Shown in pieces: positions 1 to 64,000 of a stretch of DNA of 64,000 nucleotides; the stretch's first letter is position 1, and the number at the start of each line of letters is the position of its first letter. Position numbers and translations under genes: made by a program. The notes beneath the pieces were generated by a model, which saw only the letters and a program-made list of their open reading frames with translations, searched no databases and had not been told where the DNA came from. Source of the stretch: Piedraia hortae CBS 480.64 (Eukaryota); NCBI GenBank assembly GCA_010093745.1, contig MU005959.1, positions 176,270-240,269 on the forward strand, in the 5' to 3' direction.

Positions 1-1
1 T

Positions 2-787
2 GCTGCGCGTGACAAAGGCAGCGAGTTCGCATCCTCTATAGATCAGGTCACGCGTCCAGACAAGGAAAACGGTCTCGACTGGGCGGAATACGAACAGGAC
101 GACGAGCCTGAAGCAGGTAGCGTCCGCCACTACGCACTACTATCCCACGTCCCCATCGTTGGCGCCTTTCTCGATGAGAGCCTCTATTCCCTACGTCTCT
201 GGGCCATATCCAACGGTCTCGTAGCGAGTCCATCCACCTCCACCTCCACCTCTGGAACGGATGAATCACCACTCGTTCGCGAAGCCAAGAACCGCCTTAA
301 CTCCGCACAACAAGACCTGAACACGCAAAAGTCCTCCCTCGAAACGCACCGCAACGATCTCTCAGCAGGCCACTACGGCGAGAACGACATCTTCCGTGCA
401 CTCAAAGGCACCTGCGTGTCCACCGACTCGGGAGAATATACCTACGAGCTGTGCTTCATGGAGCACACGACACAAAAACCAAAAAAGGGCGGCGGACACG
501 TCAATATGGGCAACTATGTCCGCCTCGAAACGGTCACAGTCGACGAAGATCTACCAGCCGATGGAAAAGGTCTGGGATCAGGAGAGCGCATAGCCATGAA
601 ATTTGAAAATGGCCAGCATTGCTGGAATGGACCCAGTAGGTCGACAACCGCGATACTTGCGTGTGCAGAACAGAACGAGCTTTGGAAGGTCAGAGAGGAG
701 GAGAAGTGCGTTTACAGGCTAGAGGTCGGTACGCCTGCTGCTTGTGAAGAGCCAGTCTCGCAAGATGCGGTAAAGGATGAGCTGTAG
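2..787 (+). CDS. GTB1: Glucosidase II beta subunit (PRKCSH/MRH domain), 5' end outside window
   Basis: Frame open from base 2. MRH motifs GEYTYELC, NGQHCWNGPSRST, EEEKCVY..GTPAAC; C-terminal KDEL ER-retention signal. Confidence 0.92.
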   Translation, partial: AARDKGSEFASSIDQVTRPDKENGLDWAEYEQDDEPEAGSVRHYALLSHVPIVGAFLDESLYSLRLWAISNGLVASPSTSTSTSGTDESPLVREAKNRLNSAQQDLNTQKSSLETHRNDLSAGHYGENDIFRALKGTCVSTDSGEYTYELCFMEHTTQKPKKGGGHVNMGNYVRLETVTVDEDLPADGKGLGSGERIAMKFENGQHCWNGPSRSTTAILACAEQNELWKVREEEKCVYRLEVGTPAACEEPVSQDAVKDEL

Positions 788-1151
788 GCTTGTTTTTAAA
801 CAGTGTGTGCTGTGATAGACTGCTGCTTTGACGGATTTTTTAGGATGTATGAGACTGACAGACTCGTTCCTGAGAAGTTATAGTGACCATCTCAATTGCA
901 CTCGAAGTTAACCAATGCAAGCGCACACACACTCAAAAAAAAAATTTCCTTTCCAACCTGCCGGCGCGGTCCGATTCGTCTCGATTCACTTTCCATCTGA
1001 ACCAGAACTCGAACGTCGATCAATTATCATGTCCATAGTCTCCTCGATAGACCCACCGAATCCTCTCTGCAGCCAAAAAAATAAAAATAAAATAAGACTA
1101 GACCCAACATACCCAACCCCACTACTCCCTCCCCAAACCAAAAAAAAAAAA

Positions 1152-1240
1152 TGGACACTATGGGAATTGAACCCATGACCTTTCACAGTCACACATTTAA
1201 CAAATGCGAAGCGAAAATCATACCCCTAGACCAAGTGCCC
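1152..1240 (-). tRNA. tRNA-Ala(CGC) with 17-nt intron
   Basis: Minus strand GGGCACT..AGTGTCC-A acceptor stem with the G3:U70 Ala identity pair; anticodon arm TTCGC-TT-CGC-A; intron tttgttaaatgtgtgac; GGTTCAATTCC T-loop; downstream T-run terminator (A-run 1140-1151 on +). Confidence 0.93.
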
Positions 1241-1377
1241 TTGTTCTTATCATAATGTCCAACCAACCAATACATATCCATAGCTCATGCGGGGTATAGC
1301 CGAAGATCGCCCGACTGAACTTTATCAACCTTTGCCGTCTCTATCAGAAGTACTGCTGATTCAGAACCGAGTTCAAT

Positions 1378-2497
1378 ATGAACTCGACACACATCACGCG
1401 CACGTTCGCGCTCGAGAGGACAATACATCTACACGGCAGACTCTGTACTCGAGGATTCAGTTACTCAGCCGCGCTCGCCGCTGCGGCGAAGAAACCTTGG
1501 TATCAGCGTTTGAAGGATAGTTTTTTGCCGCGGTGGAGGGAGGCGGAGGAAGAGAAAGTTGCGAACCAGCTGCCGCAGCGAGAGGAGGAAGAGGAAGAGA
1601 GTGTTGTTACTGTGACGGATTCGGCGTGGACGCTGCGCAAGGGCTCGGGTGGGAGGAGGTGGAGATATCTCAATCCCGCGGAGGAGGGGGAGTATACACC
1701 CTCGTCGAACTGGGATGGGTTGGAGAGGATCCCCATTGGGGGTGGGAGGGTTTTTGAGGAGACTGAGAGGGATGCTTTGCGGTATAGTGGGTTTGTGCCA
1801 AAGGAGGCGAAAATTGAGGATCAGCAGTGGGTTAAGTTGATGCATCATGTTGTTGTTGAGGCATTTTTGATGCAGAGGAATGGGGTGTTGGAGAAGTTGT
1901 GTAATCACCGGACGGGAAAGGCGATGACGAGGCATGGGGCAATTGTTTTGAGGGATGGGCAGTTGGATGTTGCGATCTCGGATGATGTGGTTTCGTCGGT
2001 TGTGAAGCGTGCGAGTGATGCACTGCCTTCGGTGCATGATCTAAGAGAGGAGTTGGGGGAGGCGCTGGTTAAGGATACCATTCCGGGTGGGGTGAAATGG
2101 TCGAGGATCCCGCTGGGGAGTGATGAGCTCAAGTTTGCGGTTTGTGCGATCTTTATATGTGATGTTAATGGTTGCTGACGACGTTTAGATCTGCAAGAGG
2201 GTCGTTCAGCTTACGGGAAAACGCGTGACGGACAACGAGCTGCACAGAGTTAAGACGCTGGGCGACCTGTGTAATCTGTTCAAGGCCAAACCGAAGCCCA
2301 GGAAATTGGCCGAGACAACAGAGTTCAAGGAGCTTAGATGGGATATTCCAAATGTGGCCGTTTTCAAACGAAGGCAAACACCAATGGACAAAGACAAGAG
2401 CGTGGGCAGATGGAAAGTCATCAAGGAAGAGCTCGAAAAACGAGACCTTCCCATTACAGGATCGAGATATATCGGGGCAAAGCTCAAGGCGCGATAA
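1378..2497 (+). CDS. Mitochondrial large-subunit ribosomal protein mL50-like; exons 1378-2139, 2189-2497
   Basis: Removing intron 2140-2188 (GTTTGT..GCTGAC..TAG) gives LKFAICKRVVQLTGKRVTD..KPKPRKLAE..PNV..RRQTPMDKDKSVGRWKVIKEEL, typical of fungal Ribosomal_L50. Arg/Ala-rich presequence-like N-terminus. Confidence 0.8.
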
Positions 2498-2533
2498 TGC
2501 ATGCAACGTCTCTCCTACATGTAAGATAGTGTT

Positions 2534-2557
2534 GGGGGGGAGGGGGGGGGGGGGGGG
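2534..2557 (+). repeat. Poly-G tract G7-A-G16 between convergent mL50 and eIF3L stop codons
   Basis: Seen directly. Confidence 0.9.
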
Positions 2558-2573
2558 TATAAAATGTACAGAA

Positions 2574-4070
2574 TTAGTACGTTCTCGCGAGATTGCGTAT
2601 GTACCAGTCAATCAGCCGCCGGCCAACTTTGGCCTCGGAAACGTGGATGAGATCGCCCTGCATTGTGTAGTCGAGATCACTGCTGTTGACCACATCGCCC
2701 TCCAGTAAACCACCCTCGCTGTGTCTAATCTGCCGCGAGCGCTGCTTGTTGATGAGCAGCCAACTGCGCAGCGTTTCAGCGTCGACATCGAGGAAGCCGG
2801 CCAGCTTCTTCAAGTCCATGGTCGTGTACAGCTTGAGATAGCTGCGCACAAGGGGACAGTGCATGTTGTTCTTAACGTCATCCATGAAGATAGCCAGCTG
2901 GTGTTCGAGAGGGTCGATGTTCGAGGCGGGATTGTCGAAATCGGGTGGGGTAGGCGCGATGAACTTGGGGCAGGCAGTTTGGAAAAGCTCCTCAAAGATC
3001 GGGAGAGACTCGGGCCCGCCTCGCTGCATGCGCGTCAGCTGCTCGCCATATTTCTCGCGTAGCGCCGTGTGGATGGTGTCGTCAAGTCGCGTAGGGCTAA
3101 GAGCAACGCAGATGGCGACAAGGGCGTACATTTGATCGACCCGCTTGTGGATGTTGTCGTACTGCGCGCCCTTTTGGAAGTTCTTTGTGCGCGATACGAA
3201 GACCAGAATGTGGTTGAACATGCGCAGTGCATCGGCGTAGCGCTGCATCATCATGTAGCTGAAGCCGACATAGTAATACGTGTCGACGTTGGCCGCCGTG
3301 ACGCGGGCAAACATAGCCTTCTTATTGAGCTCAATGTGGTCTAGAGTCTTCAGGGCCAGACTGAAATCACCCAGCAGACAGTGCACGCGCAGCAGGCCGA
3401 TAATGGAGAAGTATCCCAGCATATGGTAGAGGTTCTTGCTGCCGTATTCACCCGCAAACTGTGCTGGGTCCTGGCCGCGCTTCCGCGCCTCTAGCTGCTC
3501 GATGATGTTGGACCGTTGTATAAGCGAGTACAGCACGTTCAGCACCGAATAGCAGCCCCATGCGTTCGGATTGTCCCGTAGCAAAGCAATCTCCTCGTCG
3601 TTGGCCTGTCCTGAGGTCTGTTGAAAGGCCACCCGCTGGCGGTGCGCACAGAATGAGTTGAATTGGTAGATGAACTCGTCAATCACATCCCACGCCCAGT
3701 ATGTCTGGCAGTCTGTTAGCACGAGCACCCCCAGCAGCTATCTCTCACTCACCGATGGCAGCTCAATGTCTACCGGGCCCTCGCTGTTGAGGATGAAATG
3801 GAAAAGGTTGCAGTAGCTGTCGTAGCTCTGCATCTTCATCTCCGTCGAAGCTTGGTATTCTAGTGGTGTTGCAGCCGCCTGGAGCTGTGCCTGGAGGTCC
3901 TGCGCTCCGCCGAGCGACGCCGACCGGTCCAAGTCGTAGTCTTCTCCATCTTGATAGCCTACTTGTTCCCGGTAGTCGTTGGCGAGCGCCTCCTCCTCCA
4001 CGTCTGAGTCATCGTTCATCTGTCTTTCCGCACTTCCTTGCTGGTATTCGTAGGCTTGTCGCACCGACAT
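2574..4070 (-). CDS. Translation initiation factor eIF3 subunit L; exons 4070-3753, 3704-2574
   Basis: Intron 3705-3752 (GTGAGT..GCTAAC..CAG) joins IELPS to TYWAWDVIDEFIYQF. Motifs LGYFSIIGLLRVHCLLGD, ACPKFI, RSYLKLYTTM. Confidence 0.95.
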
Positions 4071-4521
4071 TCTTGTCCGCGAATCTGCAGTCTATCGCTG
4101 ATTTGACGTGAGTGCGGAACCGTGCCGTGGTGGTGCGAACTCTTGGCAAACTTGTGAGAGCTGTGATTTGAGGTTGACGGCATGCTATGCTCGAACGGTA
4201 CTAGCGCCGCTGTTCGGAATTGTGGATATCTGAACGGCTGGTCCTTATCGTTGACTCTTTTGCATCAACTGTCATCCGACAACCCGTTGGAAGCTGGAAT
4301 GGAATAGAGTATAAGATTGGAAAGGTCACAACGAACATCTGGGGTGCATTCTGCATGACAGCTCTCATTTCCTTGAAACAACTCATACTTCCATAGCACA
4401 GATAACTGGGAATTCGGTATCTGTACTGTGGCACCTTAGTTAGCTGCAAGCAAGAGTACCCACTTTTTGCGGGGGCTTAGCAGTCTGCAACGATAGAGAA
4501 CACTGGAGAGCATCTAACACG

Positions 4522-5497
4522 ATGGCACCAGTTTATAAAGTGGCCGTGATCCAAATGCACCCAGAGGTGACCGAACCTAGCAAATGCCAGCTCTAAAACT
4601 GATAGACCACATGCCAGCCCATGCAGATGGAGTCCAATTATGCCAAAGCAGCCAACTTCATCGAATCTGCCGCCTTACAAGGCGCACATCTTGCTGTCCT
4701 TCCCGAATACCATCTCCTAGGTTGGACTCCGGCTCACAAAGATTTCAAGCATTCCTGCAGCCTATGGCAGACCTACCTCTCACGGTACCAATCTCTTGCA
4801 AAGGCCCATCAGATTAACATAGTGCCGGGAACTATACTGGAGCTTCTTGATCAAGGACTTCCATCTGAGAGAATAGAAAACGTAGCATATTTCATCACCT
4901 CCACCGGCGAAATTGCCGGGCGCTATGTGAAGAAGAACCTCTGGGGTCCCATAGAGCGCCAGCATTTGTTCTCTTCTTCTACCGATCTGCATCCAGTCAT
5001 GGACACGCCACTGGGAAAAGTCGGTCTTCTTATCTGCTGGGACCTGGCTTTTCCCGAGGCATTCCGTGAGCTCATAGCTCAAGGCGCCAAGATCGTCATT
5101 ATTCCAACATTTTGGACGCTGAACGATTGCACCTATACTGGCAAAGCTGTCAAGCTTGACGCCGAAGCCCTATTCTTGAACAGCATGCTCACGGCAAGAT
5201 GCTTTGAAAACACTTGCGGTGAGCCCTTGCACAGTCGTAAAAGAGGATTGCTTTGACTGACGCATTTTAGCCATCGTATTCGCCAACGCTGGCGGTCCAC
5301 TAGAAGAGGGCTACGCTGGCCTTTCGCAAGTTTGCGTTCCCTTTGCAGGTCCCTTGACCCGATTGGAGACATCGGCAGAAGGAATGGCGATAGCTGATCT
5401 CGATATGAAGGTTGTAGAGTACGCGGAGGAGGCTTACCAGGTTAGATCGGATCTTGCCAGGAGTGACTGGTACTACAAGTACCGGCATCAGAGTTAA
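4522..5497 (+). CDS. Carbon-nitrogen hydrolase (nitrilase superfamily); exons 4522-4566, 4618-5218, 5271-5497
   Basis: MAPVYKVAVIQ start; catalytic triad E (VLPEY), K (YVKKNLW), C (ICWDLAFPE). Introns 4567-4617 and 5219-5270 restore the frame to ..IVFANAGG..YAGLSQV..YKYRHQS*. Confidence 0.9.
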
Positions 5498-6099
5498 AGA
5501 CTGGCTTGCACAGATCTGTGTTTACCATGTATATCTGTTTCAATGGTCGGAAATCAAGATCATGGTAAGAGCGCGGCCACACGAGGCCGGGCCCTTCATC
5601 TTTCCCGCAGTTTCACTCTGTTGAGCGTTCATCTTCTACCTAGGCTCGTGTGTATAAAGATACCTATTTATGGAAAGACGAAGGCCTTTCACTGCTGACA
5701 AATTTACGTTGAAATGCCAAGAGTTTTAAAAAAAAATGCCACGGCCGCACTTGCACTCACATTAACACACGGCGTGTTACACACCACTTGCGCTGCGTTA
5801 TTCCGATGCATCCAGACGCACAGCTGGGAGTCTCTGGTGCCTTCCTGCCCTCCTTGTATTCAACCTCTTCCCTCATTCGTAGCTCGACGAGAGTCAACGT
5901 CTTCTCACGGCCATTTGAGCTGTTCCTATCTCCACTTAGGAGGCTCCCCTCACATTGAGTATTATCTGGGCCCACTATCAACCATTTCAGCAGGCAATTT
6001 AGTACAGCGAGGGCAAAGTCACTGATGCAAGGACGTGAATGAGAAGCGAGATGGTAAGCCAAACCACGGAAAACGTCCTAGAGTCAAGGGCGACTAAAG

Positions 6100-7020
6100 A
6101 CAGACTGTGAACATTGCAACTCGTCCACGCACGCGGATGCAAATCGCAGGCCCCAATATCCTAAAAACGCACAATCAATTGAAAAGACAAGATTGCAACG
6201 ACAAGAAAATGAAGTCCGGCCGCATAGGTCCTACATGGCACTTATCATGCCCACGGCCGCTAGCTTCTCTATAACAGCCTTACGCGCAGTCATGGACCCT
6301 GAAGCGTTCATCCCAGACTCAGGAAGTTCACACCACATGTATAATAACCAATATTCGCTGGAAGACTTGAATCCCTTTGATGATACAGCTGAGACTGCGG
6401 AAAGGCAGTGAGCAACCTGGCAACTTCGGTGCTACCGTATGTATGCGGGGAGCTGGAGATGACACCGTCTTTGGCCACCTCGACCTATGTCGACGCCTGG
6501 GCATACTTCGAAGACTTGGAAAACTGGCCCAGAGTTTTTTCTCCAAACTGCCCGAATATTTGCACGTGTTACGGGTATTGACCTGTATCATAGCTCGTGG
6601 GCATGGATCATGGACGATGACTCTGTAGTCCTTAAGAGAGGTGGTGTCAGAGCAATGCTCCCACCGGATTTCACGGAATTGTGGATGCGCAACATCTTTC
6701 CCATGCACAATAATCGCCTACACCGCAAGATCACCTTGCATGGAAGGGTTAGAGGGAGACAGTACTCGAGCGCCACGAGCTGCATGAAGAGACAAAGAAC
6801 GTCCACGATGGTGATGGCCACGCATATGGCACCCAGGTCTGATTTTGGCAACACATAAAGCCATCCGCACTTGCTGCGCGTGCCAGCTGATGGAAAGTCC
6901 CGACCTAACGCTGCCGGACTTCAGCCCGATACATGTGCCCCTCCTCTACAGCATTGGGGCATGCACCACACTGACTGGAGCAAATGGACGGAAGAGGGAG
7001 GAAATCAGTGGGCGGGGCTT
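6100..7020 (+). mobile_element. Heavily decayed, internally deleted Ty1/copia retrotransposon
   Basis: Motifs in copia order across shifting frames: zinc knuckle C-EH-C-NSST-H-ADAN-(R); protease FIPDSGSSHHM; pre-integrase CRRLG; integrase RAML..LW..NRL; RT end ESPDL..APPLQHW; RNase H TDW..RKSVGG. Confidence 0.75.
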
Positions 7021-7039
7021 CGCAGGATGGCAGGTTGAG

Positions 7040-7383
7040 TAATCAAGCAGGAGACGGAATCACGTTCAAAAACGCGGACTGGGCAGCAGTAGCAAGGGCA
7101 GTCAACGCACGATTCAGGGTTAACGTCAGCCTCGAAAAGTGCCGATCCAAGTATGACTACCACAAGTTGATATCGGAGTCTTGGTGCAAGGCACCTAGAC
7201 GGTCTTTCAAGGTCGGGCACCAACGCAGACGGTGTCCCCACCAATGACTCGGATGTTGAGGATGCTTATTTCACGAGTCACAAGGGAATCAAGTATTTCC
7301 GAGATCGCAAGCCCGAGTTCTCTGAGGAGCTACAGCACATCTTAGGCCATGTGCATCCAAATAGTGCTGAGCCGATAAACTGA
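7040..7383 (+). pseudogene. Myb/SANT-like DNA-binding domain remnant, frameshift near 7190
   Basis: GITFKNADWAAVARAVNARF..LEKCRSKYDYHK..W, then in the next frame HLDGLSRSGTNADGVPTNDSDVEDAYFTSHKGIKYFRDRKPEFSEELQHILG. Matches the Myb_DNA-bind_3-type pattern. Confidence 0.65.
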
Positions 7384-8052
7384 TCAACACTTCTTGGACG
7401 TCCGAGCAATGAACTGTGGGAATGTCACATGACATCAACCTCGCCCTTTTATATAGAGATGAGTTGAGTAGTAGCGACTTGAGAGGGACCGAGTAAAAAA
7501 GGTCGGTAGCTCGCGGGGAAAGAGGGCATGAATATAATTCGGAGGGAGAAGATACGAGACAGAGATAGAGTCTGTTTCTCATAGTTCCCAATTTCACAAG
7601 TTGGCCCAGTGGATATTTGAAACGGCGTCAATCTGAATCTTAAATGTAACACAGCTGATTTTTCTTGTTTCTGCCAAGTCTCAACCAATCAATGGGAATA
7701 GAAAACCTGTGACCACGAAAAAAGCCATCTTCATGCCCACTCCGACTTTATTCCCAGACCCCACCACAGTGACCCAACAACCACGAACCAAATGATTTCC
7801 TTCCACTCCCTTCACCGAAAAAATTACCCTTCGTATATACCACCCATAGTAATACAGTCAGAGGCTTACCCACGACCGACCCTACGAATCTCCCAATCCC
7901 TATCACAGTCCTCCCCAAACCCCACGAGGAAGAATCACTACACACAAACACCCCATTCCCTGGTCCCCATCACGGTGAATCCCTAAGCGGAATCTACTGA
8001 TCTTCTCTCCTCCATTCAAAGAGTTTTTCTCTTTTTCCACATTTTCAGGAAA

Positions 8053-8964
8053 ATGTCGCACTCAGGTTCAAGATACACGGGTTTTCAATCATCGGTCGGG
8101 CATGGCAGTCATGAGAGTCATGAAAGTCATGGTGCTCACGGTAGAGCGGGCGGAGCTGGTGGACAGCCTGGACAACCCGGCCAACCTGGCGGAGGAGGTG
8201 GCTATTCCCGCCGGTCGGGCTACAGCGGGCATGTCTACAGCGGCGATTCTTCCCACCACGGCAGTGGAAGGGGTAGTCGTTCCCACCATTCTGGCCCGAG
8301 CAGAAGCGTTCACGGCGAGACCACACGCGGCGGTGGAGCAGCGGGCCAATCCCACCGCTCCGTCCAGAGTAAAACCGCCCTCGGCGGAGCCAGTGCGTCC
8401 CACCGCCCCAGTCAAAACCGAGGCCTCCAATGCGGCAACCCCTCCCACATCGGCCCCTCAAATGTAGATGGAGGCAGCGCCTCCTACCGCACGAGCCAAA
8501 TCCGAACCCTCCAAGGCGGGGATCCCTCCCACGTCAGTCCCTCAGCCAGCACCCGTCTCCACCAACCCAGCGCATCCGAAGAATTCAGCTACCCCTTCCC
8601 CCTCCGCTACAAAGCCGTGGCCTTATACAACGAGAAACACCCCAACTCCCAAGCCACCGTTCCGAGCTACGAGGTAATGGCCTCAAAGTTCTGGTCCGTA
8701 AGCCTCCCTGAGGGGTTGTTGAAGGCTCATTCATCGATTTTCGATAACTTCGACATCGCGCGGGATCCCAATGTGACAGTCGAGAAGTGGTTCAGGGAGA
8801 GATATATTTGTACATTTGTATTGCTGCATGCCCTTCGAAGGAGGATGGAAAGGCAATATGATTTAAGTCCCCCGTCGGATGAGGAGCTGGTTGAGATGGA
8901 TAATTGGGTTGCGGGGCATGCACAGCATCTGCATATGCTTTTGGAGGATGTTTCGCGTGTTTGA
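8053..8964 (+). CDS. Hypothetical protein: Gly/Ser/His-rich N-terminus plus ~120-aa predicted helical C-terminal domain
   Basis: 303-aa ATG-started ORF in good context (GAAAATG); no family recognised. Confidence 0.6.
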   Translation: MSHSGSRYTGFQSSVGHGSHESHESHGAHGRAGGAGGQPGQPGQPGGGGGYSRRSGYSGHVYSGDSSHHGSGRGSRSHHSGPSRSVHGETTRGGGAAGQSHRSVQSKTALGGASASHRPSQNRGLQCGNPSHIGPSNVDGGSASYRTSQIRTLQGGDPSHVSPSASTRLHQPSASEEFSYPFPLRYKAVALYNEKHPNSQATVPSYEVMASKFWSVSLPEGLLKAHSSIFDNFDIARDPNVTVEKWFRERYICTFVLLHALRRRMERQYDLSPPSDEELVEMDNWVAGHAQHLHMLLEDVSRV

Positions 8965-9067
8965 GGGGTGGATGATGGGTTGGGATGAAAGGTAAGTGGT
9001 GTGTATGTAGTTAGTGAAGCGGAGAGGAAAGTTTTCAATAAGGTTTGTATTGCCATACAGAGCTTTT

Positions 9068-9550
9068 TTAATACAGTTTGGGCAACTTCTTCGCGGGAAA
9101 AAGTTCACCTCGTGCGGTTTTGTAGCTGGAAACTGAGCTTCTGTTCGACGCCAGTTGCATCGGTGGCAGCGGCAGATCTTTTTCCGAGTACCGCACAATC
9201 TGATCTCTGGGCGGCGGGTCAAAATGACCTGTCCTCTCACCGCGCAGGTCAGCAATCGAACCGTGGTTAGGTCCTTGGTTCGGGCCTGTGGGAGCGCTCT
9301 CGTAGAAAGCGGGAGGTACCTGTGTGAGAGCAAAAGCGGGGAGGATAGGAAGAGCTTTCAGCATTTGCGTTCGATACAGATCCCTCACCGGTGTTGCTTT
9401 CCCGCAGGGACACCCGAGGTCAAGAGTCAGTCCGATATTTGTATTGTGAAACGCGTGATTTGGACGCATCGCAGTGAGTTCTTGGCTGAGGGTGGTATGC
9501 GGGCACATATAGTTCGTTCGAGACAATGGATTAGTTTCAACAAAAGGCAT
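9068..9550 (-). CDS. Hypothetical protein, possible in-frame intron ~9320-9388
   Basis: Open frame from ATG 9550 (MPFVETNPLSRTNYMCPH..). A GTGAGG..CTCACACAG segment could be a 69-nt intron. No recognisable domain. Confidence 0.35.
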   Translation of the reverse strand: MPFVETNPLSRTNYMCPHTTLSQELTAMRPNHAFHNTNIGLTLDLGCPCGKATPVRDLYRTQMLKALPILPAFALTQVPPAFYESAPTGPNQGPNHGSIADLRGERTGHFDPPPRDQIVRYSEKDLPLPPMQLASNRSSVSSYKTARGELFPAKKLPKLY

Positions 9551-9683
9551 TGTTTTATTGTATCGTTCTTGACACAGCACAGTAACACTATGACGCATGG
9601 GCTGTTGCCGTCTGTCTTCCTCTTGCCTCGGAAGATGGCGACTAAGAGTATTTTGCCCAGCCGGCATTACTTTGCCATGTAGG

Positions 9684-10538
9684 TCAACCGTCAGTACGTT
9701 GTCGTTCCATCTCACAATGCAATTCTTTGACCGTCAAAGGCACCTTTGTGTCATCCCAGGAAGCCTTCTCATTTCCAGCAAAGCCCTCCAGACTGAGCAT
9801 TGCAACGACAAGGAACCCAAGTTGTTCTCTGTCCACGTCAAAAACCTCCCACCACTCGACTTCGGGGAGTTTGACACCGGTTTGACGAGCGGCAAGATAG
9901 ATCGCCGCAGCCGCAATCGCCGTAGGCTGATGAGTGAGGTACAGCAATTGAGGACTCAACAAGGCCGAATTTAGCAGAGCAAAAACCCTCTTTGCCAGCC
10001 TCGATCCCGTTGTTGGAGTACGCTGGAACACCTCCAAAGTCTGCAGGTAGTTGATACTCACGCAATACGGCAAAGCCACTTGCGTCTGGAAGCCAATGGT
10101 GCGCAAGACCTCGCTTTCGATTTTGAACATGCGAGCCTTGGCAAGCTCGTAGTCACCATTAGAGAACCTCCAGTTTTTAGGTATAGCAGTCAAATGAGTG
10201 ATGTTCTCTTCCTTCAAAACCCCAAAAACAATGCACACGCTTCGCGCACTGAGGGTAAATGCCGATGGCTTGGCTGAAAGGTACAATGCAGCAGCAGCTA
10301 CATCTCGAGCATCGAATTCGAGCAAACTGCCTCCTTCGGGTCCCACTAGGTATCGTTGGACCAGGACAATAGCTGAAGCAATGATCTCCTGCGGTACGGA
10401 AAGTAATGTTCCTGCGGTTTGAACAAGACGAAAGGTTTCATAGCGCACAGAGTCTTCAAGACTTTTGGTCAAGCCGTCTAGCTGGGAAGCAGAGGTTTCC
10501 AATTGAGACGACGAGGCGAGAGGATTTTCGAGGTTCAT
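9684..10538 (-). CDS. Cyclin L-like cyclin
   Basis: NPLAS..QLETSASQLDG..LVQTAGTLLSVPQEIIASAIVLVQR; AAALYLSAK; ESEVLRTIGF; second cyclin box IAAAAIYLAAR..LPEVEWWEVFDV. Confidence 0.85.
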   Translation of the reverse strand: MNLENPLASSSQLETSASQLDGLTKSLEDSVRYETFRLVQTAGTLLSVPQEIIASAIVLVQRYLVGPEGGSLLEFDARDVAAAALYLSAKPSAFTLSARSVCIVFGVLKEENITHLTAIPKNWRFSNGDYELAKARMFKIESEVLRTIGFQTQVALPYCVSINYLQTLEVFQRTPTTGSRLAKRVFALLNSALLSPQLLYLTHQPTAIAAAAIYLAARQTGVKLPEVEWWEVFDVDREQLGFLVVAMLSLEGFAGNEKASWDDTKVPLTVKELHCEMERQRTDG

Positions 10539-10841
10539 TGGCAGAAAGCTAGTCGCATTTGTTGCTAGCGTAAGTCGGAGAATTTGGGTGACAGAGTGCT
10601 AAATGTCACGCATCCGATATGCACGACATTTGGCATCTGCGCACTGTGGCTGAAATATTACGTCACTGAACCCAGATGAAACGCAGAAAGCTGTGGCAGT
10701 GCATGGATACATATCATATTGAATATACTACTACACAATACACTCATTCAAAACTAGGGCGAGTCTCCAGTCAAGGACCTCGGATATAATAATACATTTT
10801 GCCACTGCTTGGGCTCATCATCACGATGAAAATTCGATCCG

Positions 10842-11660
10842 TCACCTGTTGGACTTGCGCTGTTTTCCGCTAAAGCTCCTGCGGGAGCCTTTGGGGTCCT
10901 GTTCGGTCCCTGGAGTACCATAGGGTTTTGCCGGCCCTTCTATATATGATGGGTGGTAAAGTGGATCAGGAGGAGCGTGTGATTGGGCCCAGGGATACTG
11001 CTGTTGTGGGCGCGGTGGATAGCGGACCGCTCTCAGATTATCATGAAGTCGTACTGTATTCTGTCGATCTGGCTTTCCTTCCATTGATCTGCCAGAACAT
11101 TGGCTAGCCGCGACAGCTCCTATGCTCTTGTTGTTGGCGGGCAATGCTTCTTTCTCAAGAGTGTTACGCCGGCTTCCATTGTATGCGGTCGTTGGCCGAG
11201 CCACACTGCTGGTACTCCTGGCAAATCGCGCATCTCCACGATGTGGATAGCTGAAGTTTGTTTGTGTAGGACTCGTTTGACCTCGATTATCCACCAAGTC
11301 TTGCGTGGTACTCGACTGAGACCAGGTCAGGTCAGTTGTGTCATCCATGGTGTCTGAAAGCGTTGGTTGTCGGAGTAAGGAAGACCCTGATGTTGCACTA
11401 GACATTACTCGTTGTCTTCCGTCTGAAGTTCCCGCATCGCTGTCCACACTTGTGTCGGTGACGGAGAGCTTACGAATCGCGTCCGAGTTGGTCCTCGAAT
11501 CATCGGCTGAGATTAAACCGGGAATGTTGTTGCTTCCATGTGCGGAGTCGACCGGTCTCCTGTCGCCGGGTCCACGCGATGCACTCGACTGTTTCTTGTC
11601 CTTTTTGTTGCTGAACAGGCCCCTCAGCCGCGGGCGTCTGCTGTCCTTGTCTGATGTCAT
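10842..11660 (-). CDS. Hypothetical low-complexity Ser/Thr/Arg-rich protein
   Basis: 272-aa ATG ORF with disordered-protein composition; no domain recognised. Confidence 0.55.
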   Translation of the reverse strand: MTSDKDSRRPRLRGLFSNKKDKKQSSASRGPGDRRPVDSAHGSNNIPGLISADDSRTNSDAIRKLSVTDTSVDSDAGTSDGRQRVMSSATSGSSLLRQPTLSDTMDDTTDLTWSQSSTTQDLVDNRGQTSPTQTNFSYPHRGDARFARSTSSVARPTTAYNGSRRNTLEKEALPANNKSIGAVAASQCSGRSMEGKPDRQNTVRLHDNLRAVRYPPRPQQQYPWAQSHAPPDPLYHPSYIEGPAKPYGTPGTEQDPKGSRRSFSGKQRKSNR

Positions 11661-13030
11661 TGCGCACAGCTGTCTACCCGGGCAATGGTCGCACTGTCAG
11701 CCAGAAGACACTTTGGGAGAATGAGAGAGAGAAAGACAGAAATACTACTTTGTCTTTGTCTTAGCTCAATCTACCTGGTCTGGAACAGGCATGGCAGACC
11801 GCGGATACCTGAATGCAGTATGAAGGTTTTTGGGGCCACAAGATAATCAATTGCGTTTGAGGCTGGTGCATCATTGGCGCCGCCAAAGGCCCGTTTGTCA
11901 ATTAACTTTGTCTTGCGTTCCGACGGTCACATTGGCGCCAAGGCAGATGTGCAGCTGTCGCTTTACGTTGCTCCTTCTAGCGGAGGACGAGGCTGAACGG
12001 CCCTTACGTGCAAACGCCAGTTGCCCTGCCTCGAATGAGTTCAGTCGCAAAGTAAAAATTGCAATTGCACCGCGAATCCCCTGGCGGATCTGTCGATCGT
12101 CGCATTAGTTCTATAATAGCAGCTTATAAGGACTACCGTCCCTCTTTGTGTGGTTCCCGGCGCGGGTAACGCCAGACCGGGTTGGTGAGGAAATCGCTCG
12201 ATTGCAATGCCGTTACAACAAGGTTTCGGGCAGCGTGTTGTACAACAACGTCAAAACTCCCTTTCATCACGTTCTCGGTTCCGACCGCTTGGGTCGGTTG
12301 GACCTCGCAGTGGTGCGACGGTGGCCCCCATGATGCGTGCGATCAGGTCATGGTTGTCCCAATAGTTGATCTCCATATAGCTGGACATGACTTCAAACAG
12401 CCGCACCTGCGCCACAGGAATGGCGTTATCCGCCGTTCTGGCGCAGGCCCCTGGCGCTGGTGTGGCGGTGGCACAGAAGTCAGTGGCGTTTGCTTTCACC
12501 ATGTGGCTAGAGTTTGTCGGGGGAAACTCGTCATGCAGGAACCCACTGATGAACTAGATTGTGGTGTAACCTCGCCACTTTGACAGGTGCACGAGCCCAG
12601 TGTCGCACTGCTAGATTGCTTGCATGTCTCCAGACGCCACGACTAGAACTAGTTACCTAATGAAGAGAGCTGTGGCCCGCCAGGATGATACGTAAGAACG
12701 CGAAACGGTCTGGCCGATCTGTAGCGCTACCCAGTCCATTAGCAGTCCTGATTTTCCCCTCCTCTGTTGGTATGCACCCTCGTTTGACTTCCAAAGAGTT
12801 TCTGCGGGGACCCAAACGGGTGGGAGACTCGGTAACGCTGCATGTACACAGTTTTCTGATCTAACCGTTCCCGGCGTTACACACTCCAGGTCCCGGTAAC
12901 CGTCTTCAAGGCACAAAGAAGTGAAAGGATGGAGCCAATCGCAAAGAACCATGTCCATCACGTTTCCATCACATCACCATTAACGCACGTGACTCTCACA
13001 TTGCCCCTCGCACGGGCCTGCCCAAGGTGA

Positions 13031-13823
<793 letters not shown>

Positions 13824-13928
13824 AGGTTATAGCAGCCAGAGAAATTTACCACCACAGCATATTGTACAGCGCGGCGTTGGGGAATCCGAAGGTTAATGTA
13901 GAATTCGAATGTACACACATAAGAGGAA

Positions 13929-14922
13929 TTACTCGACGCTCTTGCCTTCGCTGAGCGGGATTGGAGGCCCCGTGCCGCTCCTTGCCCTCCGCTCGCGCTC
14001 GCTGACACCATACGACGATGGCACCTTGATCTTTAGTCCCCTGCTCTGATGGTGGGAGTTGAAACGTAAATTCGTCGCGCGCGCCCATTCATACTGCGGA
14101 CCATCTGGGTCACCCAGCCAGTATCCAGTCGTGGGAAAGCGCAGCATCATCCTGCCCAGCGCGCCCTTCCAGCCCCTGCCGTCCTCGCAGTCTTCGCGGA
14201 ACGGGTTCCTAGCTTCGCCGCCTTGCGAAGCGAGGTAACCCCTTACCGCGCTGCGGGCATAGGCCAGGACAACAAGACAAGCATAGATCCTGCAAGTCCA
14301 CAGGATTGTCACGACGGCAATGGACGCGAGTGAGCCAGATTGCAGCAGCGCAGCGCCGCCAGGGGGCCTAATCCCCTCGTGTGTACCGACAATAACCGTC
14401 GAACCCTTCAGTCGCCCTTCCGATGCAGCCAGAATATCGACGCTGCCAACTTTATGCTCTGGGTTCGTGAAGCCATCGCCGCCCTGGGCCGCGAGGCGAT
14501 CGCCGTCATTCAGATGGCGCGCGAGCGTCAGGAACCACTGGCCACCAAAGACGCCTGTATACGCGCTGTTGATAGCTGTATCCAAGACGTATACCCAGGC
14601 CAACGCGACACACTTGAGGAGACCCTGTGCATTACCATGGTCGCGTAGCGAAGGCCAGAGGTACGCGGCTGCGCCTAGCGCGAGGAGCGAGTAGATGTAA
14701 TGCGACAGCTGCAGCGGCGTCAGGTTGTAGCCGGTGAATAGAGCAAGTATGCCGTAAAGACCAGTGACTTTGTTGATGGCGAGCACGAATAGGATGAACT
14801 CCGTCGCGGTCAAGAGCGATGTTAACCGCAAAAAAGACTGCGAGTATCTGTCAGCCAAGTGAGCGGTAGATTGTTCAAAACAAACACACCCGCGGTATTG
14901 GGACATGACTGCGCGGTGACAT
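13929..14922 (-). CDS. KEI1: IPC synthase regulatory subunit Kei1 (DUF1753); exons 14922-14890, 14837-13929
   Basis: MSPRSHVPIPR|SFLRLTSL..INKVTGLYGILALFTG..QLSHYIYS; several TM segments; ERERRARSGTGPP tail. Intron 14838-14889 (GTGTGT..GCTGAC..CAG). Confidence 0.82.
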
Positions 14923-15261
14923 GTTCTTAACTCGTTGGTCGCGAGATGGTGGATTGTCAGACACCGAGCGCGCTGGAGGTGCAGGACGAGTGGAAGTGAG
15001 ACCCGTTCTGGGGGTAATTTGCTATTTATAGACCATCTGTCACTTGTTTCAGATTTTCGCTAAGCGGTGTGGTGGTTGGACGGGCATCTTTCGAGTTTTC
15101 GATCATGGACTGTATACCAGGGGTCACAGAGCGGTGCGGTAGGTTCGAGAGAACAGACCTGTACAGGAATAGCACTTCATCTAATGAACCTTGGAAAAGT
15201 AATGCACTAGCGTACAAAGAAGATGAATAGTCAATTCAACGAGGCGGGATTAGGTACTAAT

Positions 15262-16938
15262 CTAGCTAGGAAGAAACTTCTTCTCCCCCCTAGCACGGAT
15301 AGTGTGATTGCCATTGCCCTTGCCACCGTCGGAATTAACATTGTACTGTCCACCTTGAGTGGTGAAAGCGCCCTGAGTGGTCAAGTTGGGGATACGTCCG
15401 AGGAGGAGCTCGAGCTGGCGGAAGGCCGCACCGGGAGTATACTGAGGAATCATGTGTCCGGCAAGGTCGACGGTGCACCACGTTAGTCCACGTTCCGAGT
15501 GCGTTGTGCCCATGTAACCAGCGCCGCCAACCGAAGAGACCTTGTAGCCGCCACCGTGTTGCGTCGCATCGATGAGGCTGGCCAGCTCAGGAGTGTAGGG
15601 CACAAAGAAGTTGTCCTTGGGCTCAGACTGGAAGCCCTGCTGGCCGTTCCAAGTCATATTCTGGATGGTGGCAAGCGTACCGTTGGCGAAGAGGAGGAAG
15701 TCCAGCATACCATGGCCGATGATGACATTGTTCGTCCTCTCAATGACGCCCGGGAGGGGACCAAGGCCAGAAGGAACGGATTGATCACCAGGACTGCGCA
15801 GGCCCAGAGAGTCATCGCCGCAGACCGAGTAGTCGGTTGGAGGGGCGTGGATGGCTTGCTGCACATCGGTGCGGTTGAAGAAGCCGACGGGGCCGGGAGC
15901 CAGACTGGGGAAGCCTAGGTTGTCCCAGAGGAAGGGGCAGAAGTCTGTCAAATGGTAGATGTTGAAGCACGGGTTGATCAGAGTAGCCGCCTCAATGATG
16001 TCGCTGAAGACATCGCATCCACTGTCCTTGCGCGGAGGCTCCATCTTGCCAGCAGGCGGGAAGGTGAGGGCCTTGTTCATAAAGTCCAGATAGCCGCACT
16101 TCTCCGCCTTATCAGTGATATCGTTGAGGAAGGTTTCGTTGACTTTGATGACTTCCTGGAACTTGTGGAGAGCGGGCACAGCAGGGGCGTTGATCAAGAC
16201 GCTGTCATCGTTGACGCTGGGATCGTTGATCTGAATGCCCTTGACATTGAAGTACTGAGTGTCGTTCTTCTCCAGCATGTAGTGAGCGATGTAGGGAATG
16301 TATTGACCCGCGTACGACTCGCCCGTGATGTAAACCTTGCGGCCGTGAAGGTCAAAGGTATCGAAGAAGTTTTTCCAGAAGCCCATGAAGTTGTCGGCGA
16401 CATCCTTCTCGCTCTTGATGTTTGCCGGAGCGCCGGGGGCAGCCGTACTGAAGCCGGTTCCGACAGGCTGATCAATGTAAATCATGTTGGTGAGGTTCGT
16501 CCAGCTGTAGGGGTTAGAAACCGGGGCATAGGTGCCACTCTGCCACAGAAACGGTCCATTTTCTTGTAGCAAGCCATCCATGGACGAGCATCCCGGGCCG
16601 CCATTGAGCCAAATTGTAATTTCGTCCTTGGCTGCCGGGTTCTGGGAGGGGAAGAACCAGAAGAAGAGCTTGTTCTGGTTGTCGGGGTTCTCGTCAATGG
16701 AGAGTGTTCCGGCATAAGACTCGCCAATATCGAAGTCAACCAAAGGAACGCCGGTACCGTTGACGGCAAACTTGTCCGATTTGGCGTTCAGATGGAGGTA
16801 TTCGTACTGCTTGGGCTCGGCGGGACCACGATGAACGGTCGAGACGCGCTGTTGTTTGGCAGGAGCCAGGCGATGAGGGCTCTGCAGGCCAGCTGCACCA
16901 CATGCCAAAAGGGCGACAAGGAGGGAGACGGAGTGCAT
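15262..16938 (-). CDS. Secreted serine carboxypeptidase, family S10
   Basis: Signal peptide; [25 protein letters not shown] nucleophile, AGHMIPQY. Confidence 0.95.
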
Positions 16939-17808
16939 GGTTTGGGGGGGAAACGAGTGACTGGGGTGGGTGAGGCGATGGAAGATAGGCTACTTATATT
17001 GAGTTGTAATACAACCCGTGGCTTCGAGCAAGGCCATGGCAGAGCTCGGCGCGTGGACCGCGCAGGGACCTAACGTGTTTCATGGCGTTGATGGCAAGTC
17101 CACGAGTCTCACCCTGGCTCGGCTGCAGCCGTTGGAACTATCGCGATTGATGCCCTCAAGGGCCGTATCAAGAGCGATAGCGCCCACTGCTGAGCGCTGA
17201 AGACGCCTGTCATCTCCCCGCCTTAAGTCGATCTGCCGCGGAGGTGGAACGCGGAGAAAAAGGGACCACCTTCTTATTGCGGTTAAGCCGGGGCCGAAAC
17301 TTTTTCTCTTTCAATTTTGCATACAATTCAGGGGCTGATGGAGTGAACATAACATCTGCGTTCGTGTCGTTGACAGTTGCTAACCGCAGTCCTCAGCACC
17401 GCTTCAACACACCCTGCTTGGTGGTGCCATGTGCCGTCATTAAGAACTTAGATTTGATAACAAAACCTTCCAATATTCGGAGATTTGATGAACGGCAGCC
17501 GCATGTGTCAATGACTCGTCTGATATGCGACTCCCTGCGGCATTTGCTTACATGATGCGATTCGTGAGCGCGGCAATTCCATTGATGTTGCAGTCAATAT
17601 TCAGCCTATCAGAAATATTCAAAGATGATGGCGTTCATTCTCGGACCGCTACCTGTCTGGACGTTTGGGTTAAATTGTTCGTCGACCTCGGCATCGATTC
17701 AAGCTACAGAGGACGTTCTGTCATTGACAGGCTGCCAGTCAGCCTCTCAGTACTGACAACGGGAGGAAGGTGAAGCTGCTGTCTTCGCTCATGTTCAGCC
17801 GTCTAGGT

Positions 17809-17819
17809 TTAGGGTTAGG
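17809..17819 (+). promoter_or_regulatory. Telomere-like TTAGGGTTAGG element upstream of ELP4
   Basis: Seen directly ~105 bp before the ELP4 ATG; function inferred only. Confidence 0.35.
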
Positions 17820-17924
17820 CGTGCACACTGCAGTATTCAACAAGATAGACAACAATATTACCAAACTCTTGAATTTTGTTGCAAAACGTATATTGCTCCG
17901 GCTAACACAAGTTTCCCCAGTTTC

Positions 17925-19019
17925 ATGGCATTTCGCAAACGCAATATAGCAATCGGGCGGACATCAGAAGCCCCAACTCCAACCCCATCAGTCACCAATC
18001 TCCAAATTCTAGGCTCACGTCCCTCACCAGTAACATCCCATCTGGTAACTTCAACCGGCACACCATCAGTGGACGAGATTCTTGGCGGGCACACAGGCTT
18101 GGCACTTGGATCATCTTTATTAATCGAAGAAAGCGGGACGACCGACTATTCCGGGGCGCTCACCAAATACTTCGGCGCCGAAGGCATCGTCCAAGGCCAT
18201 GTACTCCACGTCGTCGGCGTAGGCGAAGGATGGGTACAAATGCTCCCCGGGCTTTCCGAACACAACCCTCAACCCCCCACAACAAGAACATCCGAAGACA
18301 GAATGAAAATCGCCTGGCGATACGAGAAGCTCGAAAGTAAGCCACCTCTCTCTCTCCCTCCTAACCCTCCTAACCTACCCAAAACAGCCACAGAACGAAA
18401 ACCCAAGCCCTCGTTCTCACACACCTTCGACCTCACAAAACGCATAACTCTCCCTCCCTCCTCCAAAATCAACCACATCCCCATCTCACCCACCGGCAAC
18501 CCATTCAGCAGCATCCTCCCCTCCCTCGAAGAGAGCCTCCGCACAAACCCCAACACAATCCACAGACTCGTGATCCCCTCCCTCCTCAGCCCCGGCACCT
18601 GGCCATGCCAATCAAGCGAACCCACGAATCTCTTACAATTCCTCCACACCCTCCGCCAACTCCTCAAACGCCAACCCCAGCGTATCGTAGCAATGATGAC
18701 ACTTCCGCTGGAGCTCTACCCCCGTTCATCTGGCCTTGTGCGTTGGGCTGAAATTCTAAGTGACGGTGTGCTGGAACTTACGCCGTTCCCGCGCCCGGTT
18801 GTGCATGCGAGGACGAAGGATGATGAGCTGCAGGGTATGATCAAGGTGCTTAAGTTGCCGATTATTACGGAGAGGGGTGAGGGAGGCGCGGGGCCGGGGA
18901 ACAGTATTGGTGATGATCTTGCGTTTACGGTTTCGAGGAGGAGGTTTGTTATTAAGCCGTTTTCGTTGCCGCCTTTGGAAGGGGAGGGGGAGGAGGGCAA
19001 GAAGGATTTGGAGTTTTGA
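17925..19019 (+). CDS. ELP4: Elongator subunit 4 (PAXNEB)
   Basis: MAFRKRN, RPSP..TSTGTPSVDEILGGHTGLALGSSLLIEESGTTDYSGAL, MKIAWRYE, FSHTFDLTKR, LAFTVSRRRFVIKPFSLPP, terminal LEF. Confidence 0.93.
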   Translation: MAFRKRNIAIGRTSEAPTPTPSVTNLQILGSRPSPVTSHLVTSTGTPSVDEILGGHTGLALGSSLLIEESGTTDYSGALTKYFGAEGIVQGHVLHVVGVGEGWVQMLPGLSEHNPQPPTTRTSEDRMKIAWRYEKLESKPPLSLPPNPPNLPKTATERKPKPSFSHTFDLTKRITLPPSSKINHIPISPTGNPFSSILPSLEESLRTNPNTIHRLVIPSLLSPGTWPCQSSEPTNLLQFLHTLRQLLKRQPQRIVAMMTLPLELYPRSSGLVRWAEILSDGVLELTPFPRPVVHARTKDDELQGMIKVLKLPIITERGEGGAGPGNSIGDDLAFTVSRRRFVIKPFSLPPLEGEGEEGKKDLEF

Positions 19020-19199
19020 GTGTGGGTGGGGGGAGGGAGGAGGTTGACGAAGGAGCGCGCGGGAGGGGGGTTGGGTGTAGGTGGTTGCTTCTGGGCAACG
19101 TTCATGTCTTATTCAGAGGGCTACGAAACCGTCTCGTAGGCAAACCTTCGTAGATTTTTCCACCTACAGTGGGAATCTATGGTCCATTTGATTTGTAAC

Positions 19200-20100
19200 G
19201 AGTTGTTAGTCTTCTAGGCAAGCGACTGTCAGCACATGTGTGCGAGAAGACATAATGAGTGCTTGAAAGATGGCGAGTGCCGGAAAGTGAAGTAGATTAT
19301 CTATGGCGTGTGCGCGTAACCCAATCTTCCTCGCTTCTAGAGCGCTCCGCTGCTCCACTTGGCTCAACAAGCGTGCACAGTCTCTATGAAAAAGACCCTT
19401 ATCGCCATACCACATGGAACGGACAGAATGATGAGATCTCTAGGAGATGCCAGGGAATAGTCTGAACCCAGGGCCCGTTGGCACAGCTGCAAATTGTCGA
19501 AGAACAACACCAGGATTTCGAGCGGTGTATTGCCTGGGTGTTCCCTTTTAACTTGCATGTACACGATGGTCGTCCAGTCTGTGTGATAGTGATAGTGGCT
19601 GATCTCTGTGTCGAAATGGAGTTTACTGTCGCCATTGTGGATGTCTCTGAAGCTGCGAAACCCAATGATGATGAACCAGATCTTCTAATCCTGGCAGATA
19701 GAATGGCATGTCAGACCCATATAAGGGATATTATTGTTGGCTGTCCAGATGTCAGATGTTAATGAGAAATTGGTGGACATCGACAACGCCTTGGCGAAAA
19801 TCACTTTACGGCTGTCCGAATACATTCCCTGGATGCGGCGCGAAATGGTCCTTTCCCCATCCAGACGAAGTTTGGGACGATGACATGAGGGCCTAGACGC
19901 GCCATCTGGTCAACCTGCTTTTGGATATGGTTTTTCATCGAGTCGGCCAATGCCGACTCGGTCTTATGGCACGTTCTCTTACAGAGCTTGGGAAATAAGT
20001 CTGTCCTGAGTTCATAAAATAGCGAATGACCACTTGGGCGCCCATCTGATAAATCATTTGTTGTCTACCTTATCGGTGGAAGATATTGAAATTCCCGTGC
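19200..20100 (-). mobile_element. Decayed hAT-family transposase remnant
   Basis: Minus strand ~19800-19630 reads STNFSLTSDIWTANNNIPYMGLTCHSICQD*KIWFIIIGFRSFRDIHNG, the hAT first catalytic-Asp block. Boundaries approximate. Confidence 0.75.
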
Positions 20101-22441
20101 ATCAGAACCACCAGTCAATCATCTTTAGTCCAGCAATACGTTAATTTTCCTGCCGACAACCTTGCTGGTAAGCATTAGGCGAAAGCGTCAGCCCGATCTG
20201 TGACGACATTTCGGATTGACTAGGCGCTGGAAGAACAAGAGGGAGGTTCAGCCTTCAGGCTGAAGACTGCCTAATATAAGTGCCGACGAGCGACAGTAGG
20301 CGAGGGGACTGCAGGAGGAAAGCAGTCGCTTCTCTCGTACTGCCGCTGCTGCTGCTGGCTGGTGCCTCCGGTTGTATCATGCATCCACCAACGACCAGCG
20401 CCTTCCGCACCATGAAGACTACGTTATTCCATGGGCGCAAGGTTGGCGAGCGTCGCTGCAAAGGTTGCAGTGCGTTGCACAGTGTTGTGTTGACAAAATT
20501 TCAATTTGCGTGGAGTTCGTGTAAACTAAAATTTCAATGGGACAGGCCGAACCAACGGAAAACTCTGTGCCAAGAACCGCCCATGTGAAAGGACTCACAG
20601 ACTTTGCACGTGCCTTCCTCATCTGGATATCGAGATGGCACAGTACAGTGGCATGACACGGCAGACCCACTGAAAAGCCAGTACAAGATTGTGGTAAGAA
20701 GCAAATTGATATTTAGGTTATTACGGGCAGCCGCCGCTACCTACAGTACGCATAGCTATTCCATCCTTCTCAGGTCCAGCAGAGCACGATGACGCTGCTC
20801 GCCAGAACAGCGGACCCAAGGCTCGAAACAACCATAACGATCGGGTTACAACGCATTGTGCCGAGAGTTACGGCTTAAAGGAACTGAGCGAGGAGCATGA
20901 ACCATACAACGATTAGCTTTTATCGCTTCTAATCGGCTCTCAGACTTACCGAACATGAACACCCCGATGTGTTTCTGGTCCCTGGTAGTGTAGTATTTAC
21001 CTAAAGCCCTCGGTCAGCCGTGCTAGAAGCATAATATGAGAAGATACACATATGCAAGATCAGCACAAAGGCGGAAACAATACTGAGGAGGTTAATGTCA
21101 AGCGTGCTGATGATGTGCACTTTGCTGTTAACTTGGTTCATGGATGTCTCGGGCGATGAGAGAGTGCTTGTCTGCGATGGGCTGCACGTCCGCCTCTTTG
21201 GCACAAAACGTCCCCATGCACAAAACGGCAGACATGGCTGGACAGGTGAGTTGTTGTCGCCGTGGGGAGGTATGCCTGCAGGACCTACTGGCTGAAGCGA
21301 TCATTATGATTAAGCCATTGGCATGGTGTTCAGAAAAGTGTTGTCCCCGGAAGAGGGTTGGTGTTGTCGGTGGGAGGACGAGACACTGAGGAAACGCATC
21401 AAGGGCTTGCAACAAGGTAACGTAGGCCATGTCAACAATGGGAGGGCACGACCGTAACAGAACGCGTAGTGATGGGGAGAGATGGAAACTTGAAGAGGAA
21501 CAGATGATGGACGTGTGGTTTTGCCCTTCCGCAAACGAGTTTTGTGCAATGGAGATGGACTTGACGTTGTTTGACTTCATGGCTCTGAAGGATGGACCGA
21601 GAAATACAAGGTTCGAACAATGAGGGTGATATATTTATCTATCCGCTCATAGGCCGTATATGTGGATTAACTTTGAAGTGCGTTGAATTTTTCCGCCTAC
21701 TTGAACAAACATACCCAAGTCAGCAGTAATATACCCCATGACTTGGCCACTCAGGCTTGAAAGCGCCTTATATGTATGCCAAGGGACAAGTGCTACTCAG
21801 ACCTACACTTTGGACAAGTCCAATAATGCCACACCACCAAAGAAAAGAAGACCAAAACCCTCAACCGCGGGAAAGACTCGACCAAACAGGATGCAGACAC
21901 ATCTATTCCGATCATGTCCCGTGAATATAAAACCTCCTACAATTTGCTTTGGGTGATGAAAACTCAATGATCAAATGTATTGCCACAACCAAAGGAAAGC
22001 CATCATCTCATCACACCGGTGACTTCTCGATTGCAACATTACTTACAGCGCTGATGACATACTCGCTGTGTAGCTCAGCCAACCCTTGATCCACCTAACA
22101 AAACCCCACCAACGAGCATATTCCACTCCATCACCTCCCGCGAACTCGATAGTTGCACAGACCCATCGCAATTTCCCCGCGAAAAAACTTAACCATCTCC
22201 TTCACTCACATCTCCAAATTTGCCAGAAGCGGTCTTCCCATTCCTATCCGTCATATCCAAACAACCTCCCCATCGCAAAGTAAACACATCGTGTACAATG
22301 CATAAATCTCACTCAATCAAGCCCATTCACAAATCAGCCGAACGCACTCTGGCATGCAAAAGCAAGCAAAAAGCAAGTTTTCCAACTTAGGCTGCATCAC
22401 TTATCTACATATTCCACACTCCTCAACCTACGAATATGAAT

Positions 22442-22531
22442 TCCTCCGTGGCGCAATTGGCTAGCGCGTTCGGCTGTTATTGAGATACCAGTTGTACCGG
22501 AAGGTTGGTGGTTCGAGCCCACCCGGGGGAG
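22442..22531 (+). tRNA. tRNA-Asn(GTT) with 16-nt intron (22480-22495)
   Basis: TCCTCCG/CGGGGGA acceptor stem, GCGC D-stem, TTCGG-CT-GTT-A anticodon arm, GGTGG-TTCGAGC-CCACC T-arm, T5 terminator. Confidence 0.95.
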
Positions 22532-22927
22532 TCATTCTTTTTCTCCTTCAGTCGCTCCGCGGGGAAGTAGGATGAACAAATTTTTAGAGGGTGGTTAAAC
22601 GATTGATTAGTCATTGGGGAAAAAGTGTTTATTGATTCAGTTCAGGTGTGGATGATTGGGGGATTGGATGGGGAGGACAGAGTAGATGTGTGGAGGGTGG
22701 GGGCAGTTGAACTGCCAGCATCGTTAGTGGGTTTCTCAATCGAAGGTTTCTATCGGCATGTTGCGATCATATCGAGCGAAGTGAGATGTCATGCGATGGC
22801 ACGGATGCTATCCACATCACACGTCTACCACCCCAGCAACTGTCGAGCCTGCGTTGAGCACCAAAAATTTCCCAGTGCGGCCGACCTCCGAATCACGGAT
22901 CCTCCCGCCGCACCTCCCCTCACCTCC

Positions 22928-24286
22928 ATGAACAGCCTCCGTCGCGCACGCTGGAAAGCCCACCTGACCAGTACCCCCTACCGCTCCATCCCGCTCCAAA
23001 GACGAAATGCGCACCATCCCGCTCCCTCCGAGCCCCAAGACATCCCCTCCACAAAACCCCGAAACCTCACCACGACCCTCAAATCCGCCATCCACCTCAC
23101 CGGCCCCATCAGCGTAGCAGCATATATGCGCCAATGCCTCACCTCCGATTTGGGAGGCTACTACTCCTCTTCAACCCTCCCCAACGGAATCATCGGAAGC
23201 GACGGCGATTTCGTAACCTCGCCCGAATTGACCTCTGTCTTTGGGGAACTGCTAGGGATCTGGTTCGTAGCGGTTTGGATGACGCAGGCGCGTCCAAACA
23301 AAATCGACTTTGTGGAATTAGGGCCTGGGAAGGGGACACTTATCAATGATGTTCTTGGCACGGTTGCTAGGTTTCCGCTCGGGAACTCCGTGGAGAGGGC
23401 GTGGTTGGTTGAGGCTTCGCCGACTTTGAGGAGGGTGCAGGCTGAGGTGCTGACGCGCGGGATTGAGGAAATTGGGGATGGGGTTTGGGAGGGGGTTTCG
23501 AGGCAGTTGCCTAATGTGAAGGTTAGGTGGGTGGAGGATTTGAGGTTCGTGGAGAGGACGGCGGCGACCCCGTTTGTGCTCGCGCATGAGTTCTTTGATG
23601 CCCTGCCGATACATGTGTTTCAGGCGGGGAGGAGGAAGGATGATAAGGGAGGGAGGGATGCTTCGCATGAGTGGAGGGAAATGCTCGTTTCTCCGACAAG
23701 GCCGGGTTCGGGGGATGAGTTTGAGCTTACGCTCAGTAAGACGGCTACGCCGCACAGTTCTTACCTTCCGACTACGTCTGAGAGGTATACTGCCCTTCGC
23801 AATACGCCGGGGGCGACGATTGAGGTATCGCCTGAGAGTCAACGTATTGTTGGTGATCTGGCGGCTTGGATCGGTAAAGCTGGTGCGGGTGCGGCGCTCA
23901 TTGTGGACTATGGGCCCGATGACACGATACCGTGTAATTCGCTCCGAGGGATAAGGAACCACAAAATGGTTTCCCCGTTTAGAGATCCAGGGACGACGGA
24001 TATCTCTGCTGATGTGGACTTTTTGGCGCTTGCAGAGACTGCGAAGAAGGGTGGGAAGGTTAATGTGTTGGGTCCGGTGACGCAGGCGAGGTTCCTGCTA
24101 GAGATGGGACTAAGGGAACGAGTGGAACAAGTACTCAGGATGGGAGATCCGGATAGGAAGGTGGAGAAGGCATGTAAGAGACTAGTGGACCTTGGTCCGA
24201 ACGGGATGGGGAAATTGTACAAGTTCATGGCCATCATGCCGCAGAGCGAACGACAAAGTATGGTTGGCTTCGGCGGAGAATTGTAG
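22928..24286 (+). CDS. NDUFAF7: Mitochondrial protein arginine methyltransferase NDUFAF7/MidA (DUF185)
   Basis: GPISVAAYMRQCLT..GGYY, GDFVTSPELTSVFGELLG, VELGPGKGTL, AHEFFDALP, DYG, DISADVDF, MGKLYK. Start placed at MNSLRRARWK (presequence-like). Confidence 0.92.
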   Translation: MNSLRRARWKAHLTSTPYRSIPLQRRNAHHPAPSEPQDIPSTKPRNLTTTLKSAIHLTGPISVAAYMRQCLTSDLGGYYSSSTLPNGIIGSDGDFVTSPELTSVFGELLGIWFVAVWMTQARPNKIDFVELGPGKGTLINDVLGTVARFPLGNSVERAWLVEASPTLRRVQAEVLTRGIEEIGDGVWEGVSRQLPNVKVRWVEDLRFVERTAATPFVLAHEFFDALPIHVFQAGRRKDDKGGRDASHEWREMLVSPTRPGSGDEFELTLSKTATPHSSYLPTTSERYTALRNTPGATIEVSPESQRIVGDLAAWIGKAGAGAALIVDYGPDDTIPCNSLRGIRNHKMVSPFRDPGTTDISADVDFLALAETAKKGGKVNVLGPVTQARFLLEMGLRERVEQVLRMGDPDRKVEKACKRLVDLGPNGMGKLYKFMAIMPQSERQSMVGFGGEL

Positions 24287-24377
24287 ATTAACCAGCATAG
24301 GCATCTCTATCGATAAAACTAGTCTAAGCCGGAATACCATGTCCGTTCTGTACGCTATCTTACACAGACTATTCAAC

Positions 24378-26684
24378 TCACTTCTCAGGAGATGCATATG
24401 CTTCGTCGGAATCCGCCAACGCCTCCATGATGCATTCATAACACAGGACAAATTGGCGTAGGCTCTGTACCATCGAAAGCCTTTGATTACGAAACTCTTC
24501 GACCGTCTTCTCTATTAGATCGAGATCCTGACCCAAAGTCCACGAACCATCCACGTCTAGTGGGTCTGGAGCAGGTTGGCTGTCTTTTAAATACTGCTTG
24601 CGCCTCATGCGCTGTCGTTTGATCATGTCCAATACCGTGTCTACCGTGCAAAATGATCCAGTGCGGCCACAACCGGCAGAGCAGTGAACCAGGACCGGAC
24701 GGGCCCCTTTTACTTCGGGCTCGTTAACCGATCTCTTATTGTCGACCATCCTGACATATGCATCTGCATGCTCCACCAGTCCCAAAAGGTGGGCGGGATG
24801 AGCTGGAGCTCCGAAATCCGGCCACGAGGAATATTGCAGCTGCGTCACCTCGCGTCGCGATGCTGTTGGAAAGTCATCGTGGGTCAAAGTGAACTTCCTA
24901 ATGATGACATGAGTTTGCTCGCCAGATTTCTCGCCCGGATTGGGCTGCGACGAGCTGCGTCGAACCATGATCGGTCGCCTTTCTTTTGGTTTGTGAATCT
25001 TCAACGACCTGTTCATACCTAGGCTCGCGCGACTCTCTTTCAGCAGCTCCAGATTGACTCGCCCGTACTTTTTCTGATCCCAGTAGTTATGGGCCTTTAC
25101 CTGGGCCCCTTCCTTTTCGGCCGTCAGCATAACAATCACGCGTACGTCTTGTTGCCAGACGACATCCCAAAAGTCTGAAAATGTGGCCGGAATCGGCGCC
25201 TGGGTGCTGATGTATTGCTTCCAACTCCACTGGGACTGCACATGGTTTGCATTGATGTAATCGCAGTGAGACGGACCCTGCAGCTTGACTCTGGAGTGCT
25301 CAAAGGGCCAAATGTTGTTGTAACGATTCTTGGCCCCTTCTTCTATTCCGGCAATCTGAATGGCTTTCCCTTCGGGTCGTTTCCGTCCTGGTGAGGCATA
25401 TGAGACGTTGGACGACAAAGCCTGTTCCATTCGCTTCTTCTCTCTGCGCTCAATGGCCTCGAACTTGGCCGCCACACTCCTGCCTTGGTCCTTAGGGTCA
25501 GCTGCTAGACGAAGCCATCTTGGGAAGCTTTTGTCTTTTGCTCTTTCTGGTTTATTCAAGGCGATCTGGCCCACGCCACCAATAAGATCCATGTTCTGAC
25601 GAATGTTCCCAAAGAAGGGGTTTACTGGCTGGTCGCTGTCGGGAATCGGACAGCCTCCAATAACGGGTGCCACAGGTGGGCCTCCATCGGCTCGGGAGGC
25701 GTTCGAAGCAGCCATGGTCGGCCCGCACTCTGTGTGGGAAGCAAATTTCTTGTTAAACTCATTGAAACCACCTTCGATTACATGCACAATGCCTTTGTAC
25801 CCTTCGTTTTCAAATTTCTTCAACGTGTTGACGCAGATGGAAGAGTCTTTGGCCTGGGTAGAAGAAGAGTCGTAGACAATGATGTAATTGCTCTTATGCC
25901 AGCTTTCAAAGCGACTCCTCTGATCCTCTAGTTTGAATGTCTCGGTGAGTTTTTGAATATTAAACGATGGCCGCTTCAGCAGCGTTGTTGGAATGCAGAG
26001 GTTCAATGCGCCTATGATATGGGCAACCGTGTATTGCGTAGCCACGCGCAAGTCCAAGACCAAGATGCTTTCAGACTGAGACTCGAGCAGATTTACAACG
26101 TGCTGGGGCGTCACAAACAAGGACGGCTGATCTTTACCGCGCACTTGAGGAGGTAGAGTGGCTGCTCTGTCCGTTTTGGGATCAGCTACAGGGTCGTTGG
26201 AGCCCGTTGTGCGGAGTCGCGGGTAGCTCTGTTGTTTTTCAAGTCGATCAAAACTGGCAGGTGAACCTTTCCTAACCGGTTCATCCTGAGCAGCCGACCC
26301 GGGAGACAGCAGTCGCTTGTTAGGCGATCGCGAGAGTTCTCCAATGGAAGGATCCAGATAGTTTTTACCTTTTGTGTCTTCTGCCACCGAGTCTCTTTTG
26401 CACTGGCCAAGCCCGCCTAGTCCGCTTAGGGCAAAGGTCTTGGTCTCAGACTGTCGCTGGAATGCATCATATTCGGGATTCTCGTTTAGCGGCACGAGGC
26501 CCGGCGTGCTCCGCGAAATTGACGACGGCAGAACCCACGGCGTCTTGGCATGATGCGGCGACTGATCAGCAAAGGCATTGCTGTCGGTCTGGGAGCTGAA
26601 GTAGTTGGGACTGTTCGTCTTTGGCTTCGTTTCACGTAGAGACTGGTATGACTGGACTCGCGCTTGGGCGTTTGGCGGCATCAT
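24378..26684 (-). CDS. Protein tyrosine phosphatase with rhodanese domain (Pyp1/Ptp2-like MAPK phosphatase)
   Basis: LVLDLR..HIIGALNLCIPTTLLKR rhodanese domain; KNRYNNI, DYINAN, WPDFG, VHCSAGCGRTG, QRLSMVQ. Confidence 0.93.
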   Translation of the reverse strand: MMPPNAQARVQSYQSLRETKPKTNSPNYFSSQTDSNAFADQSPHHAKTPWVLPSSISRSTPGLVPLNENPEYDAFQRQSETKTFALSGLGGLGQCKRDSVAEDTKGKNYLDPSIGELSRSPNKRLLSPGSAAQDEPVRKGSPASFDRLEKQQSYPRLRTTGSNDPVADPKTDRAATLPPQVRGKDQPSLFVTPQHVVNLLESQSESILVLDLRVATQYTVAHIIGALNLCIPTTLLKRPSFNIQKLTETFKLEDQRSRFESWHKSNYIIVYDSSSTQAKDSSICVNTLKKFENEGYKGIVHVIEGGFNEFNKKFASHTECGPTMAASNASRADGGPPVAPVIGGCPIPDSDQPVNPFFGNIRQNMDLIGGVGQIALNKPERAKDKSFPRWLRLAADPKDQGRSVAAKFEAIERREKKRMEQALSSNVSYASPGRKRPEGKAIQIAGIEEGAKNRYNNIWPFEHSRVKLQGPSHCDYINANHVQSQWSWKQYISTQAPIPATFSDFWDVVWQQDVRVIVMLTAEKEGAQVKAHNYWDQKKYGRVNLELLKESRASLGMNRSLKIHKPKERRPIMVRRSSSQPNPGEKSGEQTHVIIRKFTLTHDDFPTASRREVTQLQYSSWPDFGAPAHPAHLLGLVEHADAYVRMVDNKRSVNEPEVKGARPVLVHCSAGCGRTGSFCTVDTVLDMIKRQRMRRKQYLKDSQPAPDPLDVDGSWTLGQDLDLIEKTVEEFRNQRLSMVQSLRQFVLCYECIMEALADSDEAYASPEK

Positions 26685-26768
26685 TATATTAGGGAAAGCA
26701 AGGCAGTCGTCGTTGGGGATATCTTAGTGATGGATTGACATCGCGGTTCCGAACCCTGCGGCGAAGAA

Positions 26769-26776
26769 TGACGTCA
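26769..26776. promoter_or_regulatory. Palindromic CRE (TGACGTCA) upstream of the PTP gene
   Basis: Perfect ATF/CREB site 85 bp upstream of the annotated ATG. Confidence 0.35.
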
Positions 26777-28037
26777 CGAATGAGCTCATCGCCACAAACC
26801 CGACAGCATCCTGCTACGTTGTCGTGGCCATGATTGTCCACCGCAGCTCTAGATTCGGTTGGTGAAAGTATCGTTCAGCCGGTCGAGAGTGCTGGAGAAA
26901 TCAGTGGCGCGTAGGCGGATAGAAGCGAGCATCTTCTGGCAGGTGAAACGCAAGCGACCGCATTTGGGACATGTGTACGCCAGCTCAGCGTGGTGGTAGG
27001 GAAGGCCTCTACAGGTAGGTGAGCGGAGTCTATATAGCTGTCCATCGGTCGCTTTATCCCGATCCAAAATTTGCTCCTGCGGCACAGTGAACGTGTGCCG
27101 ATATCCGTCCGGCAGTTGATTGGCCACGTCATGGTCCACCTCCCGCAACCGAGAGTTTGATTGGCGCGCGATGGTTGAGCTCGCATAGTTCTTCAATAGA
27201 AGTCAAGGCTGTCGCCTGATGGCCCGGTGTTTAGCTCCACCACTGTAGGCCAGGTAGACGAAGCATCTCTCCGATGGACCATCAAGGTCTACGTCCAAAT
27301 TCAATGGAGAGCCGAATGAAGGTCAAACACAGACAACAACTCCGATCTTACTGCAGCTTCATAATCTAGGTAGAGTCAAGGACGACAGATGCCCATATGA
27401 TAGGCTCGCTATTCAGTGGCAGATGTATCTATATGAGGGGCGGAGCGCCACCAGTACCATAGTGAGACTGACGTAGACAGCGTTTTCCAGCAATTGAAGA
27501 CATTTTACTTGATTATGGAGACCAGCTCAACACTTTGCATGCAGATCGTTGATGCCATCGATGAAACCCATTGCCCGAGACAGACGCGCATAAAAACAAC
27601 CCACTTTGTAAGCGTTTCATCTGCAAGTTTGGTCTGACGTTGAGCCAAACCCATATGCCCTTGCTGCCGGCATATCTGTAGATCCTAACAGCCGGGACAT
27701 ACCCCAAACCCGGGCTGTCGAACGCCCGAGATGACGGTTCCAGACCGACTCGAGTTCGCAACGGCCCTCGGCTTGGAGAAGAATTACGCAGCAGGATGCC
27801 AAATTTGGGTTTTTGGTCACCCAAGAAGGCAAGAAGCAGTAACGCCGCCAGAGGGATCAGACGTGCGTCTGGTTTCACGTCAACTCTGCGGAGACTCCGG
27901 CACTGGCCCCTTCGCAGACGACACACTGGCCCCGTACCCCTGGATTGGCCGCCAAAGTTCTTTGTGACTGTGACATTGCAGAATGTTGACCTAAGACTCT
28001 TCCAAGGCGAACCGTCACCTACCACTCGGCGCGCGCA

Positions 28038-31000
28038 ATGCCCTTCAACACGCTCTCCGTCGCGACGGCCGTGACTCCGTCGGTGGTGGAGACGTACTTC
28101 TCGCACTACTTTAATCGCACTCCTCTGCGCAACAAGCCGACCGCCCACATTTCCTACCACGAAGGCCTGAAACTCATCCGGCAATTTTTGGAGTACAGCT
28201 CGAGGCATTCCGTCGAGGAACTGCAGAGTTTCACAGCGCAATGGGTGCCCACACCGACGTGGATTCGGTCGTACGACAGCGAGATTCACCCGCAGTTCCT
28301 GGAAAGTGCCGCGGACCTGTTGCGCGCGCAGTTGGGCAAGGCCGGGATTGAGAAAGTGGGCGGCCCAACCTGGTGGAAGTGGAGGCAGCCAGGGAAAGAG
28401 CTCAAGGGCGAGTGGATAGAGACGAAGAAGGATTATCTAGAGAGGAAAAAAGTGGGCACCAAGTGCGATCGATGTATCCTCTATATCCATGGTGGCGCCT
28501 ACTACTTTGGCTCTGTCGACGAGCATCGCTACCAGATCCAACGACATGCGCGCAAGCTGAAGGCGAGAGTTCTTGCGCCCCGTTACCGCTTGGCGCCTCA
28601 ATATCCCTTTCCGTGTGGGCTGCAGGACTGCTTGGCTGCTTATCTGTATCTCTTGCAGTTCTTCCAGCCGAACGAGATCCTGCTCGCGGGCGACTCGGCT
28701 GGTGGTGGCATGGTGCTGTCGGTGCTTGTTACGCTCAGAGATCAGGGCTTCCCGCTGCCGGCCGGGACGATTCTGCTGAGCCCATGGGTTGATCTGACTC
28801 ATAGCTTTCCTTCAGCAGCCGGTGAAGGCTCCGGAGATTACATTCCTGCCCACGGCTTCCACCACAAGCCATCTTTGGCCTGGCCACCGCCGCCGAAAGA
28901 CGATGCCAAAGAACCAGCAAAGGCCAGTGCGACTGTGCCCAGCAAGGTGGCCAAGGTACCAACACCCGAGATAGTGACTTCGCCACCTCGCGCTGGGTCA
29001 CCGCAGGATTCGGGGGAGCATCTACATATCCACCTTGATGGCAAAAACGTCGACATCAAGGAGCAGATTCAGCTATACACCACCAATGATCTCATTACAC
29101 ACCCGCTCGTCTCACCAGTCCTGCAGCCGTCCCTCGGCGGGCTCCCTCCCATGCTGATCCAAGTTGGCGGCGCAGAGCTTTTGCGCGATGAGCAGATTTA
29201 TCTGGCACACAAAGCCGCGAATCCCAGAGCTTTCCCTCCAAGCGAAGCCATCATGGCCGAACATGATCCCAAACGAGAACGCCTTTCACGATATCCACCC
29301 ACAGACGTGCAGCTCCAAGTCTGGGAGGATCTCTGCCACGTCCCACACACTCTTTCGTTTACCCGTCCCGCAAAATACATGTATCGGGCAGTGGCACAGT
29401 TTGGGGCCTGGGCACTTGCGCACGCTCAGCAACGGAATATCGAGATCCCAAACGACGATGCGGCTTCCATTGTGAGTGATGGGCCAGAGGACAGCGAGAG
29501 CGAGCAAGCTCTTTCGGCCGATCCTGACAAGCGGGAACCGGGATTCGAAACGACAGATGTCTCGGTTTCTACGGGTGCCGTGGGCAAAGCGGGAGAGCCT
29601 TTGCCGCCGTTCAGGGACCACATGATTCGCGAGCAAGTCACGCGGCACGGGGTAATCTATCCGTTGGCTTCGCAGTCTGAGATTGCGGCATTGGCACTGG
29701 ACCCATCGTCGATTGGACGTATCAAACCTGGCCCCGTCCGCAAGTGGCTTACCAAAAACCAAGAATGGGAGGCCCGATTTTCCAACGAAAAGCGTAAAGT
29801 GCAAAGGAAGCGGGCCAAGGAGGCTGCTAAAGGGTACGACGGGATCTCAGGCGAGCGTCCTCCGCCGAGTGCCCTTGTTGGGAGAAGAAATCGTGGGGTG
29901 GCGCCGGAAGAGAAGAAGAAGGGCAAGTCCTGGGGTCTGGCTATGTGGGCGGGATGGGGCAGTAGCCATGACGAAAACACCCTTGATCGGGAACAGAAAC
30001 TTGCCAACGAGGCCGAGAATCAGCCCAGTCTCAAACCAGCCGAAACTATACCCCGCAGCACTCCAGTCTCGGAGCAAGTCGTTCATCCGCTACGGCTCAA
30101 TGCCCCTCCCTCCGGTCCCGGTGGTCATGTAGCGGCGTCAAAATCCCCAGGCCTGGACGTAGAGCGAGGACGGACTCTAACCCGCAAAGTGTCTGGCATC
30201 AGACTGACCTCTCGACGGAGCCCATCTTTGGATACTACGATATCATCTACCACAGCGAGCCTGGCGCGACTTCCATCGCCCATGTCGAATACCAGTGCCA
30301 GATTGGGCGTGGATGCATTGACTGTAGCCTCTGCAAGACCACGGACTGCCAACGCAATGGATTGCAAGGCCGAAAAGAACACAATGCTCCTCAAGAGGGC
30401 ATCATCTTGTCATAATATGGGGCCTGTCGAGTTGCCAGCTTGTTCCGATAGCTCCGACACAACGTCTGTAGCAGATCGGGAGACTGATGGAAGCATGGCT
30501 CACAGCGATGAGCCGTTACCAGACACTCCCGCCACAGAAGCCGGGCAGGGCCTCAGCAGTTCTCCGCCATTCATAACTCTTGATTCGCGAAAGTCTGCTT
30601 TTGGCTCTTTGGGTGCTGATGGAAAATTGAATCCATTTATGACTTCAGTTGCCAGTACACCGTCCAAGGAAGAGCAGCCGGCATTGCCTGAGAGACCTGC
30701 CCTCAAAAGGACTCCATCGAGAGAGCCTGTTTCGGGAACAAGTTTATCTGTACGTCGAAAGGAAACACCGGCAAACAGGGCAGTGGCGGCGACAGAAGAG
30801 AGATATGAACTATCTGCCACTCCCGTTAAGCAGCCACCAGCAAGGGCATTTCCAACTCGACAGTCGAGTCTCCGCGCACCTGAGCGAGCGCTAAGTACCA
30901 AACGCAGCGCCACTCGCTTGCAATTCTGGAAAAACCTCGAGCACAATCCCGTCAACCCTTCATCAGACTACTCACCCAGCGTTTCCGCGTCACCGCAGGT

Positions 31001-31805
31001 GTTTGAAGCAGACAGTCGCATGCTCTCGCACGCGAAGAAACCCAGCATCGTCGAATGCCGCAAGCCTATAGTATCCCGCAAAGCCAGCCGACGGGAAATG
31101 CACGAGCTGGACGGCAATCCTACCGAAAGAGGATCCCCAAGCCGCCAGCATAGTTCTCTGAGGAAGCCGACCGTGGAAGCGGAGAGCATCCCTGCCCGAG
31201 AGCGCAAGGCGAGCACGTCTGGAAGCCGCATCACCGGCCTTCGAAAACTCAGCACGGCCGACCTGCGCAAGCATCTTTACAGTCACAAAAACAGTGTGTC
31301 CTCGCTCAGTGCTCCCCAGCACAACAAGCCTCTACCTGCAGACCCTCCGGCAGCGGCACAGGAGAGTTCGCCGCCAAGCATCTCATCATACACACACAAA
31401 CCCTCTCCCAGCACAGCCAGCTTCGTCTCCATTGCGAGGAAACCCGTCCCTCTACCCCAAATTACGGTGCCCTCGGGGCCTCGACTGCCGCCCAAAGACA
31501 CAGATCCCACGGACCTCTGTCCCAAGAACCCCGACGATGCCTCGCCGCGAAAACTCCCTCCTTCGCCTGTGAAACTCAGCCGTGTCACCGACCCAGTGGA
31601 TGTTGATGCCACGGAAAACGAGGGACAAGGCAACGCGAAAGAAGATTGCCTATCACCTACAAAAGACGGACAATATTCCCTAGATCCGCCGCTCTCGCCC
31701 TGGGTAAGGCTGAGCGTTCATGCCCCTACACTTGGTGAGCTGTCATTTGGTGGGGACTTGGGACTCGGGCTGGGAGATATCACGGGGTTTTCAACCAGTG
31801 ATTGA
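28038..31805 (+). CDS. Alpha/beta-hydrolase (HSL-type lipase/esterase) with long disordered C-terminal extension
   Basis: LYIHGGAY oxyanion motif, YRLAPQYPFP, GDSAGG nucleophile, LLSPWVDL, ELLRDE. Confidence 0.88.
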   Translation: MPFNTLSVATAVTPSVVETYFSHYFNRTPLRNKPTAHISYHEGLKLIRQFLEYSSRHSVEELQSFTAQWVPTPTWIRSYDSEIHPQFLESAADLLRAQLGKAGIEKVGGPTWWKWRQPGKELKGEWIETKKDYLERKKVGTKCDRCILYIHGGAYYFGSVDEHRYQIQRHARKLKARVLAPRYRLAPQYPFPCGLQDCLAAYLYLLQFFQPNEILLAGDSAGGGMVLSVLVTLRDQGFPLPAGTILLSPWVDLTHSFPSAAGEGSGDYIPAHGFHHKPSLAWPPPPKDDAKEPAKASATVPSKVAKVPTPEIVTSPPRAGSPQDSGEHLHIHLDGKNVDIKEQIQLYTTNDLITHPLVSPVLQPSLGGLPPMLIQVGGAELLRDEQIYLAHKAANPRAFPPSEAIMAEHDPKRERLSRYPPTDVQLQVWEDLCHVPHTLSFTRPAKYMYRAVAQFGAWALAHAQQRNIEIPNDDAASIVSDGPEDSESEQALSADPDKREPGFETTDVSVSTGAVGKAGEPLPPFRDHMIREQVTRHGVIYPLASQSEIAALALDPSSIGRIKPGPVRKWLTKNQEWEARFSNEKRKVQRKRAKEAAKGYDGISGERPPPSALVGRRNRGVAPEEKKKGKSWGLAMWAGWGSSHDENTLDREQKLANEAENQPSLKPAETIPRSTPVSEQVVHPLRLNAPPSGPGGHVAASKSPGLDVERGRTLTRKVSGIRLTSRRSPSLDTTISSTTASLARLPSPMSNTSARLGVDALTVASARPRTANAMDCKAEKNTMLLKRASSCHNMGPVELPACSDSSDTTSVADRETDGSMAHSDEPLPDTPATEAGQGLSSSPPFITLDSRKSAFGSLGADGKLNPFMTSVASTPSKEEQPALPERPALKRTPSREPVSGTSLSVRRKETPANRAVAATEERYELSATPVKQPPARAFPTRQSSLRAPERALSTKRSATRLQFWKNLEHNPVNPSSDYSPSVSASPQVFEADSRMLSHAKKPSIVECRKPIVSRKASRREMHELDGNPTERGSPSRQHSSLRKPTVEAESIPARERKASTSGSRITGLRKLSTADLRKHLYSHKNSVSSLSAPQHNKPLPADPPAAAQESSPPSISSYTHKPSPSTASFVSIARKPVPLPQITVPSGPRLPPKDTDPTDLCPKNPDDASPRKLPPSPVKLSRVTDPVDVDATENEGQGNAKEDCLSPTKDGQYSLDPPLSPWVRLSVHAPTLGELSFGGDLGLGLGDITGFSTSD

Positions 31806-31994
31806 ATGTACGATTAGCCAGAATAATGCCTACGTGTGACGAGAGGGATGTCTGTATATAAAAAACCAGGACGATTGGGTCAGGGGCAAGTGTACAATAG
31901 CATCAAACATCAACCCACCCCCCACTGTAGTTGGTCTACCCTAACGCCAAGCGGGGCAACCTCACCCCACCTCCAAGCGATCGCATACTTCTCC

Positions 31995-34900
31995 ATGGCC
32001 TACCTAGCACCCATCCACCGACCATCAAGCATACGACACGCGCTCCGCCTCAACCTTACCTCCCCCACCTCCACGGACCTCGTCATCGCCAAATCCAACC
32101 GTCTCGAAATCTGGTCCCCGTCATCCGCGTCCTCAGAGGGCTACACCCTCCTCCACTCTTGTACCCTCTACGGCAGGATCCTCCTCCTCGAATGGATCCG
32201 CCCATCATCCAGCACGAACGACCATCTCTTCGTCGTCACAGACCAATACAACTACTTCACCCTCAGCTGGGACTCTGAGCACCACACGCTAAAAACCTCG
32301 CGCGAATACGTCTGCTTCGCGGAAAAAGCCGCGCGGGATGGACAGTTTGGAGACCGCGTGCGTGTAGATCCGACAGGGAGGTTCATGGCGATTGAATGTT
32401 ACGAGGGGATCGTGAATGTGCTCCCGCTTACGCGGGCACCGAAGAAGGGGAAGCAGAGGGTTGGAGGGGAGGAAGTTGTGGTTGAGGTCCAGGAGCAGAT
32501 CCCCGTCCGGATTCCAGAGTTGGGTGTTAGGGATTCGTGTTTTGTTGTTTCGAGGGATGATAAGGCGAGGTTGATGTTGTTGTGTGAGGATGGTGATGAC
32601 GTGGAGTTGAAGATGAGGGTTTTGGAGTATGGACCTTCGTTGAAGGGGGAGATGGCTACTGCGGATTTGGAGAGGGTGGAGAGGGTTGAGGGGAGGGTTG
32701 AGGCCGGGGCGAGTCATCTAATTCCACTTCCGTTGGGGGTGTTGGTTTTGGGGGAGACGAGTATTGCGTATGCGGATGGGAAGAAGGTTGTGACGTCGCA
32801 GCCGCTTGAGGAGCCGACGGTCTGGGTGGCGTGGTGTATGATCGATAACCAGCGGTATGTCCTCGCAGATGACTTTGGACGCGCGTTTATTGTGCTGGTT
32901 TTGGTTGGTGAGAGTGGGGCGTATACGGGCCATTTGCTTAAGAGGCTTGGCAGTACGAGTCGCGCGAATGTGATGGTTTACCTTGGGGAGGGGAGGCTTT
33001 TTGTGGGCTCGCATCAGGGAGACTCGCAGGTGGTGGAGATGGTCGAGGATGGGTTGAATGTTATCCAGACTTTCAGCAACCTCGCGCCCGTCTTGGATTT
33101 TACTGTCATGGATCTGGGGAATCGTTCCCCCGATGCGATTGTTAATGAGTTTTCGTCAGGTCAGGCGAGGATTGTTACGGGATCGGGGGCGTTTGCCGAT
33201 GGCTCGTTGAGGTCAATACGCTCGGGTGTGAACCTGCAAAGGGTTGGGAGCCTTGGTGATATGGGAGCGCCTATCGAGGCCCTTTTCAGTCTACGACGTG
33301 GAGCAAGTGCCGATACCCTGCTCATAAGTTCGGCTGCTGGGTCACGAGTCTTTTGCTTCGACTCAGAAGGGAACGTAAACGAAGCTGATGCCCTTGGTGG
33401 CTTGGTTTTGGACGAGCAAACCGTCTATGCGGCAAACGTTGATGATCTTCTCATCCAAGTCACCCCATCTACCGTTCTAGCAACAAACCTGGAGGACGGC
33501 GTAGCTTTTGATTCGTGGCAGCCTCCGACGTCGAAGAGCATCATAGCTGTTGCGGCGGTTGGGGAGAAGCTGCTGATTTCGATCGAGGGAACTCAGTTGA
33601 TTGTCCTGGCTCTCGAGAATGGACACTTCAATGTGCTGGCCGAGAGGACATTCGACGACGATAAGCAAGTCTCATGCATCGCATTCTCACCGAGTGCCCC
33701 GAATGTTTGCTTTGCCGGGTTCTGGTCCAGCGGCGAAGTGTCTAGCCTAGATGTGAAAACGTTGGATACTATTGCAAGTCAACGTGTTGCCGAAGGCGAA
33801 ATTATCCTTCCACGCTCCCTGGCAGTGACCCAAATAGTGTCGAACCAGCCTCCTACACTCCTCGTAGGCCTTGCAGATGGCACTGTGGTTAGTTACCTTA
33901 TCGAGTCCGCCGAGCAGCCTTTTGCAGCCCGGAGAAGCATTATCCTCGGGGCACAACAACCAGAGCTCGCCATCATTCCTCGTAGCGACTCTGGAACGGA
34001 AAACGTCTTTGTCTCTTCGGAATACTCGTCCCTCATATACGGGTCAGAAGGACACATTGCGTACTCTGCCATCACCGACGAAGACGCACAGAGGGTCTGC
34101 AGCTTTGACTGTGAAGCTTTTCCTGGTGCAATTGCCATGGCGGTCGATTCAGAAGTGAAATTGGCCATCATCGGCGAGGAGCGCATAACGAAGATTCAGA
34201 CTTTAAAAGTGGGCGAATCCGCACGCAGGATGGCGTACAGCGGTGCCTACAAGGCCTTTGGGCTGGGCTGCGTTAAACGGAGCATCGTTGGTGAAGACGA
34301 AGTCCTAGAAAGCCACTTCAAGCTCGTCGACGAAGTCACGTTCAAAGTCCTTGACACATACCCCTTTAACCCGGACGAACTGGTCGAAAGCGTGATTCGA
34401 TGTGCGTTCGAAGATGAAGACACTGACAATGCCAGAGACCGGTTCGTGGTGGGAACCGCACGTCTCGACGACAGCGAACCGGGGGCGAACGAAGGCGGAA
34501 TATACATATTCGAGATCGACGCTCAACGCAAGCTGAAAGTAGTGTGTGTGCATAACACGTATGCCCCGGTTAGATGTCTTGGCATCTGCCACGACCACAT
34601 CGTAGCTGGTCTGGTCAAGACGGTTGTCATATACGAATCCCGCACGGAATCCAATGGTCTTAGGCTCAGTAAGAAAGCAGCCTACCGAACCTCTACAGCA
34701 CCGATCGATCTCTGTGTGAGCGCTGATCACAACACCATCGCCGTTGCCGATCTAATGAAATCCATAACCATCCTCAACTTTGACCCCGCAACTTACGACT
34801 TGACTGAAACCTCTCGACACTTCGACTCAATCTGGACAACAGCCGTAGCGGCCGTCGGCCCTCCAGCAGGAGAAACTACCCCAAGCTACCTCCTCTCTTC

Positions 34901-35372
34901 TGCCTCAGGTCGCCTCATCCTCCTCCAATCCAACACCACAGGCGCCACGGCCCTTGATCGCCGTCACCTCGAGCCCATTAGCGAAATGTCCCTAGGCGAG
35001 GCCATTAACCGCATCCATCCGCTATCCCATAACCTCCACCCCACCTCCTCAGCCATCGTCCTACCCCGCGCTTTCCTCGCTACCGTCAACGGCGGGGTCT
35101 ACATCTTTTGCCACATTGCCGAAGGGAAGAAAGATCTCCTAATCCGTCTCCAAACAGCACTTGCGCGGAGAGTCACTTCGCTGGGCGGTCTTTCGTTTAA
35201 TTCCTGGAGGGGCGGCGGAAACGAATCTGGCCCTGTAAGGTTTGTGGATGGTGAGCTCGTTGAAAGGTTTTTGGAAATGGATCCGGAAATGATGCAGGAA
35301 ATCAGTGCAGAGGTCGACATGGACAGTGTGAAGGTTCGGGAGATTGTAGAGGAGTTGAGGAGGGTTAGATAG
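31995..35372 (+). CDS. DDB1: DNA damage-binding protein 1 (CUL4 adaptor)
   Basis: MAYLAPIHRPSSIRHA start, KSNRLEI, FVGSHQGDSQ, NLAPVLDF, GQARIVTGSGAFADGSLRSIRSG, VADLMKSI, RFVDGELVERFL. Confidence 0.93.
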   Translation: MAYLAPIHRPSSIRHALRLNLTSPTSTDLVIAKSNRLEIWSPSSASSEGYTLLHSCTLYGRILLLEWIRPSSSTNDHLFVVTDQYNYFTLSWDSEHHTLKTSREYVCFAEKAARDGQFGDRVRVDPTGRFMAIECYEGIVNVLPLTRAPKKGKQRVGGEEVVVEVQEQIPVRIPELGVRDSCFVVSRDDKARLMLLCEDGDDVELKMRVLEYGPSLKGEMATADLERVERVEGRVEAGASHLIPLPLGVLVLGETSIAYADGKKVVTSQPLEEPTVWVAWCMIDNQRYVLADDFGRAFIVLVLVGESGAYTGHLLKRLGSTSRANVMVYLGEGRLFVGSHQGDSQVVEMVEDGLNVIQTFSNLAPVLDFTVMDLGNRSPDAIVNEFSSGQARIVTGSGAFADGSLRSIRSGVNLQRVGSLGDMGAPIEALFSLRRGASADTLLISSAAGSRVFCFDSEGNVNEADALGGLVLDEQTVYAANVDDLLIQVTPSTVLATNLEDGVAFDSWQPPTSKSIIAVAAVGEKLLISIEGTQLIVLALENGHFNVLAERTFDDDKQVSCIAFSPSAPNVCFAGFWSSGEVSSLDVKTLDTIASQRVAEGEIILPRSLAVTQIVSNQPPTLLVGLADGTVVSYLIESAEQPFAARRSIILGAQQPELAIIPRSDSGTENVFVSSEYSSLIYGSEGHIAYSAITDEDAQRVCSFDCEAFPGAIAMAVDSEVKLAIIGEERITKIQTLKVGESARRMAYSGAYKAFGLGCVKRSIVGEDEVLESHFKLVDEVTFKVLDTYPFNPDELVESVIRCAFEDEDTDNARDRFVVGTARLDDSEPGANEGGIYIFEIDAQRKLKVVCVHNTYAPVRCLGICHDHIVAGLVKTVVIYESRTESNGLRLSKKAAYRTSTAPIDLCVSADHNTIAVADLMKSITILNFDPATYDLTETSRHFDSIWTTAVAAVGPPAGETTPSYLLSSASGRLILLQSNTTGATALDRRHLEPISEMSLGEAINRIHPLSHNLHPTSSAIVLPRAFLATVNGGVYIFCHIAEGKKDLLIRLQTALARRVTSLGGLSFNSWRGGGNESGPVRFVDGELVERFLEMDPEMMQEISAEVDMDSVKVREIVEELRRVR

Positions 35373-35711
35373 ACCCGTGTATGATTAATGGTAAAAAGAG
35401 GATACGGTTTTTTTTTTTTCTTTCTCGGGTGTACAATGTCCTTTGCTAGGTGGAAATAGCATTTTACAGTGCATATCAAACTGCCATGAACAATAACCAC
35501 CTGTGGTTTGTGTGAATTCCGAGAGAGAAAGATTATCCCCAATCCCTGGCACATTTCGTTTCCCAATCGTCCTTCTCGAATTCATCCATTCCACTAGTTT
35601 CACTCGCATGCAGAAATATAGTTCTACGAACGACCCATGAACGTTGCCATCACCATCCTCAATTTTCATAACAAACAAATACCTCTCTCTCATCTCCAAC
35701 AACATGAAAAC

Positions 35712-35791
35712 GGTTCTATAGTGTAGCGGTAAGCACGCTGGATTTTGATACAAAAGTTCCAGAGACCCCGGTTCGAACCCGGGTAGGACCT
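35712..35791 (+). tRNA. tRNA-Gln(TTG) with 8-nt intron (35749-35756)
   Basis: GGTTCTA/TAGGACC-T acceptor stem, CTGGA-TT-TTG-A[tacaaaag]T-TCCAG anticodon arm, CCCGG-TTCGAAC-CCGGG T-arm, T5 terminator. Confidence 0.93.
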
Positions 35792-36006
35792 TATTTTTGT
35801 ATATCTCCGCCAATTTTTTTTGCATGCATAACTATCATCTACGAAGAAGGAAAGCAGCAAACTGTGGTTGTTTTCTATTATTCGTCGTTGCGGCCAAAAC
35901 CTACGGTAAAGTGGATGCTGCACGCGGGGTTAATTCCGCGTATGGGGATTATTCAGCGGGTGTTGCAAGATCAACCCCGCGTGCTAGATTCATAGAGGGG
36001 CAAAAA

Positions 36007-37350
36007 ATGCCGAAGCGGAATCGTGGGTATGAGGATAAGACGAAGGGTGGGAGGGTGAGTAAGAAATCTAAGATGGAAGAGGGGAAGGGAGGGAGGGATG
36101 CTTTGCTTGGGAAGGGAAAGGGGAAGGGGAAGGGGACTGCTTCGTTTGGGAAGAGGAAGAGTGGGAAGAATGGGAAGAAGGATACGCGTGGGCAAGAGAA
36201 AGGAGGCGTCAGGGCGTCCGCTCAAAATGTGGTGAGGGATGAGGCAGAAGGAGGGCCGGGTGAGAAACCTGTGGACGAGGAGATTGCGCCGACGGTATCC
36301 ACTCCGACGATACTCGCTACCGCGCTCGGTGAGGAGAGTGAGCTGCCCATAGAAGATGATATCACGCCTAAGCCGAAACCAGCTGCTCCGACGGTGACCT
36401 CTACCGCGCTCCTTGGGGGGTACGAGAGTGAAGAGGAGGTTAACGATGCGATGGAGGAGGAGGGGCGGGGGGATCTTGGTGGGAGGATGAGGGTTGTTGT
36501 GGGGGATGATGATGAGGAAGAAGAGGAGGAGGAGGGACGGGGTGACCTCGGCGGAGAACCGAGAAACGATGGCGAGCAGGAGGGTCTGAATGCCGAAGAA
36601 AAGAAAGATCCCTCCGATGATGAAGAGTCAGCAGGGGCATTCGAATCCGCAAGAGAAGCGTTCAGTCATGACGACCACTCCCCCGCCGAAGACGCAAAGA
36701 CCAGCACCATCGACACATTATTCGCCAAACGCGAACCGCCCAAATCAGCCCTCGAACAAGCCAAAGCAGCACGCAAATCGGGCGTTGTGTATATGTCCCG
36801 CGTGCCGCCATACATGAAGCCGCATACGCTTCGCCATTTCCTCACTCCTCACGCACCTTCAGGACTAGGGCGCATCCTCCTCATGCCGGAAACGCGTGCC
36901 GCGCGGAGGTTACGCTTACGCAAAGGGGGGAATAAGAAGAAGGTTTTCACCGATGGATGGATCGAGTTTGTGCGTAAGAAAGAGGCCAAGGCGGCTGTTG
37001 AGTTGTTGAATGGGAATATCATGGGCGGGAAGAAGGGGAATTTCTACCATGATGATTTGTGGAATTTGAAGTATTTGACGGGTTTCAAGTGGAGTCATTT
37101 GACGGCGCAGATTAAGGATGAAGAGGCTGAGTTTGAGGAGATGATGAGGGAGGATTTGAGAAGGATGAAGGATGAGCACAATAAACTTGTTGCGAATGTG
37201 GAAAAGGGGAAGATTGAAGCGAGGATTGAGAAGAAGAAGGGACGTAGAGATGGGGCCGTGAAAAGATCGTTTAAACAAAAGGAGGGGAGGAATAGAGATG
37301 AGGAAAAGGTTGAGGAGGGGTTGATGCCTGCTTTGGGGAGGATTTTCTAG
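36007..37350 (+). CDS. ESF2: Pre-rRNA processing protein Esf2 (ABT1 family)
   Basis: KSGVVYMSRVPPYMKP, GGNKKKVFTDGWIEF, MGGKKGNFYHDDLWNLKYLTGFKWSHLTAQI. Confidence 0.92.
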   Translation: MPKRNRGYEDKTKGGRVSKKSKMEEGKGGRDALLGKGKGKGKGTASFGKRKSGKNGKKDTRGQEKGGVRASAQNVVRDEAEGGPGEKPVDEEIAPTVSTPTILATALGEESELPIEDDITPKPKPAAPTVTSTALLGGYESEEEVNDAMEEEGRGDLGGRMRVVVGDDDEEEEEEEGRGDLGGEPRNDGEQEGLNAEEKKDPSDDEESAGAFESAREAFSHDDHSPAEDAKTSTIDTLFAKREPPKSALEQAKAARKSGVVYMSRVPPYMKPHTLRHFLTPHAPSGLGRILLMPETRAARRLRLRKGGNKKKVFTDGWIEFVRKKEAKAAVELLNGNIMGGKKGNFYHDDLWNLKYLTGFKWSHLTAQIKDEEAEFEEMMREDLRRMKDEHNKLVANVEKGKIEARIEKKKGRRDGAVKRSFKQKEGRNRDEEKVEEGLMPALGRIF

Positions 37351-37610
37351 CCTCATTGGGATCGTTTGAGTTGATCACTAGATGTGTTTCCTTATCATCA
37401 CCTTCTCAATAACAATAATAACCGATATTCAAGCTTCGGGGCATTTTTGGGTGTCTATCCGTGGTTCCGCCTCACCTCCCCCACTCCTGTCATACTGACA
37501 TAGCTCGGCCCGTGCCGGACAGGTGCATCGTGATCTCATGCGGGGCAGCGATCATGCACAACCATTTCTAGGGCCAGGTGCCTGCCTATCCAATTTCTCT
37601 CCAACCCAAA

Positions 37611-38761
37611 ATGCGAACCATCATCCTCCCCATGGGCCCTCCCGGCTCAGGCAAAAGCACACTAACCAACGGCCTGCAACAATTCCTGACAGCTCTCGGC
37701 CGACCCTGCGACGTCGCCAACCTGGATCCTGCAAACGAAAACATCCAATACACCTGCATCTTTGACGTGCGGGATCTCGTCAGCGTGCAGGAAGTCATGG
37801 AGCAGCACGGCCTAGGCCCAAACGGCGGGGTTCTCTGGGCTATGGACGAAGTCGAGCATAATCTCGAGGAGTGGCTACTCCCACGAGTGGAAAACTGCTC
37901 AGAGACCCTAATCCTCGACCCTCCCGGCCAACCGGAACTGATGATCCATCATACCGCCCTCCCCCGGATCCTGGAAAGGCTGGAGAAGGAGGGTAATCGC
38001 GTGCGTGATTTCTGAAATGATACTGCCAGTGACTCATACCTATAGGTTAGATTGTCGTCGTGCAGCTTATTGATTCGGTGGTTCTTACCAGACCGTCGCT
38101 CTATCTCAGCAGTTTGCTCATCTGTGTGAGAGGGATGCTGCACCTGCCGTATCCGTTGGTGAACGTGCTCACGAAGATGGATAATCTCAAGGCTGTGGGA
38201 GGTGCGGATCTGCCGTTTAATCTTGATTTTTATACGGAGATGCAGGATTTGCAGCTTCTGATCCCCGCGTTGGAGGCCGAGCAGGCTGATTCGATGGTTG
38301 GGATGGGAAGTGAGAAGTGGAAGGGGCTTAATGAGGCGTTGATTTCTTTGATCGAGGATGCGGGGTTGCTGGGTTTTGAGACGCTGGCAGTTGAGGATAA
38401 GGCGTCTATGGCTTCACTGGTTAAGGCGATTGATAGGGCTAGTGGGTATGCGCTTGCTGGGGCACGCGCGACAGATGAGTTTGGGCGTACGCTGCAGGAT
38501 GAGACTAGTGTGTGGGCTCAGGCTATGAGTGATCATTGGGCGGGAAAGTTGGATATTAGAGATGTGCAGGAGAGGTGGATTGATAGGAAGGAGGAGTTCG
38601 ATGAGATGGAACGGAAGGCATGGGAGGAGGAGGCCCGTCTCGCGGGGGCGCTGGATAAGGATGGGGATGTGCCTGTGGATGAGGAGGAGGATCCTCTTAT
38701 TGCTGAGCAGAGGAAGTGGATGGAACAGCAGAGCCAAGGTACCAAGGTTGTGAGGAAATGA
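37611..38761 (+). CDS. GPN2: GPN-loop GTPase 2; exons 37611-38000, 38051-38761
   Basis: GPPGSGKST P-loop, NLDPANE, LGPNGG, PGQPEL..HH, VNVLTKMD, LPFNLDFYTE. Intron 38001-38050. Confidence 0.88.
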
Positions 38762-38877
38762 GGGAGCTAGAACACAACGGTCTACTGTATTCCATATTAC
38801 CCAAACCATCAATGGGAAATCCGCAGAGCTGAGCTCCACAGTCAACCGGTCAAAACTTTTTGATAGACACGATCGAC

Positions 38878-40386
38878 CTAATTCCAGCTACCCAACCTAA
38901 ACTTCCTCAACCACCACGGCGTCATGTGCACACCAGGCATCGGATGCGGCCTACTCGCCATGCGTCTGATACTTCTCACACGATCCATTCTCCAATCCAA
39001 CTCACCGGGCAAATCCTCCTTATCGACCCACTTACTCCACCCAACCCTGAACTCAACCAGCCCTGGAGCCATAACAAGCATAACCTCAATGGAAAAAAAA
39101 ACGCCCCTCTTCTCCGTCAACTCAGGAGGAATCCGACGCCTCATCATCCCCCGATCCGGCATCCTATCCGATTGCTGCAGCCAGCACGTCTTTAGATTAA
39201 AAAAAAAAAAAAAAACTCTGGTCGCCCCAAAAGGATATCCAATAGAAATTTGTGATGGAATCTACCCGTAATGCAGCAGTCAGTGGGTTTTGGACAGTTC
39301 CGAAGGCGCGTTCCGTTATGGGGACGCGGGTATCTAGCTCCCAGCAGAAGGTTGTCAAGTTGGGTAGGCATGAGAAGAGGTCTGCGAGGTCTTGGGTCTT
39401 GTATGAAACTTGGGACGCCCCATTTTATTTGGTGCATGGGCTCGCGGCCGAATTCGAGGGTTTGGAGATTTGTAAGCGTGCACAAGCGCGAGATGTCGGT
39501 TGAGGAGTATCGTCTGCCGTCGTAGAGGCGTAGGACTTCCAAGTTCGAGAGAGAGAAGATGCTGTCAAGATACTTGTGCATCGCGTCGTGGACATGTAGT
39601 GTGAGACTGAGTGTGGTGGGGACGAGCTCAGTGGCGGCTGCTGCGTTGGCTGAGGTCGTCACCAGTTCCAGTGCCGTGATGGCCGCGAAGAGGACCGTCG
39701 CCGCTGGTTTAAGTGTCGGAAGGGATGCGCCAGTGTCGCTTCTCGACCCGTATCTCAAATTACTCAGGTTAGGATGATTGGTAAAAAGTGGTATGACAGC
39801 GTCCTTGGCACTGGAAGGGAAATGATTGGGTCCGGTGCGTCTGTCGTAGAGGTCATCACCTGGAAGGTACCTCCCGCTCTCGATTCCGATATAATTACAA
39901 CTGTTTGAACCCTTTAAGCGGATTTACAGCCTGTCCAGCTGGTGGCCAGGCTTTGAGTATCAACTTCTTCAGGTTAGGCAAGTAACTAGGCAAAACTTCG
40001 ACCGAGTCTTGGCGAGGGTCCTGTATGCACAAGGATCCTAGGCTTGGCTAGAGAGTTTTTGTAGATAACTGTGGTGTCCCTCCTAGATTGGGATGAAATT
40101 GTCCAGTTCAAGGTGTTTGCTGAGGGAAGCATAGGGTGGCAATCAGGTGAGTGTGCTCTTGTTGCTGCGTGTATGACTTGGGCACGAATTCAGGTCGAAA
40201 GATTTCTCCAGCACGGTATTTCATGCGATCGGCTGTGAGCCTGAATAACTTCTGAAAGTCGGTATCGTACCAGAGCAGAGTGAGAACCTCGTCCGCCCAT
40301 GCTTTGTAGACACGCCAGATTATGCGCAGTGAAGATTTGTCGACTTGGTGTATTATGTTCAACTGGAGCTCAATCGGGATGTGCAT
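38878..40386 (-). pseudogene. F-box/leucine-rich-repeat protein pseudogene
   Basis: F-box-like start MHIPIELQLNIIHQVDKSSL..RVYKAW..LLW; LRR-like segments (LPNLKKLIL, LSNLEVLRL, LTNLQTLEF) spread over several frames with stops and an A-run at ~39199-39214. Confidence 0.65.
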
Positions 40387-40579
40387 CGTTCTCGTTCAAA
40401 AAGATTTGGTGGTTGTCAAGCCTGGGTGGATTTTTGATCGTGTGCTCAAAATGGGAGAATTTCGCCCTGACTGACACCCAACCTGTCAAATCAAAAAAAA
40501 AAAAAAAAACGCACTCCTCAAATCGTGAGCAACACAACACCCCGCACAGAAGGCCGGAAGGGTCCACCAAAAAAGAGCA

Positions 40580-40669
40580 CTCCCCCGGGTGGGCTCGAAC
40601 CACCAACCTTCCGGTACAACTATTATCGCAATAACAGCCGAACGCGCTAGCCAATTGCGCCACGGAGGA
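40580..40669 (-). tRNA. tRNA-Asn(GTT) with 16-nt intron, second copy
   Basis: Exons identical to 22442-22531; intron ttgcgataatagttgt; T6 terminator. Confidence 0.95.
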
Positions 40670-40755
40670 ATTTGTACTCAAAATTTGAGCAACATTGCAT
40701 AGATACATACTCTCACTACCCTCGCTAGCGCAGACAATTACCGCACCCCAACGTA

Positions 40756-41973
40756 ATGAACACACGAACATCGCGCTGGTCGGCACAGCCGAAACCGAAG
40801 AAAGAGAAACGAGAGAAGCGGCGAGGAATCGAGTCGCAGTCATCACACACCCAAACAGCCCAATCAACCGAGCATCAATCTACCGACTCCCAACCAGCAA
40901 CCCAACCCGCAGCGCAACCCCCCTCCAACCCAACCCTCCATCCCCACCGATCAACCCCCAAACGCTGGAACCCCTCCCACCCCTCCCTCTCCCACCTCCA
41001 AATCCTCAACCCCATCTCCTCCGGAACGTACGGAACCGTCTCCCGCGCCCTCTCTTCTCAAACCAACACCGTCCTCGCCGTGAAACAAACCCCCCTATCC
41101 CCTACCCACAACAATGGATTCCCCACTCCAACCCTCCGCGAAATCACCTCCCTCCACACACTCTCTCACGAAAGAATAGTCACTCTCGTCGAAGCGATCC
41201 TCACCCCCGAAAGCGTATACCTCGTGATGGAATACCTCCCTCACGACTTACAATCCCTCTTGGCTTCCCACCCGGGGAGGTTCACTCTCTCGGAGACCAA
41301 AACCCTGTTATCCCACCTAACCTCCGGCTTGGGGTACCTCCACAGGAAATGGCTGGTACATAGGGACATCAAACCCAGTAATCTATTACTCGGCCCGCAC
41401 GGCTTGAAAATCGCAGATTTCGGTTCGAGTAGATTGATCGGCGAGCCGAGGCCGGGGAATTTGACAAGTGTGGTTACGACGCTGTGGTATCGCGCGCCGG
41501 AGGTGTTGTTGGGGGAGAGGTTTTATGGAAGGGAAGTTGATTTGTGGGCCACTGGGTGTGTGTTTGCGGAGTTGGTCAAATGTGTTCCGGTTATGGAGGG
41601 CAGGACGGAGACGGATCAGTTGGATAAGATTTCGACTGTGTGTGGCGGGTTTGATGCTGCTTGGCCAAAGTGGAGGGCGTTGTCAAATGCGGGGTTGGTG
41701 AAGAGTTCGGGGAAGAAGAAGGGGGCTTTGAGGGATATGTTTGGGGACTCTTTGACGGAGAGGGGACTGGACTTGTTGCAGGGTTTACTGACGCTGGATC
41801 CGGAAAAAAGACTTAGTGCGGAAGAGGTTTTGAACCATGAGTGGTTTACTGAGCATCCGCAACCAAAGGATATGACTTTGTTCCCGAGCTTTCCATCGCG
41901 AGCAGGCAGGGAAAAGAGGTTGGCTGACGACGAGCCGGAAAAACCGCCGAGGGAGAAAAAGGTTCATCTATAG
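40756..41973 (+). CDS. CDK11/CDK10-like (PITSLRE-type) cyclin-dependent kinase
   Basis: GTYGTV, AVK, GFPTPTLREI, HRDIKPSNLL, DFG, VTTLWYRAPE, and a CDK11-type tail WFTEHPQPK..FPSFPSRAGREKR. Confidence 0.85.
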   Translation: MNTRTSRWSAQPKPKKEKREKRRGIESQSSHTQTAQSTEHQSTDSQPATQPAAQPPSNPTLHPHRSTPKRWNPSHPSLSHLQILNPISSGTYGTVSRALSSQTNTVLAVKQTPLSPTHNNGFPTPTLREITSLHTLSHERIVTLVEAILTPESVYLVMEYLPHDLQSLLASHPGRFTLSETKTLLSHLTSGLGYLHRKWLVHRDIKPSNLLLGPHGLKIADFGSSRLIGEPRPGNLTSVVTTLWYRAPEVLLGERFYGREVDLWATGCVFAELVKCVPVMEGRTETDQLDKISTVCGGFDAAWPKWRALSNAGLVKSSGKKKGALRDMFGDSLTERGLDLLQGLLTLDPEKRLSAEEVLNHEWFTEHPQPKDMTLFPSFPSRAGREKRLADDEPEKPPREKKVHL

Positions 41974-42156
41974 ACGTGCAGTCATGGGGCAGCAGAATTG
42001 AACATCATTGCAAGAAGAAAGCACACAGAATAATAGACGACAGAATTGCCAAATTATAGCACCGCTTCAGAAGGAAACAAGGCAGCAAAGACAAGACAGT
42101 ACAGAAAATGCAGCAATTTCTCAAGAGCAGGGAGACATAACATCATTGAGATCCAC

Positions 42157-43593
42157 CTAATAAAGTACAGCCACGAGCAATACCGCCACAGCCATCATCA
42201 ATCCACCATCAACCAATATCGTGGTAGCAGCACTCTTCTTTACCTTCTTGCCCTTCTTGCCCTTCTTGCCCTTCTTCTTCGACTCGTCGTCATTCTCGTC
42301 ATGCTCATCGTCGTTGCTTGGAGGAGTGGGAGCGTCTCTCGACTTCGTTCCCTTTGGCTTCTCCGTTTCCAGCTGCAAATCTTTCACCACCTTTCCATCC
42401 GGGCCATGAACGATGACAGCCGGAACAGTGTCCCTGACCGGGACGAGCCCTGCACGCCTGATTCCGACGACACCCTTCTCAATCAAGTCAAACGTTCCCT
42501 CTGGCTGAGGGGGCAGCTGGAAGTCTGTTGAAAAGCCCTTCGTAGTCGAAATCAGTCCAGCATCACACTGTTGCCTCTGCCTCTCCGCCACCATCTGCAC
42601 CCTCTTGCCCTTGATCTTTTCAAACTGCTCTTCAAGTGCCGCATAGTCTTGAAGCAGCTCGATATTTCCATCAGCAGTAGTCTTAACCAGACCATAGTTC
42701 GACGCCTCCTGCGTCCACTCATAGACCAGTCCTCCAGAGAAAGCCGTCATCTTGGGTCCATAAAGCGCCTGCACCTCTGTAAACGTGCGTGGCTGGACAA
42801 GGTTGCATCCATATTCAGAGAAGAAGATGGGGATGGCCGAATCGCCAAACGCGCGCACCAAGTCATCATAACCAGCCTCCTCAAATGATGAGCCGGCACC
42901 GCACCAAGAATACGAATTCAGGCCCAGGAAATCCGCATGCGAATTATCGCCGAGATCGCACTGCAAATATTGCATTGTATCGCGTCTTATATCAGCCACA
43001 TCCGCGGCGCTGTAACCAACCGGAATAGCACGAGGTCCACGCCTGTTGATATACATTTTGAGATCGCGCTGCAAAGCCCGAATGTACTTGGGATCAGTCT
43101 TCACTGTAGCGGGTGCGTCGAGGATCTTATTCCCTGCAAAGAAGCCCAGCGTATTTGGGTAGTGCATAAATGCCTCCACTACCCCAAATATGTGGGAAAG
43201 ATACTTGGCCGTATAGGATCCCACTGGGTCCAAGCGGTTCAGGCTCTCGCCGACCAAAGGCGAGTTGACGTCCAAGAGCATGTAGATTCCAGCAGCGTTG
43301 AAGATGGAAGCACATTCATCGTGGTCGAGTGTTGGGTCGAGGTTGTATGATCGAATGACATTGATACCGAGACGTTGCATCAAGGCGGCATCACGGAGAC
43401 AGAGGGTGGAGTTGGACAGCGGATCACCTTGCCCAGTACCGTATGAGGAGGATCCTCCAGGCTGATAATCGATACCGATGAGCATGAAGCGTGCATTCGT
43501 GTCCGAAGAGACGAAGTTTTGGGAGTCGATGGTGATGGGTTTGAGAGCCAAAGCGGCCGGGAGGAGGAAGGTGAAGAGAGATTTGGTGAACAT
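42157..43593 (-). CDS. GH72 beta-1,3-glucanosyltransferase (Gel2-like, no X8 domain), GPI-anchored; acid/base Glu replaced by Lys
   Basis: Signal peptide MFTKSLF; GIDYQPGG, DPLS..CLRDA, HDECASIFNAAGIY, VGYSAAD, NSYSWCG, FSEYGC, FSGGLVYEW; hydrophobic C-terminus. Confidence 0.92.
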   Translation of the reverse strand: MFTKSLFTFLLPAALALKPITIDSQNFVSSDTNARFMLIGIDYQPGGSSSYGTGQGDPLSNSTLCLRDAALMQRLGINVIRSYNLDPTLDHDECASIFNAAGIYMLLDVNSPLVGESLNRLDPVGSYTAKYLSHIFGVVEAFMHYPNTLGFFAGNKILDAPATVKTDPKYIRALQRDLKMYINRRGPRAIPVGYSAADVADIRRDTMQYLQCDLGDNSHADFLGLNSYSWCGAGSSFEEAGYDDLVRAFGDSAIPIFFSEYGCNLVQPRTFTEVQALYGPKMTAFSGGLVYEWTQEASNYGLVKTTADGNIELLQDYAALEEQFEKIKGKRVQMVAERQRQQCDAGLISTTKGFSTDFQLPPQPEGTFDLIEKGVVGIRRAGLVPVRDTVPAVIVHGPDGKVVKDLQLETEKPKGTKSRDAPTPPSNDDEHDENDDESKKKGKKGKKGKKVKKSAATTILVDGGLMMAVAVLLVAVLY

Positions 43594-44189
43594 GTTGGCT
43601 TTGGAATGCTGATCGAGAGATGATTGGGATGGGAATGTGGATGAGAGGAAAAGAAAGAGAAAGCTGCGACGCTGATATAGAGGGAAAAGAAGGGGGAGGG
43701 AAGGCACGTCTCGGTTGGGTGTGGATTGGGAAGAAAGAAGGCTGATGGTTAGAAAGGCAGGCACGGTGGGTAGGCTCCATTGGAGATTACGTAGGCAGCA
43801 AGTACATCCAGTCTGATGGAATGATTGAAAAGAGGTGATGGACCCTACCATGCTGAAAGTATGGTGTGAGACTTTTGCATTCTGGCAACTGAGAATGCCC
43901 ATATCTGAGCACCGCATCTGCTTAACTGGCTCTATCACTGCACTCAAGAAGCTATTGAGTGGATGTCAGTTCCATCTGCTGATTGACGTTCATCCGTCAG
44001 CCTGAATCGAGTTTGAGCCCAGCTTCCACATCGATGGCATCTCTGCAAAGCTCGTGCCGACGAATCGACCGTTTCTCCGACCCATTATTGCTGTCTCAAT
44101 GCAGATGGAATGTATTAGGATGTCACATGCGAAGTCGTAGAGGTGACGTGTGATGTGTGCCCCACGCGCCCCCGCAGTCCACCAACGTT

Positions 44190-44300
44190 CCCCCCCCCCC
44201 CCCCCAAAAAAAAAAAAAATATTCCGCGAAGCTCAACGACGCAAAAACAGCCCAGCCCAGCTATAGCAAAGCAAAGCAAAGCAAAGCAAAGCATAGCACA
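44190..44300 (+). repeat. C16-A14 tract and (GCAAA)5 microsatellite upstream of TSR2
   Basis: C16A14 at 44190-44219; GCAAA x5 at 44266-44290 plus two degenerate copies. Confidence 0.9.
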
Positions 44301-44337
44301 ACACAGCTTCACGCAGCGCTATCTATACACACCCATA

Positions 44338-44901
44338 ATGTCCCTCTCCCCCACCCTCAAGCCTTTACTCGACTCCTCTATCTGGTACCTGTTATCCCTC
44401 TGGCCAGCTGTAGAAATTGCCTGTTCCAACGGTTGGGGCGGACCAGAGAGCTACAGTAAAAAAGACTGGTTCGCAGCCGAGATCGTCGAATACATAACCA
44501 ACGGACAAGATGGATCAACGCCTCGAGAAAAACAAGAGGATCTAGAGGTTTTCCTGTTGAACGTCATGGCAGATGAGTTTGAGACGGTGCTTGAAGATGA
44601 GAGTGAGGTTGATGTTGCAGCTGGCATGTTGAAGATTTACGATGATCTATTGAATGGTGATAGTGGTGCTGCGCGGCAGATCAAAGCGAGGTGGGAAGGG
44701 AGGGGGAGGTTGGTTACTGATGTGAGGGTGGAAGAGCCCGAGGGTGAGGATGGTGAGGAGGGTGAGGACGTAGAAGACTATGATGGTGATAGTGATGATG
44801 AGATGATGGACGTAGACGACAACGCCCAGAAGAAGAAAAAGAGAGAGAAGCCAAAGGCGGAGGTGGATGAGGATGGGTTTACAAAAGTCGTGAGGAGGTA
44901 A
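44338..44901 (+). CDS. TSR2: Pre-rRNA processing protein Tsr2 (WGG domain)
   Basis: LWPAVEIACSNGWGGPES..KKDWFA, DLE.FL..VMADEFETVLEDES, C-terminal VDEDGFTKV. Confidence 0.92.
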   Translation: MSLSPTLKPLLDSSIWYLLSLWPAVEIACSNGWGGPESYSKKDWFAAEIVEYITNGQDGSTPREKQEDLEVFLLNVMADEFETVLEDESEVDVAAGMLKIYDDLLNGDSGAARQIKARWEGRGRLVTDVRVEEPEGEDGEEGEDVEDYDGDSDDEMMDVDDNAQKKKKREKPKAEVDEDGFTKVVRR

Positions 44902-44912
44902 TGGCGGGTTTT

Positions 44913-47159
44913 TTATATAGTCGTCTGCCGTGCGAATAGATCGATGACGCCGTTGAGCATGTCCTCGACAGGAGGGAGATTGTAGCTGTGCTCGTAGTCG
45001 AAGAGCTTTTCTAGATGTTCGGGACGCACGACGGGACGGGTGTCTTCTAATCGTTCCGACGAGAGGAGGTGGTCTTTTTCTGGAAGATCTTCGATTATGA
45101 TATCCTCTGGTTCGGATACCTCCACCCCCGCTAGGGCGGTCCCGGAGAATAGAGTCATCTCTTTTGTGGGTTCCGTCGGGGCAAGGCTCAAACTCTCCGT
45201 TGTGGCATCGTTGAGCAGGACGGTGAATCCCTTCTCCCCATGACGGGAGAATATGGCAGCCACACTGCTGACCATGGTGAAGCTGTGTATGCTCTGCGAC
45301 TTTTTCGGATCGTAGACGGTGACTCGGTTGCCCGCTGCGACGGCAAACGTGTTGCTGAGAGTGTTTACAGCCAGTAAAGGTGGCTCGCCGTTTGCCAGAT
45401 GATATCTGTGCAGCTGGCCGTTTGTAATGACATCCGACACAACAGCGGTGTTGCGTGCGGCAACGATTAGATGACGGCCCTGAAATGCAGCGTCCTCTGG
45501 CTGATCGCCGATTTTGAGAGACATGATAGGTTGACTGAGGCAAATGTCTGCATTCTGGATCATGTACAGCAGCGGCTTCGAATGCATATCTGGCGGTCCC
45601 TGGGCTACTGCGAGTAGAGAGCTGTCTTCGCAATATGCCAGACGTATTTGGCTACCGGCAAACTGCTGAAGTTTGACGGCGAATTTGCATTTCCAGTCGT
45701 CCTGACCCTTTGGCCGCCATATTCTCACAACATTGTCTTCGCCGGCTGTGGCGAAGCTGAGAGATGTAGGCGCGCTGACAAGGTGTTGTATTTTGACATT
45801 GTGTGCTCCAGCTGCTTTGTCGATTCTCGCACTCAGCGTCCACAATTTCTGCGCCTCGTTCCACTGCCAGAATTTGAGAAAAACTTGCCGTCTCTCCGCC
45901 CGTAATTCTGCAACGCTGCAGATGCTTGAAGCAAGATGTTCAACATCCTGTGGCGGCGGCATCCACTCTTCCACACTCGCCAGCCAAAGGCCATCGAAAC
46001 TCAACGCCAGTAATGTAACATCAGGCGATGCGATGCGAGTCCCGTCGGGGCCTAGATTGAAGTCTGTAACATTGTTTCTGGTAAGGGACTGTCTGCTGAG
46101 ATGTCGACACGAGACGTAGTCAAATGTCTGCAGAAACGGCCTTTCCTGTTCCTCCAACGTACTAGGCACCGTAAGCAGGATCTCGTCGTCCCTTCGCGGG
46201 TTCAGAACCACAGCCGCTCTAGCCGCCTTCCCTGTACCCTCCATTGCCAACTGCAAACCTGCAAAATTCGCGATTGGCTTGAACTCGCTGGTGCTTAGAA
46301 CCATAATGGAATTATCTCCCATCTGCACTGCATACTGGTCGCCTCTGGGCGAGACCACAAACCTCTCAATTGCGCTCGTCAAGTGCGGTAGGAACTGCTT
46401 CATCCCCGTATCCAGTTGCCATAGGACAAGTACAGTCTCCTTTCCGCCGGAGATGAGGTACTTTCCATCTCTCGAGAACTTGACCGCTGAAACCGCCTCA
46501 CGATGCCAATGCAGCGACCTCGGCGTAGTTGTGAGTCTCCCATCCCTCAACTCCGACGACGTGATCTCGTCGTAGAGCTCCAACTTCCCCGAGTCCAACC
46601 CCAGTACAAGCGACAAGACAGGTTTCCTTTTCGGCTGCGAGATCCGCGCATCCACACAAATAACGCGCTGCGGCTGGGGGATATCCGTCCACGAATAATG
46701 TCCCTTGGAGCTCTTCTTCCCAACCATAACGTTCTTCTTCCCATGGACAACAACAAACCCCTCTCCAACCCACAAGTCGCGGAGTTTATGCTTCGTCTCG
46801 AGAATCACCTCCCCGTTGAGCATCAACGCCCCCCTCTCCAATTCAAAAAGCCCATCTCCTCCCTCAGCAATGGCAATGACACTCCTCTTAGTCCCCTTCT
46901 CTTCCACCAACCCACGCTCCGTAAAATCCCAGATAAGCCTCCTCCCATCCGCACAAAGCACGCGACAGTGTGTCTCATCGCAAAGCGTCAGTCCCCGAAT
47001 TTCAGGCCCTTGGTCATCCAAACTCGCCGAACTGATGACCAGCGAATCCTCGATGCCCAAGAGGTACACCTCCCGCGGTTTCGCTACAAGGAGCGCCGAG
47101 GACCTCGCAAAGATTGGATCAATAGTATTAATAAAACGACCGTTTCCAGTAAACCTCAT
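44913..47159 (-). CDS. UTP17: U3 snoRNP t-UTP subunit Utp17/Nan1 (WDR75-like)
   Basis: LHWHREAVSAVKFSRDGKYLISGGKETVLVLWQLDTG.KQFLPHL, DNSI, DGLWLASVEEW, LKFWQW. Start codon uncertain. Confidence 0.88.
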   Translation of the reverse strand: MRFTGNGRFINTIDPIFARSSALLVAKPREVYLLGIEDSLVISSASLDDQGPEIRGLTLCDETHCRVLCADGRRLIWDFTERGLVEEKGTKRSVIAIAEGGDGLFELERGALMLNGEVILETKHKLRDLWVGEGFVVVHGKKNVMVGKKSSKGHYSWTDIPQPQRVICVDARISQPKRKPVLSLVLGLDSGKLELYDEITSSELRDGRLTTTPRSLHWHREAVSAVKFSRDGKYLISGGKETVLVLWQLDTGMKQFLPHLTSAIERFVVSPRGDQYAVQMGDNSIMVLSTSEFKPIANFAGLQLAMEGTGKAARAAVVLNPRRDDEILLTVPSTLEEQERPFLQTFDYVSCRHLSRQSLTRNNVTDFNLGPDGTRIASPDVTLLALSFDGLWLASVEEWMPPPQDVEHLASSICSVAELRAERRQVFLKFWQWNEAQKLWTLSARIDKAAGAHNVKIQHLVSAPTSLSFATAGEDNVVRIWRPKGQDDWKCKFAVKLQQFAGSQIRLAYCEDSSLLAVAQGPPDMHSKPLLYMIQNADICLSQPIMSLKIGDQPEDAAFQGRHLIVAARNTAVVSDVITNGQLHRYHLANGEPPLLAVNTLSNTFAVAAGNRVTVYDPKKSQSIHSFTMVSSVAAIFSRHGEKGFTVLLNDATTESLSLAPTEPTKEMTLFSGTALAGVEVSEPEDIIIEDLPEKDHLLSSERLEDTRPVVRPEHLEKLFDYEHSYNLPPVEDMLNGVIDLFARQTTI

Positions 47160-47346
47160 CGTGTCTGCAAAGTCGCTCCCAAAATATCATCCCCACGAGC
47201 GCGAAAAAGTTCTTAGGGTTACGGCAAAAGTGGGGATAAGGTCCGGCCCGACCCGAAGACGCAGCAACCACACCAAAATCTTTACAACCAAACATTCTCT
47301 GAATCGAACCTCCTCCCTACCTCAGCGCGAAGAATAATAAAGAAAA

Positions 47347-47666
47347 ATGATTATCCCAATCCGCTGCTTCTCCTGCGGAAAGGTATTTTCTCTCCCCCCC
47401 CCACCCCCCCTTCCCCCGCACAGCGTCTCACTCTACTGACGATGTAGGTCATCGCAGACCTCTACGAGCGCTATGTGGAATTGATTGGGTCTTCGAACGA
47501 CGGCGAGATTCTCACGGATGGAGATGCGATGGATCAGATTGGACTTACGCGTTATTGCTGTCGTCGCATGATGCTGACCCACGTAGACCTTATTGAGAAG
47601 TTGTTGAGGTATAATCCCGCTGAGAGGGAGATAATTCGGCAGCAGGGGAGTGGGCAGCAGAGGTAG
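47347..47666 (+). CDS. RPB10: RNA polymerase I/II/III shared subunit Rpb10; exons 47347-47382, 47448-47666
   Basis: MIIPIRCFSCGK|VIADLYERY..RYCCRRMMLTHVDLIEKLLRYNP. Intron 47383-47447. Confidence 0.97.
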
Positions 47667-47872
47667 ACTGAGCAGAAGAGGTGGATGGTGGATGCTATAA
47701 CTGGAGGGCATGGTTTGAGGGGAGGGCGGACTGTATGGTACTTTTGATGTGATGTGATACCCCCGGCAGTTCATTGAGAGATCCCGTTTGTTGGGCTGTA
47801 TCTGAAAGATGATAGTTGTGAGATGATCCCACCATGTTATAGATGCAAATGAAACAACAGATAAACGTCTAA

Positions 47873-50029
47873 TCATACAATATCCAACTCATCATCGTCG
47901 TCACCGAATCGAAGGTCGGCACCACAACCACTCTCCCTGCCAGGTTCCCTGATCCCCTTCCCAGCAATCATGAATCTCGCCTTCTTGGACGGACTCTGCA
48001 CACCACTATCCCTCGACAAGGGTCTCATAGCCGTCTGCCTCACCTCCGTCTCAGGCGTCTTAACCCTCAACAACTCACTTTTCCTCGCACCACCCCACCC
48101 CACCGCCTCCCTCCCGGTTGTCGGAACCGCCCCAAGCCCAAAATGAAACTTCCTATCCTTCGCCGCACTCAACTGCACCCGCGAAGCATCGTTTGCCAAC
48201 AGCCTCAACTCCGCCGCCTTAGGCTTCTGAAAGATTCCACTCTCCGGCGCGGAGCGTGCCGACATAGCACTATTCGACCGGGCGAGCATGTATTCCTTGC
48301 CCACACTGCTAGGCATCTTATCCAACGCACGCTGGAGATCCCTTTCCTTTTGCGCAGCAGCCAACCTCTTCCGACTCGCCTCTTCAGTACTCAAATTCGT
48401 CAGCTTACTCGAATCCTCCGCATCGAGAAGCGAAGCCGCACTCCCCCCCAGCCCATGCTGGTGATGATACAGGGTTCCATGCTCCCTCGAATTCGTAACC
48501 GTCGAGCTACGTTTCTCTCTCGCCCTACCCTTCCCCCCCGCGTTAACCCTCCGCCACATGGTATTAACCTCCATCCTCTCCTTCCTCTGCTTCTCAACGA
48601 ACAGGTTAAGGTGAAATTCACAAATCTCCGTAGATCTCCGATCGATCCACGCGTTACACGGCTGACCGTCTTTCTTGATGCTGGTGCAGTACCCCAAATC
48701 CCTCGCCGTTCCGATCTCCATGATTTTGTCATCGCTGGAGGAGAGTTTAAGGCTGAATTTACCGCTATGGCGGTTCCCTTTGGGCGGCATGATTCCCGGG
48801 TTCAGGATAGCGAGGAGGGTTCCGGGGGTAAGTTTCCAGAACTGGTCGAAGCCGGTGTCGAAGAGGAAGAGATCGATTTCCCATGCTAGATCGCAGAGTT
48901 TGAGGACCATGAATTTGTTTCGCGGCGCATCGGCGTCGATTTGGGGTTTCCCCGTTTCGGAGGTTTTGTGTTTGAATGCTTGATCGTAGGGGGATGATTT
49001 GGATGCGAGAATGGCGAGGATGACGATGTCTTCTTCGCAGTCGGGAGGCTCGTAGTCGGGTGAAACGACTTCCTTGAGGAGACGAGGGAGGGTGTAGATT
49101 TGTTTGGTTTCTAGTTCGCGTGCGAGGAGGGCGTGGGGGACGTTGCGTTTGCTGAGGTGGAGTTCGGAGAAGGGTTCGTAGCTTGCTTCGTCCTTGTCAT
49201 CGGGCTTGGAGGTATCGGTGTTTGAGCGTTGGGATTGAGGTCTGCTTGTTGAGCCGCCGGAGCTGGGCCGCAGTTGCATTGTGCTGAAGGTTTTGCTTCG
49301 GCCGCGCTCGATGCGCTCCGCCTTGGCTTCCTTCTCGTCGGCCTGCTTTAGACCGGCTTGGAGACGCTCGGTGAAGCTCTTGGGGCGAGAAGTATCGGGA
49401 CGTTTGGTGGGTACGCGCTTGGGAGGCTTCACCTGTCCGTCTCGGGCCCGTTTGAGGGATACGTTTGAGGCACCGGCGGTGGTATCCAGGCCCAGCCGCT
49501 TGCGCGCGGGTGAGAGTTGTTCCTGCGGTGCAATGGCTCTCTCTTTTGCCGGCGACATGGGCACCTGGACATGCGTCTCGGACTGAGCGCGCGAATGCTT
49601 TGGCCGATCGACCGACTCTTGCCTCTTCCTTTTCTTATCTTTTAGTCGCTGCCTCTGCTTCAGACGGATTTTGATCTCATCCAGCTTGAGCTGGATATCC
49701 TCCTCGTCTTCTTCATCTTGTCCCAGCTCTTCTCCCCGCTGTCGCTTTCGCTCAATCTCCTTTTGCTTCCTGCGCAGCGCAATTTCCTCCAGTCGGAGCT
49801 CCTCGTCGGCCTCGTCGGATTCGCTGCTGCTCATGGAGATTTGGCGCATGGCAACTTTGGTTGGACTGGGGCTGATGGAGCGTGCGGGAAAGCGCGACTG
49901 ATGGTCCTGCCACTTCTTCCGTCCGCTGGGTGACGACAACAACGCCTGGAACGGCGACTTGGGCGGCCATGCTGCGCGACTAGCATCGGGCGACGCCGGC
50001 ACACGCGGAGACTCGCGCAACACCACCAT
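47873..50029 (-). CDS. MCM10: DNA replication factor Mcm10
   Basis: WPPKSPFQALLSSPSGRKK, EPFSELHLSKR, OB-fold KFMVLKLCDL..AILNP, zinc finger DLGYC..KKDGQPC..WID....EICEFH. Start placed at MVVLRESP. Confidence 0.9.
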   Translation of the reverse strand: MVVLRESPRVPASPDASRAAWPPKSPFQALLSSPSGRKKWQDHQSRFPARSISPSPTKVAMRQISMSSSESDEADEELRLEEIALRRKQKEIERKRQRGEELGQDEEDEEDIQLKLDEIKIRLKQRQRLKDKKRKRQESVDRPKHSRAQSETHVQVPMSPAKERAIAPQEQLSPARKRLGLDTTAGASNVSLKRARDGQVKPPKRVPTKRPDTSRPKSFTERLQAGLKQADEKEAKAERIERGRSKTFSTMQLRPSSGGSTSRPQSQRSNTDTSKPDDKDEASYEPFSELHLSKRNVPHALLARELETKQIYTLPRLLKEVVSPDYEPPDCEEDIVILAILASKSSPYDQAFKHKTSETGKPQIDADAPRNKFMVLKLCDLAWEIDLFLFDTGFDQFWKLTPGTLLAILNPGIMPPKGNRHSGKFSLKLSSSDDKIMEIGTARDLGYCTSIKKDGQPCNAWIDRRSTEICEFHLNLFVEKQRKERMEVNTMWRRVNAGGKGRAREKRSSTVTNSREHGTLYHHQHGLGGSAASLLDAEDSSKLTNLSTEEASRKRLAAAQKERDLQRALDKMPSSVGKEYMLARSNSAMSARSAPESGIFQKPKAAELRLLANDASRVQLSAAKDRKFHFGLGAVPTTGREAVGWGGARKSELLRVKTPETEVRQTAMRPLSRDSGVQSPSKKARFMIAGKGIREPGRESGCGADLRFGDDDDELDIV

Positions 50030-50376
50030 GGCTTGTGTCGTCTCGTTGCGCCGCATGACAACCGTCGTCTGGCAGATCTGTGGCTTCTGATTGGCTACCG
50101 GGCCACCGCCTTGTTGAACCGTTGACGCTAGCCGAATGTGGCTGGCGTGAGACGACTTCTCGGGAACGTCATCCAAAGGACCATTGGTGATGGCCCAGAG
50201 AGACGCCAGGAACAGTCGAGTCTGAATGCAGAAGACGATATAGACTATGGAATCGTATATAGATTGCCGAATACATGGTTAGACGCCTGCCCACCCTCTA
50301 CTTGTCCAAGCGTGTAATTGCGACTTCCAACCTCAGGCGGTCTCGCTCTACCGAGACAGCTACATGACAGCGGAAG

Positions 50377-51411
50377 ATGCCCCCAACCCGCCGCTCGCAA
50401 AAGGCGCGCGGTCCTGCTGCTGCCGAAGCCGAATCTTCTGCGGTCTCTCCGTCCGTAGACAACCCCCCAACGCTCCACATCCTCCCGCGCGGCCGCTCTG
50501 CTACTGCGTGCATCGTCACCCTCCCCGACCCCATCACGCCCACCAAAGCAGCCCAATACTTCGTTGACCCCATCCTCGGCTTCTACGAATTCACCCAAAC
50601 CTCCTCCCCCAAGAACGTCCCCAAATCCTGGCTCCTCGTCGACGACAACCAAGGCTACACTCTCCAATCCCCATCCCTGGTAATCGCAACCCCCATCGAC
50701 CCTCTCTTCCTCCTCCTCCCCGCGCTCTGGACCGGCGCGATCGACAACACCTTTGCGCCTCTCCACGACCGCCTCTTCTTCAGCGACAGCGACACCCGCT
50801 ACGCGCACCTCCGACCTCTCCTCGGCCCCGAACTCGAATCCCAACTTGAGTCTCGCCTCTCAACTATCTGCAACTCCCAAGCCGTCGGCGACGAAGTCTA
50901 CTACAACCTCTCCCTGGACAAACTAGCCTCCGTTCTGCTATTCAAAACCCAAAACCTCAACCTCCCGCCAAGCCTTCATAAAAAGCTCGTGGACGAACCT
51001 CTCGAAGTTCCCGGAATCGAATCCGCCATTGTTTCAGAAGACATCAAAGCCCTCCTCCGCACGAGAGCCGCGCTGGGCTATATCCTCCGCAACTACATCA
51101 CCGAGTCTTTACGACCGCACTTATGGACGTTATTCGCTAAAGCGATTGACTTTGCCCCCCTGGACGCGCACCTGCAACATGTAGAGAAGCTCAGGGCCGA
51201 AGCGCTGGCGCGACAGTCGTTGACGGATAATCTTAGCCGGAAACGTGGCGGCTTGGGTGATGAAGAGGCTATGGATAGGGCGGAGACGAAGAAGAGGAAG
51301 AAAGAGGAAGAGGAAAAGAATAAGAAGAATGCCTCGCTAGGGGTGAAGAGACTCATGAAGGCTGATACTACCGGTATGAAGAAGTTGAGCAGTTTTTTTA
51401 AATCTGCTTAG
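50377..51411 (+). CDS. RNH202: Ribonuclease H2 subunit B
   Basis: IVTLPDP, FYEFT, KSWLL, IATPIDPLFLLLP, C-terminal S.GVKRL.KADTTGMKKLSSFF (PIP-box-like). Confidence 0.88.
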   Translation: MPPTRRSQKARGPAAAEAESSAVSPSVDNPPTLHILPRGRSATACIVTLPDPITPTKAAQYFVDPILGFYEFTQTSSPKNVPKSWLLVDDNQGYTLQSPSLVIATPIDPLFLLLPALWTGAIDNTFAPLHDRLFFSDSDTRYAHLRPLLGPELESQLESRLSTICNSQAVGDEVYYNLSLDKLASVLLFKTQNLNLPPSLHKKLVDEPLEVPGIESAIVSEDIKALLRTRAALGYILRNYITESLRPHLWTLFAKAIDFAPLDAHLQHVEKLRAEALARQSLTDNLSRKRGGLGDEEAMDRAETKKRKKEEEEKNKKNASLGVKRLMKADTTGMKKLSSFFKSA

Positions 51412-52082
51412 CTGCTGAGGCCGAGATGGTTGGGTTGGTTGGTTGAGTCTGTTGTGCTGGGGTCTAGGATTGTTGGTGGGTGTGTATGAGACGGAGGGAG
51501 GGCTCACTGCTTGATTCGGTGGTTTGTTTTTCTTTCTTTTCCTTGTTCTTGGAGGCTTGGTCGAGCACCACGTCGCCGATGATGCTGCTTGTTGATTGCA
51601 GGCCACCTTGGGCCCGTGTTAGTGCATTTGTGGTGTGGCTGTGGACGGCGTACCGCCTTTGCCTTTCCAGGCGTCTTTCATTGCTTCGGTCATTAGGAAT
51701 GTTAGGTGTCAATGGGGATGTCAATGTCGACGTGACAAGGGGGACAATGTCATGCGGTCGATCATGATGCAAGTGTTTCAATCGATTGGTTATCCATAAG
51801 CTGATCGGCAGCCTTGTATCCCCCTGAAGATCGATTACATCACTGGAACCCTCTTACATAAACTCTTCGAGCAGCTTCTCGAGCTTCATCCTTCAAATAT
51901 GGCACAATCACTGTAAATAATCAAGTACGTGCAACTTATGATATCTTGGCCGACTGCTCGTTCCTTGTCACTGCCGTCTAGGGTTCGGCTTGGAACGCAC
52001 TCTGCCAAGAAACCGCACAGAATTCAAAATTGTATACCCATCAGTCGCACAAGCTTCCCCAGCCATAACTTGACTCCAGACA

Positions 52083-53429
52083 ATGGCCCAAGTTCACCTA
52101 GACATAGACTACCAAGACGCCTACGTCGAACCTCTCATCCGCTCAGCTCTGAAAGCCCGGCTCCCGCACGGAAGCTATGTCTTCTTCCTCTCCCCAGCCG
52201 AATTAACCCCAGACACCCCCACCCTCGAATGGAAACAATACGAATCCCTCTCCTTTCCAAGCATCCTCTCCCACCCACAAACCTTCCTTGCAAACAGCTA
52301 CATCATTCGCAAAGCGTTGATCCGCAAAAACTTTCTCGCCGAGACAGTGCGCTACTGGGTTGCGAAGCACCCATCCTCCATCCTCGCTTCCGGCATCAAA
52401 CCCTCTCTAGACCTAGAAGTCGACTACGCCGAGTTCCTCGACGAGGCGCTTTACGAAGCGTACGAGCTAAACGAAAGCTTCACTCGGAACGAGCACCAGC
52501 AGGAGAAAGAGTGGTGGATCCTGAAACCAGCTCTTACAGACGGTGCGAACGGCATAAGACTCTTTTCATCCTTGGATGAATTGAGGGGCATTTTCGAGGA
52601 GTGGGAAGAATCTACCTCCTCCTCCGATGATGACGATGATGACAGTGAGATCGTAAACTCGGAAACAGGCCCCCAGACGAATCATACGAAAGGGAGTGAA
52701 GGAATAATAACCTCCCAACTCCGCCACTTCACCGCCCAGCCGTACATAACCCCACCCCTCCTTTTCCCTCAGGTCGGGAACAGAAAGTTCCACATAAGGA
52801 CGTACGTCCTCGCTGTCGGCGCACTGAAAGTCTACGTGTACAGACACATGCTTGCCTTGTTCGCGCAGAAAGAGTACATAACCCCCACAGCGCAAACTGA
52901 AATCGACCTGCGCGCGCATTTGACGAATACATGTTTCTGGAAGGCTGGAAATAAGCGGAGCGACACCGGTGAAAATTCCACAACACTCCTAGCCCCAGAT
53001 CCGGCTGAGAAAATGGTCATCCCCCTCTCCTCCCTCCCACCAACGCACCCAACTCTTGGCTCCTGGCTCCCTGCTACACTCTCACAGATAAATACCCTCA
53101 CATCCGAACTCTTCCGCGCCGCGGCCCAGATGACAACGAACTTTCAGCCCCTCCCCAATGCGTTTGAGATTTTTGGGGTCGATTTCCTCGTCGATGCAGA
53201 TGGGAGGGTTTGGCTATTGGAAGTCAATGCGTTTCCGGATTTTAGACAATCGGGGGAAGAGGCGAAGTGGGTTGTTGAGGGGTTGTTGGGGGGCGTGGTG
53301 GATGTGGGGGTAAGGCCATTTTTTGGATTGGATGCTCAAGAGAAAGGTGGGGATGTGGGTAGGGATGCTTCGCAAGGGGGAGATGGGGATATGCTCCTGG
53401 CTTTGGATTTGGATTTGGGGAGGCGGTAG
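52083..53429 (+). CDS. Tubulin-tyrosine ligase-like ATP-grasp protein (Pby1-like)
   Basis: ANSYIIRKALIRK, WILKPALTDGANGIRLFS, RKFHIRTYVLAVGALKVYV, HLTNTC, FEIFGVDFLVD..WLLEVNAFPDF. Confidence 0.9.
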   Translation: MAQVHLDIDYQDAYVEPLIRSALKARLPHGSYVFFLSPAELTPDTPTLEWKQYESLSFPSILSHPQTFLANSYIIRKALIRKNFLAETVRYWVAKHPSSILASGIKPSLDLEVDYAEFLDEALYEAYELNESFTRNEHQQEKEWWILKPALTDGANGIRLFSSLDELRGIFEEWEESTSSSDDDDDDSEIVNSETGPQTNHTKGSEGIITSQLRHFTAQPYITPPLLFPQVGNRKFHIRTYVLAVGALKVYVYRHMLALFAQKEYITPTAQTEIDLRAHLTNTCFWKAGNKRSDTGENSTTLLAPDPAEKMVIPLSSLPPTHPTLGSWLPATLSQINTLTSELFRAAAQMTTNFQPLPNAFEIFGVDFLVDADGRVWLLEVNAFPDFRQSGEEAKWVVEGLLGGVVDVGVRPFFGLDAQEKGGDVGRDASQGGDGDMLLALDLDLGRR

Positions 53430-54399
53430 GGGGTTTATCAAGGGAGGGGATTACGGGGTTCATATGCCAGAAGACGTCGACCTTACGCTCAAGGCGGCTT
53501 ATCGCGCCTTGCACTGGCTGATAATGAAATATACACGGTGATAAAGGACTCTTACTCAATGTCTTCCACAAGCGAGGGAATCAGGACCTTCAAAACACCC
53601 ATTCTATGTTAACACATCCGCTTTCCAGACTTGAAAAAACGACACGCTGAGGACAGCCATGAAAGGATAAAATTCCATCCGGCGGGCAGTAAACTCCCTA
53701 CTACAACAGGCATGCTCAATCTTCCGATTCCCGCCAACCATACTTCAGCATACTCCAACAGCTTACCATTACACGACACTAATGGCCGGCGACAAGCAAC
53801 TGAATGGCAATCGCCCGCATTCTATTCTCCCGCCGTACATATCCAAACGAGCGCTTGGATGCGGCAACTTGTTCGCAATTCCTAAAAATGTTCGATAAAG
53901 ACAACAACAAGTTCTCTGGCGAGTCTTATGAAGAGTCCCGAAATAAGGCACGGAGATCGAAAACATGCTGAGAAACCTTATGGTAAGAATGCCAAGATTC
54001 GGGTTTCTCTAAAATAGAGAGATGATGCAGACTCTCTCAGATGACCTTCTATACGGGGAAAAAGCGGCTGACCAGGCCTCACATTATAACTACCACGACA
54101 GACCTTCTAGACTCTGAACCAGAAAATAAGTCAGTCCGCTGAACACTGATTTACGCTCAAAGCGAAATGGACTGCTTAGGAGTGGCTGAGCCACCGCATC
54201 GTATCGTGTCCAAGCCAGCTGGACAAAACCTGAGCTGCGAGACCAAACTACAACTGATCAAGCTGCATCCCGAACTGGGATGCGAGGAAAAAGTGGTAGT
54301 TACCCTATACTTGTGTCCAAGCCAGCTGGCCATAATCTGACCTACGAGATCAAACTGCATCCAAAACCGAGAGTTGAAAATAGAAAACGGGGATCACTG

Positions 54400-56130
54400 C
54401 ATCGTACACAGAATTGTCCAAGTCTCAGAGCAGAAAGTGATGGATAATCACCCACGGACAAGTGGCGAGCCCGCAAACAACGATGGAAAAACGAACATGG
54501 TGCAGAGCTGCAACAAAATCCATTCCGTGGACCCGGGCGTGTTCGATCCTGTCTCTGCACCTCGGCCAGGGCGAAACATCAAGAAGATCAATACCTTACC
54601 GAAAGCAATCCATTCGCCCCGGCACATGAACGATCCGTGGCGGCAGGACGAGATACTCAGGGTGGACGTGATCATGGATCAACTCCGCAGTTAACAAGGA
54701 AACGTGTCCGACGCCTAGCGTCACATCCAATGAAAAAGTGCATGGATAGGGATCTCCAAGACCGAGCTGCCTTGTTACGAAATCCCGTCGAATCGTAACG
54801 GTAAAATGATGGCTAAGCATCACCGTGACAAAGTTTACTGTTCCTGTGGACGGGAATGGGATTGTTCAGCAGTGGAAAAACCCATGGCTTGGCAGCGCAC
54901 CTGGTTCCCAAGAATTGTGGGACTACGCAAAGCGCTACGATCTGGAGGGTGTGCTGTGACTATAGGGAACTGAACGAGAAGCATGCGCACCCCCTAACCA
55001 ACGCAATGGTTCAATTCGCGGGCAGTGAGACTGCGACTTCTTGGATTTGAAGGATGGGTTCTAACACGTCCCACTCGCACATTCGCAACACCTTTCGGCC
55101 TTTACGAATGGCCAGTAATGCCCTTTGGCCTATGTCCAGCCGGTGAGAAAAAAGTCACACCGGACCAATTCTCGCTTGGTATGATGGAAAGAGACTTGAT
55201 ACGATGGTCTTTCGCAAAATTCGATTGACAAGTGGTGTTTTCGATGCCAAGTTGTCTTTACACTGTGGGGGGAGGGGGGGGGGGATACCATGGAGGCTGC
55301 ACGGGTAACAGACTGTTTGTCAAATCCTCGATCACACATCTCGGACTTTTGTACAGAGGCCTACACCGGTGGAATTTCAGCGGACACATGGAATGCGCGG
55401 GCCCGCAGTTCGGTCCGGCACCGTTGCGAGCGAGCCCAACCTCGAGAGCCTCGCGAGTTCTGGTCTCCGTGGGGAATGTATTGGCAGAGTGGGAGATGGA
55501 GCGCGGCATCACGCGCAAATGCGCCCATATCGTCGCTGGCAAGAGGCGAGAGCTACGACAAGTTCTGCTTGGAGGGGCCGAGATCTGAGCTGGGAGGTGA
55601 TTGAGCGAGATGTTCTGTGTATGTATCTAGACTATGTATTCAACCGTACCCTAGCAAATCATCGCTACCAGCGAGAGAAGCCGATTCATCTGCGGACAAT
55701 CGGCCGCATTCACCGATGACAAGTAACGTGGCGTCGTGTATGTAGCATGACGTGGTATCACGAAAAACCTTTCTCCCCAGGGAAAAATCAACCCTGGGAA
55801 ACCTGTGCCATCCAAGTTTACTGGCGAACTCAGGAGCTATAGCTTCTGACGGAGACGACTCACTGGATGCGGAGGAATGGGCGAGCTCCCATGCCGGGTG
55901 GGCAAGGTTCTGCGGCTGCCGAGCTGAAAATCTCTGAAAATGCTGGCGTCCGCCTTCCATGAAACATTTGTGTCTCGCGAGCTGTCGCCATGGTGGTACA
56001 GCGGAAGACCGTGATGGCCAAATCCCTCCGCCATGTCTACAGATGTCATACATCACTACCAAGGCTGGCACCAGAGGGCGGTGACTTCACCCGCATCCCC
56101 CATCACCAAGCACTACAAACAATTGCAGGA
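54400..56130 (+). mobile_element. Decayed Ty3/gypsy pol remnant
   Basis: PRPGRNIKKINT, GIVQQWKNPW..LVPK, WRVCCDYRELN..HPL, TFATPFGLYEWPVMPFGLC, MYLDYVFNRTLANH (YLDD block), DFTRIP (integrase start), all across frameshifts. Confidence 0.8.
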
Positions 56131-56566
56131 CCATGCCTATGTTTATGACTTGTAGGCCTGTGACCTGCGAAGATATCGTCTTTGAACGTAGGAGACAATA
56201 CACCACCGTCTTCGCTCCACGATCGGGTCTCGGTTGCCGTCAAGAAAATCAGCAAACGACAGGTGCCGGATATATTTGGTACTCGTCTCTGAAAGCTTGA
56301 AAGACTGGGTCACATACAGAAGCATCCAAAATGAGGTTCTTAGCTGTGCGTGGAATCGAACGACTTTTCGTCCTCACAAAATTTCTTTTTCATGCCATTC
56401 TTGAGGTTGGTTGCGCGGCTTTTTTTCTCACATCGTGGGACAGATGTGGCTGAGAGCTAGACTCCTATCTCCCGCCACGGAAGAGAAGCAGGACACAGCG
56501 AGCACTATCAAGGAGGGCGAGATGCTTTGCAGCGTCGGTTCACTTTTGAAGGTCGCGACTGCGATC

Positions 56567-56827
56567 AAGGGTGTGAAGATAACAAGATTAGGGCTTTATT
56601 AATGGGACTTACTGACCTCCTGTTGGTCCACTTACATCACATCAGGGTTGTGGGGTACACAAGCGCGATGGGGGAGCATCGCGGGTACGAAGACAAGTTC
56701 TGGGGTTTTATCGATGAACTTTCCCCCCTGTCTTCCGGTCAATCTCAGGATCGTTGCCTTCGCAACTGCCATCGAAGAGCACCAAGGATACGAGAACAAC
56801 AAGGTTTCGGGCTTTATCGATGAGACT
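56567..56827 (+). repeat. Three degenerate ~105-115 bp repeat units, possibly ankyrin-repeat debris
   Basis: Units at 56567, 56681 and 56784 translate as QGCEDNKIRALLMG, RGYEDKFWGFIDE and QGYENNKVSGFIDE. Confidence 0.5.
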
Positions 56828-57029
56828 TTCTGCCTTTTCTGATACACAAACAGCCCATGCAACGTTTGGAGAGGTATGCGATAACCATTCATCGGCCTGT
56901 TTGATTTGTGGGAGGACATGAAACGCGGAAAGCGCCCTTCCTTACCATTTCAAAACGTGCCATTCTCAAGTTTGGACGGAGACCTCAAGAATCCAAAGGA
57001 GCACGGCGATGTGTCTAACCACTGGATCA

Positions 57030-57640
57030 ATGGGTGGATCGATTTGACACGTCTCTTGCCAAATGTGTGATTGTTGACCAACAATCATATAGCGTAATCT
57101 CCAACGATTCCTCTAGGGCCACCATGCACGGGATTGGTTCTCAATGAGGAACACGCTCCGTCGCGAGGGGTGAGGCAGCTGTATGATGAACATCGTCTTT
57201 GCGTGGATCATTTCGATGGCTTTGGTGTTCTCCTTTGCGACGAACATCTGGACTGCAGAGGGAGGTCGCGCTGACTTGTCATTTCGTTGACGAAGATTGG
57301 AAGTTTCACCCCATCGTCGTTGCCTTTCGAGAATCTGTAGAGCGGCGGCACACTGGCGGTGAACTAGCTCCTGCCTGGCTTCAAGTACCAGGGCATATGT
57401 ACCCCAGATGGGCTGCTTGTGCCAACTGACATCATAGCACGGTTAACCAGGCCTTGTTCCACAGCGTCGATACCCTTTACCTCTATGGTAACTCAGCGTA
57501 TCGCACTCTTCGTTACGCCTGAGAGGACGTCCTCGGTGAGGATATCGGTTGAACAGATATTCGGCCCGACTGGAAACCTCTTTGCATCGACTGCCTTCCA
57601 ACGGGATCAAAAGATGGAATTACAGCGGCAGTACCGCTAA
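57030..57640 (+). mobile_element. Decayed, internally deleted hAT transposase remnant
   Basis: LAKCVIVDQQSYSVI, FATNIWT, ALTCHFVDEDWKFHPIVVAFRESVERRHTGGELA, then dimerisation-domain-like TSSVRISVEQIFGPTGNL. Confidence 0.78.
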
Positions 57641-58074
57641 AATAAATTCAAGGATGCTGCCACCGTGCGTGCGAGCTCAAATCGCTTCAACTTTCGTTTT
57701 GTGCAGGCCACACATGTCTGCACGGCAACCAGATCTCCGTGTGTCTCGTTGAGTCTGGAAGAGTACTTTTACGGGCTAGCCCTTTCGTCCCATGGTTGTT
57801 ACATGGGTGTGGTTCACCAGGCGCGCGCGTATGCGGTACCCGTGCGTCTTTTGTGCAGGAGCTCGTGAGTATATAGAAGGCCCTCTGGCCTTCTATAGCT
57901 TCCATGCGAGACAATATCTTGCTCGAATCTGGGCCCGTGCACCCCCAAATGCTTCCCTGCACAAGAACGTCGTAACAGATTATGTTGGCAAAAGGGTAGA
58001 AACGATAGTGATAAGCGCTACACCTTCCTAGACTTCCAGAATGGGTTCTAGCGGGTCTCAAAGCCCAAGCAGAT

Positions 58075-58165
58075 GCATTCATCACCCCGTTCAGGTTGTT
58101 TGAGTAGATGGTCATGCTCTTTGGCTTGACCAACTCCCCGGCAAAGTTTCAAGCTCTCATGCAAA
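58075..58165 (+). mobile_element. Second Ty3/gypsy reverse-transcriptase fragment
   Basis: AFITPFRLFE*MVMLFGLTNSPAKFQALM, compared with consensus TAF.T..GL.EW.VMPFGLTNAPA.FQ..M. Confidence 0.8.
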
Positions 58166-59397
58166 GTGCTCATCTACGCTCCATCTCTCTCTGCACCAAA
58201 ATATTGTCGGCATAATTTTCCCTCGAGGTCTGCTTGCCAGCAATCACAGGTTTGGCGGATCGTTTCTCCTGCTGGGACTGTTGATGCGGTCACTGGAGTG
58301 GGCGGATACGGCTATCTAAATTTTCAACTTAAGAGGCAGGGCATTCATGTTCTTTATCATCTAATTCATACCTTTTCTTTCCTTTGTCGTTCTTCCTATC
58401 ACCCAACACTATAAGGCTTTGTGGAAAGTAGGATTTTCGCAATTATTATGTTTCACAAGTGCCGCCTTCCGTTCGAAACGATATATGCTTCGCTTATACC
58501 AAGATCCAGAATATCGGCAGATGATTGATTCCGCTTATTGGCAAGATGAGAAAACTAACATAACGATCAGACTTCCCCCGATCTCCTGAGTCTTTGTTCC
58601 AGTGAAGCCTCATTCAAAGGGACATCGTATCCACCCCTTCGATGATTGCGCCATCAGCTTTCTGCGTGCGAAGTCGTCGGATAGTGACGTTTTGGGTAAT
58701 GTTTCCCATTCGACACCATCTCCAAAGTTTCTCCTGTCCGACTCGGCCAATCTTGCCAAGATCTTATGAACTTGTGAATCGAGACCACGTGAGGTTCATG
58801 AGGTTAGTGAGCTTCGTTCAACCGGTTTTCAGCCCTTCAGCCAATGTGGATGGCGTTTCTGTGGCGCAAGCCCGGCTCGAGCATAGAAATTGAACAGATC
58901 CAATCTTGGATCATTCTTCAACGCTCATTGCATGATCGCCCTGCTTGGGTATGCGACAAAAGATTCGTAAAGTCTTTGTCCATGTATGTTAGCCAGGGCA
59001 GGCAGAGTAGATGGGATGATTCGACGAGAAGAGATGTGGCCAGAGTTTGTATATACCTGGTCAATATCCATGATGCCATTCTGGGTATCTCTCTCCATTT
59101 ACATTGATTAAGGACATCTCATTCCCATCAGTTCCAATCATTACCATCCTCTCGTTCGTCTAAATCCATTCTCATTCCTGCGAGCGTCTCATTCTGATTA
59201 TAATATCCCCACTCGTCCCCGGAGAAACTAGCCGACGCAAATGCGATCCGAGACTGATTCATTCGAGAGTTCCCAGGAATCATTTGTGGAATGCAGGTGG
59301 TGCTGGAAAACTTGGTGCCGGTCGCATCGAGATTTGTTAGGAATTGGCAATCTTGGAAGAGCGTTTCAGCTCTGACCCCTTTTGACCAGACATGGGG

Positions 59398-60198
59398 TTA
59401 TGAGGTTGCATGGGGCATTTTATCTTCATGTGCGACGTTCTGACTATGCGGGTCGCTACCAATGGTACTATCTTGTTCGGGTCCATGTAGCGAAGGCGTC
59501 GTGTGCGTCCAAGGGACGTTCGATGAAGCAGTTTCCTCTTCAACTTGTTCAAGTTCAGGCGAGAAATTTGGGGTAGTCGTGTCTGAATTGCCACTCAGGA
59601 TTTTGCGACGACGTAAAATTTTGGCATGCTTCTCTTTACCGCGCTCTATATAGCTCCTGGATAATTTCGCCAAGGACTCTGGGAGAAAACGAAGAGCCTC
59701 CTCGTGCAAACGGATCATCTCAAGAAATAATTGTTAATCTAGTTCGCGATACTTCCTGGCATTTATGAGGTTTTGCTTTTTGCGCCGTGGGTTCCCGACC
59801 CGCACCTGGGTTGGATGAAACCCAGGGCGGTTTCCATTTGGATGCATATATGGATTCGATTGTTGGTTTGATGGGCTAGGACGCGACGATGACTCTTCGC
59901 AGCTCCGCGGGGTCCAGCCGTGATGATGACTTACATCTCCATATGCCGGCTGATTGCCTGGGCTGGCCTTGGACGGATTCGTGGGAGAGGCAAGGACTGG
60001 CGTCGCCATTGTGCCTGTGGGGCCTGTGTCTTTCGGTGAATTTTTGACAGGATGATTGGTGAGCATCGCTCTACCTGTGGATTGGAATTTGGTGAATGGC
60101 AAAGACATGCTTATATGTTTAGACCGAGGGTGGTCATGAGAGAGTAAGCACGGGAACAAGTTCCAGGGAAGTGGCCCAACAGCCCGAGACGTCATCAA
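59398..60198 (-). pseudogene. Possible bZIP-like basic-region protein interrupted by an in-frame TAA
   Basis: ORFs 60198-59734 and 59718-59398 are in one frame separated by a single TAA; RRKKQNLINARKYRE precedes it. Confidence 0.35.
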
Positions 60199-60908
60199 TG
60201 CAGGTCAATGAAGGCTCACGTGGAGTGCTACTTGCATATTCGCTATGCGGTGTAATGGGCTTATCAGAGAGTCAATCAGGGATAACGTGGCCGTACAACC
60301 TGTTGTCAAGGCTTAAAGCAAATGCTGACCTGAGAACCTTCCTGTATTGTTGAGGAGCGACAAGCGACACACCTTTGGATTCATATACAAATGCATTGTC
60401 TACATTCGGTTATTCGCGCTCTGCAGGCTTTCCAGATATTGCCCAAATCGACGCATCCAAACCGGTGCAGCTTGAATGGCCTTCCGTTAGCATTCTTAAG
60501 AATGGCAAATCACCAGATAAAAGAGCATTGGACAGTCATGAGAAGTCGACGGGGAAGGAGCGCACTACTGAAATCAGGCTGAGGAAATCTAATAGACTTT
60601 ACGGAAAAACTTCGGGGCGCGATATCAAGAACTCCGCACTTAGACACAGCCCGGATGCATATCTATGCTCGAAACGAAGCAGTCCGATTCGCCACGGTGT
60701 TAGGGATTTATAGTCGAGCATTGGGGTCCCGTGTACGAAACAGTACACGGACCGAGTCTGTAAGTCACCGGAAAAGATTGAAACGACTATTGTATCGCGA
60801 TGTTGCTAGGATACGGAGAAGAGCGAAGAGACACCTTGGTGACAGAGGAGTGGTATGAAAGTTGCCATCCGAGTAGAGATGTTTCAGGATGATGTAAGTG
60901 GCTGAGCC

Positions 60909-61180
60909 TCAGCTCGCGACAGTTTCCGCTGCCAAAGAGGTCACTTCGGCGTTGTCGGATCGAAACCTGGTCCTTTCCTCAACGTGAATCGGCACTCCAT
61001 CGGGTCTCGCACAAGCATCCCACTTACATACCACTGCTCTTTCATGGGACAGCTCGTTGGGATTTGAAGCTGCCAACCTGAGCGCTGTTCCGTCGTGCTG
61101 GTCAATCGCCTCCATTCAGACTCGCCACATAGGGTTTGTAGTATCTTAACCATCAGGGCAGATTTGTATCAGCTCGTGGG
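60909..61180 (-). pseudogene. Ankyrin-repeat remnant
   Basis: MVKIL.. then, frameshifted, EAIDQHDGTALRLAASN..HERAVV, resembling the ankyrin consensus. Confidence 0.45.
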
Positions 61181-61680
61181 TGGGGAGATCCTCAGACTCA
61201 AACTCTAAACTGCGTTCCTTTCTACTCCCAACGCTGATAGCTTTAATAAGTTGAACTCCATGGTGGATTTATTCCCGTAGGCAGAGTTTGAGATATCATC
61301 TTCTACAGCAAACAATAAGTCAAGTGAACAGCCTTTCCACCCCGTGTCTGCTGAGCGTGATAGTGACTGACTTGGTTTTCCCGGACCCCGTATGATAGGG
61401 TCCGTCCCTGTTTTACTGTATATTCTCAGAGTCCATTGGGGATTGGCTCAAGGTATTGAAACGACTGTTGGTGTCATAAGCCTTCAGTGAGGTGTACGTG
61501 AATTAAAGAACGTACTCCATTTTGATAGAGATCAACGCAGAACAACGCCTCAGGCACCATTCCAGCTTCATAACGGCAAGCGGCAGACCAGAGATTGAAG
61601 ATCATGTATAACATCCCTTGAAAGACCATTTTACCAGCTGTAATACCGATTTCAGACAGTGTATAAGCTCCTCCATCTCT

Positions 61681-64000
61681 TCACACACTAGCCCTCCTAA
61701 CTCTCGCCCACCTCCACGCCTTCTCCCCGCCCTCCCTCTTCCCAACCCTCGGCAACTCCCCTTTAATCCTCATTTCCTCCAATGCATTCTTCCCATACTC
61801 ATACCCGACCCTATAAATCTCATCAAACCGCCCAAACTCAAGCGTCCCAAACCCCTCCACCGGCGGTCGGAGGTACCTACACCCCGGAAACCCCTTTGCC
61901 CTCTCCAACGCATCCACAGACGAAACATACGCCAATCGGGCCTGGATCTCCGACAGGGTCGGGGGATTCGGTCGCGTACTGAAAAAATTCCACCGATTAA
62001 CCAACGCCCAGAGCCCTGAAAGCGAGTCGCCATACGTCTGCGGAATATCCGAGTCTAGGGCGCCGACGTCGATAGCAAAGATGACATCCGCGCCTAGGGA
62101 GCGCATATGTGATACTGTGAGGTTGTCGGTGTAGCCCCCGTCGAGTAGCATATCGCCCTCATCGCAGAGAGGAGGGAGGAGACCTGCTAGGGACATTGAT
62201 GCGCGGACGTAGCGCCAGACGTAGCCTGAGGAGTGGTACTCACTTCGGGATTTGGAAATGTTGGTGCTGTTGCAGTAGTACGACAGCCAGAAATCTTCAA
62301 TTTGGCAGTTTCCAAAGGTTTTGAAGATGCCACGGTTGAATTCGTGGCCAGTTGTGTAGGACGTTGTTGGATAGGTGATGTCTAGGGCAAAGCGCCAGAT
62401 GCTGCCCATTCGGCCGGCGAATTTTTTCACACGGCCGTACATGGGTACGAGGTCGCCGTCTTGGGCGTAGACTGCGCCGACAAAGGCGCCGATGGAGGTT
62501 CCGCCTACCATGTCGATGGGGATTCCACACTCTTCAAGCGCGCGGATTACGCCGATTTGTGCGCATCCCCGTGCGCCGCCTCCGCCTAGGACCAGCCCGA
62601 CGGCTTTCCCGCAGAGGCGGCGCGCGAGACGGTGAAAGTCCCCTTTGAAGGGCGTGTCGGCTGAGTAAAGTGGTCGCTGGCGTACGCGACGGGATGTGTA
62701 TTTGTGGATTTCGGCTTGAAGGACCTGTACGCGCTGCTTGATAGCATTGCCTAATCGTCGCGGTTGAACGTGTACGTGCTCGTTGGCGTGTGGAATCGCC
62801 ATTTGTACGTGGTGGTGGCCGCCATTCACCCATGGTCGGTTCTTGAGCCACGCCCTCGTCGTGCCAGACGAGCAGTACCGCTCGCTGTGAAGGAGGACGA
62901 GTTCTTTGCGTGCTGTGGTTTTGACCGTCAGTAGAAGACGCTCGTACTCGCCGATAGCGGGCGAGCCTTCGGCAAGACCGATCAGGTAGATGCAGTCTGC
63001 TTGACTGATGCAAGTCTGTGTCCAGGGAGACTTGACGCTGGTGTCTGCCACGTACAGGACAAAGCCATATTTTTCCTCCAGATCAGCAAGGTACTGCGAG
63101 AGCTTCAGCTTGCCCATGCGGCCAAATGCATATCTGCCAAGATGGTTGAGGATGGCAGCCTGATTCAAGGTGATGGCGCCGTCCATGGTCCCAACCTCGT
63201 TGAGCGCCGTCTGCAGTTTATTTGCAAATTCCACGACCGGCACACCTGATGTGCACGGCACGACGGCAACCGTGCGCAGATTGGTTGTAGACGTCGCCTT
63301 TGCCTGCCTCATCTGGATACTGCCTTCTGGTGACACAGGCTCAGGACTTTCAATCAACTTTCTCATCCTCGCCGCAATCATCTTGGACACTTTGATCGTA
63401 ATCCCAGGATGGTCTTGGGCGAGGCTGTTGAACAACGTCTTGGGAAACCTTATCAATTCGGTATCGCGAATGGCGATAAAAGTGCCAGACCTCGTGGACT
63501 CCGTCAAAACCTCCAATTCGCCCACGCTGTCGCCCTGGCCGAATTCACCAACGACAGTAATATCGCCTTTCTCGTTCTCCACAATTCCCCTCAGGCGGCC
63601 GTTCAGCACAATGTAGATGGCATCGCTCTCCTCATTTTGATTGAAGATTGCCTGGCCAGCATTGACATGAACCCATTCAAGCGCAAAGTCGATATACTGT
63701 ATCAGTCTCGGCAAAAGGCTGGCCATTCTCTTCGCCATTGTAAGCAGCACGATGGGATAGCGCTCGACAATCCTTTCGACCGCCGACTTTGGCAAGAAGC
63801 CGACAAACACATCCGTCTTGGCCGTCACGGTCGCCAATGATCTGTAAGAAGAAATGCTACCGAGATAGCCAGCCAAGCCACCGGGCTTGATAGAGAACAA
63901 GTTCTTCTGGCCAGATCTACTCCACTTGTTTCGATCTTGGCTCAGCTCTGCGGTGCCAAACGGATCGGCATTTTCACTAGATTCTGGCACCAAAGCGCTG
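61681..64000 (-). CDS. NTE1: Lysophospholipase NTE1 (cNMP-binding plus patatin domains), 5' end outside window
   Basis: cNMP domain [18 protein letters not shown]; patatin [26 protein letters not shown]; ends RRASV. Confidence 0.96.

Follow-up and report, generated by a model that had tools for sequence, protein, structure and literature searches.

The window, a 64,000-nucleotide stretch of DNA from a Dothideomycete fungus, carries genes along which the plus strand alternates between C/A-rich and G/T-rich blocks. In the ELP4 (PAXNEB) unit (17925..19095, plus strand; Pfam and HMM), the sense strand is C/A-rich at 18256-18723 and G/T-rich at 18724-19095, a tail that extends 76 nt beyond the stop codon at 19019. 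Third-position G+T rises there from 0.10 (106 codons) to 0.83 (109 codons), with a change point at 18678-18693 covering 6 codons. The protein kinase unit (40474..41786, plus strand; Pfam and HMM) consists of a C/A block (40474-41417) that takes in the promoter and 5'UTR and extends 660 nt into the coding sequence, followed by a G/T block (41418-41786), and third-position G+T passes from 0.22 to 0.86 at 41413-41446. In the tubulin-tyrosine-ligase (TTL)-family gene (51994..53460, plus strand; direct reading and HMM), C/A blocks at 51994-52331 and 52972-53158 give way at 53158/53159 to a G/T tail (53159-53460) reaching over the 31 nt past the stop codon at 53429, the two steps being +0.71 and -0.65. 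The RNase H2 subunit B unit (50377..51730, plus strand; Pfam and HMM) has a C/A block at 50459-50984, a flip at about 51100-51245 and a G/T block at 51384-51721 that lies mostly in the 3'UTR (stop codon 51411), while the TSR2 unit (44160..44901, plus strand; Pfam and HMM) is C/A-rich over promoter and 5'UTR (44160-44363), flips at 44467 and is G/T-rich at 44547-44809. The GPN-loop GTPase gene (37572..38800, plus strand, stop codon 38761; Pfam) has an intron at 38001-38050, supported by the joint 38000>38051 in a spliced contig and by GT..AG ends; its exon 1 is weakly C/A-rich and its exon 2 G/T-rich, with a G/T block at 38191-38723 and third-position skew of +0.4 to +0.8. Beyond the span first annotated, the same pattern occurs at 230..2177 (plus strand), where the 3' end of PRKCSH flips at 569 and orf1360 has a C/A block in its promoter (910-1280) and a G/T block (1711-2177) that terminates at the stop codon. 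The orf7987 unit (7674..9052, plus strand) carries C/A blocks in its promoter (7674-7973) and at 8346-8658, a flip at 8709 and a G/T block (8874-9052) that continues past the stop codon at 8964.

On the minus strand, a sense G/T tail appears as a plus-strand C/A block. This is the case for MCM10 (47826..50056; Pfam and HMM), in which the tail block (47826-48218) begins 47 nt beyond the stop codon at 47873, the flip lies near 48664-48721 and the sense strand upstream of it is C/A-rich (plus-strand G/T, 48914-49483). At the 3' end of an NTE/patatin gene (61681..62300; Pfam and HMM), the block (61682-61935) starts at the stop codon, and third-position G+T is 0.24 versus 0.83 across a flip at 62049-62055 narrowed to 3 codons. 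The GH72 glucanosyltransferase gene (42011..43917; Pfam and third positions) shows a weak sense gradient from C/A to G/T, its G/T tail and 3'UTR forming the plus-strand C/A block 42011-42216 called by the HMM.

The simple rule of a C/A-rich 5' part and a G/T tail is broken by four of about 16 skewed genes, namely DDB1, orf35749, MT28 and UTP17, in agreement with the view of the first-pass annotation that a simple 5'-to-3' gradient is insufficient. The true ATG of DDB1 (plus strand) is at 31995, as inferred from its own 1125-aa protein P0001. Its 5' unit (31894..33265; HMM) comprises a C/A block (31894-32334), which begins at the poly(A) site of the upstream gene and covers the promoter, the 5'UTR and the first 340 nt of coding sequence, and a G/T block (32335-33265), third-position G+T changing from 0.19 to 0.82 at 32328-32367. 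Its 3' unit (34728..35472) has a C/A block (34728-35067) and a short G/T tail that stops about 100 nt past the stop codon at 35372. The double flip reported earlier for this gene is thus located at 32331-32335, the extra flip at +340 nt from the ATG by which DDB1 departs from the rule, and at 35161. The MT28 (Methyltransf_28) region, with two units (21814..23723, plus strand; HMM), alternates between C/A (21814-22447 and 22800-23235) and G/T (22448-22799 and 23236-23723), with up steps at 22457 and 23204 and a down step at 22808; it departs by its first G/T block, which begins at a tRNA gene (22441-22533) and spans the ATG at 22652. For orf35749 (called ESF2 in the earlier annotation) and UTP17, third-position profiles bear out the G/T-rich sense start previously described. 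A tRNA-like gene (35712-35791) precedes orf35749 in a unit at 35712..37467 (plus strand), where sense third positions are G/T-rich from near the ATG at 35824, dip to C/A at 36594-36893 and finish with a G/T tail that extends as far as about 37467. Purine-rich, acidic low complexity is a further feature of 36.0-36.8 kb. UTP17/WDR75 (44913..47825, minus strand; Pfam and HMM) is the clearest exception to the gene-end pattern: on its sense strand, G/T predominates across the promoter and the 5' half of the gene, seen as plus-strand C/A at 46719-47422, whereas the 3' end is weakly C/A-rich and lacks a G/T tail. A distance of 11 nt separates its stop codon from that of TSR2, with which it is convergent. 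Finally, nine genes are almost skewless and regionally clustered: eIF3L, CN hydrolase, cyclin-like, orf10842, Ras, Kei1, S10 peptidase, PTP and Abhydrolase_3 (Abh3).

Composition steps and the sites that carry them

The abrupt C/A-to-G/T switching noticed in the first-pass annotation is confirmed as real. We measured the difference in G+T minus A+C between adjoining 300-nt windows and took as threshold the 95th percentile of the maxima from 200 permutations. In the 64 kb, 19 'up' (C/A to G/T) and 20 'down' (G/T to C/A) steps were significant, the largest reaching 0.75 versus a permutation maximum of 0.37. At 150-nt windows 11 up and 8 down steps passed, the down steps being often as sharp as the up steps. 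Sixteen of the 18 flip points proposed earlier have a significant up step no more than 95 nt away; the other two, 38000 and 43200, are sub-threshold as steps, but third codon positions shift at both. Three up steps (569, 1498 and 7974) were absent from that list. The four hand counts per 60 nt given with it proved exact (18481-18540, C30/G8; 18961-19020, C6/G27; 48061-48120, C32/G5; 49081-49140, C6/G29). A 3-state HMM assigned 8.3 kb to C/A blocks and 5.4 kb to G/T blocks in the window, with block lengths of 150-950 nt, and called no blocks in three shuffles of the window. Block coverage was 0.39 in 31.9-53.46 kb, and 0.01, 0.00 and 0.00 at 9.0-17.9, 24.3-31.2 and 53.6-61.5 kb, the stretches described as weak or devoid of the pattern. 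The term 'periodic' was overstated: up-flip spacings in the focal region, obtained by hand from the step coordinates and the two sub-threshold points, lie between 0.7 and 3.0 kb, which is about the distance from one gene to the next.

Fourfold sites are A.20 C.59 G.11 T.10 in sense-C/A blocks (79% C+A, 21% G+T) and A.10 C.11 G.51 T.28 in sense-G/T blocks (79% G+T), so that the composition of one block type nearly mirrors that of the other. In 150-nt bins the G+T skew of third positions goes up to +/-0.8, while positions 1 and 2 stay mostly within +/-0.3, and third-position change points narrow some flips to 3-14 codons. GC and TA skews are coupled with r=0.20 over all positions, GC being dominant, and with r=0.53 at third codon positions. 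Of the block sequence, 2797 nt (C/A) and 855 nt (G/T) fall outside annotated coding sequence, and the skew reaches into promoters, 5'UTRs and 3'UTRs. The strand-asymmetric process proposed in the first-pass annotation was expected to show at synonymous and intergenic sites; synonymous sites are indeed the most skewed, and non-coding DNA is included. This supports a process acting on DNA or transcripts and not on proteins. The amino acids of DDB1 bear a lineage-specific imprint of the skew, as a mutation-like process would leave, its G/T block in the window being enriched in G/V/F/W/C-type residues relative to 90 orthologues (contrast 0.152 versus -0.001 +/- 0.039).

Relation of the flips to genes in the window and in other fungi

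With 27 coding-sequence intervals as reference, several of them ORFs without family support, coding sequence contains 16 of 19 up flips and 6 of 20 down flips (Fisher p=0.0011). When the interval from -50 to +350 nt relative to a stop codon was considered, it held 11 of the 20 down flips, at 28-319 nt past the stop (null mean 2.1; none of 5000 random draws reached 11), and none of the 19 up flips, 13 of which precede a stop by 100-1000 nt (null 6.3, P=0.002). At stop codons ([-300,+50]), 18 of 23 genes have a positive sense skew, with a mean of +0.108 that was attained in none of 2000 circular shifts (0.00 +/- 0.029). Around ATGs ([-200,+300]), 16 of 19 genes have a negative sense skew, with a mean of -0.09 (P=0.0035). 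Transcript anchoring was judged from ORF ends and one poly(A) end, at 31918 in a cDNA-like contig, which lies 24 nt from the down flip at 31894. ELP4 and the TTL-family gene carry G/T tails though no downstream gene was found within 2-3 kb, indicating that the tails are independent of a neighbouring gene, and the HMM called no blocks in the stretches without recognisable genes (19.1-21.8 and 53.5-61.7 kb). The gene-independent sources suggested earlier, such as origins, break hotspots or open chromatin, do not accord with flips that follow gene ends and gene-poor DNA that is block-free. Since the flips track coding sequence, stop codons and gene ends, their positions are largely predictable from position within transcripts, although not fully.

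The tail flip of DDB1, about 60 codons before the stop, recurs in DDB1 of unrelated fungal contigs. Among 47 dereplicated metagenomic contigs with orthologues (37-54% identity), the 37 covering the site show a mean third-position step of +0.44 at codon 1065 (z=6.8), while internal blocks of one gene vary between lineages. On the DDB1 contigs, 71 ORFs with a length of 300 aa or more show GC skew increasing on the approach to the stop, with values of -0.086 and +0.139, and dropping afterwards; the successive values for 15 ORFs of the window are -0.122, +0.331 and -0.232.

Polarised substitutions come wholly from fungi other than that of the window. Singleton substitutions in skewed DNA of another fungus, represented by a clade of five sequences, were strand-asymmetric, which is again mutation-like: the G/T-rich strand had A>G at 16/230 versus T>C at 4/335 (p=0.0003), for an implied equilibrium G+T of 0.64 versus 0.67 observed. 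C>T was not elevated on this strand in that clade (1/173 versus 16/478 for G>A), which speaks against an exposed G/T-rich strand undergoing simple deamination of its cytosines. Transition strand asymmetry was significant in only one of nine sequence pairs (pooled OR 1.09, p=0.33).

Possible origin of the strand asymmetry

The leading idea of the first-pass annotation, that each C/A-to-G/T jump is a bidirectional replication origin with a G/T-rich leading strand, fits the polarity convention of bacterial and mammalian origins and the sawtooth shape at 32.3-35.2, 44.5-47.5 and 48.7-51.2 kb. It is contradicted by the gene anchoring, and we consider it extremely improbable. The 19 jumps in 64 kb amount to about one per gene and are 0.7-3.0 kb apart in the focal region, whereas all fungal origin spacings known to us are far wider. 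Moreover, 16 of 19 jumps fall within coding sequence with a GC content of about 0.50-0.60, which is not AT-rich, the blocks stop within 950 nt at equally sharp reverse flips, the distance to the stop codon predicts the jump position, and other fungi have the DDB1 jump at the corresponding position. Meiotic double-strand breaks in intergenic nucleosome-free spacers would instead expose 3' tails for several hundred nt on each side, where damage or repair synthesis would leave G/T to the left and C/A to the right, intragenic flips being the meeting points of neighbouring hotspots. Judged by the geometry of resection, the down flips have the polarity that deaminated, resected 3' tails would give; 14 of 20 down flips lie outside coding sequence, and block lengths of 150-950 nt are comparable to meiotic resection tracts, which are of that order. 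However, the skew does not decay from the spacers and is often strongest at the intragenic flip (ELP4 third positions: -0.8, -0.8, +0.4, +0.8), intragenic flips are narrowed to a few codons, and the sharp up flips have the polarity opposite to that predicted by resection. Spacers of the quiet regions show no blocks, many fungi flip at the same DDB1 codon region, and the C>T result from the sole polarisable lineage speaks against it as well, which makes this explanation very unlikely.

Selection on transcript or DNA structure seems somewhat less improbable, though still unlikely. Here, the need for unstructured mRNA or slow early elongation would keep 5' parts C-rich and G-poor, and R-loop-assisted pausing and termination would keep 3' parts G-rich. 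An adaptive hypothesis, based on CTP limitation, has been put forward by McLean and Tirosh 2011 (PMC3315797); the blocks are tied to transcript ends with the G/T tail halting near the poly(A) site, the tail-flip position is conserved among distant fungi, and a functional boundary yields sharp edges more easily than a diffuse mutational gradient. Against this, many ordinary genes of the window have no blocks, the internal blocks of the same gene differ by lineage, and promoter DNA upstream of the likely transcription starts is skewed too. The mirror-image compositions suit a DNA-level strand process, and the singleton substitutions of the other lineage imply an equilibrium near the observed skew, a result that fixation bias could also produce. 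Specific complementarity between the C/A and G/U arms is absent as well, with |z| <= 1.02 versus within-arm shuffles in five of six units, the TTL-family unit (z=-3.5) being the exception.

We therefore favour, as the probable explanation, that the flips are the edges of strand-asymmetric composition blocks anchored to Pol II transcription units and caused by a strand-asymmetric, transcription-linked substitution bias. It is observed directly that the flips are anchored to gene ends, that the skew is concentrated in synonymous and non-coding positions and that other fungi share the tail flip. In a typical unit, the sense strand is C/A-rich over the promoter, the 5'UTR and the 5' part or body of the gene, and G/T-rich over the final 200-900 nt; this tail comes to an end close to the poly(A) site, at the stop codon or a short way past it. 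Such a pair reads identically on either strand, so each gene in any orientation gives one plus-strand C/A-to-G/T flip and each intergenic spacer the reverse flip, which results in the quasi-regular spacing seen in the first-pass annotation. The bias may differ in regime between initiation and termination, or sense and antisense transcription may dominate in different parts of the gene; it would act over long periods while purifying selection holds the proteins. Candidate molecular steps include R-loop exposure, transcription-coupled repair or another process. The four genes outside the simple rule count against this explanation; moreover, the flips, at 3-14 codons, are far sharper than a graded polymerase state would suggest, and the regional clustering of skewless genes is not predicted by a universal process of this kind.

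McLean and Tirosh 2011 (PMC3315797) describe fungal genes whose two ends differ in the sign of their GC skew, in linear ramps, together with flat AT skews and comparable effects at degenerate and non-degenerate sites. The C/A-rich sense 5' ends and G/T-rich 3' tails of the window match these skews and represent the same phenomenon. In contrast to the ramps, the pattern of the window is step-like, near-saturated and much stronger, with flips spanning a few codons; third positions dominate, and TA skew co-varies with GC skew instead of being flat. The window displays a step-like version, of unusual intensity, of a fungal gene skew that has been little studied.

Compositional blocks and their genes

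Steps in the composition of the plus strand were located by comparing G+T with A+C in 300-nt arms, using the 95th percentile of permutation maxima as the threshold. In the window, 19 switches from C/A-rich to G/T-rich DNA (up flips) and 20 switches in the reverse sense (down flips) exceeded this threshold, and the largest observed step was 0.75 against a permutation maximum of 0.37. The four hand counts of base composition made in the first-pass annotation were all exact, and 16 of its 18 flip points have an up step no more than 95 nt away, those at 38000 and 43200 being sub-threshold. A three-state HMM called 13.7 kb of C/A or G/T blocks in the window and 0 in three shuffles; block coverage was 39% in the span 31900-53460, on which that annotation had focused, and 0-1% in the three stretches it had named as quiet. 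The jumps from C/A to G/T that it described are therefore present, but they are not one-sided: down flips are often equally sharp, which indicates that the DNA is arranged in blocks.

At third codon positions the skew reached up to +/-0.8 in 150-nt bins, whereas first and second positions together stayed mostly within +/-0.3. GC and TA skews correlated weakly over all positions (r=0.20, the signal being mainly GC skew) and more strongly at third codon positions (r=0.53, 233 bins). On the sense strand, the fourfold sites of C/A blocks consist of A.20, C.59, G.11 and T.10, those of G/T blocks of A.10, C.11, G.51 and T.28, and those outside blocks of A.19, C.32, G.28 and T.21. Because the two block types nearly mirror each other in composition, the skew looks like a property of DNA strands and not like a codon preference. 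Absence of the skew from synonymous and intergenic sites had been named at the outset as an observation that would count against a strand-asymmetric process; the opposite is clearly found, with 21% G+T at fourfold sites of C/A blocks versus 79% in G/T blocks, and with 3.65 kb of block DNA situated in promoters, UTRs and spacers, beyond the annotated coding sequence.

The transitions are narrow. In ELP4, third-position G+T passes from 0.10 (106 codons) to 0.83 (109 codons) with a change point confined to 6 codons, and the flip widths in the NTE/patatin gene (NTE), the kinase gene and DDB1 are 3, 12 and 14 codons, respectively. No motif common to the flips was visible by eye in the +/-60 nt around 13 of them.

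The window is gene-dense DNA of a filamentous ascomycete, in which ∼20 ordinary genes could be given Pfam families. These include ELP4/PAXNEB, a Methyltransf_28 protein (MT28), a tyrosine phosphatase, DDB1, a GPN-loop GTPase, a protein kinase, a GH72 glucanosyltransferase, TSR2, WDR75/UTP17, MCM10, RNase H2B, a tubulin-tyrosine-ligase (TTL)-family protein and an NTE/patatin protein. The nearest named relatives of DDB1 belong to Dothideomycetes (Recurvomyces, Elasticomyces, Friedmanniomyces, Hortaea, Baudoinia, Zymoseptoria and Cercospora) and share merely ∼50-52% identity with it, so that no close relative with sequence data is present in the searched collection. A 1255-aa ORF at 28038-31805 (+) carries an Abhydrolase_3 domain confined to its first ∼280 residues, the remaining ∼950 having no family. 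Between 53600 and 61600, ∼8 kb contain no ORF >156 aa, no Pfam family above the cut-off and no skew blocks; the sole match is a weak Nicastrin-like one at 57113-57442 (-) (E=0.0036), and the stretch may represent an intron-rich minus-strand gene (57.1-60.2 kb) or non-coding DNA. When 41 short ORFs from gene-poor stretches were searched against Pfam, none gave a family over the cut-off. We also noted stop-free frames of 160-338 codons running antisense to real genes in C/A-rich strands, at 47873-48889 (+), 46491-47216 (+), 40370-40879 (-) and 35099-35581 (-). They are likely composition artefacts and are potentially misleading for gene callers.

Anchoring of the flips to gene ends

A C/A block followed by a G/T block is its own reverse complement in composition, so an intragenic up flip reads as 5' C/A and 3' G/T on the sense strand whichever way the gene is oriented. 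Coding sequence harbours 16 of the 19 up flips, compared with 6 of the 20 down flips (Fisher p=0.0011). In the interval from -50 to +350 nt of a stop codon we counted 11 of the 20 down flips, all eleven 28-319 nt downstream of the stop (random mean 2.1, with 0 of 5000 draws reaching 11), and none of the 19 up flips, 13 of which precede a stop by 100-1000 nt (P=0.002). Sense-strand skew in [-300,+50] around the stop was positive in 18 of 23 genes, with a mean matched by 0 of 2000 circular shifts; around the ATG ([-200,+300]) it was negative in 16 of 19 genes, with a mean of -0.09 against a null of 0.001 +/- 0.033 (P=0.0035). Averaged over 15 ORFs of the window, GC skew ran from -0.11 to -0.18 over positions +0 to +599 and reached +0.33 in the last 150 nt.

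The G/T blocks found on the sense strand at gene 3' ends (G/T tails) terminate 0-310 nt beyond the stop codon. ELP4 and the TTL-family gene bear such tails although no downstream gene was found for 2-3 kb, which indicates that the tail belongs to the 3' end of the gene itself. Moreover, the HMM called no blocks in stretches without recognisable genes. The periodicity initially reported corresponds to a quasi-regular spacing that follows that of the genes, with 11 protein genes and ∼13 up flips in 21.5 kb. We conclude that the blocks represent the known gene-anchored skew of fungi in an extreme, step-like form.

A sequencing run, X2, was informative for one of these gene ends. At 31918, 113 nt past the stop of the hydrolase gene upstream of DDB1, one of its contigs terminates in a poly(A) run, and the GPN intron 38001-38050 is spliced out in X2. 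Because of the spliced joint and the poly(A) end, X2 was treated as putatively RNA-derived, a run not recorded as RNA whose contigs carry neither strand nor transcript-start information; parts without contig cover were not counted as evidence. The down flip opening the C/A block of DDB1, at 31894, is located near the putative poly(A) end at 31918. Within 31805-31995, the DDB1 ORF has its first in-frame ATG at 31848, ahead of this putative site; the DDB1 protein on record for this organism is 1125 aa long, which sets the real start codon at 31995, <80 nt from the poly(A) site of the upstream gene. X2 derives from the same or a near-identical strain, with merely three clustered differences (40622-40628) within 45 nt of a contig end, and therefore gives no polymorphism spectrum.

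Several genes depart from a simple order of 5' C/A and 3' G/T, and long genes carry additional internal skew units. DDB1 comprises two units, C/A at 31894-32334 followed by G/T at 32335-33265, and then weak C/A to 35067 followed by a short tail. The gene orf35749, initially labelled ESF2, is G/T-rich on its sense strand from the ATG onward, a G/T block spans the ATG of MT28, and UTP17, which lacks a G/T tail, is G/T-rich on the sense strand over the promoter and the 5' half of the gene, its block at 46719-47422 being C/A on the plus strand. Two plus-strand tRNA genes lie exactly at the up flips preceding the odd G/T regions, at 22441-22533 (MT28) and 35712-35791 (orf35749); the other two tRNA genes of the window are on the minus strand, at 1152-1240 and 40579-40670. 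The copies at 22441-22533 and 40579-40670 share 94% identity over 104 nt and seem to contain an intron, their anticodon not being named by ARAGORN, and the minus-strand copy is located at a down flip. Contigs of both sequencing runs break at 40579, which suggests a multi-copy family.

The convergent stops of TSR2 (+) and UTP17 (-), at 44901-44913, are 11 nt apart; TSR2 retains a G/T tail and UTP17 has none. At such a distance the 3' ends overlap, each 3'UTR necessarily reaching into the neighbour's coding sequence, so that both cannot be G/T-rich on their own sense strands. Inside orf35749, the segment 36000-36800 has G>C and A>T and is a purine-rich, acidic low-complexity region, with repeats at which the contigs from either run are interrupted. 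Some of the flipping seen at 36594-36893 is thus only apparent, being due to amino-acid composition and not to G+T/A+C skew. Finally, almost no skew was observed in nine clustered genes, namely those for eIF3L, CN hydrolase, a cyclin-like protein, orf10842, Ras, Kei1, S10 peptidase, the phosphatase and the hydrolase.

The first-pass annotation had attributed the flips to fixed sites such as replication origins or break hotspots, a proposal that their positions do not support, as flips follow gene ends, with most up flips in coding sequence and just over half of the down flips shortly after stops. Upward skew jumps are a feature of bacterial oriC and of the borders of mammalian N-domains, on scales of tens to thousands of kilobases. 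The window has the sharp C/A to G/T jump in common with these, on a scale of 1-3 kb instead. That replication origins lie at the flips is extremely improbable: the expected polarity is present at the 19 up steps and some intervals are sawtooth-shaped, yet any C/A-G/T pair shows such polarity on both strands, and 16 of the 19 up flips occupy coding sequence, the distance of the jumps to the stop codon being set. Moreover, up-flip spacing (0.7-3.0 kb) is too dense for origins, the blocks (≤950 nt) are closed by sharp reverse flips so that skew does not persist over a replicon arm, and the flips are conserved relative to genes. Break hotspots centred on the intergenic down flips, with damage on resected 3' tails, would give the right polarity at those sites but the opposite one at the sharp intragenic up flips; they also predict a decay into the gene, whereas the skew does not fade toward the gene interior and often peaks where the codon-sharp flip within the gene occurs, and we consider them very unlikely.

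Skew and substitutions in other fungi

Metagenome contigs with a DDB1 alignment provided 80 fungal loci (1.07 Mb in all), to which the same HMM was applied. Block coverage ranged from 0 to 31%, the maximum being that of locus L079; 19 of the 80 loci, mostly short ones, had no blocks and 8 had a coverage of at least 15%. Skew strength thus differs strongly among lineages, and the organism of the window is near the upper end. Toward the stop codon, GC skew rose from -0.086 to +0.139 and dropped after the stop in 71 ORFs of ≥300 aa from 47 dereplicated loci; along the same curve, the 15 ORFs of the window started at -0.122, reached +0.331 and fell to -0.232 after the stop.

We projected the third positions of DDB1 orthologues onto the DDB1 protein of the window. 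The strongest recurrent feature is a step from C/A to G/T ∼60 codons before the stop (mean +0.44, 37 of the 47 dereplicated loci covering the site), with z=6.8, a value inflated, like those of the other DDB1 steps, by the phylogenetic relatedness of the loci. Weaker recurrent steps occur near codons 90, 720 and 945. The large early flip of the window's DDB1, at codon 113, has an equal strength in a few lineages only, e.g. L059 and L078, and a strong G/T island near codons 720-800 with a C/A stretch before it is specific to the clade of L002, L004, L006 and L030, the window being without it. These four contigs are the closest metagenomic relatives of the window's DDB1. The recurrence of the tail flip together with the lineage-limited internal features indicates that the tail flip is tied to gene structure over long evolutionary distances and that internal blocks are heritable, yet lineage-specific.

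A substitution bias is favoured, indirectly, by three results: the residues of DDB1, the positions of blocks within the gene, which vary among lineages, and singletons in the clade of contig L050. Compared with 90 orthologues, the window's DDB1 has an excess of G, V, F, W and C (codons starting with G or T) in its G/T block and fewer of these residues in its C/A blocks, a contrast of 0.152 against -0.001 +/- 0.039 that is exceeded by one orthologue. Conserved block positions as a protein-level imprint were rejected, as most of the 90 orthologues are without this contrast. For the singletons, five related contigs (L050, L051, L052, L054 and L055, 96.5-97.6% identical) were polarised by parsimony where local skew was >0.25. 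On the G/T-rich strand of this clade, which belongs to another fungus than the window's species and whose substitutions are not free of selection, A>G changes (16/230) exceeded T>C changes (4/335; p=0.0003), and C>T was not raised (1/173, versus 16/478 for G>A). The ratio of amino-to-keto over keto-to-amino rates predicts an equilibrium G+T of 0.64, the observed value being 0.67. Between L050 and L052, transitions fell mostly on purines of the G/T-rich strand (56/1310 versus 17/1045; OR 2.7, p=0.0002). A general strand asymmetry of transitions in the skewed DNA of other fungi was rejected: it was significant in one of nine pairs (the L050 clade only), with a pooled OR of 1.09 (p=0.33). This outcome and the unraised C>T count against a simple account of the substitutions.

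That selection on the transcript shapes the skew appears unlikely, given that many genes are unskewed, that promoter DNA is skewed too, that internal blocks are lineage-specific and that the two block types are mirror-symmetric. A designed RNA hairpin, in which the C/A arm would pair with the G/U arm, was rejected as a general account, five of six units having |z| ≤ 1.02 against within-arm shuffles. The exception among the six is the unit of the TTL-family gene (52920-53400), whose sense RNA across the flip is more stable than within-arm shuffles (z=-3.5).

Relation to known skews and wider implications

A C bias centred on transcription start sites was reportedly described in plants and fungi by an earlier study, on which the work of McLean and Tirosh builds. 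The gene-anchored skew to which we relate the blocks is the one these authors reported, with GC skews of opposite sign at gene 5' and 3' ends in most of the fungi analysed (McLean and Tirosh 2011, BMC Genomics, PMC3315797). In their description, the coding strand is C-biased at the promoter, the 5' end and most of the gene, and in the 'fourth group', which holds most species, a short G-biased 3' region extends into the UTR; fourfold sites, non-coding flanks and amino-acid usage are all affected, with a species-dependent strength. All of these features are reproduced here. However, their paper presents genome averages with gradual linear ramps, whereas single genes of the window flip within 3-14 codons; an effect of similar size at degenerate and non-degenerate positions, whereas here third positions reach 80-90% of one base class and first and second positions move little; and a flat AT skew, whereas here TA skew co-varies at third positions. 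The ramps, the flat AT skew and the equal size among codon positions are descriptive traits of published averages and not strict criteria. The window further differs from that description by the extra internal units of long genes and by whole gene stretches without the pattern. Sharpness, near-saturated synonymous sites, coupled TA skew, internal units and regional absence exceed the published description. A literature search for later work on fungal intragenic skew gave nothing beyond this 2011 study, the title of which is cited by only three other papers of the searched library.

A second likeness is to GRINS. Both systems have intense, abrupt and positively correlated GC and TA skews with a maximum at third codon positions, intact genes in which G+T-coded and C+A-coded stretches are <1 kb apart, and a shift of amino acids between Gly/Val/Cys/Trp and Pro/Thr/His/Gln. 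However, GRINS are defined as duplicated regions of >500 bp and >80% identity undergoing gene conversion, and the window is without such repeats: a blastn self-comparison of the window gave only the 104-nt tRNA pair and a 47-nt match. The blocks of the window also differ in affecting single-copy housekeeping genes and in being ordered by gene polarity. The GRINS authors do mention single-copy skewed regions and a possible eukaryotic mechanism. By analogy, the likeness hints at a possible general strand-specific process, and the traits of the window that exceed the published fungal description would be compatible with such a process, perhaps a self-reinforcing one.

One form of such a process, to which we give only a small chance, is that the blocks are self-organising 'skew domains' with a putative feedback. 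The G-rich strand would drive a skew-dependent, strand-specific process, for example through RNA:DNA hybrids of the G-rich transcript, be it the sense or the antisense one, and this would push the same strand further to G/T. The outcome would be two stable polarities with codon-sharp walls between them, gene ends merely biasing which polarity wins. If true, skew domains would jointly account for flips in the form of steps, for two block types of mirrored composition, for internal blocks that differ between lineages, for the genes that never 'ignited' and for the signature shared with GRINS. The distribution of third-position skew is strongly over-dispersed (sd 0.196 versus a binomial 0.079); the clean three-peaked distribution predicted by bistability was rejected, the observed one not being cleanly trimodal.

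The gene-anchored skew would have consequences for sequence analysis. Codon-usage measures, dN/dS, phylogenetic models and gene finders assume a homogeneous composition, and if, in ordinary genes, most synonymous sites can be pushed to 80-90% of a single base class and the sign can flip intragenically, such standard assumptions break locally. The long spurious antisense ORFs yielded by C/A-rich strands are an example from the window. A species with a skew as intense and sharp as this one would be a good test case for the candidate processes, which are transcription-coupled repair, R-loops, antisense transcription and selection.
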